Part shown: positions 1-64,000 of the stretch, one piece after another
How the letters are laid out: each line of letters begins with the position of its first letter
Position numbering within the stretch: position 1 is the stretch's first letter
Assembly: GCA_905178155.1 (NCBI GenBank)
Contig: CAJINV010000010.1
Coordinates: 1,819,182-1,883,181 of the forward strand
Reading direction: 5' to 3'
From: Amoebophrya sp. A120
Lineage: Eukaryota > Protista > Dinoflagellata
DNA length: 64,000 nt
The notes under the pieces: model-generated
Databases searched by the model: none
What the model was told of the DNA's origin: nothing
The model's input: only the letters and a program-made list of their open reading frames with translations
Made by a program: the position numbers and the translations under genes

Positions 1-576
1 TTACCAACTACGTCGGACGCTAAGTATTACACGACCACGCGGCGGCCAAGTACTTCTACTTCTTCCCAAACGAGGAAGGTAAAGATTGCTCTCATGTAGA
101 ACACTCCGCAATAGCAAACTCGCTCGTCATGTTGTACCCAGAACTGCTAGAACGAAGAAGTAATTGTAGCTACTGAAATGTCATAGTCATTCACGAAAAT
201 GAAAAAGGAGTTCTACGCAGAGGACGCCCCTGTAGTTACCAGGTCGGTGGTACTACTTTGAGAATGGCCACCAGTTTCTCGAAGCAGCCACTGAACTTGA
301 GCGAAACAGGCAGAACAAGTCGGGGAACATGGAAGGCGTAACATTTTGAAAGAGAAGTGCTGTCGCCGTTTCTTGCACGCACGGTAACGGTATGATCGGC
401 ATCACGTAGATTCTAGTCCTTCATCGAAACAGGAAAAATATTTTTTTCGTCGAACATCAAGCCGCGCAGCTGAATCATACAAAGCTTGAACAACATCTGT
501 TCTTGAATCTGATCTTCGTCCGAGCTCTTGCATCGGTGATGCGCCAAGAGTCTGCTGGCAAAATCTTCTTCCCCGC

Positions 577-3500
577 CTACACCTCTACCCTCGCCAATCG
601 CGTATGCCAGCCGTGGGCAGCAAAATACTTCTCCATCAGTTCCTCCGCGGCTGCCTTGTACCCTGAAGCCGCTTTGTCACCACTCAATTTCGCCGCGTGC
701 GCAAGCAACTTCACCTGCAAACGCGAAAACGCAAATTTTTCTTCGTTCATCCCCGGGATCGTATCCAAGAAAAAAAATTGCGTTTGTGAGGCAGAAATGA
801 ATGCAGAACAGAACTACACGACGACGACACTTTTCGTGCAAGACAGCCCCTGCCCCAGACTCCTCTTTTCTTCATCACATGTGGTTACTTTAAAACATAG
901 GCTAGCTACGCTTTTCACAGAACAAGTTTGTCATGCTGTTCTTGCTGTCAGCCCAGTAAGAGCGTTACACTAGCACAGTTCATTTTTCTTGGATAAACGG
1001 GGCCAGGGAAGGTTTTCGGGGGCTTCTGTTCCAGCCAGTGGCCGGGTCTGAAGGACGAAGAAGCTTTCGGCTTTGGCACTTGATGTTGCGCGGAGTTATT
1101 CAGAACGGAGGTGGATGCTGCTGCTGCACCAATACGTCCTCGTGGAGCTGGTGCACCTCCACCACCTGCTGTCGTTCTTGGAACTATCTTGTCGGTGAGC
1201 AAAACATTCCGCAGTATGTCGGGTTGCAAATGCTGTTTCCGGAACCTCCGTGCTTGGTTCAAAAACTTGGTCGGGCGGATTCTCGAGAGAGAGGTAGTGC
1301 TGGCGGAGTTTGCTTTAGTACTATAATTCGTTGTGGAATTTATTTGGTGAAGATGCTGGTCGTGCTGCTCCAGAGCGGGCTCGTGGAGGTGCACGACAAG
1401 GCTGTCGCTGGTGTCACCCTCCACCATCTCCACCGCAAGATGCGCAAAGTCTTCCAGAAACCCGGTAATTCTCGGCACCGGGGTTGCGAAGTACATGTCT
1501 TCAAAGACCCGCTTCGCGTGGATATTGTGGCGACTGATCGAAGGAGTTGTCAGCTCCCCAAGGCTATGCATTTTTGCAAAAGTCCCGCAATCGTAGTGAT
1601 TGCAGTCATGGATGACAGATCTATTTTTGTACGCTAACCAGCAACATTACAAATTCCATTTTTCACGCTGACCAAATTTGTAATGCGAGGATTTGAACTT
1701 CTACTAGTACGATACTTTTGCAGTGGATAAGCTTCGTCCATCTCCAGGTCTAGATGATCCAGAAAAATCTTCCCCTCCGCCCCAAAAATCCCCCGCAGGA
1801 ATCCTTCCGGCAAGAGCCGCAGGGGTAGGAAAAGAAGATGCTTGCGCTTCTCCTGCGTCAGTTTCTGTTTCGCTTTCAGGAGCGTGGCTGTTTTGCCGAT
1901 GTTTGTCATGTCGCCAAACAAGCTGGCTGTGCGTGACGGAGAAGCAGAGTCGTCTTGTTGTGCTGGTCCTTGCTGGTCAATCGTTACCATTTCGGAGATC
2001 GCGGAAGAAGAAAACGGACTTCCCGCCCTCAAGAAATGCTCCTTGTCCTTCCTTGTTGTGTTCCCTATCGCTTTATCAAATGTAAAAATGTCTGGGTGTG
2101 GAAGATTCTGAGCCTTGTCATGCATGTTTTGCATGGGCCGCAATGTCTGTGATGCACGCCCTAGCATCACAGATTTTTTGAGGGCTTCGCGATGCCTATT
2201 CCGCATGACAAATGCCCTCTCCGCGTACCAAAAATTACATTCCCTTTGCTGCTCATGCAATACAGATTTTTTTGGAATCCAAATTCAGCATCACAAGTTG
2301 CATTCTTCCAGACCCAGACATTTTTACATTTGATAGACTTGCGCCAACGACTCTGCTGGATGGGGCTCCAGTAACCTCCGGATGTCGTGTATGAAAGTGC
2401 ACAAATCCCGCCCCCCCTCATTTGTCATGCAAAATCCCAAATGCAGGCTCTGCCTCTTGGCTCTGTTTGCATGACAAGCTCTGGTAGCTCAAATAGCACT
2501 ACACAACTCCAGTGTCAAAAGATTAACATTTGCCATGCAGAACCGAAACTCTTGCTGATGCTTGTATTGCCGTTCATGCTACACAAATGCGGGCGAGGGG
2601 GAGTTGTGCACTGTCACATCGTGCGAGAGGTCTTCCCGATTAACCCCGAGTTTGCTGGTTTGCGAGTCGAAATTCAAGTCCTTGAAGAGCGCCTGAGTCT
2701 TGTTCCCGATGGCGTTTGGATATGAATCCGCAGACGCGTGGTCGTCCTATCGTACTACTAGTAGAAACTGCGATACAAACTTCTTCAGCATTACGAGTTT
2801 GCCATGCTGATTTAGCTTTAAGAAAAAATAATTTTATGATGCATGATTGTGATTCTAGTACGAGTACGATGCCACATAAATTGCTGCGCCGGATATTGGA
2901 ACGCCTTTGCCAAAATGCCGCCCCGGGATCATCACGTAGTCTTCGAGGGCTTTTTCGTGTGTATCCTATGTAAAACAAACGTCCCCACCCCACAGTTGTC
3001 ATGCAGATTTGCATCTACAGGAACATCTGCAATGCGCATCCGCATGAGAGGACTTTGTAGTGATGTTTATGAGATTTGTAATGCTGTGAACAGGATGAGC
3101 ATGCGTCTTTGTGATGCGGCTGTCCTTGACAAGCCCGACTATACTACAGATGGAAACTTGTCATGCATAACTCCCAAAACTTAGAGATTTGTGTTGGAGA
3201 TTTACCAACTTCACTATGGTGTCGGCGGGACGTTTTTTCACAGGATAGTGTGGTTCCCGGTCCAGTGCAAAAACTCCGCTGTCCATGTTTTTCTCCGCTT
3301 GGAATGAGTCGATCACTCGAGCATCACCAGATAGATCACCCGGCGCTTGTCCTGCCCGTAGTCGAGGGCCTGCAATCGCAGTTTGCTCGCTGTAGAGGTC
3401 CTCTGTTGCCCGAATATGATGTCCTCGTGTAGTTTTTAGCGTGACAACTGCACGGTCGCGATCTGGTCGTCCTGACGAAGTTTTTGTTGCAGGGTCTTCT

Positions 3501-6500
3501 GCGTGGTGCGGAACACCAGCAGACTTAGCAAACAAATTCTTGTCGTTCATCCAGAGGAGAGGGCTGGTGGTCCGCTTGTTTATGACCACTTCCCTGGTGG
3601 ATCGTTGTTCATGAGACTGGTCAAGAACTACATCCGTATTTTTCGCATCAGCAACTGCAGGCTCAGCGCCTCTGCTTTTGCTTTTTCCCCCTGCTGGTGT
3701 TCTTGCTGTAGTTGGTGTTGGTTTTATTGCCGCCTCGACGAGGCTGCTTTTTTTGTGGCGATGATGCACTTGGAGCTGCTCCGTACTGGTTCTACTACTT
3801 GTTGTACTTTTTGCAACATCTCCAAACATCAGCTCGGCACCTCGTCCAGCATCTTCTCGTAATCCAAGCAAGTCGGCTTGTGTCAACAAGAAGCTGGTGC
3901 CCCCGTTCTTGCCGGGCGCACCAGATCTTCTCGTAGCTCTAGCTGCACCTCCTCCGGCTACGACGACGCCATCCACAAACCCACGTGATTTAGCTGCAGA
4001 AGAAGAAGTAGGAGAAACAACTCCTGCTCCTCCGAATCGATTGTTTCTACTGTCATCTTCTACTCCACGCGGGTCGTCGTCGTGGTGGAGGTCGAGAAGA
4101 AATTTCTTCTCGACGCGGCTTCTCAACTCCAGACCGCGATCGATCCTGCCTTCCCCGTATGAGTTGCAAAAGTGTCCGGGTCTGGAAGATTCTAAACTTG
4201 TAATGCTGTCTCTGGATTCTAAAAAAAATTGTATTGCATGACAAGCAAGAGGGCTCCAGTTTGTGCTACGCGGAGAGGGCATTTCTCATGCGGTAGAGGC
4301 CTCACAAAGTCCTGTAAATATCTGCGATGCTAGGGAATGCATCACAGACGTCATGGATCATTCAAAATATGCATGACAAAACTCAGAATCTTCCAGACCC
4401 AGACATTTTTGCAGTTGATACTCCGTCTTCGCCTTTCCCTTCCTGTTTCATCACATCGAAGTAGGATTGGTAAGAGCCTGGCTATGCAAGACAAATTTCC
4501 CGCACATGTACAAGATGCATCAAAAATTTCCCCAATTTGGAGCTTGAAGCTTGTCATGCTAAACCAGGATCGAGGCCAAGTTTTGCCATGCAGAAACCGC
4601 ATTTTTACGTGTACAGGAAATTTACTGTGGATACTGGTGTCTTTGGATTGGGCAACCGGATGTCCTCGTCAAAATCGTCGTCGTCTTCAGGTTATGCATT
4701 GCAAAAGTATAATCGTCGTACAACCAGCCGCAATTGCGTTCACGACTTCGCTCAGCACGGGGAATTGCCTACGATGGAACAAATTCATTTCATCTGTCAA
4801 GCATGATTGCAACTCCCACGAGCAGAAGTACGATAAAATTTTGCACAGGATAGCAATACACCTTCTCCTTCTGCGCTTTGCTTGTCGTTGTAGAAAAGCA
4901 GCGGCGTCCCAGCAGCGGCCTTGGCACTTCTGGCGTTCTTGGCGGAAGCGTCGTTCTTGCTCGGTTTGGTATCCTCTACACCGCCTTCCCCGACCAGCAA
5001 CCGCTGCCCGTCTTGGGAAGTAGAGGTAGCACTAACATGATTGCTAGTAGATGATGACTCTAGAAGAAATAACTTCTCGCCGATGATTTTTTGGCTCAGC
5101 TTCCAGTCAAGTTGACTGCCGTTCTGAAAAATCGCGGGCATCTTCAGGTGGTGCGGGTTTTTGTTGGAAGGCAGAGACGAGAAAGAAGCAGATGAAGAAG
5201 CTGTAGTTCTTGATGCGCCACTTTCATGACTGGTCGCGTTCTTATTCCCCGACACGCCACCTTCTAGCCGTTTCAGTAGGTACTTTTTCAAGTGCTCTGA
5301 CATCACAGAGGACAGCCTTCCCAGGCCCCACGTCACAATCGCGCGAAACCACCTGCTCGGGCCCGACTGCACGTAGTCGTGCGGGTTCGGGATAGTTTTG
5401 CTAGCATGGAGTTCTTTTGGAAAGTTGTAGGATAGTTGACGTAGTTGCGTCTGCTCTGATGTATCATCTTCCCGCTGCGAGTTCTTCTCCTCTTCGGGGT
5501 TGATGTTCGAGAAGAGCGAGCTATGTCCAGCCGCATCCACTTCTTGCAACGGCACTTCGACGTCCGCGATGCAGGATTGGAAGTCCAGAAGAAACAACCA
5601 CACCCGCAAAATTTGGAGTGCGTACCAGGCAATCGGGGTGGTTGTTGTGCCAAAGGACGGTGAGTTGATGTCCTCGCCAGGGTCCATTTTTTCGGAAGAT
5701 GAATTTGTCGTACTCGATATAGTTTCCGTGGTATCGTGCCCATATCTTCCAGCGTTTATTTGGCTTTTTTTTTCATCATCGTCGTCGTGCGCCAACCATT
5801 TCTCCAACACAGCCAAAACGTGCAGCTCGACTCTGACGAATTGCAGACAGTAAAACGCCACAACTTCTTATGACAGTGCACAACTCCCCTTCTCCCTCAT
5901 TTGTATAGCATGAACAGCAATACAAGCATCAGCAATAGTGCCGGTTTTGAATGACAAATGTACACTGGAGCGTGGTGCTATTTGAACTACCAAAACTTGT
6001 CACGCAAACAGTGCCACAAGGCAGCGACTGGATTCGGGGTTTTGCATGACAAACGAGGGGAGGGGGAGTTGCGCACTGTCACACTTCTTCCAGCAAGTCT
6101 TCGCATCCGATCTGCAATTCCAACAAAAAACGTTTCTCCAACGTTTCCAGGAGGTCACGAAGACGAAATGGGGAGTGGAAAAGATCATGGGCGGCGGGAT
6201 AATCTGCACCTCGCGACGACGAGGAGGAGGACCGCTGGTCTGCCTGTTTGAAGGGCTCTTTGTTCGGTAGCTTTCGAGCGTACGTATCCAGGCTCCGACG
6301 GCGGCGGGCAGAGGAACTTTCATTAAACAAGCCCCCCTCGGTCAACACCTCCCCACCTTTTTCCTCATCGTCCCGCTCGTCATCTGTGACAAGCAGCGCC
6401 AATATGATACTGCACAACCCCCCCTCCACCTCATTTGGAATGGCACAAATAGCAATACAAGCGTCAGCAAGAATGCAGGTTTTGCATAACAAATTCATTC

Positions 6501-7497
6501 ACTCACATTTGTACTGCTGTTTGAGCTGCAGCCAGAACTTGTCATGCAAAAAGTGCCAGGAGGCAAAGGATGCATTTGGTACTTTGCATGACAAACGACG
6601 GGATGAGGGGAGCAGGTTGTGCACTCTCATAGCCAACACAGAGTTGAGCAAAGCCAGCCGATCCTCGACGGAGTGGGCCTCCGTGTGGTACTTCTTCGTG
6701 TATTCCAAGGCGTAGTGGAGATGCTCGGTCGGGAAATCTGCCTCCACGCCGAAGCCCCGCTTCTTCGCGATGTTCGCCCTGATTCTAGCCGCAACCGCGT
6801 GCACGTCCAGGGCCGGCGCGGATGATGAAGAAGAAGTTCTTCGCCTCGCAGGTGCGGAAATAAATCCGCACCTCTCGTGGACTTGAGACGTCACGTCAAT
6901 GTGGTCACGACTGGTGATATGCATTGCAAAAGCATCGTACTAGTATAAATAACTGCATCACAAATTATATTTTCCTCAAGAACAAATAGGGAATTTGTCA
7001 TGCTATATCAGGTGGAAAGTATAGATTTGTCATGTATGACGAGTGCGATACTTTTGCAATGCATAGGCGAGCAAAGTTGCTGATGTTCTCATTCCCGTTT
7101 GCAGCTGGCCTCCGCGTGTTTTCTTTCCTGCCGACAACTGCGGACGAGAGAAGACGTCAAGGAAAAGTGTTTCGGCGTTGAGAGTGTCATCACCTTCACC
7201 GCCCCATCGACCTACTAGTAGAACTGGGTCAAGAACAGGAGCATCGCCGAGAGCAGGAGCAGCCCCTTCGATTCCCATATTCGTTCCCGCCGATGTTCCT
7301 GCTACGTCGTGGAGCCGCCCGAGCACTACTTCGCGGAGCCTCCTTTCCAACCTTGCTTCGCGCTGCTGGTCAAATATTGGGCCGGGATGGTGTAGGAGAT
7401 GCCACGCACCAGCATATTTGCTCCCGCCCCCGCCCGCTGCGTGATGCCGTTCTTCTTCTGGTTCGAACTTGAACAGTGCGGGCCCGAAAAAGTTCAC
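577..7497 (-). CDS. Large low-complexity hypothetical protein, 13 exons split by 12 introner introns
   Basis: All 12 junctions join in frame when element+5 nt is removed; stop at 577. No ATG at the 5' end, so it is probably continuous with 7862-9272 via GT-AG intron(s) (GTAAGT donor at 7920, TAG acceptor at 7509). Confidence 0.75.
762..995. mobile_element. Introner (singleton family)
   Basis: TIR TATCCAAGAAAAA/TTTTTCTTGGATA; TSD decayed; frame restored. Confidence 0.75.
1565..1729. mobile_element. Introner family B
   Basis: TIR TAT..TGCAAAAGT; TSD decayed; frame restored. Confidence 0.75.
2074..2335. mobile_element. Introner family A
   Basis: TIR TATCAAATGTAAAAATGTCTGGGT; TSD CGCTT/GACTT. 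Confidence 0.9.
2390..2618. mobile_element. Introner family C
   Basis: TATGAAAGTGCACAA...TTGTGCACTGTCACA; perfect TSD TCGTG. Confidence 0.9.
2721..2895. mobile_element. Introner family B (degenerate)
   Basis: TAT...ATA ends; perfect TSD TTGGA. Confidence 0.8.
2962..3247. mobile_element. Introner family D
   Basis: TATCCT..AAACGTCCC TIR; perfect TSD GTGTG. Confidence 0.9.
4158..4420. mobile_element. Introner family A
   Basis: Family A TIR; TSD CCCCG/CTCCG. Confidence 0.9.
4483..4633. mobile_element. Introner (singleton family)
   Basis: TAT..AAATTTCC imperfect TIR; TSD CTGGC/CTGGT; frame restored. Confidence 0.75.
4693..4852. mobile_element. Introner family B
   Basis: TATGCATTGCAAAAGTAT...GCACAGGATA; TSD decayed; frame restored. 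Confidence 0.8.
5869..6083. mobile_element. Introner family C
   Basis: Family C TIR with ACA end; perfect TSD CTTCT. Confidence 0.9.
6403..6631. mobile_element. Introner family C
   Basis: Family C TIR; perfect TSD GCCAA. Confidence 0.9.
6918..7065. mobile_element. Introner family B
   Basis: TIR TATGCATTGCAAAAG; TSD GGTGA/GGCGA. Confidence 0.9.
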
Positions 7498-7861
7498 CCA
7501 CCAAGCGTCTATACTGATGAAAAGAATAAAGTGCCCACTTCTATTTTAGGGCCGGAAACAAATTTAGTACTTAAAAAACATGTGTAGAAGTTGCGGCCTT
7601 GATCCGTGTGGCATCAGCACGAGCCAGGTCTTCGTCTTTTATTTTTTGTCTTTGATCCTTGTCCAGCATGACAAACGTTTTGTTTTTGATGGTTCCGACC
7701 TCCCTAATCTTGTTCGAACAAGCTTCTACCCTTCATCGTTTTTACGAACTGCAGTAATCTACATGGAATAGCCGAAAAACTGCTGCTCTTGTTGCTGTGT
7801 AGCCCGCGTTCACACAGAGCATTCTCCGACGCCAACTGGAACTGACACTGAGCAACATGCA

Positions 7862-9272
7862 CTATTCATGCACTATTGATAGATAATTTGTTCTCCTGAT
7901 TGTTGTATGGGTGCACTTACTTTTGTGTCGGATAGCGTTGATACGTCGAAGAAAGTCTGCCTGGGTTATAAACATGCTTCTTGTCATCTCCTCCTCCTGC
8001 TCGAGAAAGTCACTGGGTGGGGCGTCGTCGGGAAAAATTGCATCTTCATCGGTGGAAATCTGCCCCCCGTGCCGCTTCTGGCTGTTTGATATTTCCCGTT
8101 GATGCAGCTTGTTCTGCTCCTGGCCGCTGGTGTTACCAACCACTCGAGCAGGTGGCAACGCCCTCATTTTTCCAGTTTTCGTACTAGTTTCCTTGGTCTT
8201 CAAGAAGACGACCTTTCGGCACAGGACGCTGCAGAGGGCGCGTATGGATGTGTCAGAGTTGAAATCGACAAAGTTGAAATAATTTGTCATGCATAAAATG
8301 GATGCCAGTTGGGACCCAGTTTCCAAGTCAGGCAAGACAAATTTCGGTGGTCCCTAAGTCCACTTTGTCATGCTGTTTAGGCAAAGAAGAGCGATTCTCT
8401 CATGCTACTTTAGCAGCTCGAGCTGTAACCCCAAACAGGCTTACAATCGGCCTCACTTGCCTGCTCTGCAACACACGTGCCTCAGGTCATGCATTTTATG
8501 CATTACAAATTATTTCAACTTTCACGATTTCAAACCTGACACTTCCATAGCGCGTGGTAGGAAGTCCTGGATATTAAATTGCGGGGTTAGCTGGTGTATC
8601 CTGTGCAAAAGTATCGTATTCGTATAAATGCAAGTCTTGCATTACAAATCTTTGTCTTAAGGCAAATCTGCATTACAAATTTTCTTTCTCATGCTGAAGA
8701 AATTTGTAATGCATTTATACGAGTACGATACTTTTGCAATTCATATGGTGGAGCGAAGAAGTAGAGTTTGTCATTGTCTTCTGTCCCGGCGAATAAGAAG
8801 AAGTTGAAATAAACAACGCTCGCGGCGACCAAACGTGTCGGTCCAGATTCAAGCAAAGCTTTTCCGCGTGGGAAAACGTGAACACCGTGCCATATCAAAT
8901 GCAAATGTGTCTGGGTCTGGAGGACGATGGCGAGACTTGTCATGCAGGCTTTCCATGGCCCATGAGGTCTGGCATAGAGCATCTAGCATGACAGATTCTG
9001 TGAGATCTCTATCATGCCTCTCCCGTGTGAGAAACTGCCTCTATACTTGTTCAGAAGCGGACAACTTTTATTGCTGACCATCAAAGAACGCAAATTTTTG
9101 CACGATCCAGACTTGGCACGACAAGTTGCAACCTTCCAGACCCAGACATAGAATTTGTAATGCATATCCCACCACCCACAGCCAAATCCCAGAGCTGCAA
9201 TTTCTCTTCCGGAAGCAGGGGCCGGCCGATGGCCGCCTGGAGCGAAGCGTGACGGGAAGACGAGAAAGACAT
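7862..9272 (-). CDS. Hypothetical protein (MSFSSSRHASLQ...), 3 introner introns; probably the 5' part of the 577-7497 gene
   Basis: ATG at 9272; removing the three elements +5 nt gives one continuous frame (..AVGGGTVFTFSHAEK..LTPQFNIQDFLPRALCSVLCRK..). Confidence 0.7.
8243..8549. mobile_element. Introner family F (diverged)
   Basis: TIR TATGGAWGTGTCAG; perfect TSD GCGCG. Confidence 0.9.
8597..8745. mobile_element. Introner family B
   Basis: TATCCTGTGCAAAAGTATCG; perfect TSD TGGTG. Confidence 0.92.
8893..9166. mobile_element. Introner family A
   Basis: Family A TIR; TSD TGCCA/TCCCA. Confidence 0.9.
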
Positions 9273-10530
9273 GTTTTTTCAGAATGACGGCCCGTCTAGC
9301 TGTAAGAATAAGTAGACAGTTCTGGTGGAGAGATCCTGTTCTTCAAGGCCACACTTGTTGATGATGAAGATGAAGATGGTGCTCAATATAATTACAACAG
9401 TGGTCGTCACAACTACTACTTCATCGTCACATCGACGTGAATCTCCTCGTTCATCGCTATCACTGCACTCTACCACATACGAAAAACAAGACCGTGAGGC
9501 GCTCGTGAAGGGCATGGTGGTACAGTAGGTCGTCCCAACGGTAGGTACTAACAATAGAGCGGCAACCATTACGACATCACCATAACAAGACACATTATGT
9601 GTCTTGTTATGGTGACATCAACAACTACTACACACGACGGCCAACTCCTCCCATGCATCACTAGCCACCTCCCGCCCACATCACAACTGGCTATTTATTC
9701 TTTTTTTTATCTGCTAGTGGCATGTGTGTCCTCTCTCGCAACACAAATATAGACTTCTAGAGTGGCTGTAGCACGACCAGTTTTCTGCGAAGCAAAAGTG
9801 CCAACTGACGACCTCGACCTGGTGACGGTGACCGTGACATGCTATACAATCGGGGGAAAATACTTCATCACCGAACGTTTTATACGTAAACGTAGAAAAC
9901 TGTTGATAAGGGACATTATCTTGCTCTTGCTCAGCGACCGCGACGACATAATTTCAACAGGAGTCTTCATCTGACAACAGAATGACGACCACGGAAATCT
10001 TCTTGCTGAACACAAATACAGAAAAACCCTGCGTCGAATCTGGGTCGGCTCGTTTGCTTTTCCAGCACCCGTACCTGACGAAGCAAGCTCCTAGGGCCAG
10101 AGAAGCACGTCTTCACCATCTATCATGATGGTCAAAGCAACTTTTTCAATATTTGTGTCGCGTGGTACAAAGTGATTCTTGTGAAAAAAGGAATGCAAAT
10201 TATATCATCGGTTTTTTCTCCAGAGGGAGCCCCCGCGGGGGGTGGGCGATCTAAGTAGCACTATCACGACAACGAACGTGTGTGTCCACCAGAAGGCCTC
10301 CGTAATTTTGCTCCTCTTTATTTTGCAGTTGTCGTGGCTTATTGTAATTGTTCCCAACACTTCTCACAGCGTGGTAGTTTCATCCTCACAGGAGTGTGGG
10401 CTTTCTTCTCCCGAATTCTGGTAGTTCCTCGAGCAGTATTGTTGTATTTCGCGGAGTAAGTAGTCTCAATAAGCAGTAGTCCTCGTTGCAAAAAATTGTT
10501 GAATCCGCTCTGTTTATTTGCTCAAAATCT

Positions 10531-11702
10531 TCAAATCCGCCCGCCGTCTTGTCGCTGGGTCGTCGACGGAAAGCCGCCGCCTGTCTGTTCTACCGCAACG
10601 TCAATCAAGTCGTCGTCGTGCACGACTATGCAGTGCAAATATGTAGTCTCAGTAGTCACTTGTGGAAGATGAAGCAAGCAGATGGTTGCCATGACCACAT
10701 CGACTTCTCTCGTCGAGGATGTTTGTAATACATGGCATCTCCTAGCATCAAAGATCTTCTTCCACCGAAGGCTTGTTTTAATCTCTTTTTTAATGCGTAC
10801 TATCCGGGTCGTGCATGAGAAACGCGCCTTCCATGTTGCAGAAGCCAGGCTGTTTCTGTATCTCTTGCTGACACAAGAATACAGATTTTTGGCATTGTCC
10901 AAAGCTAGCATCACAAGTTGAAGTTTGCTCTCATCTTCCAGCACCAGATTATACATTTGCATTGCATAAAGCCGAGCGCATCCGGGGTGTCGTTTTCGCC
11001 CACCCGCTCCCCATCGACCATAAAACGCACCTCGCCAATGCGCAGGCTATGAGACTGCACAACCAGTTTACCTCTTCCTCCGTTGTCATGCAGAAACGCA
11101 ATGATGTATGACGATTTTTTCGTAAGTACCCGGCGGCTACGTGCTGTTTGTCATGCAGATGCTATATACTGAACTGATACTGATTCTGTCTGTGTTTCGC
11201 TTGTTCGTGCCTGCTTCTTCAGATGACATCTTGATGGTTTGAGGGGAGAGATGAAACTACTTCTACTTGTGCACTTTCATAGGTGCCGATCCGCTGGCAG
11301 TAGGCCTCCATCAGTTTTTTCAAAGTCGAATGCTTCTTGATCTTGAAGGACACTTCACCGCCCGTACTGTTCCGCACCCGCAGCTTATGAGAGTGCACAA
11401 CTCCACCTTCTCCTGATTTGTATTGCATGAACAGCAATACAAACACGAGCACACGTGGAGCCTGTGGATGACGAATTGACATTATTCGTGCGCCTAGTGT
11501 AGTACTGTCTGGGGTTGTTCCGGATGCAAAGAATACAACAAGGAAGCACTTGGATTTGGGCTTTTGCATGACAAATGATGCGGAGGGGGACGAGTTGTGC
11601 ACTCCCATACAGCTGAATGTGCGTGGGCCCGCCGGCGCCAGCGTCCGGGTTTTCCGGGGCGGCGGCCGCCGCGGGAGAACCAGAGTCCTGGTCGTCGGCC
11701 AT
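10531..11702 (-). CDS. SUMO: Small ubiquitin-like modifier (SUMO), 4 exons
   Basis: Spliced product ..HIQLRVRNSTGGEVSFKIKKHSTLKKLMEAYCQRIG..RIGEVRFMVDGERVGENDTPDALG..DDDLIDVAVEQTGG matches SUMO/Smt3 motifs including QTGG. Confidence 0.93.
10627..10968. mobile_element. Introner family A (degenerate), SUMO intron 3
   Basis: TATGCARTGCAAAT TIR; TSD decayed; SUMO frame restored. Confidence 0.8.
11048..11281. mobile_element. Introner family C (degenerate), SUMO intron 2
   Basis: TATGARA.TGCACAA TIR; TSD partly decayed; SUMO frame restored. Confidence 0.8.
11386..11609. mobile_element. Introner family C, SUMO intron 1
   Basis: Family C TIR; perfect TSD CAGCT. Confidence 0.92.
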
Positions 11703-11925
11703 TTTTTTTTGGTTTTTTTGATGAGGGCGCAAGGGTAGCTATGTATGACGATATGGAGCAACTGGATGAAACGAAACTAGGTGGAGATTATATCACTGTC
11801 GTTACTATAATCTCCTCCAGAAAAGTGGTGGTCCTGAGGAAGGTTTGTGGAAATCAAAATCGTAGTAGGCGCAATACGAAAGTTGTTTTATTTCAAGTTG
11901 ATATAATACCACCTCTTCCGGGTAG

Positions 11926-12483
11926 TCATTTTGGAAGATATTTCGAAGTCGGTTCAAGTTTGTGAAAGGGAAATTTGTCGTTCGTTTTGAGATGAGGAAG
12001 AAGCTGCACGAGCAAGATCTTCAAAATGATACCGCACGCAAGGGCAAGGACGTAGAGCTTCAGCTTGCATATGCAAGCGCTTTTGCTCCTTTTGCGTTTT
12101 CTTTTCATGCTTTTCCTTTTGGGTTTGACTTTGTATAAATTCATCGTGTGTTGTTGAGCAGGATGCTTACTTTGCAGAGAGAAACACAATTTCACCGTTT
12201 GTCGCAAGAGCATTTGTGTTTGTCCTCCCGTCTCCCTATTTCGGTTTTCAAGGTCGTCGTGGACGACCGTTTTTTGGACCATCAAATTCTTGAAAGATCC
12301 TTCCACTTTGTTTCCGTCAAGATATATCTTCAAGCTGTTTTGTTCATCTTCGCATGCAGACATGATGGAAAATCTTCGAACACAACAAACTACAGAATCA
12401 GAATGGACCGGTTCCTTGTCGGACTGACTTTGGTTTATAGCCGAGGGCCAGCACATGACCAGGATCATGACTGCAAGAGCCAC
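11926..12483 (-). CDS. Possible hypothetical ORF
   Basis: 185-aa ORF on the gene-bearing strand; no recognisable motif. Confidence 0.2.
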   Translation of the reverse strand: MALAVMILVMCWPSAINQSQSDKEPVHSDSVVCCVRRFSIMSACEDEQNSLKIYLDGNKVEGSFKNLMVQKTVVHDDLENRNRETGGQTQMLLRQTVKLCFSLQSKHPAQQHTMNLYKVKPKRKSMKRKRKRSKSACICKLKLYVLALACGIILKILLVQLLPHLKTNDKFPFHKLEPTSKYLPK

Positions 12484-24597: not shown

Positions 24598-25946
24598 ACG
24601 TAGGTCCTCTCCTCTTCCTGCATACCAGCGTCGGTTCGCTGCTGTTGCGAAGTCAGCAGCTGGTTAACGCCAGCTGCAAGACCAAGGGAGCGCGATAAAT
24701 ACATTTGTTTTTTTTTGAAGCTTGATGATCCACGACCGACTTGTTTCTATATTTCGATCCTGATTTTTTTCATTCTGAACCATGGTTGCGGCAGATCATG
24801 ATTTTTTATTTTGCGACTCATCGTGATGGTGAAACTGAAAATGCTCCACCTCACAAGGATCTTCTTCGTTCGGATCATTCTTTATTTTGACCAGAGAGGA
24901 AGTGGGCTTGTTCAGCTTCACGGAATAAAATTTCGATATATACAATCACAGTTGTCATCATCTGCAGCGGACAAAAGCACTACTGTGCGGCACTGCGTCC
25001 GCCGCAGGCTGCGGCTTCAAACCGCCAGCAAGAATGATGTAGTCTTTTTACTTATGCGATCACTCATGATGTTCATTTTGTTCCACATGGTGCCGATGCA
25101 TCTTCTCGAAAAAGAGCTCCAGGTTTTTTTTGCCCCGTTTGTAGTGGGAGAAGATGACAAATTATGAAGCCGAGAGTTCTTGCAGCACATGTTAGATCCT
25201 GCGACAGGGATACACGACACCATATTTTTTCTACCAGCACAACTCGTACGATTATATGTGTGTCTATTCTGGTAAGCAGATCGTGCTGGCATGTGGCTCT
25301 CTACTTGTGGTAAGTTGATGTACTAGCGAAAATTCATACTCATAGCAGCGGGCTGAAATAAATAAATGGGTGTCTTATCATCACGTGTTGCGGGGGCTAC
25401 GGCGGGAACAAGAACAACTTGATAGGTTGTTACTACGAAAAAAGAATGCTAGTACAGTTCCGGGAAGGTTGCCTATCAGTCTGAATCTTCATACATCTTC
25501 ATCGATATCAATCATATCGACTCGCGACCACGAATGGACCAAAACATATCCTCGAGGGCAGGGTCAAGGATGAAAATGGTATATTAGTTGTAGCTTGCTA
25601 GTTGTAGCAGCTAGCATCGGTGGGTAGTTAGATGGAAGCTAGAAGTAGGTGGGAGGATGAAGAGATCGCTCGCCAAAGGGTCAATTTCAGAATAAAACCG
25701 GGAATATGTGCCGCTGGTGGCGCTACTCGCAGGAGTCCACAAAACATCAAAAGGATTGTACAAAGCAGCAAAACAAAGGACCACCTCCAAGCAGCGCGCA
25801 CTACCATAGATAGGGAGTACCGTTCTCTAACAGCATTTCCATCCAAAATTTTCTATCTCCGCACATTATTGTACAGCGCCTGCTGCTGCTGCACTTGCGG
25901 TGGAACTCCAGCTCCAGCACCCTGCTCCGGTCCGCCCCCCTGTGAT

Positions 25947-28900
25947 TCATTCCTGCGGCGGCGGCCCGGGTTTCTCCGGTTCCGGTGGCGCTTCCGGTTC
26001 CCCGACCTCAGGTGTATGAACTGCAAAAGTATCGCACTCGTATAAATGCATTACAAACTTCCCCAGCATGAGAAAGAAAATTTGTCATGCGGATTTACCT
26101 TAGAAAAAAACTTTGTAATGCAAGACTTGCATTTATACGAGTACGATACTTTTGCACAGGATAAGGTGGTGGCGGCGGCAAATCTTGGGTCCAGTTGTCC
26201 GCAGCCCCTTTGGGGACGGAGGGCTTTTTGTACCCACCGGCGTTGTATCAACTGCAAAAGTGTCTGGGTCTGGAAGATTGCAACTCGTCATGCTAAATCT
26301 GAAGCATGCAAAAATCTGTGTTGCATGATTACCAAACGTCGCCCAGTTTTGACCAAGTCGGGAGGGAGTTTCTCATGCAGGATAGGCATGAGAGAGATCG
26401 CGCAGAATCTGTCATGCTAGGTCCTGCATTCCAGACCTCCTGGGTCATGGAAAAGCTGCATGACAAAGCGCGCATTCTTCCAGACCCAGACATTTACATT
26501 TGATACGTTGAAGGAGATCTGCTTCACGTTCGTTTCCGGCATGTTGCTCCCCGCGACAAAGTATGGATTGCAAAACAAGTATCGCACTCGTATAAACGCA
26601 TTACTCAGCATGAGACTTGAAATTTGTAATGCGGATTTACCTTTAAGAAAAAAATTTGTATTGCATGATTGCCATTACTACGAGTACGATATTTTTGCAG
26701 TGCATACAAAGACCGGCTCGAAATTTTGCCACTGGGGGTTGTGCTTCTCCAGCAACAATTCCTCGTCCAATCCAGCTCCATTTTTATTCTGTGCCTCGAA
26801 CGAGTTGCTCCCGTACAATTTCCGCTTTTGTAAAACCCGTTTCCGCTGTCTTTCCGCCGCGATGCGCGCACCGTGGCTCGCCTGGCACATATCGTACGAA
26901 AAAAGTGTTACAGTTACACCTTTGTAGTGGATTCTGCAACACAAACTTGCTCTGCACTGCAGAGAAAACTTGCAATGCAGAGATCCTGAAGGAAAACACG
27001 CACAAAACGAGGCTCGCATGCCTCTCCAGCATGAGAGAGGCTGTCTGTCTTGCTTGGTCTGCAACACAATGTGTAACTGTAGCACTTTTTTCCTTGCATA
27101 ACACATCGCTTGGAACACGTTACCCGGGATCACATGCTTCGCGGTTTGTCGTATTGCGAGGGAAAATCCCCCCTCCCCAACATATTGCAAAGGACATTTG
27201 TGATGCTGGATTTGCGTACACAAATCGACTTGTATTGCTAGAAGGCCGAAAGACGCACTCGTGGCCTGAATTGCAGGCGATTTGTCATGCTGTTTACCGA
27301 CTTCCAGTTGCCTCCTGTCATGCTGAAGACGCAAGGCTGTCCCGCGCCAGCCAGCACAACAGTCGTCCGCACCTTTTGCTTTCTAGCATGACAACATGAT
27401 TTGCAGTAGCAAATCATGCTACACAAATGCCCGTTTTAGTGTGGGGAGGGGGAATTTTTCACTTCGATATGTCTATCCCCGTTTGTCATATCATCGTCTA
27501 GCTCGTAGAGAAACGCCACGTTCGCCAATGCTTTCTGGTTTGCCAACTTCCCACTTGCCGGGACGACGAATTTCACGAAACCCGCGGCGGAATAGCGGTA
27601 CAAAACCCCCCGTCGGCTGGTTTTTCCCTTGCCCGGCGCTAGGTTCAAGGCCTGCTCGATCTGCTGATAGGTCCGGTCGACGATTTTCGGGTCACAAATA
27701 ATTCCGTACACCTCCATGATATCTTTTTCGATGATATCACAGGAAAAAGCGTCAACGCTAACGGGATTTGTGATGCAGGACCGCATCAAAAAAGGTGCCT
27801 CCTAAATTTGTATTGCATAGCATGCGTTACAGGAAACATTTGTCATGCATAGCTGCAAACTCTGGAAACCGTTAAGGTTAACACTTTTTTGTTTGATAGA
27901 TGATCTTCCTGATCCCACGGGCGTGCGTGCGAAATTTCCCGCACATCTTGAACCAGCGGTAGCAGCCCGGGGCGCGGGTGATGGCGATCAGCTGGGAGAA
28001 AATTTCGGTCAGCACTGGTTTCAGGTTTCCCTGCTGCTTCTGCAGTTGAAACGAGGGATTTTGCTTCATCACGGTCATCATGGCACGGAGGGTGGATAAA
28101 TGCACCAAATTCGCTTCAGCCGACTTGTCATCCGTCGAGTCGATGCAGACAAACATTTCCTGCACGAAATTCGACACCAAGGCTTCGATCAGAACCGGTT
28201 GTAGATCCGGTTTGTCCTTCAGTAATTGCAACGCAATCTCCGGGTGGAGAGCCTTCGCGACCCCATACTGCATGGACATTTTGTCCCACCCTCCGTTTCG
28301 CTGCACTTCCTTCTCGACGTGCTTGTGCTCGAATTGCCCCAATTGCACGCAGTTGCTATCCGGCACCATGTGGAAGACCTTCGCCCGTTGCAATTTGTCG
28401 CAAAAAGCGGGTTTTTTCATGGAAAAGACCCGCAGCTCCCCGGTAAACCACTGGGACCCGCAGCCGCCCTGCTTCACCTTCGTCAACAACGGCTGGTGGT
28501 TGGACGGGTCGTGGCGCAGCTGCTTCAACTCGGACCGGTGCGCTGTCGGTAGGGCGTCGACGGCAACGATGGTGTAGGTGAGATTCGAGAAGTGGTTGTA
28601 GAGGTAATCTTCCAACTTCTTCGCCTCTTCCAAAAGAAACGACGACCGCTCGTGGTAGCTGGGCTGCTTGTTCGCGGCACAGCAGGACTGGGAAATCTCA
28701 ATTTCGATCGCTTCATATTCCTGCATCGGATCTAAGTGTTCCTCGTTCCAATAAGGCGCGTATGGATTGCAAATATGTCTGGGTCTGTAATGCTAAAAGT
28801 GAATCATAGACGCACTGCAATACGCAGCTATGCATGACAAATAATTTGGCTGCCATGTGGTCTTACGTATTCCGCATGGCAAACTACGTTTTTGCATGAC

Positions 28901-31900
28901 AGGCAAGAGGACTTTTTCGTGCCTATGCAGCACAGATTCTCGTCGAGCCATGCCAGACAAGCATGACAAACTTGCACTCTCCCAGACCCAGACATTTTTG
29001 CATTTGATAGAGCACTCAGCATGTTGATTTGGGAGGCGGTTTGATCTGAGGTCTTGTTGTTCAAACTGGAGACGAACCGCATCTGGCTGCCGCGAGCCTC
29101 AATCACAGATGAGTTATGTGTTCCATACATTGTCACTGCAGTTGCAAAATTTCCCGTGGTCGCACCGTAATTGATATTTGGGTTGTTGTTAACATTTGGC
29201 GCTCGCGCTCCTCCTACGTGGTCAAGCATCACCAAATACACTCCTTCAATCGGCGCCATTCTGTCTTCGCCACTGCTTTGACCCGAAACGTTGCCCTGCA
29301 CACGCAAAAACCGCTGCACAACACCCGTCTTCTGCTGCCCACCGCCGACATTCACAAGCACTTTATCCCCTCGGCGGAACACGTTTTTGCGTTCCTTCTG
29401 GTAGTGCTTTATCGAGCTGTAGGACTTCGTCCTGACCGCGTTTTCCAAGTTCCCGAAGGTGGAAGACACGTTGTGTCTCAACGCCGTCAGCGACGGGCGG
29501 TCCTGGAACGGCTGACTGCTCTTTTTGTCGGACACGATCAAATAACTAGGCCCTCCTGCAGGTCTACTACTGGAGAGATCTACGCTGGAGGGTAACGTGG
29601 CGCCAGTACCTCGCGAGGACGCTACTGCTCCTGCTCCACTGCCCGGTTGGTAGCACCGCACAGCGGACCCCTGTACCGCAAGGTCGGAGGGTGCGGCGAA
29701 CTTATTCCGGTCGATCTCGAATTCCCGGTCCAAAACGACGATGAGCGACCCGGGGAGGAAGTCCCCAACCGTCGGCTCTTTCTTGAACAAAGGGTTAGTT
29801 GCGTCGCCGACGTTGTTGTTCAGGTTGCTATCTACTTCCATGCCCTCGACCCCGGTGTTGAAATCCTTGATCCTATCCGCTGGGGAAAAGGACCCGTAGC
29901 GGGAAACCGAGTAAACGCTCGTCACCAAACCGAATTCCACGGCGAGGAGCTTCATCCACAGATCGAATTCGTATTGGGTGGTGGAACTGGAAGTTACCAG
30001 AATTGCCTGCGTGTACTTGGTCGGGAGAAAGGTCGGCTCGTATAACAGTGCACAACTCCCCCTCCTCCTCATTTGCATGGCATGAACAGCAATACAAAGG
30101 CCTGCACACTTGGAGCCTATGCATGAGAAATTTATGTCACGTGGTGTAGTACTGTTTGGGCTTCCGGAGTTTGTCATGCAAACCGTGCCACAGGGAAGCA
30201 CTCGGATTTGGGGTTTTGCATGACAAACGAGGGGGAGGGGGAGTTGATGTGCCCTTTCATAGCTCGCACCGCAAGTTCATCATCCTCTTCTGAATCAGCC
30301 GCCACGACTTCTGGTACAAATCTTCCAAATAGATATGCGCCCGCAGCTCCCCATACGCGTACGCGGGGACGGATTTCGAAAGCTTGATTTTCAACTTCAG
30401 CGTCGACAGCGACTGGTTCGGCTGGATCATGGGGACCACGAAGAAAACCCCGTCACTGATACCGTCATTCAACGGCGCCATCTCCGGTGCGTTGCAGTGC
30501 TGGTATAAAACGTTCTGCGCTGATGTGATGTTCTTTTCGTTCGACAGGTCGAGTAACACTTCTCCCTTCTCCGCATCGTAGAAAACGACCTGATTTGGGA
30601 ACTCCTGGTCGGGTTTGTCCTGTGGGAAAATGGTGTCGGTCTTGTTGTTATGCATTGCAAAAGTATCGTACTAGTATGAATTGCAATACAAATTTCCTCA
30701 GCATGAGAAATGAAATTTGTAATGCGGATTTAACTTGAGAAAGAAATTTGTAATGCATGAATGGGATTACTACGAGGACGATATTTTTGCACAGGATAGT
30801 TGTCTTTCGCCGTTTGGTCCGTTTCCTTTTCGTTGTTCAGACTGTGATTCGCTAACTTGTGGCCGAGAAAGCTAAAGCCGATATTTCCGTTGTGGATCGT
30901 CGTGTTTTTCGCCAAAAACACCTTCACGCCGATCTGCCGCCCGCCTAAGGCGAAGCCCATCGGGAGAGAGGAGATGTTTTTCAACGGGAATTGAATCACG
31001 GTCGACTCCCCCGCGGCCAGGCTGTTCAAACCAAGAAACCCGTTTGCGTTCTGCAGGGGGAACTGGACTGTCATGAGCTGGATGGAAGATTCTTGAAACT
31101 GGTCGAAGTTCTTCTGGTACTTCGTACTCTGGCTGTGATAGTTATCCGTTTCGATGCCCAACTGCCTCCCTTGTAATTTCACCTCTTCCTGAACTATCGC
31201 CGGGTCGAAGTCCGAATTATCCAGTTTGTCCATTTCTATCATTCCGATTTGGTACCGCAGTTCGCCGTCCACGGACACGGCGGTGTTGCTGTCAATCGCC
31301 ATACCCCGCACGGTGAAAACCGCATCCTGGACGGATTGCTCGTTCGCCCCGGCGAGAACCCACTTCCCGGGGATCAACTGCATCATCTGCCGCTGCATGC
31401 TCGGGGTCGGCATTCCCCCGACATTTTTCACCGAGATGTTGTCGACGAAACAGCACTATGGATTGCAAATATGTCTGGGTCTGGAAGATGCCATGCTGTT
31501 TTTGCATGACACAGAAGGTCTGGCATGGTATCCCTAGCTGCATCACAGATTCTATTAAGAAGGTCCTGCAATGCATAGTCCGCATGACAAATCCCGCACT
31601 TTGGTGACAAGAAGTGGGCATGATCTTTTGCTGCCTATGCATGAGAGATTTTTCTTTGTTCTGAAATGCGCATCACAAGTTCGGATCCTTCCAGACCCAG
31701 TAGACATTTTTGCAATCCATAAGCACTGGCCAAACTCGAACACGTTGTCCGGTAAAGTTTGCTATCCTGTGCAAAAGTACTCGCATTGCAATGATGCATT
31801 ACAAATTTTTTTCTTCAGGTAAATCCGCATTACAAATTTTACTTCTCATGCTGAGAAAATTTGTAATGCATTTATACGAGTGCGATACTTTTGCAATGCA

Positions 31901-33668
31901 TATTTGTCCGGATTTGTCGTTGTAATGCCCGTATTCCTTGATTTGAAAGTCGTTCGCCTCCAGGTGGAACCTGCTGTCAAAGACCATTTTCTGCCCGTTC
32001 ACCGCGGATTCGATAATCAATTCATATTTCCCTTGCCCCCCGTTCGGGCCGAAGGCCAGCGGGACGCACGGGGTCAACCCCCGACGGCCGCGAATGCCGG
32101 GAAACCCGCCCGGGTTGCTGTATCACAGGAAAAAGTGTCAACGTTAACGAAATTTGTGATGCAGCAACGCATCAAAAAGCGTATCAGAATTTGTAATGTA
32201 TAACATGCATATTGGGCAACATTTGTGATGCATGACTGCCATCTGTGAAAATCGCTAACGTTAACGCATTTTCTTGTGATATGCTGTGGTGGTCGGTCAC
32301 CGTGCGGGTTTGGCGGTTGCCGTTGGAATCCGTGTATGCATTGCAAATGTGTGTGGGTCTGGAAACTTGTGATGCAAGGAAGGGAATTATAGTGAGCTCC
32401 CTGCAATGCGCTGCCAAGCATGACAAGTTTTGATCATGGTCCTGAGTTGCGTACTCCGCATAAGAAACTACGTTTCTGCATGACAGGAAGGCGGAGCTCT
32501 TTGCGGCCACGCAATACAGAGCTCAGAGGCATGCCCGATTAGCATGACAAATCTCGCAGTCTCCCAGACCCAGACATATTTGCATTTGATACCGTGTAGC
32601 CCTCGGTGCGGGAAGAGGTCCAGTGGTAGGAACTACCACCCATTCCGCCCATGCCGCCGGGACCTGGAGTATAAATGTGTGCATCGATACTGCATTTGCG
32701 GTGTCAAGTTCGTGTTCATCTTTTGCGTCACGCTAACAACCAAATTGTTGGAGCGCGGCACAGCACTTCTTGATTCCTTTTTTGTCATGCTCATGCGGTC
32801 TGTGTTTGGGCTTGGGGAGCACGGCATTCTATTTCTGGTTCTACTGTTCTACTGTCATGCTCATAGAAATTGAAATAAACCTCAAGCGCAAGAACGCTGA
32901 TCAACACGTTTTACCTCCCGGCCCATGGAACCCGGGCTGTCCGCCCGGCCCGCCGACTACCAACACACTTGGGTCCCGCGCACGGTCCACAGACATCATC
33001 AAATACGCATCCTGCTCGTGCACCTTGATCTGCACAATCCCGCCAGATCCCCCGGGAGCACCGTGGGACCCGAAACCCCCGTCCCCGCCGTCTCCCCCAT
33101 CGCCACCGTTGGTTCCGGTTGTGTAGCGGGTGGCGTTCCGTCCCCACGCGCCGTCGCCACCGGGACCGCCCGGACCGCCGGCACTGTGATGTTTATTTGG
33201 TAGTTCTTGGGAAATCATATGAAGAAGAAAGGTGGCGATTCTGATTCATCGTGTAGTCTAAGTATACAGTAACTTCTTCTAGAAGATCTTTGCGAAATGA
33301 ACAAGTCCAGACTTTCTCTCTTGCTTCAAAAATTACCCTCCGTGCCCCCCGGGTCCGCCGATCGCCTGGCACTCAATTTTCTGCAACTGCTCCACGGAAA
33401 TCGTCTCGTCCACATTCCCGGCCTGCGAGGCCGCCTGCACCCGCACCACCTGCTCCTCCGAGCCCTGCGCAGTGACTCCGGAAGAAAGCCACACGGCGAC
33501 GCCGCCGGCCGGTTGCCCCTGGACCGCGGGGCCGGCGTCGCCACCACGGTGGCCGCGGTGGCCGTGCTTCATGAAGCCCAGCGGCATCCCTGGGTAGCCG
33601 GGGGCGCCGGGGAGCCCGGGAAGGGCGTCCGGGCCCTTCGCACCGTTGGACGCGAAAGTGAAGGACAT
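25947..33668 (-). CDS. Large uncharacterised protein with Gly-rich N-terminus (..NATRYTTGTNGGDGGDGG.., VKNVGGMPTP) and Pro-rich C-terminus; 13 introner + 2 GT-AG introns
   Basis: Exon ORFs flank each element; the junctions I translated are in frame; GT-AG introns at 33184-33336 and 32664-32914; TGA at 25947. Confidence 0.8.
26015..26163. mobile_element. Introner family B
   Basis: Perfect TSD AGGTG; empty site at ~19231. Confidence 0.95.
26246..26505. mobile_element. Introner family A
   Basis: Perfect TSD CGTTG; empty site at ~19308. Confidence 0.95.
26562..26706. mobile_element. Introner family B
   Basis: Perfect TSD CAAAG. Confidence 0.92.
26890..27100. mobile_element. Introner (singleton family)
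   Basis: TIR TAT..GAAAAAAGTGYTACAGTTACAC; TSD GCACA/ACACA. Confidence 0.88.
27152..27469. mobile_element. Introner family E (diverged)
   Basis: AAAATCCCCCTCCCC subterminal IR; TSD TGTCG/TGTCT. Confidence 0.88.
27735..27898. mobile_element. Introner family G
   Basis: TATCACAGGAAAAAG end; perfect TSD GATGA. Confidence 0.88.
28761..29009. mobile_element. Introner family A
   Basis: Family A TIR; TSD GCGCG/GAGCA. Confidence 0.88.
30041..30261. mobile_element. Introner family C
   Basis: Perfect TSD GCTCG. Confidence 0.92.
30649..30798. mobile_element. Introner family B
   Basis: Perfect TSD GTTGT. Confidence 0.92.
31457..31721. mobile_element. Introner family A
   Basis: TIR TATGGATTGCAAA; perfect TSD AGCAC. 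Confidence 0.92.
31763..31902. mobile_element. Introner family B
   Basis: TSD TTTGC/TTTGT. Confidence 0.9.
32121..32281. mobile_element. Introner family G
   Basis: TIR TATCACARGAAAA; perfect TSD TGCTG. Confidence 0.92.
32335..32591. mobile_element. Introner family A
   Basis: Perfect TSD CCGTG. Confidence 0.92.
32664..32914 (-). other. Canonical GT-AG intron
   Basis: G|GTAAAA...TCCAG|GT; frame preserved. Confidence 0.75.
33184..33336 (-). other. Canonical GT-AG intron
   Basis: GG|GTAATT...CACAG|T; frame preserved. Confidence 0.75.
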
Positions 33669-36600
33669 TTTATTCAACACTATAGGGATAAATCAAAGGC
33701 CTTTATTTGGAGGCTTGACTGCTCGCCGTAGTACCAACTTGGTTACTTATCGTAGGGTGGATTTTCTCGTTGTTAATGTTAAACACGGCGTGGCAGGTGG
33801 AGCCTGTTGATGATCCGGGAATATTCTATTGCCGAAGCTTATTCTACACTCTACAGACTCGCTTCTGCGAAAAAGGTTCTTGTAGAAATCATCAATCGTA
33901 GATATAGGTTTCAGAGAAGAAATAGAAGATCGTCGCCAAAGAAATCGCATCAAAAACGGCACTCAAAATAGCATACCAAATGTTGCCTGAATTTAAAATT
34001 TCAGAAGATAATTTTCAAGACATGTTAGTGCTTAGTTGTTGCACAGAATGTCGTTACTGATGTCCTCGTGCGTGTAGAAGTTAGAGTTACTGGCTCCGCT
34101 ACGAGTCCTCGTCTCTACAACTTTCTAGTGCGGTGTGCATGTACTACAAGTATCACGAAACATCTTGTTCTAATGTGCGGTGAGCAAGATCTTCATCTTT
34201 GTGGCTTGTGCTGGTTCTTCTTCTTGACCGTAGACTTTTGAGCGACATTTTGGACATGGGATCCTCTGCGCTGCCTCAGTGGCGTTGGAGCGCGAGACAA
34301 CAAGCCTTCAAGTTCAAGTATTAAAGCGATCCTCGCATTTATTGATACCGACAAGCAACCGACATCAAACTTGTTGATGGATCTTCCGCATGTACAGATG
34401 AACCGAAGCTGGTGAAGATCGTGATACTGAGGCCGATGTGAGTACTATCCTCGTCGAGCCCGCCGAGGACCTTTGATTCTGAGAGAATGTTGTGGTCTTG
34501 TTCTGGCGATGAACCGATCTTGCTGATATTCTCCTACAATCTTACGGGTTTCAAAACGAGACCGAGTTGTGCTGGGCACAAGCTAGTAGTAGGTGACCGA
34601 GCGGTGAGGACGTCCACTTCACAAGTAGATCACTCTGTTGTGGATTCATCTTCGATGAGATTATTTGTTCCGGCGGTAGAAACAGACAACAAACACGACA
34701 GGGTCGTAAGCGTCAGCTTACACAACATTTTAGTGCGGTTACGTAGAATGTTGACCTTTATTTCTACTTATTCAGGTTGTGATTCTTGTTTCAAGAATAA
34801 ACTCATCGTCTGTGGTGCAAGAAGATAGGGTAGTGCATCGTATGTTTGTTGTCATCAGATCAGTCCATCGGGCTTACAACAATTGCCAGTCTCACTCTGG
34901 CGGGTTGGAGGACAACAGTCAGTCTGAGCCCTTCGCGAGGTTGAGGGTGAGTTTGGACAGGGGAGGGAATTTAATAAGCCTAGTGTAGATATTGAGATTT
35001 GTTCAGTGATGTCAAAGTAGGTGGAGTTGAGTTTATAAAGCTGTACGTCGGAGGACGAGCGGGAGTGTTTCTCCTTGGGTAATAAATACTAGCACCATTG
35101 GGAGTTGTGCAGATCATCTGTGTAGTAGGATTGTTTGGTTTTGGTTTTGGAAAGTTTTTGTGACAGTAATACTTCTGATTCTGGAGAGGTGTCGTGTGGT
35201 ATAGGTCGGCATGACTGGCGTCGGGAGAAATGAGTCGAGGTCAGCGGATCAAACTTGAAGGGCTACGTGGAGGTTTTGATGTTTGTATTACTGTTGAAGC
35301 TACTTCTGAAGAAACTACATCGAAACAAGTTAGTCTGGTGTCACTACGAGCAAAAGTGGATAATGCACCTACTTGAAGCTGCTAGGAAAATTAAGATGTC
35401 GCTACTAGAGAAAACTATTACTACACTACTTGCTCAGCAAGCCAGGCAAATGATTTGTGGTAGGCAAACAAAAAGAACAATGAGATGAATAAGACAACCA
35501 GCTGAATATTATTCTATTCGGATGTCTGCAGCCCGAACTCCTCTCACGGAGAACTACAGCCACGACAGCCATTTGAAAAATAGAGCGGCAATACTTATCA
35601 CTACTTGTTACAGTGCCAGGTGCCACCTTTCTTGGTTATCATACCACAAACGACCACCTTGGGAAAATTCTTTACGAAAGCGATGAATCACAAAAGCACA
35701 TAACTCTTTCTACTCTACAGAGGACATCATGATGTGCGTTTGGATTCAGGAAAATGTAGCACTTCCGTTGCTTGCCCCACAATTATGTTGATTGACGCAG
35801 CCTGAGCCTCTTCAAAGAAGGTCACAACTACATCGAGCGTAAGTATCTATGACTCCTTCTGCAGCCTTACATTGATGTTGATGAAAGCTTCTTCTGCTTT
35901 TCCAATTTTTTGCTTTATCAGAACTTCAGCGGAAAAAGACTTTACTGGACTAAAGATCGCAAGAAAAAAAACGAGACTATAGAGTTGTTGAAATGAAGAC
36001 AAACATCTTCGCGAGGTTATAATTTGTAGCAGTTTCACTTTCATGCGTCAGCATGGAAAAGTTGGCTGTGTTGAATATCGGCTCAAAGACTCAAAAAACC
36101 TCATCGCCTTTGCGATTCGGAAAATTTGTCAAAGGGCTCTAGTGCAGCCAGAGGCCGATCGAAATTAGATTATCGGCGTGCGTTGCAGCGAATTTAATAA
36201 CCTTCTGTACATGCAAAAATGCCCTGTTGTTCTTGTACTAGCTATGCATAAATCACGACTATTTGTACCCCCGCCGGTAGCTGTCGCAATATAGGATGAA
36301 GGATAGCAATGGATGTCCGTGTTGTGTATCAATTATATCGTGCTGCTTTTCGATCAAATGTACGCTGGTAAACGCCACAACCAGACTCGTGCTGATTATT
36401 ACCGTAGCACGTCTCCAAACTTCACTCTACAAAGACCTGCATATTAGAAACTTCTTCATGCGAGTCAACAACAACATCTCCTCGAGCTATGTAAAAACAA
36501 AAGCTTTATTACCTCCACTGCTGCTACCTGTGTACGTGACCAACATTCATCTTACGTGTGGAAACATGATATACGTGGTTTTTTGTCTCGAATTAGAAAG

Positions 36601-36962
36601 TACTCGTACTTAGCTTGTTTAAAATTAAAGGTGCATTTCAACATTATCATGTGTTCCTTTTCAGAAGTTCTCTGTAGTTTAGAAATTCGCTTTCGAAAGT
36701 AGTTGACCTCTTATTTCGATTTCCCCTAATATATACCGTGTCATCTTTCGGATTGAATATTCCATTTAGTCAAGGTTATCAAGAAATCACCCACACGAGA
36801 ACAGAGGTGCTCCTGTCGTAATCGCGCAGATAGAAGCCAACGGAGTGATGCTCCTGGGCCCGCACGACTACAGACGCAAGAAATGCCTCTTGGACCACAA
36901 CTCCACCGCCGGTGGATGAGTGATGTTGACTAAATTCATAATCGACGAACAGAACTGGTCAC

Positions 36963-39900
36963 TTAGCTTCCCGCGACCTGGGACGTGGATACCTCCTCGA
37001 CGGCCGGGATGTCGACCGGGGCCGCTACTGGTGCGACGGATACCACCTCCTTTCCCGCCGTGCTCGTAGTAGTACTCGTTTTCTCATCATACAAATCCAC
37101 CGCGCGATTTACCGTAGACAGCGTCTTTCCGTTCAGGTATTTCGCGTCCAGTGACTTCCCCGTGTCGATGGCCTTACTCACACCAGTCTGCAGGTTGGAG
37201 CCGAACCTGGTGATGTAGTATTGGGAATGGAGATGTAGATTAATATCGTTATTCATGACGATATTCGCATGTTGAAGTAGAAGTCTTCAGGTTCAGATGC
37301 AGGGCAGGTAATTGCCAGCCAGCATCCAGTTTTAGTGATAGTGTAGTTTGTTCTATGCATGACAAACTCGTGGCAAAAACAAAACTCAGTACTTCTTGTC
37401 ATCCAGTTCCTTGGCCTTTTCCAGCAAGACTTTGCCCATCTCCAACACGCTTGGAAACTTCCTCTCCGCAAATTTGGCCGTCCCCACCGAGGTGGAGACC
37501 ACAGTGGACAAAGCTGTCTCTTGCACGGCGGCGACGGTGATCTTTGTGTAAACTTCGTTGAACTGCTTGATCACCTGCTCCGGGAGTTTGCCCTCCGTTA
37601 TCTCCTTACCTGATAAAAAGGTTTTATTTTGGGTTCAATATGTTTGTCATGCTGCTCCTGCAGCATGTGCATCGCATGATAAGGTCCTGTGATGCAAGAC
37701 AAATTCTCGCAGCACAAGCACCACATTGACATTCTGATAATTCTCAACAAAAACACAAATTCTATACGTAATCCGTTAATGGCCGTGAACGTCTGCAGGT
37801 AGAGTTCTTTCAGCGTTTCCTTTCCCTCCGTCAATTTCTTGCCGAGTTTTTCGGTGTCAATCAACTTCTCGAGCAACTCCACGACTTTCGCGAACTTTTC
37901 CGTGATCATCTTCCCCTTCTCGGTCTCCTTGAAATCCGCAATGGCGGTGGCAATTTGCACTTTCAACTGCGCCAGGGCCTGCTTCGCGTCCTGTAGGTTG
38001 ACGCTGACCTTTGAGGCCGTGGATGTGTAGTAACTGACCGCGAGCTGCTTGTTTTTCGTGAAAATCTCCTCGATTTGCGACTTCAGGAGGTTTATCAACT
38101 GCAAAAGTGTCTGGGTCTGGAAGAGTCATGCTGTTTTTGCATGACAAAAAAGGTCTGGCGCGGAAGCTCTAGCATCACAGGGCTCGAGAAGCTTCCACAA
38201 TGCCGAATCCGCATGCCAAATCCCCTATTTTGGTGACAAAAAGTGGGCAACTTTTGCTGCCTACTTATGCATGAGATATTTTTCTGTGTTCTGGAATGCG
38301 CATCACAAGTTTGTACTCTTCCAGACCCAGACATTTTTGCATTTGATAATGTTCAGCTTCTCCAGGAGCTGCTTCTGTTGCTCCGGGGTCAGGATTTTCG
38401 AAAATTTGTCCTTCAGCTCGATGTTCTTGATCACTTCCAGCGACTCGAGGTAGTAGGTCTTCAGGTTGATAACCTGTTTGTCCTTGTAGGTAGCCAGTTC
38501 GGATTTCAGGTCCAGGACTTTCTGCTTCGACGCCTCGATGGAAGCGAGGAGCTGGTCTTTACCTGGAGGCGTTTATGAGTTATTTCGTATTGCATTTCCT
38601 TTTTCCAGGATGGAGTCTAGCACGACAACGACTTGATGACTGTGTTGACAAAACTGCACGACAAAGTTTTTCACGGACGTCATTCAGCATGACAAACTTT
38701 ATTGTGCAAAGCATTTTACTACCTTCACTGGTCGTTTTTTTCACTGTTTCCGAAACCTCCTTCAACCCCGTCAAAGCCTTGTCCAGCACATATCATCTCC
38801 AAAAGTATCGCACTCGTAGTAATTGCAGTCATGCATTACAAATTTTTTTCTGAAGGTAAATCCGCATGACAAATTATATTTCTCATGCTGAGGAAATTTG
38901 TCATGCATTTATACGAATACGATATTACTTTTGCAGTTCATAGCACCGCGTTTGCCAAAATTCGCTCCTGCATCGAATGCAAATGTGTCTACCTCTGGAA
39001 GTAGAGTGCAGCAAGGTTTGTCATGCACATTTTGCATGACCTTTGATGTCTGTGATGTATGCCCCGGCATCACAGATAATTCATTTCCGAAATTTTTTTT
39101 ATTCCTGATGCCTGTACCGCATGAGAAATTGAAATGCCGCCTCCGCGTAGCAAAAACTTCGCTCCTGTTGCTGATCACGCAATACAGATTTTTACATCAT
39201 CCAAGGGCAGCATCACAAGTTCAAGCTGCAACCTTGTTCCAGAGCCAGACATATTTGCAATGCATATCCTGCATCTCCACCAGTTTCTTCTTTCCCTCTT
39301 CGATTTTCAGCAAAAAAACTTCCTTCTTCCCCTCGAATTCCGTGTACTCCTTGTATGAGAGTGCACAACTCCCCCTCCCCCTCATTTGTCATGCAAAACC
39401 GCAAATCCATTTGCTGCCCTGTGGCACTGTTTGCATGACAAATTTCGGAAAGCCAAACAGTATTACCTTCGGCCGGTCGTGAACTTGTCATGCGAAGGCT
39501 CCAGGAGTGCTGGCGTTTGTATTGCTGTTCATGCCATACAAATGAGGGGGAGGGAGAATTTTGCACTTTCATACCTTGACCTGCGAGACCACCTCGGTCA
39601 GGGACTTCTCGCACAGCTGGTATTTTTCCGAGATCTGCTCCAAAGATTTCGTTTTTAAATCCTCTTTGATAGAAGTAATGTCCTCGATCGCCTTCTCCGT
39701 TTTTTCTTGCAGCTTGGTTCCCGTGGTGGACGCGGTGTGATTCAGTTTCTCCTGCATTTCCTTGAGCTGCGCGAGGGTTTTTTCCAGGTCGATGTAGTCA
39801 CTGAGTTTGGACTGCACGGTTTGCAAGTACGACTGGGCGCCGGACAGCTTGGAAAGGAAATCGGCGCTCAGCTTGGAATCTGATAATTTATCTTTGTTGT

Positions 39901-40923
39901 ATTACAAACGAAAAACGAGTCGCAAAAGTAGGACGACGTTGAGGACCTTAGCACAGTAAGGCTCTCGCGGTCATCCATTGAAGTAGTCAATCTAGCCACG
40001 ACACAATTCGTCACTCTATTTCGAGTATGTCATGCAAGAAGAAATCATGGTGTAGTTGAAACATATTAACAGAAGTAGAACATCATCATCAGCCGGATGA
40101 AGTGGCCCATTCTAGTCGAATTCTAGTACCTTTGTAGTGCTTCTCGACCTCCTCTTTCAGGTGCGCGATGTGCTGCCACGTGTTTTCAAACCCCTTGCGG
40201 ACCGCTTCGGAGTTTGCGTTTTCTTTGAGGCGGACCTGCAACTCTTGGATCGACACGGTTACCTGATAGAGTTATGTACAGTATGCGTGACTTTGTCATG
40301 CGCAATCAGTATCAAAAACAACATTTCTGATGCACCTTTGCTGACACAACAAAATATCGTCGTTAAAGAAGTAAATATACCTTCTTCGCCACATCTTTGA
40401 CACTTTGCTTCACCGATTCCCCCTCCAGCTCCTGCACTGCCGTCAGAGCCGCGTTCAGATGCTCGGTCAAAAACCCAGCATACTTTTTCGCGTAGGATGC
40501 CATGGTGCTGGATGTAGAAGTTGTTGTGCTAGACGGAGATGAAGTACTATTAGTATTTGCCGTGCTAGCCGCGCAAGAGACTGCTTCTTCGTCCTCCTGT
40601 AGTACTAGGAAATCTTGTTGTTCTTGCGAAGTAGATCTCTGTGTGAATCGCGAACTTTCGTGCGCGACCGCGATTCTTTGCCAAATACTTGACGCGGGCA
40701 GTGTTTGTTCCGGCGAAGAAGAGAGGGCGTCTCCTTGTTCTGGAACGACGGTTGTAGCAGAAGCGGAACCAGTGCCGACGCCTAGATCTTGTTGCAGTTG
40801 TTCCCTAACAACGTTGCTACTAGCCTCAACTTCTGTAGTACTAGAAGCTCCTTTATTTCCTGTGCTACTATTGGAAACCTTCTCGGTTGTACCGGTAGTT
40901 GTATCAGACCCCATCATAGCCAC
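36963..40923 (-). CDS. Lys/Glu-rich helical (coiled-coil/amphipathic) hypothetical protein, multi-exon
   Basis: Exon ORFs joined through 4 introners, 4 GT-AG introns and one degenerate intron (~37222-37388); start could be 40923 or 40503. Confidence 0.75.
37610..37767 (-). other. GT-AG intron, apparently introner-derived
   Basis: AC|GTA-TAG...ATC-AG|GTA; internal TGTCATGC/TGTGATGC motifs; frame preserved. Confidence 0.75.
38093..38348. mobile_element. Introner family A
   Basis: TSD AGGTT/ATGTT. Confidence 0.9.
38563..38722 (-). other. GT-AG intron flanked by AGGTA direct repeat
   Basis: AG|GTA...CCAG|GTA; GCATGACA inside; frame preserved. Confidence 0.75.
38791..38942. mobile_element. Introner family B
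   Basis: TSD GCACA/GCACC. Confidence 0.9.
38971..39266. mobile_element. Introner family A (CAT variant end)
   Basis: Perfect TSD TCCTG. Confidence 0.88.
39354..39573. mobile_element. Introner family C
   Basis: Perfect TSD CCTTG. Confidence 0.92.
39880..40129 (-). other. GT-AG intron
   Basis: G|GTACTA...TTATCAG|AT; frame preserved. Confidence 0.7.
40263..40380 (-). other. GT-AG intron, apparently introner-derived
   Basis: AG|GTA-TAT...ATC-AG|GTA; perfect AGGTA repeat; TGTCATGC inside. Confidence 0.8.
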
Positions 40924-41663
40924 GCAGGATTTATTTTAGCACACAGAATTGTCACAATTGGAAGAGAAGTCAGTCCCCTTCTACAAAAACTTACACAAAT
41001 ACTACACTCTTCTCGGAAATAAATTTGTTTCGTCACAACGTTATCATGTAAAAAATGTCGCTTCTCTCAGAACTCTTGCCGTTTTGATGGTTAAAATGTA
41101 AATGTAGTTGTTCTACACTCAATTTATTCCATTCATGTTATTTTCACTGAATTTTGTGAAGACATCAGAAAGCAAAAACATTGAGATGAGCAATACTATG
41201 CCATCCCATGGTGAAGACACCATCATCAATACACAGGAGTTATGAATCTCCCTCCGAAGAGATAGTCGGACCTTCAAGTGAAGTGAGATGATTTTCATCC
41301 AAGATTTGTGACAAATCGAACAAAATTTCAACCGATGCTGTGAAGATTTGTGCTTTAACCGACACGACTTGTTGGAACAAATAGATCCGCGATTTTCCTT
41401 CATTTTGACGAAATTACTGCTCATTTGAAATAAGGATTTCGTTGCCAGCACTGCGATATGATCAGATTTCTGCTGCAAGAGTTGCCGTTTCACGTCAGAA
41501 GTAGGTCCACGATTCTTGCTCGTCCTCGTTGCAGCAATTTGACAACTTGAGTCCTGTCCGGGGACCTGTATACTCGACACAAGGAGCACGTCGACGCATG
41601 GTAAAGTTGAAATTCGTTGTCCAGCACCAGCGTCCGATGTTGTTGAAGCTGTTGCTCCTGCGG

Positions 41664-44360
41664 TCATCTACCTCTGATCGTGGGATTTCCTTCCGGCACC
41701 ACCAATCGACGTCGATGTGAAAAATATTGACGGCAAGAACATATCACCGCTTCAAGACGACCGGCTGCCGTAGATGCGCGAGTGGCTGGTCGGTGTTCCA
41801 TAGTGCTATGGAAGTGGAAGACGTACGTAGGAAAGTCTCGGCAAAAAGCTGTCACGGTGGAACTTCTACACAAACGCTGAGCGTGTGGTCCACCTGGCAA
41901 GCCTGGTGGCAACAAGATTTCCATTTTATGCAGCAATAGCTGCAGATGCAAATAGTTTCTACCATCGTGACGTCGAGACGATTTCCCACGACCTGCCACC
42001 ACCAGTTCCATAACTGCATGAGCTTCTGTAAGAGGAGGAAACCATTGCGCATGCGCAGGTTGTCCTGCAATAGACGTTTCTCGGCCCACCTCTGACACAG
42101 CAGCACCAGCAGACCGGCAGGGGAAAGTTCCTTGCGGACGATACGTGCCTGCGTGATGAGGAAGCTCCTCGTCCTGTCGCAGCTGCTGGTGGCGCTGGTG
42201 TTCATCATCTCCTGGCGAAGCCACGAGATGAGGAGTTTCAGCATCATCTTCTTCCCCTGCGCGTTCGAACAAGTCGATGGGAATTTCCTGTTCCAGCACG
42301 ACTTTGCTCGTCGGGTCCAAATACCAGTGCCTTGGCTCAGGCGTGGTAGCAGGAGGCGAAGAGGACGGCGGAGACGGTATTTTTGGGCTTTCTTGAGCCT
42401 GCTCCTGTTGGTCCCGCACCGGACCCGCCTCCGACCACCTGCTCCTGCCACCACTGCTGGGCCCTATATTGAAGGCCAGAACGACTCTGTAGGAAGAAAA
42501 TTGATCTTGTTCCGCAGCTTGTTGCGTTGTTCCCGTCGGATGACTGGCTTGTTCGATTTTGGACGCAGCTCCTGCGGTCTTCCCCGCCTCAGAATGATGT
42601 TCTTCGGTCCCTACAGCGGCCTCCCCCTCCTCCTCCTCCTCCTCGCGGGAAAACATTAAATACTGGTCCTCCACCTCCTGCTCCCGCTCGATATCCGCAA
42701 GTAGCTTCTCGTCGTCCCCGCTTGCTACACTCGGCAGCGCGGAATGCTGGAGCCAGGAAGGAAAGAAAACCACTTCACCCGACCGCGGGTGCAGCAGCAC
42801 CTCTCGGCCAAAGGGCGGCGAAGCCCCGCGGGGGTCGGCGAACCTGAGGACCCCGGAGTTATTATCAGCGCTGACGTAGTACACACCCGAAACGTACTCT
42901 CCAGAGTGTGTGTGTCCGGCGTGCCATCCGACTGCTTCGCTTGCTGTACTTGTTCCTGTAGCTTCACCATCGGGACGAAGAGTTTGCATTTTGTTCATCT
43001 TCCCTACTTGCGGGTGCACACTGAACCAGGAGAACATACTCACGTCAGCGTCTTCAGGTCCAGCATCCGGATCCTCGCCCGCCTCATCTGCGGAAGTTGC
43101 GCTGCCAGGACGAGGACCCGTCACACCACCAGCAAGATTACCTGGCCTGAAGATATCGTAGTTCGCATGCAGTTTCAGGTATCGTTTGGCGAGTTGAATG
43201 ATTGTCTTCCGCAGCCACTGATACTCCGGCAGATTTTTCATCGCAGGCCAGGATGTGGACTTGTTGTTGGCAGGTGGCGAGGAAGATGTAGGCTTGCTGG
43301 AAGCACTGGGACTGGCAGCGCCGGGCTGAAAAGTTGTGGAAGTTGTAGCCCGGTCATTTGACGGGTCCTTCACTTTGTGCAGCTGCAGCTCCATCGGCGA
43401 AACATGAAGAGCGTCTCGCGAAGATGTCTTTCGCTTCCTTTGATTGATACCTCCTGTGGTCCCGGCCCCCAGCACCGCTTGCTCGGCTTCGGTTTCGAGC
43501 CAATCCAACAAGCTTGACAATGAGTCGTCTTGTTCATCTGTGCCTTGTTCTTCAGATATAATTCGAGGCGAAGTTTCTTCGTCTTCCAAGCTGCTTGCCT
43601 TTCCTACCGATGTCGTCGACGACGTGAAGTTCCTCTTTTCAACTACTTTCGCTGCGTCGTATTCGAAAATGGCTTTTTGATAGAAGTAAAACGCGTCATT
43701 CAGCCCGACGTCGTCGTACTGTTGGAGTAGGAAGTTCTTTTGCTCCACCAGAGATCCTAGGTCATGATGATCCTGCTGCCCACCTCCCGCCGACGCGGTC
43801 GTTCCAGATGATGTAGTAGAAACCAGTCTTCGGTGATGCCGTTTCCTCAGCGCGGGTAGGATAGAATCTCTCAGCTGCTGCCATTCCCGGACTGCTGCTT
43901 TTGTGATTTTCTGGTTGAACAGAGTCGCGCGGCCGACGTCGTGGTCAGGTGGTTGTTCATGATTTCGCTGCGACGTTGTAGATGCGTCAGTGTTGTTGGT
44001 GCTTGGCCGCTGAAGACCAGTCTGCTGTTGCGGCTGCTCGTCTAGTTGCACCGGCAACAGCTCAGTCACATTGACGATCTCGATCGGAGTCGGGTACAAA
44101 TACGCGACACGAGAAGTAGACGAAGTAGTTCTTGTTCTTTCTGATTCTGTTTCATGATCGGAGAACGCATGCATTGCTGCAACATCTTCTCCTGGTGCGC
44201 AACAGTAGAGAGGAAAAATCAACGCAGCAAGGCGGACACAAGTAAACAAGGACGAAGTGCTGGCGAACCAATTGACGAGGAAACACATCCCGGACCAGCG
44301 GGCGGAACCCAACGAGGCCATCTTGTGCAGCTGCAAGCCGTTTATATTTACTTTCGACAC
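41664..44360 (-). CDS. Putative 2OG-Fe(II) oxygenase (TIGR02466-like), single long ORF
   Basis: SWFSVH..HTH..VSGVYYV..LRFADPRG..GEVVFFPSWLQH..RVVLAFNI; the likely ATG is near 44321. Confidence 0.8.
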   Translation of the reverse strand: MSKVNINGLQLHKMASLGSARWSGMCFLVNWFASTSSLFTCVRLAALIFPLYCCAPGEDVAAMHAFSDHETESERTRTTSSTSRVAYLYPTPIEIVNVTELLPVQLDEQPQQQTGLQRPSTNNTDASTTSQRNHEQPPDHDVGRATLFNQKITKAAVREWQQLRDSILPALRKRHHRRLVSTTSSGTTASAGGGQQDHHDLGSLVEQKNFLLQQYDDVGLNDAFYFYQKAIFEYDAAKVVEKRNFTSSTTSVGKASSLEDEETSPRIISEEQGTDEQDDSLSSLLDWLETEAEQAVLGAGTTGGINQRKRKTSSRDALHVSPMELQLHKVKDPSNDRATTSTTFQPGAASPSASSKPTSSSPPANNKSTSWPAMKNLPEYQWLRKTIIQLAKRYLKLHANYDIFRPGNLAGGVTGPRPGSATSADEAGEDPDAGPEDADVSMFSWFSVHPQVGKMNKMQTLRPDGEATGTSTASEAVGWHAGHTHSGEYVSGVYYVSADNNSGVLRFADPRGASPPFGREVLLHPRSGEVVFFPSWLQHSALPSVASGDDEKLLADIEREQEVEDQYLMFSREEEEEEGEAAVGTEEHHSEAGKTAGAASKIEQASHPTGTTQQAAEQDQFSSYRVVLAFNIGPSSGGRSRWSEAGPVRDQQEQAQESPKIPSPPSSSPPATTPEPRHWYLDPTSKVVLEQEIPIDLFERAGEEDDAETPHLVASPGDDEHQRHQQLRQDEELPHHAGTYRPQGTFPCRSAGAAVSEVGRETSIAGQPAHAQWFPPLTEAHAVMELVVAGRGKSSRRHDGRNYLHLQLLLHKMEILLPPGLPGGPHAQRLCRSSTVTAFCRDFPTYVFHFHSTMEHRPATRASTAAGRLEAVICSCRQYFSHRRRLVVPEGNPTIRGR

Positions 44361-46021
44361 CCCTGAGAAGAATATACTCGCTGTGCTGGGTACTCCACCA
44401 AGGAACTGGAGCTACTTTAACCTAAAAGTCTGTTTCTGACGCACTGGCTCATCACTCGCTCACAAATAGTCAGCACTGTGGCAAAAATCTTTCAAAACGT
44501 GAGGACGATCTGCCTCGCTCAATCCGTGAAAGCAGCGATCTTCGCCAGCAAATGCTACTAGCGCTTAGCCGTCGTGGGAATAGAACTGGAACAAGAACAA
44601 AATACACAATTATCTTCATCCGCCCCGGCTAATCGGTAAAATTGGTTACTTTCCAAAGCGGAAAGCACAGGAACATGCTCCATTTGAAGTCGGTGGCGCC
44701 ACCGCTTACCGCGCGATCACCCACAAAGCCGGCCCGTAGTGGCGAAATCGAAAAGCAGCCGGGCCCCGCCAAGAAAGTCAAAACAAGCCGGCGCGCAGCC
44801 CGAAGACCAGGGCATCTGGCGCAGCCGCGGCAATAAGCGCGCGAGAGCTTCGGCCGGCGCGCCAGCATTGATGGGGTGCGTGGCCCTTTCTCCTCGGACG
44901 CGGGCCCCCCCCGCCAAGCAATAGCGGCAAGCTTACCGGCAAAGCCCTGCGCCAACTAGGCGAGCCCAGGCAATAGGGCCTGGCACACAGCACCAGAAAG
45001 GGGCAGAGGGCCTGCCGTGGGCAAGCCGGGGCCCCTATTGGCGCGCCAGCCTACCAGCCGGGGTAGCGGGCGGAACCCCCACAGACCCCGACGCACATCG
45101 GGGCCGCCGGGCGACGATACGAAGGAGCGCAACCGACGACGGCGAGCGGCGCGCCGCCCGCTCTCGAAGTACTGACGGCTCCCACGTGCTGCACGTAGCG
45201 AAATCGCAGGGCAGGACCGGGCGAGGCGCGTCCTTATTCAACAAATTCGCCAAGATGCGCCGCTCCGTCAACGCGTCGATGCTGCACGGGACTGCGGACG
45301 TAGCCAGTGCAGCGCGGCCCAATGTTTTTGAGGCTAACGGTTGCGCCAAGGTCATACTGCTTGCGCAGCGCAGGTTTCCTGCAGTGCCATGCTCAGCGCA
45401 GATTTTCTATCCAGACTCTTAACTTAATCATTTCGAATGATGTTCTCTCACAAGATATTTCCAAAAAAATTTCTCTCTTGTTGTCTTGAAGAGAATGCTT
45501 AATCCTGAAACACAGCAACTCCGGCTCTGTTCGCACTTTGCTCCCACGATTGAAAAATGCTCAGTCACAGACACACCACTGAGCAGGAAGATGGTCCAGC
45601 AGCAACTCAACGCGCTGACGGAACAGAACTTACTACGCTCAACTGCAGGAACAAGAAACCACACGGCCGCCGAAGCATCCGTGCGGGAGGATTCGCTTCT
45701 TGTCAAGCTGAAGCTGTGACGATTTGCGAGTTTTATTTTGTGATCTCTCTTCCTCGGAAGATGTCTTCTCCCGCAGAAGGCGTTGCGCGTCGACCTTATG
45801 TTTTATTTGCTCATTCGAAGATACCATAGGTTTGCTCCAGAGAGGAGTAGCATGATTTTTGCTCAATTCAATTCGCCTCAACTACATCCACGACGACGCA
45901 TACTAGCGTATCACTTCTACGTGGAAGTAGCAGTCACGCCTTTCAAACTCCTTTCGTGCATTCCTCACGTCGACCAGGAGCACTTCTGCTATCGCTTTTA
46001 GTTTAAAAACAAGTCGGCACT

Positions 46022-48441
46022 TCACATGTTCCAGCCCGCAATCTCACAGTTCGCGAAGCTGCGGCCCCCCTGCAAGTGTACCGGAGACACCTTGACACTC
46101 CTCTTGTTCTTTCCGTCTAATGCGAAAAAGGCATCGAGAAACCGGTAGTGCGCCACGATGCCTATTTTCTGTTCCTGGAAGTTTACGGTCGCTTCAAATT
46201 TCGCCATGTTATCACACAGAAAAAAGCAGGCAGGTCAAATTTGTAATGCAAAAATAAATAAACAAAACAATCTGTCTTGCATGTCCTAAACAGCACGCTA
46301 GGGCGTTGCCCATGACAGATTTTTCTGCGTATTTATTTTTGCATTACAAATCTGCCCTGCCTGTTTTTTTCTGTGGGATACATGTACTCGGATAAAAACT
46401 CCTTCGTTTTCTCTGCTCGCTTATCAAAAGCAAAAGTGTCTGGGTCTGGAAGAGTCGTGCTGTTTTTGCATGACGCAGAAGGTGTGCCATGGAAGCTCTA
46501 GCATCTCAGGTTTCACGAAGCGTTCGCAATGCCGAATCCGCATGGCAAGTCCCTGATTTTGGTGACAGAAAGGGGGCATAACTTTTGCTGCCTATGCATG
46601 AGAGATTTTTCTGTGTTCTGAAATGCGCATCACAAGTTTGTATTCTTCCAGACGAGACCCAGACATTTTTGTAGTTGATACCGCTTCATGGTGTCAAAGT
46701 AGTCTTCGAACGGATGGGGGACGACCTTTTTCGTCTCTATCCCCTGAAAATTCACCATCCCCATCCAGTTTGTCATGTAAAACATACATAAAGTCCTCAG
46801 TTTGTCATGCACAAAGTGGATGGGAATGGGGATGGTTAATTTTCACGGAATAGTCTCTTGCAGAAACGTATTCGCTAAAACGTTATCCTGCAGCGTCGTG
46901 TCCGTGAAATGCTTTACGTTCGACAAATCCGGCTTGATAGCGCAATCATCTTCTTTTCGAAATCCGTACAGGACTGTTGATTCTTTGCCATTCGCGTTTT
47001 TCTCGTAGTCAGCACCAGCAGCAGTCGGAGTGGTTGCACTAAAAATGCCGGCTGGTGCCGGGGACCCAGGCCCAGCTGATGTTCCGTTGGAGTTGCAGTC
47101 CGGATCTTCGAATTCCTGTAGCGCCGACTCGTGCCGCTTCTTGTTCACAATCTCCTTCTCCAGCATTTCGCGTTTTTCCCCGTTCAGGAGTGAGCGCAGA
47201 ATCCAGTAATTCTTTTCCAGCAAGTCCTCCTCGAGGAGCGAAAAATCAAAGTCCAGATCGCACTGATTCTTCGTTTTGGAGCTGAACAAAAACTTCAGCC
47301 TCTGCGCGTAGTCACAGGGGATCCCGTCGGTGTAGCGAACCCACTCCCGAATCATCGGAAGCACGACGAACTTGATTTTCTCTCTGCCCGGATGGTTTTT
47401 GAACAGACTGTTGCAGGTTTGCAGCGTTTATCAAAAGTAAAAATGTCTGGGTCTGGAAACTTGTGATGCTGGGTGGCGTCTCATCATGAGGCTACAAATG
47501 CTGGCTCAGCATGACAAGTTTTTGAGCTCCTAGGTGTTGCCTATTCTGCATGACAAACTGCGCTTCTGCATCACAGACAAGCGGAGCTCTTGGGGAACGT
47601 GCATGACAGATTTTAGAGTCATGCCAGACAAGCATGACAAACATGAATTCTTCCAGACCCAGACATTTTTACAGTTGATAGCGTTCGCCTCAGGGGGGAG
47701 ACGAAAACCGTGTGGAAATCTACGTTTGCCAACAGATGCGCCCGCTTTTCCGTCTGGAGCACACCGTAGGGGTGCAACGGGCAGTCGACCAGGGACCTCG
47801 CGGTGCCGATCTTCACCGTCATGCGCTGCTCGAAACTTTCAAACGGCTATCCTGTGCAAAAACGTCCCCACCCCAGAGCTGTCATGCAAATCTGCATGCG
47901 AAAAAAGTTTCGCATGCGGAGCCCCATGAGAACCGTTTATTTTGCAGTCGTGTTTTGGCATTTGTCTAGCAGATTTTCCATCTTGACTCTGGTGCAGGGA
48001 CGTTTTATTTACTCAGGATAACGGCTCCTGTTTCCTCAGTTTGTACTTGTCAAAAAACTTCGGCAATTTAGAGGCCATCTGGGCGTAGTTTGCGCAACTA
48101 ATCGCGTGGCGCACGCAGATGACTTTCGACTTCTCCACGTCGGTGCAGGGCGTATTCGTGCCGAAAGCGTTTTCCAGAGTCGGTTCATAATCGAGCAGCT
48201 CCTGCATCTTGGTAGCGAGACACTGTTCCACAAACTTTCGCGTGTCGTGGTCTTCATCCGTTTGCTTGTTGAGGTAATTGTTGTTATCACCGGAGGACGA
48301 AGACGCTGCTGGTGCAGGTGCTCCGCCTATAATTGCGCCCCCAGACGACCCGGAGGCATTTTTTGTCGTAGTTTCTGGTGCTCCCATGTTGTTTTCGTTC
48401 TGCTGCGGGGAAGACTCACTATACGTGCCGCCCATGACCAC
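46022..48441 (-). CDS. Histidine phosphatase / phosphoglycerate mutase-like protein, 6 exons
   Basis: VICVRHA, VFVSPLRRTL, LPMIRE, IGIVAH, FANCE motifs; 5 introner introns. Confidence 0.88.
46210..46380. mobile_element. Introner (singleton family, long TIR)
   Basis: ~50-bp TIR TATCMCACAGAAAAAA..GCAGG..TTTGTAATGCAAAAATAAATA; perfect TSD CATGT. Confidence 0.92.
46422..46680. mobile_element. Introner family A
   Basis: TSD TCGCT/CCGCT. Confidence 0.9.
46738..46852. mobile_element. Introner (singleton, smallest: 115 bp)
   Basis: TIR TAT.CC.TGAAAATT.ACCATCCCCAT; perfect TSD GTCTC. Confidence 0.9.
47429..47680. mobile_element. Introner family A
   Basis: Perfect TSD GCGTT. Confidence 0.92.
47848..48020. 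mobile_element. Introner family D (short derivative)
   Basis: Perfect TSD ACGGC; resembles 58513-58792 with an internal deletion. Confidence 0.9.
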
Positions 48442-50087
48442 GGATGAGAATGTAATTAGACCAATTTCTATATATATAAGTGCCAGAGTTGTACGAATTT
48501 GTTCTTAGTAAGCGCTACTACTTATATTCTTCCGTACTTCTTCTCGCGGCTGGTCTTCAGAAGTAGAGGCAGCAGAGGCAGGGTGTTCAAAGGTTTTCAT
48601 CAAGAAGGGGCTGTCTGCGAAGGGGTACTATTCAGAGGTTGGCTGCGACGGGGTGTTCAAAGGATTTCAAAGGGTTGAACTCACCCAATAAGAAGAAGAA
48701 AATCGGGATCATCATCCTGCGCAAAAAAGTTGATCCGCTTCGGCCGCCGGCGTGTTCAGCGATAGTTCGCATAGAACAACAACTCGCTATGTATCACAAA
48801 ATCCTGCACCAGAAGATTTTCGCCGATTTTCCCTCACTTGGGAAGGTCGTTGACCTTCCAATCGGCTACCTATCTAATGATCGCGAAGATGTGCTGACCA
48901 TGCAAGCGAGGATCTGCATCCGGGAAAAATGTAAATGCATAGGTCAAGGAACGCACTGTAAAAATAGTTCTACTTTCACTTTTACTGAGTCTGAGTTGCA
49001 TTGTGCTGCTCCAGCGAGCCGACACTATCATGAACACACTCGAGGTCCTCGAACACTGTGCTAGTAAGCGACGAGGGCGAAGGAGCTTACTTAATATGGT
49101 CCAACATAGTTCTTGATGAAGCTGCTGCTCAATTTCGCGCAAAGCTGAACAAATCGCACAACATACGCAATCGCAATACTAAGTGGAGTAAACCAAAATA
49201 AGTTGCTCTACACTTTGTTAAGTAACATACAAAAATCGGCCCCGCCACGAACAAAGCCGATTTTTGATCGATCCAGCAAAGCAGCTACTCCACCCGTGCA
49301 AACCACTTCAGGGAAATCATAGCTCTCGCCTATTGCTATCAAGTATAGTATAATACAGTAAATTTTCATTGGATCAGCATTACAAAAGTCATACATTGAA
49401 TCCATAACTAGACCTGAAATACATATTGCGACTTTCCTCTACATAATCGCTGCCGCGAAGCTAATGCGTCTGAGCTTGAGCCTATAAATATATTAGTGTA
49501 GCGCTCTTGAAGTAGATGACATTGCAATTCACTGTAAGCTGTAAGTGTAACTAAACAACAAATTGAAACTGAAATTTTGAGAGAAAGTGGAAATTAATTT
49601 CTTCGAGTGGTCCGATTTTCATTTTTTACCTACTTCCTGCTCACCACAATGTTTTGCCGGGTCGACAGTGACGGGGACGGAGTCTCGTTAGGTTCGTCTT
49701 CGTTGAAGTTGTGCTGTGACAAAAAATATCTATAATTTCCAATGTACTACGCCAGGGCGTCGCCACTCTACTAAGTAAAATGGGCTACATGATCTGCTGT
49801 AGACTTTTTTTTTGGAGCACAGTTTATCGAACGAAAATTTCGACGCGGATGCGCATACACGCAGATGTAAGTATGTTCGGTATTTTCTAGCTGTAGGAAC
49901 ACGATTCCTTTTGGACGATGGATTGCAACACTACCTTCGTCCACAAACTTGAATATGGAATAAAAAGCTCTGTCCTGCTACAACGCACGACCTGGACAGC
50001 CTTTTACAGCTAGTACAGGAGATGACGTAGACATAATTTACTTTTGCCTTCTAAAAAGTGTATTTACATTTTGCGTGAAAGTTTCTA

Positions 50088-50525
50088 CTACGCTCCCCAG
50101 GCAGTTGTACTTCTGCTCTTCCGTGGCATCTCATCGACTGGGACGATCTGGTCCAGCCGCTGTGCCGCCTTCGACGTCTGCGATGGGGACGACAATCGAG
50201 ACGACGACCGCGATGCCGAGGATGGCCTTTCCGCATTGACGCTGCCCCACCCCCGGAAGTGCCGCCGGCGCGGGGGTACGATGCCCCATAGCGATTCTTC
50301 TTGGGGTTCTCCGTCCTCCTCATCGCCCGTATGCGTAGTTATTTCGCTTTTCGGTTTCTCCTCCGTCCCCTTCGGGACTGTCTTCGCCGCCGCCTCATTC
50401 CCTTCCTCTTCCTTCGCCTCGTTTTTTCCGGTCTTCATCACCAACTCCTTCTCGTTCTCCAAGACGGAGGTCTGTGTGTGGTTGCGGTCTATTGTGGAGC
50501 GAATTCTAGTAATCGCCAAGGACAT
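50088..50525 (-). CDS. Possible small hypothetical protein or gene remnant
   Basis: 145-aa charged low-complexity ORF, GC-richer than its flanks; no motif. Confidence 0.3.
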   Translation of the reverse strand: MSLAITRIRSTIDRNHTQTSVLENEKELVMKTGKNEAKEEEGNEAAAKTVPKGTEEKPKSEITTHTGDEEDGEPQEESLWGIVPPRRRHFRGWGSVNAERPSSASRSSSRLSSPSQTSKAAQRLDQIVPVDEMPRKSRSTTAWGA

Positions 50526-51932
50526 TGCAACATGTGCATGATATTATGCAAACCCACTTCACGACAAACCTACTTCTTGCACTGCAAGACATCAAGCCAT
50601 ATACTTCAATACCGACCCATCTGCAGACACAACATCGCTCAGCGGAGAACCCGTGACATCGTCCTCATCCATGGGGGGGGGGGATGTTCCGCGTATCGCG
50701 CAAATTTTCATAAGCATTGACGCACCATGCTGATTTTTATTTTCATCGTCTCTTGATATTTTTCAACTTCGCATTTATATTATTTTTTCTGAATTTGCAA
50801 TAAAGCTGAACCGCGAAACATGCTCGACAACGATCATGCCTCCAAGTTTCGAATAATTTGTGTTCGTCGATCTGAATTCGAATTCCAAACGCATTCTGCT
50901 TCTTACTTACATGAATCAGGATCATCTTACACAAAAACTATTTAAGAGAAAAAAAGTTACTCAAATGATCCTCTCCTGGGAAGATAAGGGGCAACGCCAT
51001 CCATTGCGCAGCGCTTGCCACGCGCTTTCGGCAGCGCGCGTTGGGACCACGACGCCCCATCTTTGTTTTTGCTTTCGACGTGTGGATGGTGATACACTGC
51101 TTACACCTTTTTATCAATTCTGTCGCCTCTATTTTTTTGAAGAAGAAAGAGGAACGTTTTTGAGCACGTGCACCAGTGATGTCAGTGACTGATGAAAAAA
51201 AAATCATTCTTATAATTGTATAGTATAAGTGATTAAGGCATCCTCTTCCGATACTGCAAGAAGGGCGTCCTTCAGGAAGTTTATACGAAGCATAGTTTCA
51301 GACGAAGTTTTTCCTTGCGGTGTACATCAAAGTTGTTCTTTCAGAGATGACTATGTATCTATAATTCCTACTGAAGACGATCTCCCAAACTTGTTTTCAT
51401 GCACTGACACGACGATTACGATCCCGACCCGTCAAGAGCGTCGACTCACATTACACTGAATATCGTTGTTCCATTCAATAGTTTTTACCATATCGTTTTT
51501 CTCTACGACTACGCTCTTCTTCTTACGACGCTCCATCCCTTACCCCCAAGTAGAACAAAAACGAAAGCCCGGACGACAGAAACAGTCGAGGTGTTCGGAG
51601 GTCAGAATAAGTGGATCGCGAACAACATGTCGTGACCATGCTGCAAACGAGGATCTGCATCCGGGAAAGATGGCAACGAAGCAAATCAATACTTCTTTCA
51701 TTGAAGATTCACAAAACCAAGCACAACGAGCGGATACGACTGGTTTTTTCTCCTCGTCTTCGAGCTGTACCAGCAGATTTCTAGTTGTGCTATCATTTTC
51801 TTTCTTGTCGCGGCAAAAGGTAGATTTACAAGGTGAGAAAGCAGATCCAGATTTGTCGCTAGGTTTAGGGTAACGGTGATAGAGCAGTAGGTGACTGTTA
51901 ATACGAGGGCAAGGTGACTGTTAATACGATTC

Positions 51933-52933
51933 TTATCTGTTGTAAGTAAGAGAGAGAGAGAGATAACCTACATAGTTGAACTAGGCAGGACAGTATACGA
52001 CGAACATCACACAGAAGAACGCTGGCCTTGCTCCCGTCCAACTGCTAGCGTGATGCCTCTCCGCCCACCTCGCAGCGCCTTCAGAAATGGCCCGGCTGAC
52101 TACTCTCGGTTCGGATGCTGCTCGCGGATGCTGCTTGATGTGATCTTGTTGCCCTAGCCGAAGTTCTGCTTTCAGGTAGTACAGGCCTGGTAGAGGGCGA
52201 CGAACTAGACCGAAGACTAGAACGCCCCCCAGCTACCGCGAGGTTTTTAGTAGTCAGATTGCGTCAAGGCCGGCCGGAAGACACTGGGATAGTTTACCTG
52301 TGGCCTTGTAGCCCGAGTCTGGTTCAAACCGTTCTACGCGCTGATGTCATCCCCCATGTCCGTGAAGAGTAAGGCGGCAAGTTAAGGGGGAATTGAGATG
52401 ACGGGGAACTTTAAAAATAAAAAGGCAATCGAAAGCAAACTAGTTCCCCGGCTCGACATGCGGCGACGCTGCTCTTCCACGCAGCGCCCCGGCGAGCAGT
52501 TGACGGGGCACTCACTCACTGGACAGGCCGTCTCCCGCTCAGCGGCGTGGCGCGGCTGTTCTACCAGGAAAGCACTACAGATAGCTTTGCCGCTACTATT
52601 TCTATATTTTTCTTTATATTATTTATTATTTAAGCTACTGCAGCGACGGACCTCGGTGGCGCATCCACCCGGTGAGTGAGTCAGGGCAGTTTGTGCAGGA
52701 CGCATATTGTTTCTGTTTTTTGACCGACGTGTGTGCGTGTGTGTGTTTCTTTTTCAACGTCCTTATGTGTGCACCCATGTGAGTACGTCTTTCTAGCGCT
52801 ACCGGGGGGCTCTTCCTGTCCCCCCGGGTCCTAATGTGTTTTGATTTGGAAAGGGGTAGTATCCGTTCTCAACAACGCAGGATCAAACGCAGGATCAAGC
52901 TAATAGAGTGCAGTAATTATCTGTTGTAAGTAA
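51933..52933. mobile_element. Possible ~1-kb retro-type insertion
   Basis: 17-bp direct repeat TTATCTGTTGTAAGTAA at both ends and (GA)n at the left edge; no coding signature. Confidence 0.4.
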
Positions 52934-53692
52934 TAGAGTGCAGTAGTAGCTCGCTGTCGCGGTAAGAATGTGGTCGTTATGTTTCGTGCACAGTCGTACT
53001 GGAGGTTCTTTTTTTCCTCTAAAATCGGAATCCTCCGACTGAGTTTTTGGGTTTACAGAATCGCTTTGTGGTGCACACTGAGTCATGATGTTGATGTCGC
53101 TTGATCTAAAAATAGTAATGGCCGCTTCTCTAGAGCCATCGACGCACAAACTTCATCTATAGTGCCAGAGCACTTTACCGATGAAAGTAGTTGTCAATAC
53201 GAAACACCCTGTAGGTAAATACAAGAGTCAAAAAGTCCTTAGATGTTGTTCTTCCAAAAGCTGTGGATGTGGAGTGAAACTTAATGTTAATAAAGCCATT
53301 GAAGAATGTGCATTCAAAATTGGCATCGGCATCGTCGAGAAATAGCTCGGATTGCGGAAGGTGGAAGTCCAAGTCGTTGTCATTAGATATAAAGAACGCT
53401 CTGCAGGCACAGCAGGGGGGCGCAAAGGATAAAAAACGAAAACGGTTTAAAAATAGCACCTCTTCTTAAATCCGGGATGATTTTTCAGAAACTCAAACTT
53501 CAGTCCGTACTTCCTCACGACACATGTTTTTCTCTAGCTCCAGTTTGCAGCAGCTTCAGCTATTCGATCGAGTATATACTTATCAAAAAAAGATCGCGGC
53601 CTCTTCTAGTTCTATCGGGAAAAAAACCCCTGGAATTCTTTGCCCATTCCTGTCCATCTAAATTGTTCTGGTGTCGTGCTACGAACCCATCT

Positions 53693-56600
53693 TCAAAAAC
53701 AAGAAATACGTTGATCACGAGCTGCAGCTGCCCCGGCAACCTGCTCCTGCTGGTAAAAACGAGTAGCAGATTCATGTTGGTCCACATGATGGCGCTGTTG
53801 ATAGTTTTCGCCGCCACATTGCTCAACTTGTTCACGCCGACATGATGTTGATGCGCCAGCACTACTACCTCCTAGCCAGCACGATTTCCCCTCCTCCAAA
53901 ACTTGTTTTTCCAATTCTGGTATCAAATGTAAAAATGTCTGGGTCTGGAAGAGTTATGCTGTTTTTGCATGACACAGAAGGGGCGGCATGGAAGCTCTAG
54001 CATCACAGGTTTCGAGAACCTTCCGCAATGCCGAATCCGCATGACAAGTCCCCTATTTTGCTGACAAAAAGTGGGAGCTTTTGCTACGTATGCATGAGAG
54101 ACTTTTCTGTGTTCTGAAATACGCATTACAAGTTGCATCCTTCCAGACCCAGACACTTTTGCATTTGATATCCGGATTTTTTTCCAGTACTCCCTCTTCC
54201 AGATATATGTAGTCAAACCGGAAATCTTGCTTCAACCGCTGGCGCCAGGCTTTTTCGTGGTCGAAGTAGCGGTAGTCTCCCTTCTCAAATTCACTGTTGC
54301 ACTCCCTCGGCTCCGACTCCCGCTGAAACCAGAGATTGTAAAGTTTGTGGTAGCGCCAACCCAATTTTTCCAGCTGCGCCGCGGCCAGCAACTGGTCGTG
54401 GCTGTTTTTTTGGTAGTAGAAAACGAAGAAAAGCGTGTCCAAATCGTATTTCTCTTGCTGATATGCATGGCAAAAGCATCGTGCGTAGTATAAATCGCAT
54501 GACAAATTTCATCTTCAAGAAGAAAATGGGAATTAGAATTTGTAATGCAAAATTAGGTACGAAAGTAGATTTGTCACGCATGCCTGCACTTACTAATAGT
54601 ACGATACTTTTGCACTGCATAGCTGAAAATGCTCCTTCGTGAGGATGTTTTGCGGGATCCTCGGCTGAGTCGACGGGTACAGATGCTGGGGCTGCTGGAT
54701 CAACATCGCGCTTGTTGTCCTTTGTGCTGCCTGCTGCTGATGCATTGGAAGATTTGTAGAACTTGCGGTGTGGGTGTAGGGAAACCTGATGGATATGATC
54801 ATGAAAATAATCGTCGTGCGAACCAGTCGTCTGAAAGGGGAAGTTCTTTCGGAACAAATTGAAAAAATTTTCGAGATTTTATAGATAGAATGTGCACGAC
54901 AGGACCGGAGAATCTTCATAAAGTGGAACTACAACATACGAACAGAAATAGCTACCAAGAAGTCTACCAAGGGTAGTATCGGGGGACGGGCATATGGTTT
55001 TCGGTAGAAGCACTCGGACGGACCTTGGAGGTGGTCGCACTCGCAGCTTCGTTTACGAAGACTTGTCGCCCCTTATCATGAGCTTCTCTGCCGCAAGAGC
55101 TGCCACGTCGGAGTCCAACATCTTCCGCTCCAGCATTGTTGAAGACAACGGCCGGTGCATCACGCATGTCCACGTCACGTCGGGAGCTGCCAGGAACTCC
55201 TCGTCCTCCACTGGTGCGCCCACCATACTCTGGCCCTGGCGCCGCATTTTATGCATTGCAAACATGTCTGGGTCTGGAAACTTGTAATGCATGGCTGCGT
55301 ATTGCAGTGCCACTGCAATACGCAGCCGTGCATGACAACGTTACGTATTCCACATGACAAAGTACGTTTTTGCATGAGCATGACAGGTAAGATTGCCTTT
55401 GCGCGGCTATGCAACACAGATTCTCGAGTCATGCCAGACAAGCATGACAAAAATGCACTCTCCCAGACCCAGACACATTTGCAATTCATACATGTCGTCC
55501 GACGACGACATCCTGCTCATCCCAATCCTGTGCAAAAGTATCGCATTCGTATAAATGCAAGTCTTGCATCACAAATTTTTTTCTCAAGGTAAATCAGCAT
55601 CACAAATTTCATTTCTCATGCTGAGGAAATTTGTAATGCATTTATACGAGTACGATACTTTTGCAGTTCATAATCCCAATCTGAATCCAACTGAAAATCG
55701 TCCGAGGAAGTGTCCGACCCCGAGTCCGTTCGGAACACTGGATCCGCCGCGAGGTCCTGTTCCCAGATGATATCGGGATCGGAATGGAGGGTGTCAGTTA
55801 GGGGCGACGAGGATGCACGCGGGGCGGCGCTTTTTGATTCGTCGCGTACGTGTTGCTGCTGATCGTAGTACAACTTCCTCGCGCAGAAGTGGTCTTCCTG
55901 GTGGGCAGTACCCCGCTCAAGAAGGTGCTCGCCCTCGACGTTGTGCTGAGAGTTGATGTCCTTCTCCTTCATGTAATACAACCCACTGCCCGTTTGTCTA
56001 CTTTGTGTGACGGCTTTATGGCGACCCCCTGTAGTTTCCTCCGTACCTCTTCCTCGAACACGAGAGCCATCGCCTTTGCTTTTATCCCGTAGGAAGCCGT
56101 CCTCGTTGTTCTTTCTCACCTGCTCTTTGTAGTCGCGATGCTGTACTGTACTCGCAGTACCGCGAGGAGCAGGACCCGGGTGATCATGCTGATGATGTTG
56201 ATTCGTCGCAATAAACATGGACTTGGTTCGCCTCGTCGAGTAGCTGTCATCGTAATCGAGCATACTGTGCAGACTCAAAATCTTCGGCTCGGAGAAGGTT
56301 TTTGTCGTGCCAGCAGCGTCGAGATTTGTCTTCACGTAGTGGTCGACGTCGACGACGTTCTTCGTGCTAGATGAAAAATGCTGCTTGCTCTTATTTTCGA
56401 AGTAGCTCGCATGCCCAGCCTGAAACAACTCGAATTCCCTCTGGTTTTTGCAGCGGAAGAGCAAAGATCCGGATCCGGGCCGCTTGATTTTTTCTTTGTC
56501 GGTGTTTTCTTTAACGTCGACCGGAGCTGCAGTAGAGGACGAACTATTTGCTGCAATTCTATCTGGATTCATTTCTGCACTTGCTGTGGAAGTCCTCGCT

Positions 56601-59600
56601 CCTGCTGCGCCTGGGTCAGCAATACCTTGACGTTGACCTTCCTCGTCCGCGGGAAGTGCTAGAGCTAGACCGTCGTCGTCCTCCTCCTCTCCAGTTTTCT
56701 CATTCTGCTGTCCTGTGGCCGGTAGTTCTTCCACCTGCTCTTTTGCTGGCTTAGAAGCTGCATTTTTCCTGTGCAGCTCCTCCCTTGCAGCTGCAGTGGA
56801 GCAGAACTGCGCGTGTCCAGAGGTAAACAGCTCGACCTCGGCGGGGTTTTTCAAGAGAAAAATTGATTTTGGGTTGGTTTCCGGGCTCGTGTTGAAGGTT
56901 TTTTCAATCTCTTTCAAACGCAATTTCAGCTGGTTGTGTTTCTTGTCTTTTTGCTGAACAATGCGAGCAGGAGGGTTGATACTATTTTCCGAGGTGGCCT
57001 GCCTTAGGTTTTCCTTTTCAGCTTCAGCGTCCGCTGCTGCAGTATCAATGGCAAGTCCTGGAGCACCTCCGCTGCTTGTTGTATGTACGCCAACAGGTGG
57101 ACCTCGTCCAAACGAACTACCCTGGTCGCCAGATGTACGGTTTTTGCCACACAACGACGACGAAAAATCTTGTGGATTTTCGACATTTTTTGCTTCCTGG
57201 GTACTAGAACTAGGAGCACCAGCTGTGGTAGTCCTCAGAGGTAGCGCCACGGGGATGACGTCAAAAATTTTGGAAGAGGAGTTGGCTGTCGGCCGCGGGT
57301 GCCTCAGATTGTTTGTAGCGACTTGCTTCTCGAACATCGTCCCTGGCGGGGCAGGGGGAGGAGCACCTCCACCTCCTCCCGCACCAGCATCAGATGTCGT
57401 AACATTTTTTTCCAATATCTTAGTTCCGCTCGTCGTAACGCCCGCACCCGCTCCGTTTGAAGAAGAAAATACTGGGTTATGCACCGCCAAGCCTTCCTGT
57501 ACGAGCTGCTTCTCGAGTTCTTGGTGGAGCAACTCTCGGTCGCAGAGCGACTGCAACCGCTTCCGTTCCTTTTCCTGCGGAAAGAGGACCTGCAGTTTCA
57601 CGATTTATCAACGTGCCAAATTCAGCATGCTCTACGAAGCAACAAATCAAAATAAATTCTCAAACATGAGGGTGAAAAATTTATTCCGTTTCAACATGAT
57701 CTTCATTGTGCTCAATACGCTACTTTTAAGCCAAACGATCACTACCGGCGACACAGTTTCCGGTAGCAGCTTTTGTAGCTCCAAAACTGAGGGTGGTCGT
57801 GATTGTCTCGGATGCAATAGAGGGCCAGTCGTCCTCATCTGCGGGTCTGTTCCGTTGTACATGCCCTGAGGGTGGATATGGTCATGCCCCCGCGGCAAAG
57901 TAGGATCGCCCGTCTGTAGTCCAAGTCCACCTTGCCCAACATAATCTGGTCGCGCCGGTCGTGCTGGTGCAACACCCCCACGACCTGGCGGCTGCCCAAA
58001 ATTGAGCGCCGGGAGTGGGGGCGGAGTGGTTGAGTTAAAAGGGTAGGAGGTCGCGCAGCCCCCGCGTTGGTGGAAATTTTGTTGTTCGAAAGAACTTCTT
58101 GTGTGATGATGTCCCCTGCTGGAAGGAACAAAGGGACGGGGACACGGGCCGCCTGACAAAGGATCAATTATAGGTGGACCACCACCAACAGCCCGCTGGT
58201 GCATATCAAATGTAAAAACGTCTGGGTCTGGAAGATTGCAACTTGTCATGCTAAATCTGCAGCATGCAAAAATCTGTGCTGCATGATTACCAAAAGTCGC
58301 CCAATTTTGACCAAGTCGGGAGGTAGTTTCTCATGCAGGATAGGCATTAGAAAGGTCTCGCAGAATCTGTCATGCTAGCTCCGGCATTCCAGACCTCATG
58401 GGTCATGGAAAAGCAGCATGGCAAATCGCGCATTCTTCCAGACCCAGACATTTTTACACTTGCTAGTGCATCTTCGCCTCTAATTCCGCAGGCGTGGGGA
58501 TTCTCATCGGAGTATTCTGAGTAAAAACGTCCCCACCCCAGAGTTGTCATGCTAATCTGCATGCTGAAAATGTTTCTCATGCGGAGCTCCATCAGAAGCC
58601 TTTTCTAGTCGTGTTTTGGAATCTGTCATGCTCCAATCAGCATGACAGACTAGATCTGTGATGCTGCTCAAACTAGCTAAACAGGATCACACTATGAGGA
58701 CAGACTTGTCACGCGAAACCACCAAAGCTGGCTGATTTGTCTAGCAGATTTCCCATCTGGACTCTGGTGTGGGGACGTTTTTGCTCAGGATATGGAGGCT
58801 GCAGGTACGGCGGGGCGTGACTACCACCTCCCTGCGAACGCCTTTGATGGTCCGGCACCGCAAGTTCGGGGGGCGGGGAGGTGATTTCGTTGCTCTTCGA
58901 GTAGTATCCTGTGCAAAAGTATCGTACTCGTAGTAATTGCAATCATGCATTACAAATTTCTTTCTCAAGGTAAATCCACATGACAAATTTCTTTTCTTAT
59001 GCTGAGCGAATTTGTCATGCATTTATACGAGTACGATACTTTTGCAATGCATAAGTAGGGATAGTTGTGGTGGTACTGTTGCTGATGCTGTTGATGCTGC
59101 CCCTGCCCGCCTCCTGCAGCTGCAGTAGCAGGTGGCGGCGCATGTTGATTCATGTTCCAGTTGTTCCCTGCTTGGTGATGGCTTTTCAAACATCCACCTG
59201 CAGAAGCTGTTCCGCCCAAAGTGGAAGTGACAGACCCGGGAACGGACGGACTCATGGACAGTTTCCGAATCGTCTCCAGCTGCACATACAATGGCGGCTT
59301 TTGGTTCAGGGGCGGCGGGGGAGGGGCGCACTTCGGCGGCGGAGGGTGGGAATGATAGGACGAGTTGTAGGACTGAGTTGAATGGGTATGATGTTGACCT
59401 CCAGTTGTGTCTTTGTCGAACGACGAAAAAGTTTTCCCCCGTGTCTGCCGCGGACTCCGGTCGCACAAACTCGTTCCACAGTCATCGAAGTGGGTCGAAA
59501 GGGAAATTTGCGGCTGGAGCTTCGGATCAACGTCTTCTACTTCATGCGGATGCGCCTGAAGATTATCATATTGCAACTCGGTTTCTTGCTCAAAAATTTT

Positions 59601-59879
59601 TCCTTGTTCCTCCTCATCTTCTCCTACTCCATCTTCAACCTCACCACCAAGCGCCGGGAAAGAGATCTTCCGGAAAGGAGCAGACGGACGAGCGGTCTGC
59701 TCCTGCTCTGCGTAGTTCATTTTCATACAACCCGTAGTAGTACTACCTCCGGCCCCGCTGGTTTTTCTGTTGCTGTAAGAGGTGTTTATCTTATTACGGT
59801 TGTTCCCCCACCACGCGTTCGCAGATTTCTTCTGCTCGTGGTGGTGAGACTTATGTTGCGCTGGAGGAAACGACTCCAT
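53693..59879 (-). CDS. NOT2/NOT3/NOT5-box protein (CCR4-NOT subunit CNOT3/Not5-like C-terminus), long low-complexity N-terminus
   Basis: KYDLDTLFFVFYYQ..QLLAAAQL...GWRYHK...WFQR...EKGDYRYFD...WRQRLKQDFRFDYIYLE; 7 introner junctions plus GT-AG introns 54786-54967 and 57590-57745. Confidence 0.85.
53921..54170. mobile_element. Introner family A
   Basis: TSD TCTGG/TCCGG. Confidence 0.92.
54462..54621. mobile_element. Introner family B
   Basis: Perfect TSD GCTGA. Confidence 0.9.
54786..54967 (-). other. GT-AG intron
   Basis: TG|GTA...CATCAG|GTT; frame preserved (YYPW-FPY). Confidence 0.72.
55250..55490. mobile_element. Introner family A
   Basis: TSD CATTT/CATGT; internal ~20-bp hairpin near 55289-55331. 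Confidence 0.9.
55524..55672. mobile_element. Introner family B (AAT variant end)
   Basis: Perfect TSD ATCCC. Confidence 0.9.
57590..57745 (-). other. Probable GT-AG intron
   Basis: CG|GTA...GCAG|GTC links two long ORFs in frame. Confidence 0.55.
58204..58465. mobile_element. Introner family A (CTA variant end)
   Basis: Perfect TSD GTGCA; close relative of 26246-26505. Confidence 0.9.
58513..58792. mobile_element. Introner family D
   Basis: TSD CGGAG/TGGAG. Confidence 0.9.
58905..59053. mobile_element. Introner family B
   Basis: Perfect TSD AGTAG. Confidence 0.92.
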
Positions 59880-61033
59880 GGTTCTAAGTGTTTGCACTTC
59901 TTTGCAGCTCAAATACTTTTTTCGGCTGCGCAATTAATGTTTTCTACCAATATCAAAAATCATGACCTCCTCCTTCAAAACTAGGTACTTCTGATCTTCA
60001 CGACATAGGTGGAAGCTGCATACAACGATATCTTTAACACTAGGATTAAGAAACAGAATCAAAAAAGACAAACTCCTAGCTGTATCGCAGCTTTCGTTTC
60101 ATCTACACTTCTATGCTACAAATGAATTCTTGCGAGTGCTCTGCATACCAGATCACGCAACTTCTTCGACAAAATCATAAACTAACACAACATTTATAAC
60201 ACAGATCAGACCTGTCGTCCCGCTTTTAGTGCAAACAGAGTATGTGAAAACAGGCCTCGTAAAGAAAAAACACGGGAGAACGAATGCGCCGCCGGAACAA
60301 CAGATAACACGGTGCAGAAACTACTCCCAAAAAAAAAGCACCACGTTCGCTAGTACGCTTGTTTTCGCTTCAAGTACACCAACCAAAACCATTGCTCGTT
60401 GTAAAGGCATCCAAAAAACACGCAGCTGCACGGAGGTGATCATCTTTTATAAGAAGTCTTCTAATGTTGTTCAAGAAACATCACAGCTTCGCGACGCGGC
60501 TCAGCAGAGGATGGTCGATGAATGAAGGAGGATTCGCACGCGAGGACTGGAGCTGCTATACTAGCGACGCAAATGTCGCTGCATGCGGATCATGTGTGAC
60601 GCGATCGGTTTGACATCATTGACAGCCGCAATTATACGTGATATGGAACACTTTTTGCATTTATTTTCGGTGGTCCGCTGTGGCTTCGCCATCCAGGACC
60701 ACAATACAGCTGTAGTTGTATGCCGATTCTGTAAAAAATGTTTTACGTACATACTAAAGCATTTAATACAAAGAAATGGTAGCCTCGCGCGAAGAGAGAT
60801 TCAGGGCCGCGTCATCACAGATGAGTCACTCGACATCTACGAGTTCTGTCGAGCAAAAAAAAAACATACCGCAGCTTGATACGTAGAGCCATTTGCTTCG
60901 TGGCAAGTAGAACTTCTACGCAGCTGTTCAGTACAAATATTGATGTCGCGTTCGTCTCATCTATCATCTCGATCTCCCATGAAGTAGATGATGAAACTCT
61001 TTGCCTCTACCGCTGTTAACACCCACTACCTTC

Positions 61034-62215
61034 TCACGCCCCAGTTCTCTGCTGCGTCGTCGCTCCCCCGCCACCTCCGCTACTTTGATTCGCCACGTTC
61101 AGATACGGTGTGGGGTCGAATTTGTCCGGGGAAAAATTGGTGCAGTACTCGTTAATGCCGAACATTTTGATCACTTTTTCCAGAATGTACGGGTTCCGAT
61201 GGTCGCTACTCTTCATGACCGCGTCGTTAAAGTGCTTGCCCTGGGCTTTCAGCGCGAAAAACTTTTCTACCCTTTCCTGTAATTGCGGGTCCGGCGACCC
61301 TGGCGGGGAGGGGGGAAGCTTGATGTGGTCTAAATTATCGATGTAGTTTTCTACTTCCTGCTGTTCGTCCAGAGTGGTCTGGTGCGGGTCTACTACGGCA
61401 AAGGATGCAGCAGCAAGTTTTTGTCGCTTGTGCGAAGGCGTGTTTTCTACTACCGACGGCGGTGGTGGTTGACCTCCCCCTCCTGCAGCATGAGTAGTAG
61501 AGCCGTTTTGATTGAAACTTTTAGCACTCTTGCTGGTGCCTGTAGCTGCGCCATTACTTCTTGTGGTATTAATATTTTTTCCTCCTTTAGCATGTGGTGA
61601 AACACCCTCGTCGCTGTTTTCGGACTCTGGGGAGCGGATCAAGTCTTCCCGGGGAAGATCCCGCTGTTGTCGCTTTAAGTTGTTCATATCGGCCGTCGCG
61701 TTACTAGCCGTACTACGACCACTCGGCGGTGCACCAGCTGCCAGAGTACTAGGCTGCCGCGCAGCAGGAGGAGCAGCCTGCTCTTCTTCCTCCTCTTCTT
61801 CTGGTGTCATGACCACCACTTGCTGCATATGAAAGCCTCAGGTTGGAAATCCTCAAATTGGAAATAATTTGTAATGCAAAAAACGACTCCAGTTGAAGCG
61901 CCATTTGTAGTCGGCGCATGACAAATTTCCCGGGCGCTCAAAACGTGTCTGTCATGCTAGTTAGGCAAAGGGGTAGCCTTCTCTCGTGCTAATCAGCACT
62001 CCAATTCTTAACCCGTAGCAGGACAATAGTCGGCTTCCATTGCACCCTCTGCAATACAGTCTTTTTTGCGTCGCATTTCATGCATCACAAATTATTTCCA
62101 CGTTGAGGATTTCCATTCTGAGGCTTTCATACTGCATCGCTTCTTTGGTCAGGGGCTTGAGCTTCGGGTGCTTCTCCACCTTGTCGCTCTTTTCTTCGTC
62201 GCTGGACCAGTCCAT
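61034..62215 (-). CDS. HCNGP / SAP30-binding protein-like, 2 exons
   Basis: LPPSPPG..LQERVEKF...HFN......HRNPYILEKVI..FGINEYCTNF....FDP is the HCNGP signature; exon 1 MDWSSDEE. Confidence 0.85.
61828..62131. mobile_element. Introner family F
   Basis: TIR TATGAAAGCCTCAG..TGGAAATCCTCAA; perfect TSD CTGCA. Confidence 0.93.
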
Positions 62216-63349
62216 CTTGATGCTTATGTTTGTGTGCGAAGCAAATTTTCCGCTACTAGATTCTGCAGGCGGACCCTCACGAAACCAGGAACATACGAAA
62301 GTATCCAACTTCCAGGATCGTGACCGTGCTATTTTATTCTTGTCGCAATAGTGGAAGTGGACGTCGCGATAATTGTCGCAATAAAAAAGGTAGCTTTTGA
62401 TGTCGCCAGAATTTTAACGTAGATAAATGCGTGCCGCTGATAGATACATTAGAAAGCTTTCCACGAATAGCGAGCGCTTCAGACAGCAGGATCCAGAGGG
62501 ACAAAATCAGGGCACCCCCCCATACATCTTGTGGCAAAAAGCCAAATGGGATCTTGGTGCTTGTTTTAGTTTTCCGTTTCAGCATCTCGGCTAATATTTG
62601 TATGTGCAAGTGGCACCATTCGAGCATGTGCTAGAACATGATCTGGTCTAGTACTTCTAGGTGTAATAAAATTCAAAAGAATCGATCTTGTTGTGTTCTT
62701 AGTCGTTGACCTTTAGACTTCTAGCACGACGCTCTGAGAATGTGTTTTCAATCTGCATCTACAGTTCATTGGTAGAAGAAATCATCCATATTACACGACA
62801 GAATTTGAATTGCAGAGGATGAACATCATCGACAGGCTGGATGGCACACGCTCCTGCTGATGAAGTTTTTTTCATCCTTGCATCAAACACGGGGCCAAAG
62901 CCGCCTCGTATCATGTTGATCTTGTATACGAGCCTAGTTGTACAGCGCGAGGACATATCATCATACATCAAGTTCATTTCATCTGTGGGTAGAACGACTA
63001 CCTGTATTTGTACCTCGGTTTCTTTTTCGTCAGAATGAGGAATTCGATTTCAGCAAGACCAATTATAGCCTGAATAGCAACGTAGAACAAGGATGATTCT
63101 TGTCAACATGCTATCCACGCATAATCATAGCACTATTGTCATTCTATCCACGCAAGATCATGGGATTTGGTGCTGCCCTCGCTGAGTTGCCGGTCCGGAC
63201 CGGCGCGTGCGGCTTGGACATCAACCTGATAGTGTTCATCAATATGAAAGGCAATGTAGAAGTCTGTCTGTCATGCAGCTCTCGCATGAAAAAACGAAAT
63301 TGTCATCCTGCTTTCTGCATTACAACAAAAGTCACATCTTATGATTATA

Positions 63350-63828
63350 CGAGTTCGACGCGAATGGGTTGTCCGCACTGGTCGCGTTGCTGTTGCTAAT
63401 TCCGGCGAATCCACCGCCACCGCCACCACCGCTCATCTGTCGACCCCAAGAACCGTATGAAAGCCTCAGAATGGAAACCCTCAAAGTGGAAATACAAATA
63501 ATTTGTGATGCATGAAATGCAAGGCAAAAAAGATTCTATTGCAGAGGACACAATGGAGACCGACTGTTGTCCTGCTAGGGGTTCAGAATTGGGCTGCTGA
63601 TTAGCACGAGAGAAGGGCACCCCTTTGCCCACCTAGCATGACAGACATGCTTTGAGTGCCCGGAAAATTTGTCATGCGCCAATTAAAAATGGCGCTTCAA
63701 CTGGAGTCGTTTTTTTGCATTGCAAATTATTTTCACTTTTAGGATTTCCAACCTGAGGCTTTCATACACCGCCGCTGCTTGATCCACCGCCACCACCGCC
63801 CCACTGAGGAAGCTTACTCACGTTGTTG
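63350..63828 (-). CDS. Partial Gly-rich protein (internal/3' exons; gene continues beyond the window)
   Basis: ..KLPQWGGGGGGSSSGG / WGRQMSGGGGGGGFAGISNSN.. join in frame across an introner; gene end not resolved. Confidence 0.5.
63456..63766. mobile_element. Introner family F (inverted relative to 61828-62131)
   Basis: TSD AACCG/CACCG. Confidence 0.92.
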
Positions 63829-64000
63829 TGTCAAATGTAAAAATGTCTGGGTCTGGAAGATTCTGAGACTTGTGATGCATGTTTTGCATGACCCAGGACG
63901 TCTATAATGCACGCCCTAGCATCGCAGATCTTTAGAGGGCTTCATGATGCCTACTCCGCATGACAAGAAACACCCTCCCCGCGTAGCACAAACTAGACTC
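63829..64000. mobile_element. Introner family A (TGT end), truncated by the window edge
   Basis: TGTCAAATGTAAAAATGTCTGGGTCTGGAAG; body resembles 15570-15823. Confidence 0.85.

What the first reader, a model, noticed from the sequence alone, without database searches (positions are those of the whole stretch)
762..64000. Multi-family system of TAT...ATA mini-transposons with 5-bp TSDs acting as non-GT-AG introns
Seen: 57 elements in at least 7 families share TAT...ATA ends, TIRs and 5-bp flanking direct repeats of unconstrained sequence (34 perfect). Removing element+5 nt restores the frame at every junction translated, including 12/12 in the first gene and within conserved SUMO. Established: Amoebophrya genomes are known to carry non-canonical inverted-repeat introners, so the phenomenon itself is described. 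Inference: the junction dinucleotides are whatever the target was, so excision cannot depend on GT-AG. It must be measured from the TIR stem, implying an unusual spliceosome or a separate RNA-level excision machinery.
Basis: partly seen in the sequence, partly recalled or inferred. Interest (0 to 1): 0.92.

Follow-up and report, generated by a model that had tools for sequence, protein, structure and literature searches.

The report
Amoebophrya A120 transposon-derived non-canonical introns
Dozens of small mobile elements sit inside the genes of a marine parasite and are missing, with exactly five extra letters, from its deposited gene models although they lack normal splice signals; this is a published oddity of this very genome, and the new point is a likely fixed cut position that would make the removal mechanism testable.

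Summary
Real, and already published. The window is Amoebophrya sp. A120 (exons 100% identical to deposited A120 proteins). I count 56 complete TAT...ATA elements plus one cut by the window end, in 7 families and 6 singletons; the flanking repeat is 5 bp (34 perfect). In four database proteins all 37 element introns equal element+5 nt; five paralogous empty sites fit the same insertion size; 195 elements from a second assembly replicate the 5-bp repeat. Farhat et al. 2021 described these A120 introners (TAT start, inverted and direct repeats, RNA-seq support, no U1 snRNA). Refinement: seven junctions with unequal repeat copies share one register only: the intron starts 1 nt before TAT and ends 4 nt after ATA, even where the repeat has decayed. 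A motif GCAT[GTC]ACA marks elements and ordinary introns alike. Most likely a relaxed spliceosome; no RNA reads could be examined. The scan noted similar introns in other protists, none in this genome.

The parts
762..995 (-). Element, singleton; repeat 2/5; informative junction (registers 3-5)
1565..1729 (-). Element, family B; repeat 1/5; informative (registers 4-5)
2074..2335 (-). Element, family A; repeat 3/5; informative (4-5)
2390..2618 (-). Element, family C; repeat 5/5; transcript 5' end TGT
2721..2895 (-). Element, family B, degenerate; repeat 5/5; bounds fixed from P0003
2962..3247 (-). Element, family D; repeat 5/5
4158..4420 (-). Element, family A; repeat 4/5
4483..4633 (-). Element, singleton; repeat 4/5
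4693..4852 (-). Element, family B; repeat 1/5; fixes register 4 exactly
5869..6083 (-). Element, family C; repeat 5/5; transcript 5' end TGT
6403..6631 (-). Element, family C; repeat 5/5
6918..7065 (-). Element, family B; repeat 4/5; informative (3-5)
7510..7934 (-). Element, singleton, weak TIR; repeat 4/5; informative (1-5); found from P0003
8243..8549 (-). Element, family E; repeat 5/5
8597..8745 (-). Element, family B; repeat 5/5
8893..9166 (-). Element, family A; repeat 4/5; upstream of the P0003 start, in the same open frame
10627..10968 (-). Element, family A, third intron of SUMO; repeat 3/5
11048..11281 (-). Element, family C, second intron of SUMO; repeat 2/5
11386..11609 (-). Element, family C, first intron of SUMO; repeat 5/5
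14008..14259 (-). Element, family A; repeat 5/5
14943..15266 (-). Element, family F; repeat 5/5
15570..15823 (-). Element, family A; repeat 5/5; absent from the paralogous fragment near 24645
17361..17510 (-). Element, family B; repeat 5/5
23939..24260 (.). Element, family F, in a duplicated gene fragment; repeat 5/5; empty site at about 15468
24319..24597 (.). Element, family D, in the same fragment; repeat 5/5; empty site at about 15521
26015..26163 (-). Element, family B; repeat 5/5; empty site at about 19231
26246..26505 (-). Element, family A; repeat 5/5; empty site at about 19308
26562..26706 (-). Element, family B; repeat 5/5
26890..27100 (-). Element, singleton; repeat 4/5
27152..27469 (-). 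Element, family F; repeat 4/5
27735..27898 (-). Element, family G; repeat 5/5
28761..29009 (-). Element, family A; repeat 3/5
30041..30261 (-). Element, family C; repeat 5/5
30649..30798 (-). Element, family B; repeat 5/5
31457..31721 (-). Element, family A; repeat 5/5
31763..31902 (-). Element, family B; repeat 4/5
32121..32281 (-). Element, family G; repeat 5/5
32335..32591 (-). Element, family A; repeat 5/5
38093..38348 (-). Element, family A; repeat 4/5; informative (4-5)
38791..38942 (-). Element, family B; repeat 4/5
38971..39266 (-). Element, family A; repeat 5/5; transcript 3' end ATG
39354..39573 (-). Element, family C; repeat 5/5
46210..46380 (-). Element, singleton; repeat 5/5
46422..46680 (-). 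Element, family A; repeat 4/5
46738..46852 (-). Element, singleton, shortest (115 nt); repeat 5/5
47429..47680 (-). Element, family A; repeat 5/5
47848..48020 (-). Element, family D; repeat 5/5
53921..54170 (-). Element, family A, NOT2/3/5-domain gene; repeat 4/5
54462..54621 (-). Element, family B, NOT2/3/5-domain gene; repeat 5/5
55250..55490 (-). Element, family A; repeat 4/5
55524..55672 (-). Element, family B; repeat 5/5; transcript 3' end ATT
58204..58465 (-). Element, family A; repeat 5/5; transcript 5' end TAG
58513..58792 (-). Element, family D; repeat 4/5
58905..59053 (-). Element, family B; repeat 5/5
61828..62131 (-). Element, family E, HCNGP-domain gene; repeat 5/5
63456..63766 (-). 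Element, family E; repeat 4/5
63829..64000 (.). Family A element cut by the window end; left end TGT
580..8774 (-). Host gene = P0003 (1574 aa, named A120 by NCBI): 15 introns, all elements, all element+5
10540..11702 (-). SUMO gene with three element introns (3' end approximate)
25950..33668 (-). Host gene = P0001 (1520 aa, DUF7932, named A120): 13 element introns and 2 GT-AG introns; A25 ortholog P0002
36966..40917 (-). Host gene = P0005 (712 aa): 4 element introns and 5 GT-AG introns
46025..48435 (-). Host gene = P0004 (472 aa, PF00300 histidine phosphatase, named A120): 5 element introns
19171..19347 (-). Paralogous copy of the P0001 3' end without its two elements (empty sites)
23906..24670 (-). 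Duplicated fragment of the gene at 15440-15850: holds two elements the gene lacks, lacks one the gene holds

Best explanation
These are the introner elements of Amoebophrya sp. A120: short inverted-repeat elements flanked by 5-bp direct repeats that interrupt coding exons and are missing as element+5 nt from the deposited gene models, likely cut from the pre-mRNA at a fixed register (1 nt before TAT, 4 nt after ATA) by what is most likely a relaxed U2-type spliceosome. Steps: (1) shown: insertion adds the element plus one 5-bp copy of the target (empty paralogous sites); inferred: a DDE transposase encoded elsewhere moves these non-autonomous elements. (2) Shown in transcript-based gene models, not in reads: the mature message lacks element+5. 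(3) Inferred from 7 junctions: the upstream exon keeps 4 nt of the first repeat copy, the downstream exon 1 nt of the second, so the intron reads N-TAT(C/G)...ATA-NNNN. (4) Inferred: N-UAU mimics the host GUA donor without the first G; because both element ends are alike, either orientation supplies it; the 3' cut is set by distance from the element end, helped by the terminal hairpin and perhaps by the internal GCAU[GUC]ACA motif shared with ordinary introns. The catalytic machinery itself was not tested.
For: Identity: exons 100% identical to proteins named A120; terminal consensus TAT + 7 variable + AAA is the one Farhat et al. give for A120. Insertion size: five filled/empty site pairs, paralogs collinear at 89-91% after excision. 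Removal: 37 of 37 element introns in four proteins are element+5; those models were built from BLAT-aligned transcripts (P0005 comes from a library without names); A25 ortholog gap-free over about 15 residues each side at 8 of 13 junctions; SUMO collinear with solved chains; 52 of 53 coding elements carry an in-frame stop if retained; second assembly: frame restored by +5 at 31 of 38 junctions, both strands. Register: allowed values 1-5, 3-5, 4, 4-5, 4-5, 3-5, 4-5; only 4 is common; two of these have repeats decayed to 1/5; two family-B members in opposite orientation (1565, 4693) both need >=4, so the register follows the transcript, not the element. Donor likeness: +2 T 56/56, +3 A 54/56, +4 T 55/56; ordinary donors all GTA, 5 of 12 GTAT (7 of the 12 fixed independently by proteins); the nine commonest A120 non-canonical classes in Farhat Table S4 all have T second. 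Shared motif: 11.0/kb in elements, 5.0/kb in GT-AG introns (10 hits, shuffles 0.18), 0.04/kb in exons and elsewhere. A120 keeps nearly all spliceosomal proteins and U2, U4, U5, U6; Fritillaria is a precedent for a spliceosome handling non-canonical ends (abstract).
Against: No RNA reads were seen; the register rests on 7 junctions in 2 deposited models, of which only one fixes it exactly, and Farhat Fig. 3 calls the splice sites variable relative to the hairpin. A spliceosome normally needs the first G and last G; neither is kept (+1: 14 G of 56; 3' dinucleotides of 14 kinds). [quoted passage not shown] TAT conservation is equally explained by transposase needs and was my search criterion for most elements. 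The motif is present equally on both strands of elements (68 sense, 72 antisense), at no fixed distance from the 3' end, often 31-33 nt apart, which suits a DNA-binding site as well as a splicing signal; 5 of 12 GT-AG introns lack it. Differences between the two repeat copies are synonymous more often (13 of 20) than a fixed cut with one free copy predicts (0.38-0.46; p 0.01-0.07), which could mean some sliding. 7 of 38 junctions in the second assembly fitted other frames and 13 more were dropped for discordant strands.
Confidence: 0.55

Rival explanations
1. RNA-level removal by a non-spliceosomal, structure-guided cut-and-ligate activity, as proposed for euglenid nonconventional introns: an enzyme binds the terminal hairpin, cuts 1 nt before and 4 nt after it, and the element leaves as a circle or linear hairpin.
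For: 51 of 56 elements are predicted to pair their ends over at least 8 of 18 positions, against 2 of 12 GT-AG introns; z -6.7 and -5.1 for two folded examples; no conserved first or last base; U1 not found; Euglena introns need fixed spacers from a paired motif and leave as circles.
Against: Five elements, including 1565, 2721, 4483 and 4693 that are removed as element+5 in P0003, are not predicted to close the stem (minimum-energy folds are fallible); donor-like N-TAT and a motif shared with GT-AG introns point to common machinery.
Confidence: 0.3
2. Sliding, repeat-guided removal: the cut falls anywhere in the 5-nt repeat, or the gaps in the transcripts are partly reverse-transcriptase jumps between direct repeats across a hairpin.
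For: Synonymous excess among repeat differences, 13 of 20 (15 of 22 with the second assembly); hairpin plus direct repeat is the known recipe for template switching (recalled); Farhat Fig. 3 legend calls the sites variable.
Against: Removal is exact where the repeat has decayed to 1/5 or 2/5 (1565, 4693, 762); all 7 informative junctions favour the same side; retained elements would truncate 52 of 53 proteins, SUMO included, so removal must be real in the cell.
Confidence: 0.1
3. Programmed excision from DNA in an expressing stage, like ciliate internal eliminated sequences, leaving one repeat copy.
For: Element plus one repeat copy is the geometry of precise excision; empty paralogous sites exist. 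Not tested with DNA reads.
Against: The register is asymmetric and follows the transcript in both element orientations, which a symmetric DNA element would not give; elements are present in two independent DNA assemblies; the reciprocal filled/empty pattern of paralogs fits gain after duplication; no germ/soma nuclei are known in Amoebophrya (recalled).
Confidence: 0.05

Closest known systems
Introner elements / non-canonical introns of Amoebophrya sp. A120 (Farhat et al. 2021, PMC7789003)
   Same: Same genome; TAT start, 7 variable bases, A-run; inverted repeats; 3-5-nt direct repeats (5 bp in Fig. S19); many families; non-GT-AG; hairpins; alternative splicing mechanism already proposed.
   Different: Nothing of kind. 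The paper leaves the border position unknown and calls it variable; here the repeat is strictly 5 bp, one register fits 7 of 7 informative junctions, and an internal motif is shared with GT-AG introns. Its sentence on repeats 'four nucleotides upstream' and Fig. S23, which I could not see, may already hold the register.
Nonconventional introns of euglenids (PMC11282704 passages; PMC12501133 abstract)
   Same: Non-canonical borders, paired ends, repeats at junctions, cut at fixed spacing from a paired motif, presumed MITE origin.
   Different: CAG/CTG motif with 3 and 5-6 nt spacers and a purine at the exon start; excised as circles. Here TAT/ATA with 1 and 4 nt; excision product unknown.
Non-canonical introns of Fritillaria borealis (PMC13326754 abstract; PMC11282704 passages)
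   Same: Transposon-derived introns escaping GT-AG at genome scale in an organism with a U2 spliceosome.
   Different: Preferred ends AG-AC/AG-AT, U1 present, duplicated U2AF shown; none of this tested for A120.
TIR introners of Micromonas, Aureococcus, Polarella (PMC7789003 section 16; PMC12130899 passages)
   Same: Non-autonomous TIR DNA transposons whose target duplication is absorbed by splicing.
   Different: Those of Aureococcus keep canonical splice motifs; here 2 of 55 could be GT-AG.
IS3EU/GingerRoot DNA transposons (PMC10045372 passages)
   Same: TA..TA termini.
   Different: Target duplication usually 6 bp there, 5 bp here; no transposase seen, so the mobiliser is unassigned.

Membership tests
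Amoebophrya A120 introner elements (Farhat 2021) | Lies in the A120 genome | tested here: met
   Three exons 100% identical to proteins named Amoebophrya sp. A120
Amoebophrya A120 introner elements (Farhat 2021) | Inverted repeat starting TAT, 7 variable bases, at least 3 A | tested here: met
   Terminal columns; definition
Amoebophrya A120 introner elements (Farhat 2021) | 3-5-nt direct repeat at the exon/intron boundary | tested here: met
   5 bp only; 34 of 56 perfect; 158 of 195 in a second assembly, chosen without using the repeat
Amoebophrya A120 introner elements (Farhat 2021) | Repeated, in families | tested here: met
   7 families, closest pairs 87-92%, up to 96.8% to copies in the second assembly
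Amoebophrya A120 introner elements (Farhat 2021) | Non-GT-AG intron absent from the mRNA | tested here: met
   Indirect: 37 of 37 absent from database proteins as element+5; 2 of 55 GT-AG-capable; reads not seen
MITE / non-autonomous TIR DNA transposon | Short, TIRs, target duplication made on insertion, no transposase | tested here: met
   115-425 nt; five filled/empty site pairs
MITE / non-autonomous TIR DNA transposon | Cognate transposase with the same ends | not testable with these tools
   No whole genome held
IS3EU/GingerRoot | TA..TA termini | tested here: met
IS3EU/GingerRoot | 6-bp target duplication | tested here: not met
   0 of 53 and 0 of 195 perfect at length 6
U2-type spliceosomal intron | GT (GC) start and AG end | tested here: not met
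   At register 4: GT 14 of 56, AG 5 of 56, both 1 of 56
U2-type spliceosomal intron | Donor bases +2 to +4 like the host's own donors | tested here: met
   T 56, A 54, T 55 of 56 against GTA in 12 of 12 ordinary introns, 7 fixed independently
U2-type spliceosomal intron | Lariat intermediate, snRNP dependence | not testable with these tools
   No RNA data
Euglenid nonconventional intron | CAG/CTG paired motif near the ends | tested here: not met
   Ends are TAT(C/G)..(C/G)ATA (definition)
Euglenid nonconventional intron | Ends brought together by RNA structure | tested here: inconclusive
   Predicted for 51 of 56, not for 5; prediction only
Euglenid nonconventional intron | Excised as full-length circle | not testable with these tools
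   No RNA data

The most novel reading that the evidence does not exclude
A120 runs a U1-independent spliceosome that has dropped both terminal guanines: it reads N-UAU as donor, cuts 4 nt past AUA by a ruler, and recognises introns of both classes by GCAU[GUC]ACA. The transposons carry this whole code on both strands, so any insertion in either orientation is a perfect intron at once. That would turn the '65% variable non-canonical sites' of this genome into one rule.
Probability: 0.3. Interest if true: 0.75.

Novelty: already known. Interest (0 to 1): 0.4.

Why it matters
The system is a striking but published exception to the GT-AG rule. What this window adds is a precise, cheap prediction on a point that the original paper left open (where the border lies): one register, an invariant +2 U and a motif shared with ordinary introns. 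If it holds genome-wide it tells which parts of splice-site chemistry can be given up, explains why the elements are harmless in either orientation, and can be tested with RNA-seq data that already exist.

Tried and rejected
RNA reads: none could be examined, so splicing, register heterogeneity and excision products rest on database proteins. Whole genome not held: no search for transposase or snRNAs; Rfam found nothing in the window. No relative of P0001 in metagenome contigs (47 pattern matches, 0 confirmed). T depletion at repeat position 3 in the window (3 of 56, p 0.003) did not replicate (8 of 31): rejected. Synonymous excess looked stronger at first (13 of 17) and fell to 13 of 20 after two more elements were scored: suggestive only. 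Frame tests fix length only modulo 3, and in-frame GT..AG pairs exist within 15 nt for 27 of 56 and within 30 nt for 53 of 56 elements (2 of 56 within 6 nt), so frame alone does not exclude canonical alternatives; the proteins do. The motif as a fixed-distance branch point: not supported. GT-AG introns as recognisable converted elements: none has ATA 7 nt from its end. My first guess from SUMO consensus (Leu at the 11048 junction, register <=2) is untested; register 4 gives Thr. Family orientation by local BLAST was unreliable and was redone by global alignment. Roy et al. 2023 (Curr Biol) is not held.

Full report
1. Observation. A self-comparison of the window gave dozens of dispersed repeats of 110-350 nt. 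Pairing every TAT with every ATA within 800 nt (5486 pairs) and scoring terminal complementarity and a 5-bp flank, 49 pairs scored 12 or more, 24 of them with a perfect repeat; two shuffles gave none at that score. After adding members with a changed terminal base and two corrections from a database protein, the catalogue holds 56 complete elements and one cut by the window end, 34 with a perfect 5-bp repeat, 15 with one mismatch, 7 with more. Only length 5 is a repeat: mean identity 0.87 against 0.21-0.32 for other lengths from 2 to 9 (53 elements). There are seven families (17, 14, 7, 4, 3, 3, 2 members) and six singletons. All genes mapped lie on the minus strand; 53 of 56 elements lie in gene spans (30.1 kb element-free) and 3 outside (21.1 kb).

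2. The repeat is a target duplication. Two duplicated gene segments give filled and empty sites: 19171-19347 lacks the two elements of 25950-26545, and 23906-24670 holds two elements absent from 15440-15850 while lacking the one at 15570. After excising element+5 both pairs align at 89-91% with no gap at the five sites. A scan of metagenome contigs with a family A end gave 158 loci, all that were listed from one other assembly, none matching this window outside elements. There, 195 elements picked by inverted repeat alone had a perfect 5-bp repeat in 158 cases and 4/5 in 24; other lengths were at background.

3. Organism and removal. Three exons are 100% identical to proteins named Amoebophrya sp. 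A120; a fourth matched P0005 from an unnamed library. Mapped on the window, these proteins have 44 introns: 7 GT-AG and 37 elements, each element intron exactly 5 nt longer than the element (13/13, 15/15, 5/5, 4/4). The A120 models were built from assembled transcripts aligned with BLAT because of the non-canonical sites (Farhat section 25), so they stand in for the message, at one remove. Independent checks: the A25 ortholog aligns without gaps across 8 of 13 element junctions of P0001 (the other 5 lie in or near gapped stretches); in SUMO, +5 leaves one residue between Gly and Arg, as in chains 5gjl and 4bkg; 52 of 53 coding elements hold an in-frame stop if retained. In the second assembly, with frames called separately for each flank from codon usage, 51 of 195 elements had confident flanks, 38 on the same strand, and +5 restored the frame at 31 of these 38. 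Frame alone fixes length only modulo 3, and in-frame GT..AG alternatives exist within 15 nt for 27 of 56 elements; the proteins exclude them.

4. Where the cut lies. When the two repeat copies differ in a way that changes the protein, the database sequence tells how many bases (0-5) of the upstream copy stay in the exon. Seven junctions are informative: 1-5 (7510), 3-5 (6918), 4 (4693), 4-5 (2074), 4-5 (1565), 3-5 (762), 4-5 (38093); the other 30 allow all six. Only 4 fits all. At 4693 and 1565 the repeat has decayed to 1 of 5, so no aligner tolerance or repeat-guided slip explains the result, and these two family B members lie in opposite orientation (alignment margin modest). The inferred intron is N-TAT(C/G)...ATA-NNNN. 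Then +2 is T in 56 of 56, +3 A in 54, +4 T in 55, while +1 and the last two bases vary freely; GT-AG is possible at any register for only 2 of 55. Twelve ordinary introns in the window all begin GTA, five GTAT; the script looked for GTA near positions chosen by eye, but 7 of the 12 are fixed independently by P0001 and P0005. Farhat's Table S4 lists nine predominant A120 non-canonical classes, all with T second; eight also have A second-last, which is what N-T introns look like when read on the other strand (my inference). At this register intron phase 0 is commonest (24, 11, 18 for phases 0, 1, 2), also in the second assembly (19 of 31). Against a strictly fixed cut: repeat differences are synonymous in 13 of 20 cases against 0.38-0.46 expected (p 0.01-0.07), and Farhat's Fig. 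3 legend calls the sites variable.

5. Structure and an internal motif. 51 of 56 elements are predicted to pair their two ends, against 2 of 12 GT-AG introns; 1565, 2721, 4483, 4693 and 8893 are not. GCAT[GTC]ACA occurs in 53 of 56 elements of all families (11.0/kb), in 7 of 12 GT-AG introns (10 hits in 2009 nt; shuffles 0.18, maximum 3), and once each in 26.8 kb of exon and 22.3 kb of other DNA; 53 of 54 non-family-A elements of the second assembly have it. It lies on both strands of elements equally, usually 30-50 nt inside each end and often 31-33 nt apart, in ordinary introns 7 sense to 3 antisense. It may be a splicing signal, a transposase site, or both; about half of A120's canonical introns are at positions shared with A25, so they need not be element relics.

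6. Mechanism. Shown: insertion geometry, absence of element+5 from the gene models, lack of GT-AG. Inferred: RNA-level removal (0.9), register 4 (0.8), and a relaxed U2-type spliceosome as the catalyst (0.55 for the whole chain), because the donor keeps UA(U) at +2 to +4, the two intron classes share a motif and genes, and A120 keeps nearly all spliceosomal proteins and U2, U4, U5, U6 though U1 was not found. Rivals: hairpin-guided non-spliceosomal cut and ligation as in euglenids (0.3), sliding or template switching (0.1), DNA excision (0.05). No RNA reads were examined.

7. What is known. Farhat et al. 2021 (PMC7789003; seen: abstract, passages, sections 11, 12, 16, 25, 36, supplement passages and part 3 of 5; figures not seen, and Figs 3, 4, S19-S25 bear on the register) describe these elements in this genome: 65% non-canonical introns, 29,850 repeated introns, TAT start, 3-5-nt direct repeats, MITE likeness, loss of U1, an alternative mechanism. 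Gozashti et al. 2025 (PMC12130899, passages) class A120 introners, some with integrase-like frames inside inverted repeats. Passages of PMC11282704, PMC12005148, PMC11453091 and PMC10045372, and the abstracts of PMC12501133 (with its introduction) and PMC13326754 supplied the comparisons. I found no statement of a single fixed register or of the shared motif in what I read or in the listings of searches, but Farhat's remark on repeats 'four nucleotides upstream' may anticipate it and subscription papers such as Roy et al. 2023 were not available. Earlier notes of this scan report comparable hairpin introns in other protists and nothing on this genome; I did not test them.

8. Verdict. Observation confirmed; interpretation partly supported; already known; interest 0.4 for the testable refinement of an open point.

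Noticed in passing
window 21500-24900: Rearranged region: duplicated blocks (21643-21783 / 24744-24887; 13319-13473 / 23681-23897), a captured fragment of the 13926-18500 gene, and inverted arrays of a CCCGTAAATT-like unit at 22045-22411. Could be a gene-capturing mobile unit.
   Followed up: partly
window 18283-20442 (-): 720-codon frame without elements, with an internal duplication (18579-19107 / 19313-19890) and a piece copied from the 3' end of the P0001 gene without its two elements: copied before the insertions, or through spliced RNA.
   Followed up: partly
window 41667-44411 (-): 915-codon uninterrupted frame with a 2OG-Fe(II) oxygenase domain; no element in 2.7 kb although the average is about 1.8 per kb of gene.
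   Followed up: no
whole window: All genes mapped lie on the minus strand, as in the unidirectional clusters described for Amoebophrya.
   Followed up: no
GT-AG introns 37610, 39880, 40263, 63226, 54786: Five of 12 ordinary introns end in ATCAG, a possible extended acceptor consensus.
   Followed up: no
family B elements, e.g. 58920-59038: A second, inner TAT..ATA inverted repeat 15 nt inside the ends, without a flanking repeat.
   Followed up: no
window 41807-42012 and 41807-42143; 48788-49445; 59951-60451; 39889-40356: Weak TAT..ATA candidates from the scans, left out: no family match, two lie in or across open frames or ordinary introns.
   Followed up: partly
window 48879-48931 and 51614-51672: A 55-nt intergenic repeat pair unrelated to the elements.
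   Followed up: no
window 9577-9615: Perfect 39-nt palindrome upstream of the first gene.
   Followed up: no
Its origin was not looked into.
   Followed up: partly

Follow-up and report, generated by a model that had tools for sequence, protein, structure and literature searches.

What does one short motif do inside intron-like insertions whose sequences otherwise differ from family to family? The question is raised by a 64,000-nt stretch of the Amoebophrya sp. A120 genome (the window), in which a first-pass annotation had claimed that TGTVATGC/GCATBACA recurs across insertion families. It had offered two readings of the motif, as multi-copy transposase binding sites or as sites at which an RNA-binding factor takes over the role of the splice-site consensus.

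The motif and its occurrence

The claimed recurrence is real. Exact matches to TGTVATGC number 154 on the two strands of the whole window, whereas 100 dinucleotide-preserving shuffles averaged 7.22 (sd, 2.79; at most 16), and the top-ranking 8-mer after strands are collapsed is GCATGACA (n = 85, versus 36 for poly-A). The full motif, AARYTTGTVATGCW, is 12 bases long and includes the core TGTVATGC/GCATBACA. Its central base is C in 85 copies, A in 35, G in 34, and T in 3. Thymine is nearly excluded at the variable position; 3 of 157 copies is about the level expected from 6% decay alone. To us, this exclusion suggests a methyl-group clash on DNA.

Most exact copies (135 of 154) lie within 50 curated elements that total 11,365 nt; the 19 in the remaining 42,759 nt of the window are chiefly within other introns. 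None was found in the 9,876 nt scanned of pieces retained in RNA-type contigs, in agreement with the earlier impression that the motif is rare in exons. Markov simulation of element sequences yields 3.2, 4.2, and 11.7 copies at orders 1, 2, and 3, compared to the 135 observed. At a PWM score of at least 10 bits, sites are present in all 50 elements, with 1 to 6 in each, and the approximately eight exact or near copies noticed by eye in 15570-15823 correspond to five exact and four one-mismatch copies. That the motif is a shared, nonrandom cis feature confined to introns is supported. The motif itself was not found in the searchable literature.

The motif also occurs in six of seven GT-AG introns without inverted ends, from two RNA-supported genes, with the 31- to 32-nt spacing seen in elements. 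A further GT-AG intron, at 4430-4630, carries it as well. All these introns are nonrepeated within the window, and those at 32664-32914 and 33184-33336 together leave exactly the 341 exonic nt demanded by the contig record.

Table 1. Elements and GT-AG introns, with positions in the window (strand cell empty where unassigned; TIR, inverted ends; TSD, target duplication).
Feature	Position	Strand	Details
Family B element, ends approximate	1567..1729		3 sites; aligned with B copies
Family A element	2074..2335		TIR 24/24; TSD 3/5; 6 sites
Family C element, ends approximate	2391..2617		3 sites
Family D element	2962..3247		TSD GTGTG 5/5; 4 sites, single orientation
Family A element	4158..4420		TSD 4/5; 5 sites
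GT-AG intron without clear TIR, sequence-inferred bounds	4430..4630	-	PWM sites 4486, 4517, 4552; spacing 31 and 35, family-B-like
Family C element, ends approximate	5871..6083		3 sites
Family C element	6403..6631		TSD GCCAA 5/5; 4 sites
Family B element	6918..7065		TSD 4/5; 3 sites
Family G element, F-related	8243..8549		TSD GCGCG 5/5; 3 sites; 305-nt F-G HSP
Family B element	8597..8745		TSD TGGTG 5/5; 3 sites
Family A element, right end an exact motif copy beside ATA	8893..9166		TSD 4/5; 3 sites; terminal TATGCATTACAAATTC
Single element, akin to right part of A	10627..10968		TSD 3/5; 2 sites; 108-nt HSP to A1
Family C element	11386..11609		TSD CAGCT 5/5; 2 sites
Family A element	14008..14259		TIR 30/30; TSD ATGGA 5/5; 6 sites
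Family E element	14943..15266		TSD TCCCG 5/5; 3 sites
Family A element, earlier example	15570..15823		TSD CTCTG 5/5; 5 exact and 4 one-mismatch copies; RNA fold -119 kcal/mol
Family B element	17361..17510		TSD TCTTC 5/5; 3 sites
Family E element	23939..24260		TSD ACGGC 5/5; 3 sites
Family D element	24319..24597		TSD ACGTA 5/5; 6 sites, single orientation
Family B element	26015..26163		TSD AGGTG 5/5; 3 sites; RNA-type contig piece stops at 26009
Family A element	26246..26505		TSD CGTTG 5/5; 5 sites
Family B element	26562..26706		TSD CAAAG 5/5; 2 sites
Single element	26890..27100		TSD 4/5; 2 sites
Family E element, ends approximate	27152..27470		4 sites
Family H element	27735..27898		TSD GATGA 5/5; 3 sites; RNA-type contig piece restarts at 27899
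Family A element, removed in RNA-type contigs	28761..29009		pieces 27899-28755 and 29010-30035 adjoin; 6 sites
Family C element, removed in RNA-type contigs	30041..30261		pieces 29010-30035 and 30262-30643 adjoin; TSD GCTCG 5/5; 3 sites
Family B element, removed in RNA-type contigs	30649..30798		pieces 30262-30643 and 30799-31451 adjoin; TSD GTTGT 5/5; 4 sites
Family A element	31457..31721		TSD AGCAC 5/5; RNA-type contig piece stops at 31451; 5 sites, single orientation
Family B element	31763..31902		TSD 4/5; 4 sites
Family H element	32121..32281		TSD TGCTG 5/5; 3 sites
Family A element	32335..32591		TSD CCGTG 5/5; 5 sites
GT-AG intron without TIR, unrepeated in window	32664..32914	-	sequence bounds; exact copies 32783, 32853
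GT-AG intron, sole one of seven without PWM site	33184..33336	-	bounds from sequence and record arithmetic; one-mismatch copy only, 3' end
GT-AG intron without TIR, inferred upper bound	37205..37392	-	contig piece stops at 37204; site 37357
GT-AG intron without TIR, inferred bounds	37610..37790	-	sites 37645, 37688, 37694
Family A element	38093..38348		TIR 35 nt at 94%; TSD 4/5; 4 sites, single orientation
GT-AG intron without TIR, inferred bounds	38563..38722	-	sites 38656, 38687, 31 nt spacing
Family B element	38791..38942		TSD 4/5; 4 sites
Family A element, decayed left end, ends approximate	38965..39266		5 sites
Family C element	39354..39573		TSD CCTTG 5/5; 3 sites
GT-AG intron without TIR, inferred bounds	39880..40129	-	site 40028
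GT-AG intron without TIR	40263..40377	-	contig piece starts at 40378; sites 40294, 40326, 32 nt spacing
Single element, mirror-symmetric layout	46210..46380		TSD CATGT 5/5; sites at 32 and 63 nt from both ends
Family A element	46422..46680		TSD 4/5; 2 sites
Single element, 115 nt	46738..46852		TSD GTCTC 5/5; 2 sites, 32 nt spacing
Family A element	47429..47680		TSD GCGTT 5/5; 6 sites
Family D element, short	47848..48020		TSD ACGGC 5/5; 1 site
Family A element	53921..54170		TSD 4/5; 5 sites, single orientation
Family B element	54462..54621		TSD GCTGA 5/5; 3 sites
Family A element	55250..55490		TSD 4/5; 5 sites
Family B element, AAT start	55524..55672		TSD ATCCC 5/5; 4 sites
Family A element, CTA end	58204..58465		TSD GTGCA 5/5; 5 sites
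Family D element	58513..58792		TSD 4/5; 4 sites
Family B element	58905..59053		TSD AGTAG 5/5; 3 sites
Family F element	61828..62131		TSD CTGCA 5/5; 4 sites
Family F element	63456..63766		TSD 4/5; 4 sites
Family A element, truncated by window end	63825..64000		repeat-covered interval; sites 63871, 63958

Element families and motif layout

The curated elements are miniature transposons with TAT...ATA inverted ends (present in all 50) and 5-bp target duplications, which are perfect in 30 and have one mismatch in 12, in a sample that comprises 50 of a reported ~30,000 copies and was partly selected for good duplications. RNA-type contigs omit each element plus one duplication, exactly, and removal of each element with 5 bp produces minus-strand reading frames of 1200, 1020, 746, 526, and 495 codons. 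The elements correspond to the "introner elements" already published for Amoebophrya sp. A120, for which Dataset S2 of PMC12130899 places families of ~149, 160, 252-260, 278, and 305 bp in the class "TIR DNA, superfamily unknown." A120 TIR elements with integrase-like ORFs are described in the same source. In the account of Farhat et al. (PMC7789003), no transposase was found in A120, and transposase-mediated movement is argued against.

The claim that the families are otherwise unrelated calls for qualification. Blastn returns any HSP in only 19 of 105 group pairs, with full-length similarity confined to A1-A4 and to F-G. The single element at 10627 (S10627) aligns with 108 nt on the right-hand side of an A1 copy, and the other between-group HSPs are 17 to 52 nt long; at least some contain the motif, and the B-D match (42 nt) carries two copies. 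All families nevertheless have a terminal pattern of TAT, 7 nt, and an A-run, a 5-bp target duplication, and a common motif layout. Because these features are common to all, the families together make up one superfamily. New here are about ten sequence-unrelated lineages with a common motif and layout. Some termini themselves resemble the motif (TAT followed by GCATTGCAAA agrees at 9 of 10 positions), and one element end is exactly TAT followed by GCATTACAAATT.

Spacing from the termini, which the first-pass annotation had proposed to measure, is regular. The first site lies 30 to 38 nt from the terminus at 31 ends and 40 to 48 nt at 46 ends (77 of 100 ends in total), and these distances occur in families A, B, C, D, F, G, and H and in single elements. 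Of 85 distances between same-orientation neighbors, 40 are 31 to 33 nt, convergent pairs cluster at 46 to 48 nt, and divergent pairs cluster at 17 and 35 nt. Families whose ends differ agree in where the motif sits and how it is spaced, and the sequence between sites differs from family to family. One public metagenome record shows the same layout (spacing, 30 to 33; end distance, 32 to 47) in 15 elements, spread over 7 contigs, at loci chosen for containing three motif copies. Orientation toward the ends varies by family; it is mostly inward, and in family B it is outward at both ends. Several points, besides the position of Farhat et al., count against a transposase reading: no transposase or autonomous element was found in the 64,000-nt window, motif orientation depends on the family, the motif occurs in introns without TIRs, and the pairing and orientation skew described below hint at a role for hairpins and RNA.

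Possible signals in RNA, in structure, or in descent

Divergence from the subfamily consensus is 6.0% at the fixed motif bases (97/1619), 19.3% at the degenerate motif base (35/181), 9.1% at element ends (222/2439), and 17.9% in spacers (866/4836). The fixed bases thus vary threefold less within families than do spacers, and the degenerate base is at about spacer level. Target-duplication pairs are mismatched at 20 of 230 positions (8.7%), i.e., 4 to 9% per copy, which makes a rough and small clock of 230 sites from elements partly selected for good duplications. As 6.0% lies within this range, the fixed bases have decayed at roughly the postinsertion rate; the higher divergence of spacers and of the degenerate base stems from source copies that differed from one another.

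It is possible, but we think it rather doubtful, that the motif is read in RNA, by a sequence-specific RNA-binding factor or a reader of double-stranded stems, marking the insert as an intron and helping to position the cuts at the fold-back's base. The motif would then substitute for absent 5' splice-site recognition; PMC7789003 reports for these genomes that >60% of introns are noncanonical and that U1 snRNA was not detected. Confinement to introns (no exact copy in 9,876 retained nt versus 135 in 11,365 nt of elements), the low variability of the fixed bases, and a constant end distance usable as a ruler are consistent with such a signal. In predicted RNA folds, motif cores are paired at 79% of bases and spacers at 62%, with 36% of core bases paired core to core. 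The variable bases of paired copies are Watson-Crick complementary in 18 of 31 cases, versus 9.3 +/- 2.4 after shuffling, and one such pair in family B is compensatory (U-A in five copies, G-C in two); therefore, hairpin formation is suggested to matter. In addition, family A is skewed 13:3 in orientation relative to genes, and some RNA-level asymmetry therefore exists.

However, relative to the transcript, 98 copies are sense and 90 are antisense, and 12 of 50 elements carry a single orientation (7 antisense only, 5 sense only), so a single-strand reader would miss many introns. The RNA wobble bias sought in fold-back-arm mismatches did not appear, with G.U at 22 and A.C at 22 on the RNA-sense strand. 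The GT-AG intron at 33184-33336 and the family D element at 47848-48020 cope with little or no motif, and low within-family variation is equally predicted by selection on source copies alone. Decay of the fixed bases at approximately the rate of the target duplications, roughly clocked as it is, runs against the splicing role proposed earlier. Strand balance, mismatch symmetry, and decay lend little support to the reading in which an RNA factor replaces splice-site consensus; the six motif-bearing GT-AG introns without inverted ends still speak for it.

We regard it as improbable that the motif is incidental to selection on the fold-back, be it of RNA or of single-stranded DNA in a moving element, with stems built by repeated inverted duplication of a ~31-nt unit. 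Elements do fold almost perfectly into long hairpins (-97 to -120 kcal/mol at ~250 to 280 nt), and the core-to-core pairing, the spacing of convergent and divergent pairs, and the tendency of the variable base toward complementarity would follow. Yet single-orientation arrays without motif-motif pairing occur in families D (6 copies), H (3), and A4 (4 to 5), and 64% of core bases have no core partner. A purely structural need would not preserve sequence, whereas the same nine fixed bases are found across lineages with otherwise different stems, and T is almost absent at the variable base though it would pair equally well. Least credible of all is a functionless remnant of one ancestral element, to which the terminal pattern, the duplication, and the 42-nt B-D module might point, as blastn no longer picks up the sequence between motifs for most of the 105 group pairs, yet the nine fixed bases, spacing, and end distance are kept, and neutral survival would not yield the within-site contrast of 19.3% at the degenerate base versus 6.0% at its neighbors.

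Candidate docking sites on DNA

The evidence leans toward the other of the two readings first offered, that of multi-copy transposase sites: the motif lies in TIR/TSD transposons, at fixed subterminal distances from both ends, and some ends are themselves near-motif. We give about an even chance to the prediction that the copies are subterminal sites at which a protein, probably the mobilizing transposase, binds double-stranded DNA. Introns that carry the motif but not TIRs are compatible with transposase sites only as decayed or single elements.

One transposase, or a few related ones, would bind the terminal TAT and A-run plus the array of inner sites; the candidate enzyme may be integrase-like, as the 5-bp duplication hints. 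Sites about three helical turns apart (31 to 33 bp), the first ~33 or 42 bp in from either terminus, could serve to pair the ends for cutting, a task performed by the end sites in Mu and Tn7 and by the subterminal repeats in Ac/Ds and En/Spm. The motif would persist in families because mobility is limited to source copies that retain it, and copies would decay freely once inserted. Removal from RNA would be steered by other features, e.g., the long fold-back of the element, and the motif would mark introns only because almost all introns here descend from such elements.

The elements as introns

The 50 curated elements of the window are introns with non-canonical borders and are absent from mature RNA. 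They are 115-342 bp long (11,365 nt in total, with ends loosely set in five), start with TAT and end with ATA, and carry inverted ends (TIRs) of about 20-60 nt; the 5-bp direct repeats on either side vary in sequence. These target duplications (TSDs) are perfect in 30 elements and have one mismatch in 12, two in 4, and more in the remaining 4, which are among the loosely ended elements. Over the 100 ends, positions 1-3 are T, A, and T in 95, 93, and 93 cases, and positions 11-13 are A in 80, 91, and 91. The copies are distributed over families A (16, in four subfamilies), B (12), C (6), D (4), E (3), F (2), G (1), and H (2), with four single elements.

Removal is directly seen at three joints of the contig runs X1 and X4 (28755/29010, 30035/30262, and 30643/30799), each of which omits an element together with one copy of its target duplication. 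We infer most of the other borders, and the RNA type of X1 and X4 is a guess, backed by this element-skipping pattern. Contigs of the DNA-type run X5 continue across element borders, and the raw RNA run X8 (2026) contributed only 4 reads. Coordinates of the X1 record demand 341 exonic nt in 32592-33336, exactly what remains after GT-AG introns 32664-32914 and 33184-33336 are taken out. Scripted excision of the 50 elements, each with 5 bp, yields minus-strand frames of 1200, 1020, 746, 526, and 495 codons, compared with 915 codons for the longest frame before excision. The window (GC content, 43-55%) is eukaryotic, with 2OG-Fe(II) oxygenase and HCNGP-like domains in unspliced long ORFs. Across the 12 such ORFs no other family could be assigned, as Pfam otherwise gave a sub-threshold DUF6184 match and no transposase.

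The elements agree with the introners described for Amoebophrya sp. A120, which have inverted repeats of TAT, seven variable bases, and at least three A, 3-5 nt direct repeats at the borders, and a hairpin, and which form non-canonical introns of about 240 nt in one-direction genes (Farhat et al. 2021, PMC7789003); in the accessible part of that paper the likeness extends to ends, direct repeats, hairpin, length, borders, and gene direction. Among 22 of the 58 A120 rows of Dataset S2 of Gozashti et al. 2025 (PMC12130899), families of about 149, 160, 252-260, 278, and 305 bp are listed as TIR DNA of unknown superfamily, with 4-5 bp duplications where detected, and their lengths match those of families B, H, A, D, and F/G. 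For A120 family 38, integrase-like ORFs have been reported. Strain A25, the sister of A120, has elements with other ends, which begin with TTA.

Families differ in their orientation relative to the minus-strand genes (A 13:3, D 4:0, H 2:0, and B 7:5; in family A, for example, 14008-14259 and 31457-31721 versus 4158-4420, 26246-26505, and 58204-58465). This skew suggests that either the success of removal from RNA depends on orientation or insertion itself is biased. The family F copies at 61828-62131 and 63456-63766 face each other 1.3 kb apart, and over 220 nt their inner parts are inverted repeats of each other at 89% identity (61878-62097 and 63496-63715). The stretch between them, 62093-63494, has apparent TAT...ATA ends and a matching 5-bp flank, probably a by-product of the near-palindromic F sequence. 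Elsewhere, the 2.4 kb at 34750-37204, present in one piece in RNA-type contigs, contains no ORF of at least 130 codons and no motif site, and is possibly an untranslated region or a transcribed spacer that separates two genes in the same co-oriented block.

Exons, motif-bearing GT-AG introns without recognisable inverted ends, and repeat features, in window coordinates
Feature	Coordinates	Strand	Remark
Long exon with 2OG-Fe(II) oxygenase domain	41664-44411	-	Pfam E 6e-11
Exon with HCNGP-like domain	61034-61837	-	Pfam E 2e-23
Motif-bearing GT-AG intron	32664-32914		
Motif-bearing GT-AG intron	37205-37392		
Motif-bearing GT-AG intron	37610-37790		
Motif-bearing GT-AG intron	38563-38722		
Motif-bearing GT-AG intron	39880-40129		
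Motif-bearing GT-AG intron	40263-40377		
Motif-bearing GT-AG intron	4430-4630		
Satellite-like inverted arrays	21855-22411		Units of CCCGTAAATTCCCTGTAAATTCC; T/A-run flanks; no motif sites
Internal repeats	18579-19890	-	Within 720-codon ORF 18280-20442, which has no Pfam match

An inner motif and its layout

The first-pass annotation had claimed that an 8-bp motif, TGTVATGC (GCATBACA on the other strand), recurs throughout the element families; this observation is confirmed and proves stronger than it was claimed to be. There are 154 copies on both strands, where shuffled sequences give 7.22 +/- 2.79, and GCATGACA is the most frequent 8-mer of the window. The central base is C in 85 copies, A in 35, G in 34, and T in 3. 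Extended by its flanks, the motif reads A-A-R-Y-T-TGTVATGC-W: over the 154 copies, the base directly before the core is T in 121, the next outward is T in 107 or C in 36, and the following three are A in 92, 83, and 75, while the base directly after the core is A in 78 or T in 51. With a 13-column weight matrix and a threshold of 10 bits, 214 sites are detected, where 20 mononucleotide shuffles give 6.05 +/- 2.5. Of the 214, 188 lie inside the 50 elements, each of which has one to six. Among exact copies, 135 are in the elements, for which Markov models of element sequences predict 3-12, and 19 are elsewhere; none occurs in the 9,876 nt retained in RNA-type contigs. The family A element at 15570-15823, said to hold roughly eight exact or near copies, has five exact copies and four with one mismatch. 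No sites were found around the long ORFs at 17442-24077, 40327-46241, and 49378-53966, and Rfam gave no matches at gathering scores.

The new part of the finding is the regular layout common to all families. At 77 of the 100 ends, the distance from the terminus to the start of the first site falls into one of two ranges, 30-38 nt (31 ends) or 40-48 nt (46 ends), and these distances recur in families A, B, C, D, F, G, and H and in the singles. Of 85 distances between neighbouring sites of the same orientation, 40 are 31 nt (23 cases), 32 nt (7), or 33 nt (10). Distances in convergent pairs cluster at 46-48 nt and those in divergent pairs at 17 and 35 nt, and the 18-20 nt between two sites vary from family to family. 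Element 46210-46380, one of the singles, has a mirror-symmetric layout: counted from either end, its sites lie at 32 and 63 nt. Sites 31-33 bp apart, and preferred end distances that differ by 10 bp, are compatible with full turns of the helix, in duplex RNA as well as in DNA. At 10 ends, in family B and part of A, the bases after TAT (GCATTGCAAA) are a near-copy of the motif, matching at 9 of 10 positions, and at the right end of 8893-9166 the exact motif, GCATTACAAATT, directly follows TAT. Where TAT stands before an inner copy, as at 8497, the copy can look like an element end.

Our data comprise the 64-kb window and 14 kb of related metagenome loci. A metagenome scan for three direct motif copies returned 116 loci. 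Seven of them, from one record, contain 15 elements that belong to these families and show the same distances; the remaining 109 represent unrelated DNA with tandem repeats or chance occurrences of the motif. The seven contigs match the window solely via elements. Because these loci were chosen for their motif content, they support the layout, not the enrichment.

The families had been claimed to be otherwise unrelated; only 19 of the 105 pairs among 15 groups have any blastn HSP. Full-length similarity is confined to A1-A4 (the subfamilies of A) and to F with G; the single element 10627-10968 aligns with an A1 copy over the 108 nt at the right of that copy. The other HSPs between groups are 17-52 nt long, and B and D have in common a 42-nt module with two motif copies. 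About ten lineages are thus alike only in terminal pattern, 5-bp duplication, and motif. Since they have these three features in common, we regard them as one superfamily and not as unrelated elements, and to this extent the claim does not stand.

Sequence decay and the nature of the proposed reader

Divergence was measured in eight subfamilies with 41 copies; nine copies of F, G, H, and the singles, in groups of fewer than three, were left out. Differences from consensus amount to 97/1619 (6.0%) at the nine fixed motif bases, 35/181 (19.3%) at the degenerate base, 222/2439 (9.1%) in the terminal 30 nt, and 866/4836 (17.9%) in spacers. The odds ratio of motif to spacer divergence is 0.29 (p = 4e-36), with the motif columns set on the consensus, which may slightly favour conserved columns. 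Low motif variation alone fits selection on source copies or on resident copies alike. In the 46 elements with at least 3/5 matches, 20/230 positions differ between the paired target duplications (8.7% per pair), which corresponds to post-insertion decay of about 4-9% per copy. Fixed-base divergence falls inside this range. In a small sample of uncertain genealogy, this is consistent with a motif conserved in source copies and free to decay once inserted. The higher divergence at spacers and at the degenerate base would then reflect differences among source copies, and the T variants (3 of 157 copies) are about as frequent as such decay predicts.

The reading that we favour, and to which we give an even chance, is that the motif array consists of putative subterminal DNA-binding sites for a mobilising protein. 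The sites would be common to all families because these form one superfamily dependent on one kind of reader. Several copies lie at set distances inside both ends of elements bounded by inverted repeats and target duplications, and the transposase binding proposed in the first-pass annotation is to that extent consistent with the layout, though still putative. Four results lean toward DNA. First, transcripts of the minus-strand genes would contain 98 sites in sense and 90 in antisense orientation, and among elements with sites in a single orientation, 7 have them antisense only and 5 sense only. Second, isolated mismatches in the fold-back arms, read on the RNA-sense strand, are G.U in 22 cases and A.C in 22; selection on an RNA hairpin should favour G.U, and this parity therefore leans to DNA. 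Third, the fixed bases decay at about the rate of the target duplications. Fourth, some ends are nearly identical to the motif, as would be the case if a single DNA-binding domain recognised the sites at the termini and those further in.

The other proposal of the first-pass annotation, sites for an RNA-binding factor that replaces splice-site consensus, is less well supported. That the motif is an RNA-level intron signal appears to us possible but doubtful. Its restriction to introns agrees with such a role, as does the 13:3 bias of family A; in predicted folds, moreover, motif cores are paired at 79% of bases, compared with 62% in spacers. Where two copies pair, the variable base has stayed complementary in 18 of 31 cases, against 9.3 +/- 2.4 in shuffles, a value inflated by relatedness, and in the RNAalifold model of family B one pair is U-A in five copies, G-C in two, G.U in one, and broken in four. 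However, intronic splicing enhancers act in the sense orientation, for which the near-equal counts on the two strands show no preference. The lack of a G.U excess speaks against the RNA reading, and the decay at about the duplication rate may do so too.

Introns of the ordinary kind also bear on an RNA signal. In two genes covered by RNA-type contigs, the motif is present in six of seven GT-AG introns without inverted ends, which have no repeat copies in the window; in some of the six, sites are spaced 31-32 nt apart. Borders were deduced for five of the seven, and in 37205-40377 the exon sum is 1329 nt, where the contig record demands 1357, so that one border is off. Several of the motif-bearing GT-AG introns end in TATCAG, with the next exon beginning GTAA. 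In intron 4430-4630, a D/B-like end lies 7 nt inward of the GT and the sites are arranged as in B, so that the intron looks like a decayed element; only one of its four sites is still exact, which fits neutral decay rather than maintenance.

A more specific proposal, which we consider rather unlikely, is that the motif is the cis code of splice-site-independent intron recognition, with a factor that reads AARYTTGTVATGCW in stems or in the DNA template. Such a factor would act at a fixed distance from the fold-back base and bring about exact removal of the element and one target duplication. If true, this would allow tens of thousands of transposons without GT-AG borders to be tolerated in coding sequence, in a cell reported in the accessible part of PMC7789003 to lack U1 snRNA. 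A purely structural role for the motif is improbable, and its retention by mere descent is very improbable indeed.

Relation to known systems and significance

Among plant TIR transposons, Ac/Ds carries AAACGG hexamers and En/Spm 12-bp TnpA sites, repeated many times in both orientations within the 100-300 bp next to each inverted end; these subterminal repeats are needed in cis for movement and are bound by an element-encoded protein. The window motif is similarly short, present in many copies in both orientations, and located inside inverted ends, with binding here putative. It differs in its regular 31-33 bp spacing, in being one motif for about ten families with different ends, and in that the elements are introns. 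Because the elements are only 115-340 bp long, the sites fill the whole interior, unlike those of Ac/Ds and En/Spm. Phage Mu (L1-L3 and R1-R3) and Tn7 (TnsB sites), the analogy drawn in the first-pass annotation, have several copies of the transposase site per end, the terminal site included, and some window ends are likewise near-copies of the inner motif. However, these systems are bacterial, with sites of about 22 bp and asymmetric ends, and the likeness drawn here is one of description.

Among RNA signals, Pumilio sites (UGUANAUA) differ in register, RBFOX sites (UGCAUG) fit only the G variant of the complement, and the branch-point consensus is no match; the absence of a sense bias in the motif tells against these three as well. 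Transib/RAG-like ends, considered for the 5-bp duplication, were rejected, as the window ends start with TAT and not CAC. The abundant non-conventional introns of Euglena, which lack GT-AG and have pairing ends with a CAG-CTG code, offer another comparison (Nomura et al. 2025, PMC12501133). As far as the accessible part of that paper goes, the Euglena code lies at intron borders and acts in RNA, whereas the window motif is internal, multi-copy, and indifferent to orientation.

We did not find the inner motif described in the literature searched. The accessible text of PMC7789003, which doubts the involvement of a transposase, describes A120 introners by terminal inverted and direct repeats only, with no family-specific motif found; it makes no mention of a shared inner motif, of 31-33 nt spacing, or of a fixed end distance, and the text of its supplement has no motif strings. 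The terms "subterminal" and "binding site" are absent from the accessible main text of PMC12130899, and the portion of a 2024 review (PMC11282704) available to us contains no description of the motif. Among the matches listed in a full-text string search, there were only unrelated primers or shRNAs.

The motif bears both on what moves these elements and on how the cell removes them without normal splice sites. That about ten families, whose ends differ, have one motif in common at fixed spacing and end distance points to a single trans-acting reader. The motif is a concrete bait for such a reader, as well as a simple computational marker of such introns in gene prediction.

Follow-up and report, generated by a model that had tools for sequence, protein, structure and literature searches.

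More than 60% of the introns of the dinoflagellate Amoebophrya sp. A120 are non-canonical (PMC7789003), and the introner elements described in this organism are hairpins with non-GT-AG ends, whose repeats read TAT, seven variable letters and AAA and which are accompanied by direct repeats of 3-5 nt (Farhat et al., 2021, PMC7789003). In the algae Polarella glacialis and Aureococcus anophagefferens, several introner classes form introns either way with a bias to one orientation, as stated in the accessible part of a preprint that also cites Huff et al. (2016) (bioRxiv 10.1101/2020.10.14.339549). In Fritillaria borealis, transposon-derived non-GT-AG introns are handled by the U2-type spliceosome according to the consulted sections of two papers (PMC11282704; PMC13326754). 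Here, a stretch of 64,000 nt from the A120 genome, referred to as the window, was analysed. Its inserts share the hairpin and the non-GT-AG ends of the published A120 introners and are identified with them, and the host gene models P0001 and P0003 match A120 at 100% identity. A preliminary description of the window had claimed that these introners work in either orientation, which is supported by RNA-like contigs and published gene models from which copies of both senses are removed.

Introners of the window and their host genes

The terminal inverted repeat of the 53 introners consists of TAT, variable letters and a run of A, with positions 11-14 mostly A; the ends TAT and ATA are both exact in 48 of them. 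The 5-nt target duplication is perfect in 33 of the 53, and at empty paralogous sites the target sequence is present once and not duplicated. The elements fall into repeated families (A, B, C, D and F among others), of which family B has seven copies one way and six the other, while the A group is unbalanced with 14:3, so that not every family is balanced. With 37 different end-dinucleotide pairs among the 53 introners, GT/AG ends are not required; under the fitted register described below they occur in one of the 53, which places the set outside the GT/GC donor and AG acceptor pattern of U2-type introns. An Rfam search returned no matches. The coordinates are given in Table 1.

Table 1. Introners, canonical introns and host genes discussed in the text, with positions in the window.
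Feature	Coordinates	Strand	Evidence
Host gene of 8597, published A120 model P0003, 1574 aa	580..8774	minus	15 TAT…ATA introners
Introner, family B, orientation of 8597	1565..1729		orientation 49.6 vs 6.6 bits; register at most 1
Introner, family B, old, reverse (weak support for orientation)	4693..4852		decayed duplication; one register only fits published protein
Introner, family B, reverse	6918..7065		orientation 24.8 vs 12.1 bits, moderate support; excludes mirrored register
Introner	7510-7934		
Introner, family B, 149 bp	8597..8745		perfect 5-nt duplication, TAT…ATA; putative minus-strand intron 8593-8746; removed with 5 nt in P0003
Introner, decayed target duplication	11048..11281		intron 11044-11282; cut pinned exactly by joint 11043>11283
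Host gene of 26015	25950..33668	minus	13 introners (families A, B, C, D) and 2 canonical introns
Introner, family B, opposite orientation	26015..26163		perfect 5-nt duplication; putative minus-strand intron 26011-26164; joint 26009>26164
Introner, family B, orientation of 26015	26562..26706		joint 26555>26706; loose ends at 26706 in X1-X3
Introner, family B, orientation of 26015, on the transcript of 31763	30649..30798		joint 30643>30799 in X1, X2, X3
Introner, family B, orientation of 8597	31763..31902		joint 31757>31903 in X1, X2, X3; absent in X5
Canonical GT-AG intron	32664..32914	minus	joint 32661>32913, CT..AC, in X1, X2, X3
Canonical GT-AG intron, second	33184..33336	minus	joint 33183>33337, CT..AC, in X2, X3
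Introner, family F, 304 bp	61828..62131		putative minus-strand intron 61824-62132; 309 nt removed in P0001
Introner, family F, opposite orientation, 311 bp	63456..63766		target duplication 4/5; putative minus-strand intron 63452-63767
Host gene of 61828, published A120 model P0001, HCNGP-like		minus	PF07818

Two inverted pairs had been named as reverse complements, and the alignments agree, with 135 of 149 positions identical without gaps between 8597 and 26015 and 273 of 311 columns identical between 61828 and 63456. The match of 26015 to 8597 extends beyond the terminal repeats, because the interiors, trimmed by 30 nt at each end, still match in the reversed sense (0.88 identity as opposed to 0.63 in the same sense). 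The four host genes lie on the minus strand as described (P0003, the gene with a 1333-codon frame and CT..AC introns, P0001 and, for 63456, the gene with the relative P0004), as does every host gene in the window. The accompanying statement that the host frames are restored holds if the element and 5 nt are removed (154, 154, 309 and 316 nt for 8597, 26015, 61828 and 63456), but not for the element coordinates alone, after whose removal the frames at 8597, 61828 and 63456 reach a stop within 3-7 codons and the frame at 26015 is shifted. At the 63456 site, the frame is open for 57 codons only when the additional 5 nt are removed, and P0004 (zf-C2HC) is contiguous across the insertion site; for the 26015 insertion, the paralogue at 19151-19344 represents the empty site. 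The host gene of 26015, which carries A and B introners in both orientations, yields the 1333-codon frame after introner removal and appears in single contigs that measure 6023 and 5998 nt. Removal of the element with 0, 3, 4 or 6 additional nt was rejected, the longest new frames being 644-715 codons compared with 1333 for 5 nt, and a plus-strand GT..AG reading of 26015 was discarded since its transcript comes from the minus strand.

Removal in both orientations

The family B copies 31763 and 30649, which have opposite orientations, are both lost, together with two GT-AG introns, from one transcript in the RNA-like runs X1-X3. The interior of 31763 has an identity of 0.79 to 8597 in the same sense and of 0.64 when reversed. 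Altogether, 20 joints in contigs of X1-X3, which were taken as RNA by guess and from their loss of canonical introns, all correspond to the element plus 5 nt. They belong to 30 catalogued elements in two stretches and cover 10 of 16 elements in the first, where 6918, 8243, 8597, 8893, 17361 and 23939 are uncovered, which is no evidence against their splicing, and at least 10 of 14 in the second, where the count is among the joints listed and leaves out 38093, 38791, 38971 and 39354. Repeat-to-repeat joints were set aside, namely 5 of the 15 listed for the first stretch and 3 of the 15 listed for the second, the latter being repeat joints of X5. Of the two members of the inverted pairs that lie in these stretches, 8597 and 26015, the latter has an RNA joint (154 nt, X1 contig, depth 31). 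A further 16 junctions in two published transcript-based models (P0003 and P0001) also equal the element plus 5 nt.

RNA joints are available for one and three copies of the two orientations of family B, to which model junctions add two and two more, and for both orientations of family A1 (15570 and 26246) and family D (14943 and 27152). Of the 12 listed splice joints, not one occurs in the DNA-like run X5, which is unspliced across 32567-38117. The raw RNA runs X8-X10, which carry the same species label, contribute 4, 4 and 20 reads over 20 kb, the majority of them in repeats. Introner removal is exact in both orientations and leaves one 5-nt target copy.

Cut register and similarity to canonical donors

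The only register common to all 36 junctions (20 from RNA contigs and 16 from models) is k=1, in which the intron comprises 1 nt, the TAT…ATA element and 4 nt. The cut lies 1 nt outside the element on the 5' side and 4 nt outside on the 3' side, as set by the sense of the transcript and not by that of the element. At 11048, the joint is unambiguous because the target duplication has decayed, which makes k=1 exact from RNA (X1 depth 90), and the published protein model makes it exact at 4693 as well. The mirror register of 4 is ruled out by reversed family B copies, a test based on published models and old copies with moderate (6918) or weak (4693) support for their orientation. The signal had been described as symmetric, which is true of the terminal repeats, since they form a stem on both strands, but not of the asymmetric cut.

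Under k=1, intron position +2 is T in 53 of 53 introners and +3 is A in 51 of 53, both deviations being A>G at the 5' end of the transcript; neither +1 nor the final two positions are constrained. In known spliceosomes, G+1 and AG are needed for docking. All seven canonical introns examined have donors beginning with GTA, and the claim that no strand-specific donor is needed, unlike in spliceosomal introns, is not borne out because T and A at +2 and +3 equal the letters of these donors; a donor-like signal may sit at both introner ends rather than be absent. Position +5 is G/C in introners as opposed to A/T in the seven canonical donors. With about six possible registers, T+2 could be a chance result at roughly 1 in 6 per strain by our own estimate.

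Stem and inner motif

The end-to-end stem folds from both strands of the introners (z -5.8 to -10.2). Its end duplex has a median of -39.7 kcal/mol in the 53 introners compared with -4.6 to -12.4 in the seven canonical introns, none of which has an end duplex better than shuffles; in this comparison and in that of motifs near the ends, two canonical introns were placed 1 nt off. The stem is free of wobble bias (55 G-U and 56 A-C mismatches on the transcript strand) and hence of an RNA-level signature, and a comparison of its duplex energies was likewise null (23 vs 29, p 0.92).

The motif GCATNACAAAT occurs at 11.6/kb in introners, 8.8/kb in canonical introns and 0.12/kb in exons, with an even split between strands (68:74 in introners, 6:5 in canonical introns), and of 121 spacings between neighbouring copies, 53 fall at 30-33 nt, or three DNA helical turns. 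Spliced elements include sense-only arrays (11048, 24319) and an antisense-dominated one (31457), whose sense strand lacks a strong motif. Among the seven canonical introns, a copy that points outward lies about 31-43 nt from an end in four, whereas two lack a copy near an end and one has none at all. A bidirectional motif had been proposed as part of the splicing signal, a role that its presence in canonical introns and its spacing, which looks like that of DNA binding sites, do not support; as between an orientation-free branch point and DNA-level sites of the transposase type, the latter are the likelier role of the inner repeats. At 35-62 nt from the 3' end, 26 of the 53 introners have a motif with a TNAC core, but it is equally present on the opposite strand (23 of the 53) and absent in seven; this distribution lends no support to a branch point at a fixed distance.

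Possible splicing mechanisms

The reading that we prefer, with a probability placed just above even, is that A120 introners, which are MITE-like with TAT…ATA ends and a 5-bp duplication, are removed either way with 1+4 cuts by an altered U2-type spliceosome. Their independence of orientation is likely due to both ends carrying the same signal, with cuts at a fixed distance from the ends. N-T-A at the 5' cut would serve as a donor in which +1 is relaxed and T at +2 and A at +3 are kept, and it would be presented in either orientation because each end begins with TAT. The stem between the terminal repeats would bring the intron ends together, and the 3' cut would be placed by its distance from the stem and not by AG. 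Genome-wide, the nine commonest non-canonical intron classes of A120 all start with N-T (Farhat et al., 2021, Table S4, PMC7789003); in strain A25, the non-canonical classes shown start with TT and the repeats begin with TTA (PMC7789003). Nearly all spliceosome proteins and U2, U4, U5 and U6 are reported for A120, in which U1 snRNA was undetected (PMC7789003), and a U1-70K homologue is reported for A25. Splicing in either orientation does not in itself exclude the spliceosome, because the spliceosomal introners of Polarella and Aureococcus do the same according to the accessible text.

A second, strand-indifferent splicing code of A120, N/TAT…ATA-NNNN/, which is read by a non-spliceosomal machine or set by a DNA-bound protein, is conceivable and is put forward tentatively. 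Its first form seems rather unlikely to us; here the hairpin and the TAT/ATA at its base would be read by a nuclease and a ligase that are not part of the spliceosome, or by a second complex dedicated to the task, as has been suggested for the nonconventional introns of euglenids, and the cuts would be made 1 and 4 nt beyond the hairpin. This form is also the reading closest to the preliminary description. It accommodates introner ends free of GT/AG, a stem that is strong in both orientations and far above that of canonical introns, the undetected U1 snRNA and the splicing of 31457 without a strong sense-strand motif. The arrangement N1-TAT…ATA-N4 moreover parallels the Euglena code N3-CDG…CH'G-N5-6, whose authors, in the consulted part of their paper, favour non-spliceosomal factors. 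However, in two strains whose repeats are unrelated, T+2 and A+3 fit the canonical donors, the deviations at +3 are A>G at the 5' end, as GTR donors allow, and the repeat layout is common to 15% of the canonical introns of A120 (PMC7789003), which suggests one system for both intron kinds.

It is improbable that the ends are instead marked on the DNA, where a transposase-derived or other protein on the TAT ends and the array of GCATNACAAAT at 31-33-bp spacing would guide co-transcriptional splicing, with orientation irrelevant and the RNA hairpin a by-product. The motif is dense in both intron kinds, rare in exons and equal on both strands, and its helical spacing, the stem without wobble bias, the outward-pointing copies in four of seven canonical introns and the sense-only and antisense-dominated arrays are in line with such marking. 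Nevertheless, the spacings are not independent because they are inherited within families, any MITE can be expected to carry arrays of this kind, which need not play a part in splicing, the canonical introns lacking the motif near an end or altogether do not fit, and the binding protein is only hypothetical. That the joints do not represent splicing, and stem from DNA of an insert-free strain or from DNA-level elimination, is scarcely credible: the RNA label of X1-X3 is a guess and the recorded RNA runs X8-X10 barely cover the locus, but canonical GT-AG introns are dropped by the same contigs, for which no differences in letters are listed, the depth varies by gene, and X5 lacks all of the listed splice joints.

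Significance

Orientation independence together with the fixed 1+4 register turns the "variable ends" into one rule and makes introner splicing testable. The rule explains why introners are tolerated at such density, with any target, in either direction, compatible with exact restoration of the mRNA. It allows genome-wide re-annotation of junctions and names the positions whose mutation would tell whether the spliceosome is relaxed or a new excision system is at work. If the second code were true, insertions in any orientation and target would be erased from the mRNA without a scar; this would parallel the euglenid code independently and provide an intron that is both seamless and portable.

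Comparison with known systems

In the consulted parts of the A120 study, splice sites are called "variable" relative to the hairpin and their border "unknown" (Fig. 3 legend), and repeats lie 1-5 nt from the splice sites (Fig. S23 legend), whereas the window elements have one fixed register with 1 and 4 nt; a remark there on four direct-repeat nucleotides that lie upstream of the 5' end is in keeping with this register (PMC7789003). In the same parts, "orientation" refers to gene blocks in four of four uses in the main text and three of three in the supplement, and no statement of two-way introner splicing in Amoebophrya was found in the literature.

According to the accessible preprint text, the introners of Polarella and Aureococcus resemble those of A120 in their DNA-transposon origin with inverted and target repeats, but have G-starting donors and AG acceptors supplied by the element or target site, whereas A120 introners leave +1 and the final two positions unconstrained (bioRxiv 10.1101/2020.10.14.339549). 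Fritillaria borealis also has transposon-derived introns with inverted and target repeats, with AG-AC/AG-AT as preferred ends and a conserved U1 in the sections consulted, while A120 introners have no fixed end dinucleotide (PMC11282704; PMC13326754). The nonconventional introns of Euglena share with those of A120 a paired motif at fixed spacers, the longer one at the 3' side, and direct repeats, and a MITE origin has been proposed for them (PMC12501133; review PMC11282704, both as far as consulted). Their motif is CDG/CHG with spacers of 3 and 5-6 nt instead of TAT/ATA with 1 and 4 nt, and the available text reports a required purine after the 3' cut and demonstrated excised circles and makes no mention of orientation (PMC12501133). 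The A120 introners as such have been published before, as have two-way introners of other algae; what the window adds for A120 is the splicing of both orientations and the fixed register.

Inverted introner pairs and their insertion sites

Exons of the window match Amoebophrya sp. A120-named proteins at 100%, and its elements are the introners of this organism, whose inverted repeats begin with TAT, followed by seven variable letters and a run of As, and which have direct repeats of 3-5 nt, according to the accessible part of the original description (Farhat et al., 2021; PMC7789003). A search for inverted ends of the form TAT…ATA bounded by 5-nt repeats, with BLAST used to complete the set, yielded a catalogue of 53 elements of 115-342 bp (cited here by start coordinate), of which 33 have a perfect 5-nt flanking duplication. 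Both inverted pairs of the preliminary description were borne out: aligned to the reverse complement of their partners, 8597 and 26015 agree in 135/149 columns and 61828 and 63456 in 273/311, and the interior of 26015 matches 8597 with an identity of 0.88 reversed vs 0.63 in the same sense. In a paralogous stretch without introns (19151-19344), the target is present once at both the 26015 and the 26246 site. These and further features are listed in the table.

Features of the window and observations on them
Position	Feature	Observation
8597-8745	family B introner	removed in published model P0003
26015-26163	family B introner, inverted	RNA joint
61828-62131	family F introner	removed in published model P0001 (HCNGP-like)
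63456-63766	family F introner, inverted	57 open codons solely with +5 nt; relative P0004 (zf-C2HC) runs unbroken across site
762-995	element beyond the 53	found via and spliced in P0003
2721-2895	element beyond the 53	found via and spliced in P0003
7510-7934	element beyond the 53	found via and spliced in P0003
63828-64000	TAT…ATA element beyond the 53	truncated by window end
2390-2618	family C copy	TGT for TAT at the element end that is 5' on the transcript
5869-6083	family C copy, opposite to 2390	TGT for TAT at the element end that is 5' on the transcript
2962, 24319, 47848, 58513 (starts)	family E	single orientation; motif arrays mainly on sense strand
27735, 32121 (starts)	family G	single orientation; motif arrays mainly on sense strand
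19151-19344	intron-less copy of three exons of 25950-33668 gene, within another minus-strand gene	~90% identical to 25925-26556; retrocopy or pre-insertion duplication
21874-22392	other inverted-repeat element, not TAT…ATA type; intergenic	arms ~27 bp; tandem 11-mer arrays inside in both directions
26011-26165	plus-strand stretch; host on minus	would read as perfect GT-AG intron
18283-20442	long minus-strand frame	introner-free
41667-44411	long minus-strand frame	introner-free; 2OG-Fe(II) oxygenase domain
32664-32914	GT-AG intron	bears motif GCATNACAAAT
37207-37392	GT-AG intron	bears motif
37610-37767	GT-AG intron	bears motif
38563-38722	GT-AG intron	bears motif
39880-40129	GT-AG intron	bears motif
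40263-40380	GT-AG intron	bears motif

Removal in both orientations

When each element is taken out with 5 nt, minus-strand frames of 1333, 1067, 1020, 746, 526 and 495 codons open up, spanning up to 13 elements; such frames stay closed when 0, 3, 4 or 6 nt are taken with the element. The frames of the four paired copies are restored, as had been claimed, but with element + 5 nt and not with the elements alone. Contigs from three sequencing runs (X1-X3) show the same length in all 20 joints, a joint being a jump across the removed piece. Joints are listed at 10/16 catalogued elements in 6800-26799 (X1) and at no fewer than 10/14 in 26700-39800 (X1-X3), and the DNA-like run X5 has 0 of the 12 joints listed for X1-X3 in the latter interval. 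The RNA status of X1-X3 is an automated guess, but two CT..AC introns are missing from these same contigs, which establishes them as spliced minus-strand transcripts. Coverage of the locus by the raw RNA runs is very thin. X2 and X3 come from a single sample and all three runs from a single study, and their data may overlap those behind the published models, whose borders (P0003, P0001) derive from transcript alignments; the two lines are therefore counted as non-independent.

In each of X1, X2 and X3, one contig lacks both 31763, oriented as 8597, and 30649, oriented as 26015, which shows that these introners are removed in either orientation. Family B is divided 7:6, with RNA joints at one copy one way and three the other, to which published-model junctions add two and two. 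Families A1 and D have RNA joints in both orientations. The minority side of family C has its sole RNA joint at 11048, where family orientation is weak (6.9 bits), and 2390 is spliced in the published model. Orientations are not balanced throughout: the A group is split 14:3 (p 0.013), and 4/9 families occur in a single orientation (p about 0.02, post hoc). The A group's skew runs opposite to families E and G.

Cut register and intron ends

Differences between the two target copies allow a junction to be positioned; k denotes how many letters of the left-hand target are retained. Among the RNA joints, 11048 fixes k at exactly 1, 10627 and 28761 allow no more than 1, and 26890 needs at least 1; in the published model, 4693 fixes k at exactly 1, while the upper limit is 1 for 1565 and 2074 and 2 for 6918 and 762. 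Only k = 1 is compatible with all 36 junctions, and the intron on the transcript is one letter, the element and four letters. A register that belonged to the element would show up as k = 4 in reversed copies. This value is excluded by two B copies in reverse orientation, 6918 (24.8 vs 12.1 bits) and 4693 (8.3 bits, weak), as compared with 1565, which is oriented the opposite way (49.6 vs 6.6 bits). The cut therefore follows the direction of transcription; the signal is symmetric, as proposed, but the cut is asymmetric (1 nt/4 nt). With this specific rule, the question of how Amoebophrya splices its introners can be put to the test.

The earlier interpretation as a whole, a symmetric signal in place of strand-specific donor, branch point and acceptor, unlike in spliceosomal introns, is partly supported. 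The intron's first letter and its last two vary freely, with 37 combinations among the 53 elements, but in the fitted register +2 is T in 53/53 and +3 is A in 51/53, as in the canonical introns examined, 7/7 of which start with GTA (two with listed RNA joints, two bounded by contig pieces, three predicted from frames). All nine commonest non-canonical A120 classes start with N-T, to which aligner bias may contribute, and the A25 classes displayed start with TT, the A25 repeats beginning with TTA (Farhat et al., 2021, Table S4 and accessible text; PMC7789003). Judged from these two letters, a donor-like N-T-A in both element ends could permit two-way splicing without leaving the spliceosome. 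Over the 53 target sites, the transcript strand shows a slight skew in the composition of the final four letters of the intron (-2 is T in 3/53, p 0.008 vs exon composition, uncorrected; -1 is G in 21/53).

Stem and inner motif

On the transcript strand, all four paired copies fold end to end (z -8.9, -7.8, -10.2 and -5.8), a fold that was looked for and absent in the canonical introns. Stem mismatches on the transcript strand comprise 55 G-U vs 56 A-C; with no G-U excess, nothing here points to selection for RNA pairing over and above the symmetry of the DNA. Elements carry the inner motif (consensus GCATNACAAAT) at about 100 times its density in exons; in canonical introns it is almost as dense as in elements. 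It is equally frequent on both strands, and 53/121 neighbour spacings are 30-33 nt. Its T-N-A-C core resembles the branch-site consensus. The spliced element 31457 has no strong sense-strand motif, which counts against this core as a branch site, and DNA binding sites would fit the arrays better, given their helical spacing on both strands. In canonical introns the motif can lie on one strand or the other and is frequently located 31-43 nt from one of the ends; these introns may have arisen from introners by decay or may have a marking signal in common with them.

Comparison with known introners

The family is known, and two-way splicing, documented here by RNA contigs, is a property already known in other organisms. 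The method of Gozashti 2022 accepted opposite-orientation matches (PMC9860276, accessible part), and the two-orientation point was not found in the accessible part of Gozashti 2025 (PMC12130899), which covers A120 introners. The literature searched, which included accessible parts of PMC11282704, PMC11453091, PMC13326754, PMC12621601 and PMC12787238, with subscription papers, theses and figures outside its scope, held no statement of A120 introners spliced both ways or at a fixed 1+4 register. As far as the available text goes, introners functional in either orientation are published for Polarella and, as cited there, for Aureococcus (bioRxiv 2020.10.14.339549), and the closest functional parallel is found in Euglena, whose code combines a paired motif with spacers of fixed length (PMC12501133, accessible part).

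Follow-up and report, generated by a model that had tools for sequence, protein, structure and literature searches.

Where does the border lie of an intron that consists of a mobile element standing between two copies of a short target duplication? The question is raised by a SUMO gene of Amoebophrya sp. A120, which is split by three TAT...ATA elements and lies in the 64-kb stretch of DNA analyzed here (64,000 nt, the window). More than 60% of Amoebophrya introns lack GT-AG, U1 is undetected, and the text of PMC7789003 left the intron borders undefined. An earlier note, made from the sequence alone, had placed the cut after position 2 of the duplication. In the contigs described below the cut falls after position 4, and this window gives good support to the rule that an intron consists of 1 nt + element + 4 nt.

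Elements and their target duplications

Three segments of the window are 100% identical to proteins annotated for Amoebophrya sp. A120, and with the repeated elements taken out every long reading frame is on the minus strand. Terminal inverted repeats were sought by a scan and curated by hand, which yielded a catalogue of 56 TAT...ATA inverted-repeat elements, each between two 5-nt copies. A 57th element, which starts at 63829 and overruns the window end (63829-64000), was excluded from all counts. The elements are 115-342 nt long, have no coding capacity, and include families of 13, 11, 6 and 5 copies. Read on the coding strand, 53 of the 56 have TAT at the 5' end and 54 have ATA at the 3' end, and the termini are complementary at a mean of 9.7 of 12 letters at zero offset. 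The mean identity of the flanks is 0.87 at length 5 versus 0.21-0.31 at lengths 2-4 and 6-10. The corresponding values in a metagenome sample are 0.90 versus 0.23-0.34 at other lengths (n=116 elements, paired up from 131 loci bearing one of the ends). The duplication is a constant 5 nt, far above chance. Terminal inverted repeats, a target site duplication (TSD) of constant length, short size and lack of coding capacity are features of MITEs, or non-autonomous DNA transposons.

The elements are the known Amoebophrya introners of Farhat et al. 2021 (PMC7789003), with which they share the TAT-starting inverted repeats, the non-canonical ends, the removal in RNA and the short direct repeats spanning the exon borders. 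Direct repeats of 3-5 nt and no clear splice signature were reported there, whereas the repeats of the window have the constant length of 5 nt.

The two flanking copies are perfect in 34 of the 56 elements and mismatched in 22, the latter being the number that the earlier note had counted. The mismatches are concentrated: the first 12 kb (762-11609), with 18 elements, hold 22 of them, versus 13 in the other 38 elements, a cluster that may reflect older insertions or faster local change.

One metagenome assembly contains at least 131 loci (L001-L131) that share an identical 20-nt element end and have 5-nt duplications; it probably represents a related strain sharing the element family. The window exons were matched by none of these 131 loci, and the exact SUMO exon pattern had no match in the metagenome contigs. 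Of some 3 million reads in each of the raw RNA runs X8 and X9, 5 and 2, respectively, were placed on the window; those at 2086-2502 match element sequence only and have foreign flanks, which suggests another strain with the same element family as their source.

Splice register in SUMO and in the other split genes

Joints were read from contigs of the runs X1, X2 and X4, which are presumed to be RNA. For X1 this status is inferred, its contigs being regarded as spliced mRNA because GT-AG introns are removed from them. Elements + 5 nt together with GT-AG introns account to the base for the lengths of two X1 contigs; of these introns, the first contig lacks five (118+250+160+158+186 = 872 nt) and the second two (153+251 = 404 nt). 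The stretch compared with the contigs amounts to 32.5 of the 64 kb and covers 18 of the 22 mismatched elements, of which 9 have listed joints; the elements at 53921, 55250, 58513 and 63456 lie outside the covered stretch, and those at 31763, 38093, 38791, 46422, 1565, 4483, 6918 and 8893 have no joint among those listed. Registers are written as the number of nucleotides of the upstream copy plus the number of the downstream copy that are kept in mRNA, 4+1 thus denoting 4 nt and 1 nt, respectively. The features are summarized in Table 1.

Table 1. Coordinates of the SUMO gene, its duplication copies, and further element-containing and GT-AG introns of the window. The fourth column gives the number of upstream nucleotides that the joint allows to be kept.
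Feature	Position	Strand	Upstream nt	Remarks
SUMO gene	10531..11702	minus		4 exons (11702-11611, 11381-11283, 11043-10970, 10622-10531); 118 aa spliced
SUMO intron 1	11382..11610	minus		Element 11386-11609 + 5 nt; joint 11380>11610, 5 ambiguous letters
SUMO intron 2	11044..11282	minus	4	1 nt + element 11048-11281 + 4 nt, 239 nt, ends CT..CT; exact register; joint 11043>11283, zero ambiguity, in contigs of X1 and X4
SUMO intron 3	10623..10969	minus	4 or 5	1 nt + element 10627-10968 + 4 nt, 347 nt, ends TT..CG; 4+1 or 5+0; joint 10621>10969, 1 ambiguous letter, in contigs of X1 and X4
Intron 2 upstream copy GCACC	11282..11286	minus		First 4 nt retained in mRNA
Intron 2 downstream copy GCCTG	11043..11047	minus		Last nt alone retained in mRNA
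Intron 3 upstream copy GGCTT	10969..10973	minus		At least the first 4 nt retained
Intron 3 downstream copy GTCGT	10622..10626	minus		At most the last nt retained
Intron around element 762-995	758..996	minus	3 or 4	3+2 or 4+1; joint 757>997 in X4
Intron around element 2074-2335	2070..2336	minus	4	Exact 4+1, AAGTC/AAGCG; joint 2069>2337 in X1, X4
Intron around element 4158-4420	4154..4421	minus	4 or 5	4+1 or 5+0; family of 2074-2335, opposite orientation
Intron around element 4693-4852	4689..4853	minus	4	Exact 4+1, ATTGC/ACCTG; joint 4688>4854, X4 only
Intron around element 26890-27100	26886..27101	minus	0-4	5+0 excluded; joint 26885>27102 in X1, X2, X4
Intron around element 27152-27469	27148..27470	minus	1-5	0+5 excluded; joint 27146>27470 in X1, X2, X4
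Intron around element 28761-29009	28757..29010	minus	4 or 5	4+1 or 5+0; joint 28755>29010 in X1, X2, X4
Element 39354-39573, repeat CAAGG	39350..39574	minus		Sole element of 56 reading GT...AG under 4+1
AG|GTA-flanked GT-AG intron	40263..40380	minus		No terminal inverted repeat
AG|GTA-flanked GT-AG intron	38563..38722	minus		No terminal inverted repeat

Exon 2 of the SUMO gene matches Pfam Rad60-SLD (E 1.5e-6). On the coding strand, the elements of introns 1 to 3 are flanked by AGCTG/AGCTG, GCACC/GCCTG and GGCTT/GTCGT, which confirms the two diverged pairs given in the earlier note. The repeat of intron 1 is perfect and its register is therefore not resolvable; its exon borders are assumed from the common register. 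At junction 2, the six registers translate to L (0-2 upstream nt kept), M (3) or T (4-5), and over the six registers of junction 3 the residues are VV, GV or GL. A choice among these residues by eye is unsafe, and RNA was used instead. The mRNA retains GCAC + G at junction 2, which is exactly 4+1, and GGCT + T (4+1 or 5+0) at junction 3, and the spliced protein of the RNA contigs reads QRIG-T-RIGEV and ALG-L-HDDD, with the same T and L in the public annotated A120 SUMO protein. Judged against RNA, the residues that had earlier been taken as most SUMO-like do not hold, since T replaces L at junction 2 and L replaces V at junction 3. The public SUMO model (P0003) begins within intron 1 and lacks exon 1 (11702-11611), whereas the RNA contigs splice intron 1. 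In X1, an unspliced contig has a depth of 45.7 at intron 2 (11044-11282) versus 74.2 for the joint, and of 6.8 at intron 3 versus 117, a hint that intron 2 is removed more slowly, contig depth being a poor measure.

All 14 listed element joints, 5 of them at perfect repeats, skip the element + 5 nt. The 9 informative ones fit 4+1 in 9/9 cases, 5+0 in 4/9, 3+2 in 3/9, 2+3 in 2/9, 1+4 in 2/9, and 0+5 in 1/9. Three of them, at elements 2074, 4693 and 11048, are exactly 4+1 with zero ambiguity. Under a uniformly random register, the chance of such agreement at 9 joints is 4e-5. Element 4693-4852 is cut at 4+1 despite mismatches at 4 of its 5 repeat letters; the joint comes from a single contig of depth 3.8, and the annotated residues LE agree with it. 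At element 41807-42012, where contig ends lie at 42013, 4+1 is allowed and 2+3 excluded, and the same is true of the annotated protein P0004 at elements 1565-1729 and 6918-7065. P0004 equals the 4+1 model at 12/12 junctions; the annotated proteins are not independent evidence, because they are possibly based on the same RNA data. Pairs of the same family in opposite orientation (2074/4158 and 1565/6918) keep the register of the coding strand and not its mirror image.

The register follows the direction of transcription and ignores both repeat identity and GT/AG. As the earlier note had supposed, it is fixed and lies inside the TSD: the three unambiguous joints keep parts of both copies, and across the mismatched TSDs (9 listed joints) the mRNA neither kept one whole copy nor showed variable registers. 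Its place was mistaken there, being 4+1 and not 2+3. The intron very probably consists of 1 nt + element + 4 nt in one fixed register. The evidence comes from one window of one strain with all genes on one strand, several joints are flagged 'between: not known', and minor registers are possible, because 9 of the 22 mismatched elements have a listed joint and contigs drop rare forms.

Probable recognition of the element ends

Under 4+1, 14 of the 56 elements start with GT, 5 end with AG, and a single one does both; under 2+3, canonical GY/AG ends are found in 0/56. T occupies intron position +2 in 56/56 elements and A position +3 in 54/56, and each of the 7 GT-AG introns defined in the window starts with GTA. 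Positions +1, -2 and -1 are free in the elements. No base bias was found at +1 or -1, nor in their pairing, over the 56 elements, nor do the 35 mismatches show that the repeat copies inside the introns were selected for GT or AG. The downstream base is a purine in 28/56 elements, without preference.

The AG|GTA-flanked introns, which had been cited as independent support for the 2+3 cut, do exist (40380-40263 and 38722-38563), but they differ from the elements. Their best 12-nt end complementarity, with all offsets tried, is 7 and 5, respectively, versus the element mean of 9.7. Both are flanked by AGGTA on either side (ACGTA/AGGTA at 37767-37610), and since the mRNA is identical whatever the register when a repeat is perfect, they are uninformative on the register of the elements.

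Three of the 7 GT-AG introns (40380-40263, 40129-39880 and 37767-37610, minus strand) end with TATCAG and contain a GCATGAC motif of the kind usually seen inside elements; possibly they are introners that have decayed and acquired canonical ends. A GCA[TA]NACA motif occurs inside unrelated element families in both orientations and also at 40301, 37652, 32790, 37357 and 38687. Its copies frequently lie at intervals of about 32 nt and at some 40 nt from an element end, and it is possibly a transposase-binding or splicing signal. As a branch-point candidate it lies 32-174 nt from the 3' end, is absent in 9/56 elements and is equally frequent antisense. The motif scan of the 56 elements thus gave no clear branch point whose distance is constant, and 0 Rfam matches to snRNA were obtained within the 64-kb window.

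We propose that the register is fixed, that the cuts are measured from the element ends, and, with a probability of about 0.55, that the organism's own spliceosome, with relaxed end recognition, makes them. Each element would be excised together with 1 nt before and 4 nt after it, so that the two copies leave just one 5-nt target behind, 4 nt of it from the upstream copy and 1 nt from the downstream one. The places of the cuts are likely set by distance from the conserved TAT...ATA ends, since the register ignores repeat identity, leaves +1, -2 and -1 free and follows transcription. The first letters of the element would serve as intron positions +2 to +4 (N-TAT in place of GTA-), the first intron letter being free; both ends might be juxtaposed by pairing or by an end-reading protein, and the 3' cut would be placed by distance, 4 nt beyond ATA. 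T at +2 and A at +3, as in the GTA introns, point to a spliceosome that accepts N-TA at the 5' site, the chance that TA lands there by coincidence being about 1 in 6. In Table S4 of PMC7789003, which is open to aligner bias, all 9 predominant non-canonical types of A120 start with N-T, and all 9 of A25, whose repeat starts with TTA, start with TT. The same paper reported 83 of 89 spliceosomal proteins plus U2, U4, U5 and U6 in A120; U1 was not found in Amoebophrya. As 1 + 4 nt equals the 5-nt duplication, a new insertion would leave the protein unchanged wherever in an exon it falls and whichever way it is oriented, which would explain how the elements could spread.

The same fixed register could instead be the work of a separate system outside the spliceosome that recognizes the paired ends, such as a structure-guided nuclease with a ligase, a close rival to which we assign a somewhat lower probability. 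In its favor, neither GT nor AG is needed, 1 of 56 elements being canonical, and the ends are symmetric; a terminal stem is predicted with a pair probability of at least 0.5 in 38/56 elements. It would also fit the precedent of Euglena, in which paired motifs are set off by fixed spacers of 3 nt and 5-6 nt and for whose introns the authors of PMC12501133 favor non-spliceosomal factors, as well as the lack of a clear branch point and the undetected U1 (PMC7789003). Against it, the TA of the element falls exactly on the spliceosomal positions +2/+3. The elements 4693-4852, at exactly 4+1, and 26890-27100 are both removed as element + 5 nt despite a predicted terminal pairing of 0.0, which argues against a pure equilibrium hairpin ruler. 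The TATCAG ends of 3/7 GT-AG introns put TA at -6/-5, as in the elements, and suggest a continuum (p ~0.007, small sample). Whole-intron folding gave z values of -0.37 for SUMO intron 2 and -4.67 for intron 3, a signal not common to both. In a more far-reaching form, a ruler code N1-TAT...ATA-N4, matched to the 5-nt duplication and blind to GT and AG, on tens of thousands of introns would be read by a dedicated non-spliceosomal machine of independent origin, convergent with the N3/N5 of Euglena, and insertions would be silent; we regard this as doubtful.

Improbable by comparison is a register that varies, or is guided by the match of the two copies, with 4+1 merely the commonest outcome. The legends of Fig. 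3 and Fig. S23 in PMC7789003 call the splice sites variable relative to the hairpin, rare forms are lost in contigs, and 13 of the 22 mismatched elements have no listed joint. Most of the published variability is nevertheless expected, because mapping crosses perfect repeats (34/56 in the window). No second joint is listed at any of the 14 elements (threshold 5 in 100), including those of SUMO at contig depths of 38-117, and the place of the cut stays the same where 3-4 of the 5 repeat letters differ.

It is very improbable that the joints are an artefact of reverse transcription, through template switching at a hairpin between direct repeats, or the result of excision at the DNA level, even though the RNA status of X1, X2 and X4 is presumed. 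Reverse-transcriptase jumping requires matching repeats, yet joints are present at repeats that share 1-2 of 5 letters. Removal of the elements restores open reading frames of 1463 and 1333 aa, which span 12 and 13 elements, respectively, as well as SUMO, which is otherwise broken by stops, and the GT-AG introns are missing from the same contigs. The DNA-like run X5 has an even cover of about 45 outside repeats and is continuous through the elements over 39733-46291; none of 4 element joints, those at 26890, 27152 and 28761 included, was found in X5 among the joints counted, zeroes not being full proof. A hairpin with short direct repeats is a known setting for such artefacts (PMC8240250).

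The intron of 3 nt + element + 2 nt can be dismissed: the 2+3 register, which is that of the AG|GTA-flanked GT-AG introns by definition, fits 2 of the 9 informative joints, both nearly uninformative, is excluded at the other 7 (both SUMO junctions and 5 more), and is contradicted by the annotated proteins at 7/7 junctions with a register-dependent residue.

Related intron systems and other sequences of the window

The elements are already known, and their fixed register is apparently new, no fixed rule having been found in print. PMC7789003 describes the splice sites as 'variable' relative to the hairpin and the border as 'unknown', whereas the cut is fixed in the window at 1 nt before and 4 nt after the element. 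Its text and legends give no Amoebophrya register; its figures 3, 4b and S19-S23 may show 4+1 as the mode. No such register was found in the accessible portions of PMC12130899, PMC9860276, PMC11282704, PMC11453091 and 10.1101/2024.09.05.611473, subscription journals being mostly outside the search. Apart from PMC7789003, the literature located comprises reviews, genome-wide surveys of introners and one preprint about a different strain.

The nonconventional introns of euglenids, a lineage unrelated to Amoebophrya, likewise have no GT-AG (Nomura et al. 2025, PMC12501133). Their terminal motifs are paired, a pairing that is predicted with a probability of at least 0.5 in 38/56 of the elements and near 0 in some spliced ones. 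Like the elements, they have a short fixed 5' spacer, a longer 3' one, flanking direct repeats and a probable MITE origin. The code of Euglena is N3-CDG...CHG-N5-6 followed by a purine (PMC12501133), in contrast to N1-TAT...ATA-N4 without purine preference here. Amoebophrya is unmentioned in the main text of that paper.

In the introners of Micromonas, Aureococcus, Symbiodinium and Florenciella, an element with terminal inverted repeats is removed along with TSD sequence and one target copy is left, the cut often falling within the TSD as it does here (Gozashti et al. 2022, PMC9860276; PMC11282704). These introners carry or co-opt GY and AG, which limits the insertion sites from which they can be spliced (PMC9860276, PMC11282704), whereas the A120 elements carry only the T of the 5' site and use no AG. 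The introns of Fritillaria borealis are also MITE-derived, with terminal inverted repeats and TSD, and are removed by a changed U2 spliceosome; they prefer the end dinucleotides AG-AC and AG-AT (PMC11282704, PMC7789003), whereas +1, -2 and -1 are free in the elements.

With a fixed rule of 1 nt + element + 4 nt, the apparent 'diverse splice sites' become one code, and re-annotation of about 30,000 introner borders becomes feasible. The rule accounts for why an insertion would be tolerated irrespective of its site and orientation, and makes Amoebophrya, after Euglena, a second lineage whose splice code is defined by spacers. It points to positions for mutation and to where lariats or circles could be sought, and so makes the Amoebophrya splicing puzzle directly testable.

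Among 13 long frames of the window tested, 10 had no Pfam match. Neighboring genes at 41667-44411, 61037-61837 and 30733-31455 (minus strand) match 2OG-Fe(II) oxygenase, HCNGP and DUF7932, respectively. At 21874-22392, short repeats of the CCCGTAAATT type, found in either orientation, make up an array that forms a large inverted structure and is not a TAT...ATA element. A palindrome with perfect 19-nt arms and a 1-nt loop is located downstream of SUMO, in the spacer at 9577-9615.

Follow-up and report, generated by a model that had tools for sequence, protein, structure and literature searches.

Repeat-less GT-AG introns beside introners in a gene of Amoebophrya sp. A120: plausible descendants of introner insertions

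The origin of spliceosomal introns and the removal of tens of thousands of Amoebophrya introns that have neither GT nor AG at their ends are open questions, and both are raised by a single gene of Amoebophrya sp. A120 in which ordinary-looking introns alternate with introners. The gene lies in a 64,000-nt stretch of assembly GCA_905178155.1 (contig CAJINV010000010.1, positions 1,819,182-1,883,181), the whole of which is called the window here. The window holds some 50 introners of the TAT...ATA type, whose target duplications are 5 bp long, and this fits the published picture of the strain. A preliminary description had proposed that several GT-AG introns of the region were introners caught converting into canonical introns. 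Our analysis gives a plausible reading of these ordinary-looking introns as former introners, and not a demonstrated conversion.

The coding region of the focal gene spans 36963..40503 on the minus strand, with exons joined at the joints of RNA contigs. The frame is open upstream of the ATG at 40503, so translation may begin further 5'. The predicted protein is K/E-rich, and a self-BLASTP returned the identity match only; no internal repeats by which one intron might have been multiplied were detected. Splice joints were read from contigs of runs X3 and X4, which are presumed to be RNA, with X6 also used for the intron at 54786-54967. Because the joined pieces of the focal gene form one open frame of 574 codons, the X3/X4 contigs behave as spliced transcripts. 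The joint list of the first contig comparison covers 15 of 30 joints, and all RNA-checked counts below refer to the joints listed. In raw-read run X9 there were 95 partly fitting reads, all on a repeat at 53.9 kb, and in X10 none. From a second contig comparison, which included X6, six of 13 joints (55290>58430, 55291>55426, 55450>58431, 58556>58769, 58587>58724 and 58957>59026) were discarded, having been judged joins between or inside repeat copies; each had one side of 23-29 nt and both=0.

Five introns of the gene are repeat-less GT-AG introns, all on the minus strand. The first, 40263-40380 (118 nt, AAG|GTATAT..CTATCAG|GTAACC; joint 40259>40378, both=5, cut +3), is flanked by the 5-nt junction repeat AGGTA and holds one GCATGACA motif; its inverted-repeat score of 5 does not exceed the mean of its shuffles (5.6), and its fold z is -1.0. 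The second, 39880-40129 (250 nt, AAG|GTACTA..TTATCAG|ATTCC; joint 39879>40130), has a single GCATGACA motif about mid-intron and is without a terminal inverted repeat. The junction repeat AGGTA recurs at 38563-38722 (160 nt, AAG|GTAGTA..CTCCAG|GTAAAG; joint 38559>38720, both=5), where TGTCATGC stands at intron position 29 and 52 nt can be aligned with the family E interior (nhmmer, model 60-111, E=6e-5). Both GCATCACA and GCATGACA motifs are found in 37610-37767 (158 nt, TAC|GTATAG..TTATCAG|GTAAGG; joint 37606>37765, both=3), which has no terminal inverted repeat and matches families F (E=1.4e-4) and A (E=1.1e-3) in nhmmer through their interiors only. The last, 37207-37392 (186 nt, GAA|GTACTG..CACCAG|GTTCGG; joint 37204>37391, cut +2), was absent from the preliminary description and again carries TGTCATGC at intron position 29. 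To these we add 54786-54967 from another transcript (minus strand, 182 nt, TTG|GTAGAC..CCATCAG|GTTTCC; joint 54783>54966), which has neither motif nor inverted repeat. All six are excised from the transcript contigs exactly at GT..AG, as expected of canonical spliceosomal introns, and in the focal gene the joined frame stays open. The sequence and the contig joints thus agree with the ends first described for 40263-40380 (AG|GTA-TAT...ATC-AG|GTA), 37610-37767 (AC|GTA-TAG...ATC-AG|GTA) and 38563-38722 (AG|GTA...AG|GTA), and the ATCAG ends reported for 39880-40129 and 54786-54967 are likewise present.

The remaining four introns of the gene are introners, also on the minus strand. One of them, 39350..39574 (family B element 39354-39573; joint 39348>39574, cut +1), is spliced at GT-AG and has its inverted repeats intact; its duplication is CAAGG, the repeats match at 16 of 20 positions and the ends form 20 end-to-end pairs (z -9.6). 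The other three are non-canonical: 38967..39267 (family A element 38971-39266, duplication CAGGA; joint 38965>39267, both=9), 38787..38943 (family E element 38791-38942, duplication GGTGC/TGTGC; joint 38784>38942, both=5) and 38089..38349 (family A element 38093-38348, decayed duplication AACAT/AACCT; joint 38087>38349, both=1).

When terminal inverted repeats were sought in the six GT-AG introns, the best scores lay at or below those of shuffled sequences in every case, and the six form 0-5 end-to-end RNA pairs against 14-20 in all 14 repeat-bearing introns among the joints listed. An inverted repeat of 8-20 nt that starts with TAT and joins the intron ends, by which A120 introners are defined, is found in none of the six; terminal repeats together with a splice site supplied by the duplication, the layout of Huff-type introners, are found in 39354-39573 and in none of the six. 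Among RNA-checked introns with joints listed, repeats are present in 13 of 13 non-canonical introns and in one of seven GT-AG introns (p=0.0002), so that the proposed association of repeat loss with GT-AG status holds in this set. What is not supported is that introns were caught converting, since the repeats of RNA-checked introns are either intact or absent and none is in an intermediate state. The same relation was dropped for predicted introns because these are unreliable, many being full-length elements that the repeat finder had missed. A candidate intermediate is suggested at 2749..2871 (minus strand), where a family E copy short of about 16 nt at each terminus (nhmmer, model 17-134, E=4.8e-16) sits within a predicted GT-AG intron, 2747-2902, called as a frame-keeping GT..AG pair. 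Two further candidate intermediates, at 1565-1729 and 4693-4852, come from the sequence.

Features of the six were compared with 35 predicted GTA..YAG introns outside them. These are predictions only and noisy, and the set is impure, at least six of the 35 matching an introner family and three of those holding most of an element; all tests of the six against the 35 are post hoc. In the gene model, repeat-bearing elements were removed first, after which all six RNA-checked GT-AG introns were recovered with a GTA/CAG bonus and five of the six without it; an earlier model had been rejected on account of spurious long introns. Wider sets comprised 849 kb of related contigs, in which 37 of 97 predicted canonical introns match an introner family, together with 522 introners, 247 oriented repeat-bearing elements and 253 kb of predicted exons.

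An internal motif is shared by most of the six and the introners. The window holds 85 copies of TGTCATGC or GCATGACA, where 2.44 would be expected, and an exact copy is found in five of the six introns, being missing from 54786-54967, against six of the 35 predicted introns (p=0.003). It was therefore correct that most of these introns carry the motif and lack terminal repeats. In the generalised form TGTNATGC, the motif reaches 12.0 per kb in the 522 introners (at least one copy in 503), about 7 per kb in the focal introns and 0.10 per kb in the predicted exons; five of the six (five of five in the focal gene) contain it, compared with nine of the 35. Counted as interior units, TGTNATGC / GCATNACA, there are one or two in five of the six and zero in 54786-54967. 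Within all six introner families the columns of the motif are conserved at 0.84-0.95, the level of the repeats, against 0.68-0.82 for other interior columns. The motif thus appears to be constrained, which lowers its value as evidence of descent below that of a neutral relic. Orientation of the motif relative to the intron ends was rejected as an argument, the 5' side of family E having the opposite orientation. An Rfam search of the window returned no family.

Beyond the motif, the likeness of the six to introner families is limited to a common internal module of about 50 nt. The shared module is matched in nhmmer by 38563-38722 (6e-5), 37610-37767 (1e-4) and 40263-40380 (5e-3), while the matches of 39880-40129 and 37207-37392 are not significant. 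A family-level search of the window and the 849 kb of related contigs gave module matches only, two for one intron and none for five, and by overall sequence none of the six belongs to a family.

We consider it somewhat better than an even chance (about 0.55) that the six are ordinary GT-AG introns which descend from old TAT...ATA introner insertions. Splicing at GT and AG would make the hairpin dispensable and let the ends drift, and the internal motif would persist either under constraint or because the element is densest there. Introns that were born canonical and introns that changed later are both compatible with descent, and no sign of an intron in transit from one state to the other is found in the window. 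As for the passage from transposon to ordinary intron put forward earlier, the motif, the genuine GT-AG splicing and the loss of repeats along with GT-AG status speak for it, whereas conversion in transit was not borne out. Some observations count against descent: the repeats are wholly gone while exact 8-mers survive, which fits simple neutral decay poorly; family-level homology is lacking; and 54786-54967 is free of the motif. If motif-bearing GT-AG introns are indeed decayed introners, a full series from transposon to intron would be present within single genes.

A possible but distinctly less probable explanation is that the six were never introners. They would then be ordinary introns whose motif serves a function within introns or was brought in by introner fragments landing in existing introns, and the AG|GT flanks would reflect a preference for splice sites or proto-splice sites. 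In structure and ends the six are indistinguishable from random, and each motif-bearing intron has only one or two copies of the motif with no family-level similarity around it; the apparent constraint on the motif columns also accords with a function, and 54786-54967 shows that an ATCAG end can occur without the motif. As for the flanks, 12 of the 35 other predicted introns come after an exon with a terminal AG, and in 17 of the 35 the base next to the acceptor is G. Against this explanation, 26 of the 35 predicted GTA..YAG introns are free of the motif, so that canonical splicing works without it, and no nested element with repeats or a duplication of its own was found within the six. Furthermore, the other four introns of the focal gene are introners, and in A120 it is in poorly conserved genes that non-canonical introns, like strain-specific ones, are concentrated (PMC7789003).

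RNA joints on decayed duplications bear on where introners are cut. Non-canonical introners are apparently cut at N|N-TAT...ATA-NNNN|N, referred to here as register 4. At 38093-38348 the mRNA keeps AACAT, which restricts the register k to 4 or 5. Two more non-canonical introners on the minus strand, 46418..46681 (family A element 46422-46680, decayed duplication AGCGG/AGCGA; joint 46417>46682) and 58509..58793 (family C element 58513-58792, decayed duplication CTCCA/CTCCG; joint 58508>58794, both=4), retain the last base of the 3' copy in the mRNA, so k is at most 4. Lower bounds come from 53921-54170 (k at least 3), 55250-55490 (k at least 2) and 38791-38942 (k at least 1), and k=4 is compatible with all 14 RNA-checked repeat-bearing introns among the joints listed. 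The call depends on three decisive elements, one of which, that of joint 58508>58794, comes from a single X6 contig of depth 5.9. The sole RNA-checked GT-AG introner that keeps its repeats, 39354-39573, is also in register 4, its GT donor using the G before TAT and its AG acceptor coming from the duplication. Among the 247 oriented repeat-bearing elements there are 12 GT-AG cases, seven of them in register 4. A duplication of the form NNAGG would therefore make an element GT-AG from the start, as in 39354-39573.

From this register a further account of the six can be drawn, which we regard as unlikely. All TAT...ATA introners of the organism, whether canonical or not, would be cut at this fixed position, which has the layout of a GT-AG intron, with the hairpin making G and AG optional; point changes would render some of them canonical, the hairpin would decay, and TGTNATGC would be a functional intronic signal that outlives it. 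Because all three GT-AG bases would lie inside the intron, a non-canonical introner could turn ordinary without touching the protein. The focal gene would then hold a series with 38093-38348 as its start, 39354-39573 as the canonical stage with hairpin and the six as its end state. The register is the more useful lead, newly drawn here from decayed duplications with RNA joints: if true genome-wide, non-canonical introns would be cut where GT-AG introns would be, which would point to a hairpin-guided, relaxed spliceosome and not to a separate enzyme.

The route originally proposed began with non-canonical insertions whose duplication was AG|GTA or became so by mutation (register 2, GTA-TAT...ATC-AG), which would acquire canonical splicing when the terminal ATA became ATC, with the repeats decaying afterwards. 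Exact AGGTA does flank both sides of 40263-40380 and 38563-38722, with four of its five bases at 37610-37767, and 40263-40380 reads TAT...ATC in that register, which is also that of one repeat-bearing introner with duplication AGGTG (L003 2873-3123). The expected excess over the 35 predicted introns appeared for junction repeats of at least 5 nt (2/6 vs 0/35, p=0.018), for ATCAG ends (4/6 vs 4/35, p=0.009) and for the motif, and second exons beginning with GT are also enriched (5/6 vs 9/35, p=0.013); it failed for TAT at +4..+6, found in one of the six and one of the 35. The junction repeats of the six measure 5, 5, 3, 3, 2 and 2 nt and are indistinguishable from the splice consensus, because the repeated letters are AG|GTA. 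ATC is moreover a poor relic of ATA, because a T stands before ATC in three of the four ATCAG ends (TATCAG) but before ATA in only 4 of the 522 introners, 474 of which end in GATA or CATA; two of the 247 repeat-bearing elements terminate in ATC. Register 2 fares no better: GT is rarer there in sense than in antisense orientation (7 vs 18 of 247), the register accounts for one of the 12 repeat-bearing GT-AG introners against four in the antisense control, and the joints of non-canonical introners fit register 4. The GT donors noted at the decayed duplications of 762-995 and 2074-2335 are present in the sequence, but at a frequency expected by chance, and decayed duplications show no drift towards GT-AG (G at +1, 1 vs 7; AG only 3 vs 0), as had been conceded for the others. 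With partly decayed repeats found in none of the RNA-checked GT-AG introns, this route is improbable.

The elements of the window agree with the A120 introners of Farhat et al. 2021 (PMC7789003), whose inverted repeats begin with TAT, 7 nt and AAA: both have TAT, seven variable bases and an A run, short direct repeats at the borders, many families and mostly non-canonical introns. In the excerpts of that paper, 24.8% of strain-specific intron positions are canonical, and direct plus inverted repeats occur in 15% of canonical introns, a layout that 39354-39573 matches. The six fall outside its introner definition, having no inverted repeat and no family. Its Fig. 3 legend describes the splice position relative to the hairpin as variable and the border position as unknown, whereas decayed duplications here indicate one register; the idea of conversion was not found in sections 10-12 and 16 of the paper.

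Introners studied by Huff et al. in 2016 reportedly create GT-AG introns with the help of target duplication. Element 39354-39573 works alike, but most insertions here are spliced without GT or AG, and canonical status is optional. A DNA transposon that enters an exon brings one splice site with its own terminus and gains the second by duplicating the target, and with time its copies are expected to come to look like ordinary introns; systems of this type are also the subject of Gozashti et al. 2022 (PMC9860276) and 2025 (PMC12130899). Nonconventional introns of euglenids have variable borders and an RNA stem that joins the ends (PMC3935182, PMC4770533, PMC6221363, PMC12501133), and 39354-39573 resembles their 'intermediate' class, which combines canonical borders with a stem. 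The lineage is unrelated and, in the excerpts of these papers, euglenid introns are not reported as transposon families with target duplications, so the likeness is functional only.

A minor observation concerns the placement of GCATGACA: two introns have it 33 and 37 nt before their 3' ends, and in the other three motif-bearing introns its place is different; this spacing may bear on the branch point, as a lead only.

Contigs from four sequencing runs, presumed to be RNA, contained ∼57% of the sampled words of the 36–42 kb region and skipped nine stretches within the minus-strand coding region 36963–40503 (the focal gene). Once joined, the remaining pieces form a single open frame of 574 codons, indicating that these contigs are spliced transcripts. 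Contig joints defined six introns excised at GT..AG that bear no inverted repeat: 40263–40380, 39880–40129, 38563–38722, 37610–37767 and 37207–37392 in the focal gene, and 54786–54967 in a separate transcript. The GT-AG intron 39350–39574, also defined by a contig joint, is a family B introner with intact repeats and the duplication CAAGG, while the other 13 RNA-checked introns are all non-canonical and all repeat-bearing elements. A search for terminal inverted repeats in the focal six gave best scores no higher than those of shuffled sequences, leaving no trace of a repeat. Their fold z-scores range from +0.4 to −2.7 with 0–5 end-to-end pairs, compared to −2.7 to −14.8 and 14–20 pairs in the 14 repeat-bearing RNA-checked introns. 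Chimeras via repeats are common in these assemblies, and such joins were left out of the analysis; at 55290–58431 several contigs fuse different copies of family A, and at 53920–53952 raw RNA reads of run X9 stack on the family A repeat and have loose ends to either side.

Almost every long open frame in the window is on the minus strand. The 8-mer motif TGTCATGC occurs 85 times in the window against 2.44 expected, and a scan for inverted repeats flanked by 5-bp repeats returned 68 candidates there, 48 of which are credible TAT...ATA elements (115–342 nt); in most of these the 5-bp target duplication is perfect. The elements form families of 15, 11, 6, 4, 3, 2 and 2 copies plus five singles, and agree with the published A120 introner elements, for which the text of PMC7789003 describes inverted repeats that begin with TAT, followed by seven variable bases and an A run, borders with short direct repeats, and a non-canonical share of introns above 60%. 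The introner at 46210–46380, with a z of −14.8, folds more strongly than any other and is nearly a single long palindrome, whose 70-nt arms are 87% complementary and separated by 31 nt. In a block at 21850–22420, apparently intergenic and unlike the introners, a CCCGTAAATTCC-like unit forms nested repeats, both inverted and tandem; T/A runs border the block on either side.

Searching a single public metagenome assembly with 19 nt of the family A repeat located 146 stretches, and 142 loci (849 kb, none overlapping the window) were fetched. The same scan yielded 654 elements, 522 of them unique, and strand was assigned to the 247 that lie inside predicted genes. In our gene model the elements were taken out first and only GT..AG introns were then allowed; given a small bonus for GTA/CAG, it recovered all six of the RNA-checked GT-AG introns, and five of the six when the bonus was dropped. 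Elsewhere than in the focal gene it yielded 35 GTA..YAG introns, a purely predicted comparison set in which at least six members match an introner family, with three of those holding most of an element.

In post hoc tests against these predicted introns, the focal six were enriched for the exact motif (5/6 versus 6/35, p = 0.003), an ATCAG end (4/6 versus 4/35, p = 0.009), GT at the start of the second exon (5/6 versus 9/35, p = 0.013) and a junction repeat of at least 5 (2/6 versus 0/35, p = 0.018). The commonest donor in the comparison introns is GTAT, with T at +4 in 18 of the 35. Elements carry the generalised motif TGTNATGC at 12 per kb and predicted exons at 0.1 per kb; the five GT-AG introns of the focal gene have ∼7 per kb and the comparison introns, 26/35 of which lack any motif, ∼2 per kb. 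The focal six are therefore atypical for canonical introns in this genome, which mostly lack the motif.

We consider it likely that the focal six are introner-derived and are now ordinary introns. The intron ends given in the preliminary description read the same in the sequence, and its observation that most of the introns it named keep the motif but have lost their inverted repeats is confirmed: among the focal six, five carry the exact motif and none has the repeats. By BLASTN and family profiles, similarity to introners is limited to a common module of ∼50 nt, matched by three focal introns (E-values of 6e-5, 1e-4 and 5e-3) and not significantly by the other three; in 913 kb there were two matches, both to one focal intron. 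None of the six was found to belong to a sampled family, which is weak negative evidence because 1954 introner families are reported in A120 (text of PMC7789003).

Across six families, the consensus base is kept in 0.84–0.95 of copies at motif columns, 0.85–0.90 in the repeats and 0.68–0.82 at other interior columns, a pattern of conservation that suggests constraint on the motif. Such constraint would account for the persistence of an exact 8-mer where the inverted repeats have vanished, and makes the motif weaker as a pure relic of descent. The unit TTTGTNATGC / GCATNACAAA was found in every introner family, frequently as inverted pairs, and may have a function of its own, since its conservation equals that of the terminal repeats and exceeds that of the spacers. 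Element 14008–14259 carries five motif copies. In both 37207–37392 and 38563–38722, TGTCATGC begins at intron position 29, preceded by 28 dissimilar nucleotides.

The position at which introners are cut can be written, on the coding strand, as intron = TSD[k:] + TAT...ATA + TSD[:k], where TSD is the 5-bp target duplication and the register k is read from the copy of a decayed duplication that the mRNA retains. The duplications (5′/3′) of 38093–38348 (AACAT/AACCT) give k = 4 or 5, those of 46422–46680 (AGCGG/AGCGA) and 58513–58792 (CTCCA/CTCCG) k ≤ 4, and those of 53921–54170 (CCGGA/CCAGA), 55250–55490 (ACATG/AAATG) and 38791–38942 (GGTGC/TGTGC) k ≥ 3, k ≥ 2 and k ≥ 1, respectively. In the mRNA, the 5′ copy supplies positions 1–4 of the duplication and the 3′ copy supplies position 5, which points to one fixed cut; if there is a single shared register, it is k = 4 (N|N-TAT...ATA-NNNN|N), with three elements decisive, one of which is covered by a lone contig of low depth. 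This register is compatible with all 14 RNA-checked repeat-bearing introns and is the one that makes 39354–39573 GT-AG. Among the 247 oriented elements, 12 are repeat-bearing and GT-AG, seven of these in k = 4 (antisense control 1, p = 0.07). The Fig. 3 legend of PMC7789003 gives the splice position as variable or unknown, and the main-text passages covered on Amoebophrya introners, dinoflagellate introners and target duplications describe neither a fixed register nor conversion. We first put forward the fixed cut register here, as a lead worth genome-wide testing. In the literature covered, the nearest functional parallel is the nonconventional and intermediate introns of euglenids.

The conversion route originally proposed, in which an AGGTA duplication cut at k = 2 and a terminal ATA to ATC change yield GTA-TAT...ATC-AG, is not supported. 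TAT at +4..+6 occurs in 1/6 focal and 1/35 comparison introns. Of the four ATCAG ends, three read TATCAG; among the 522 elements, 474 terminate in GATA or CATA and four have T before ATA, and an ATC terminus was seen in 2/247 oriented elements. Register-2 GT is rarer on the sense (7/247) than on the antisense strand (18/247, p = 0.04), so the GT donors at 762–995 and 2074–2335, taken as a sign of conversion, are at chance level. Nor is there support for introns being caught converting: none of the RNA-checked introns has a half-decayed repeat, and 51 decayed duplications show no visible drift toward GT-AG (G at the first intron base in the 5′ copy only in one and the 3′ copy only in seven; AG as the final intron dinucleotide in the 3′ copy only in three and the 5′ copy only in none). 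At position 5 of decayed duplications, G is restricted to the 3′ copy, where this position is the first exon base past the intron, in seven and to the 5′ copy in one; in these small numbers, the bias may indicate that G is favoured following the acceptor. The enrichment of AG at duplication positions 3–4 on the sense strand (26 versus 8 antisense, p = 0.003) may stem from the composition of coding sequence or from a mild preference.

Candidate intermediates are three copies of family E with damaged ends or no matching duplication: 1565–1729; 2749–2871, which lacks ∼16 nt at both termini and lies within a predicted GT..AG intron; and 4693–4852, which has no duplication. Frame-keeping GT..AG sites are predicted just outside or inside all three copies, and register-4 excision of 1565–1729 and 4693–4852 is likewise predicted to preserve the frame.
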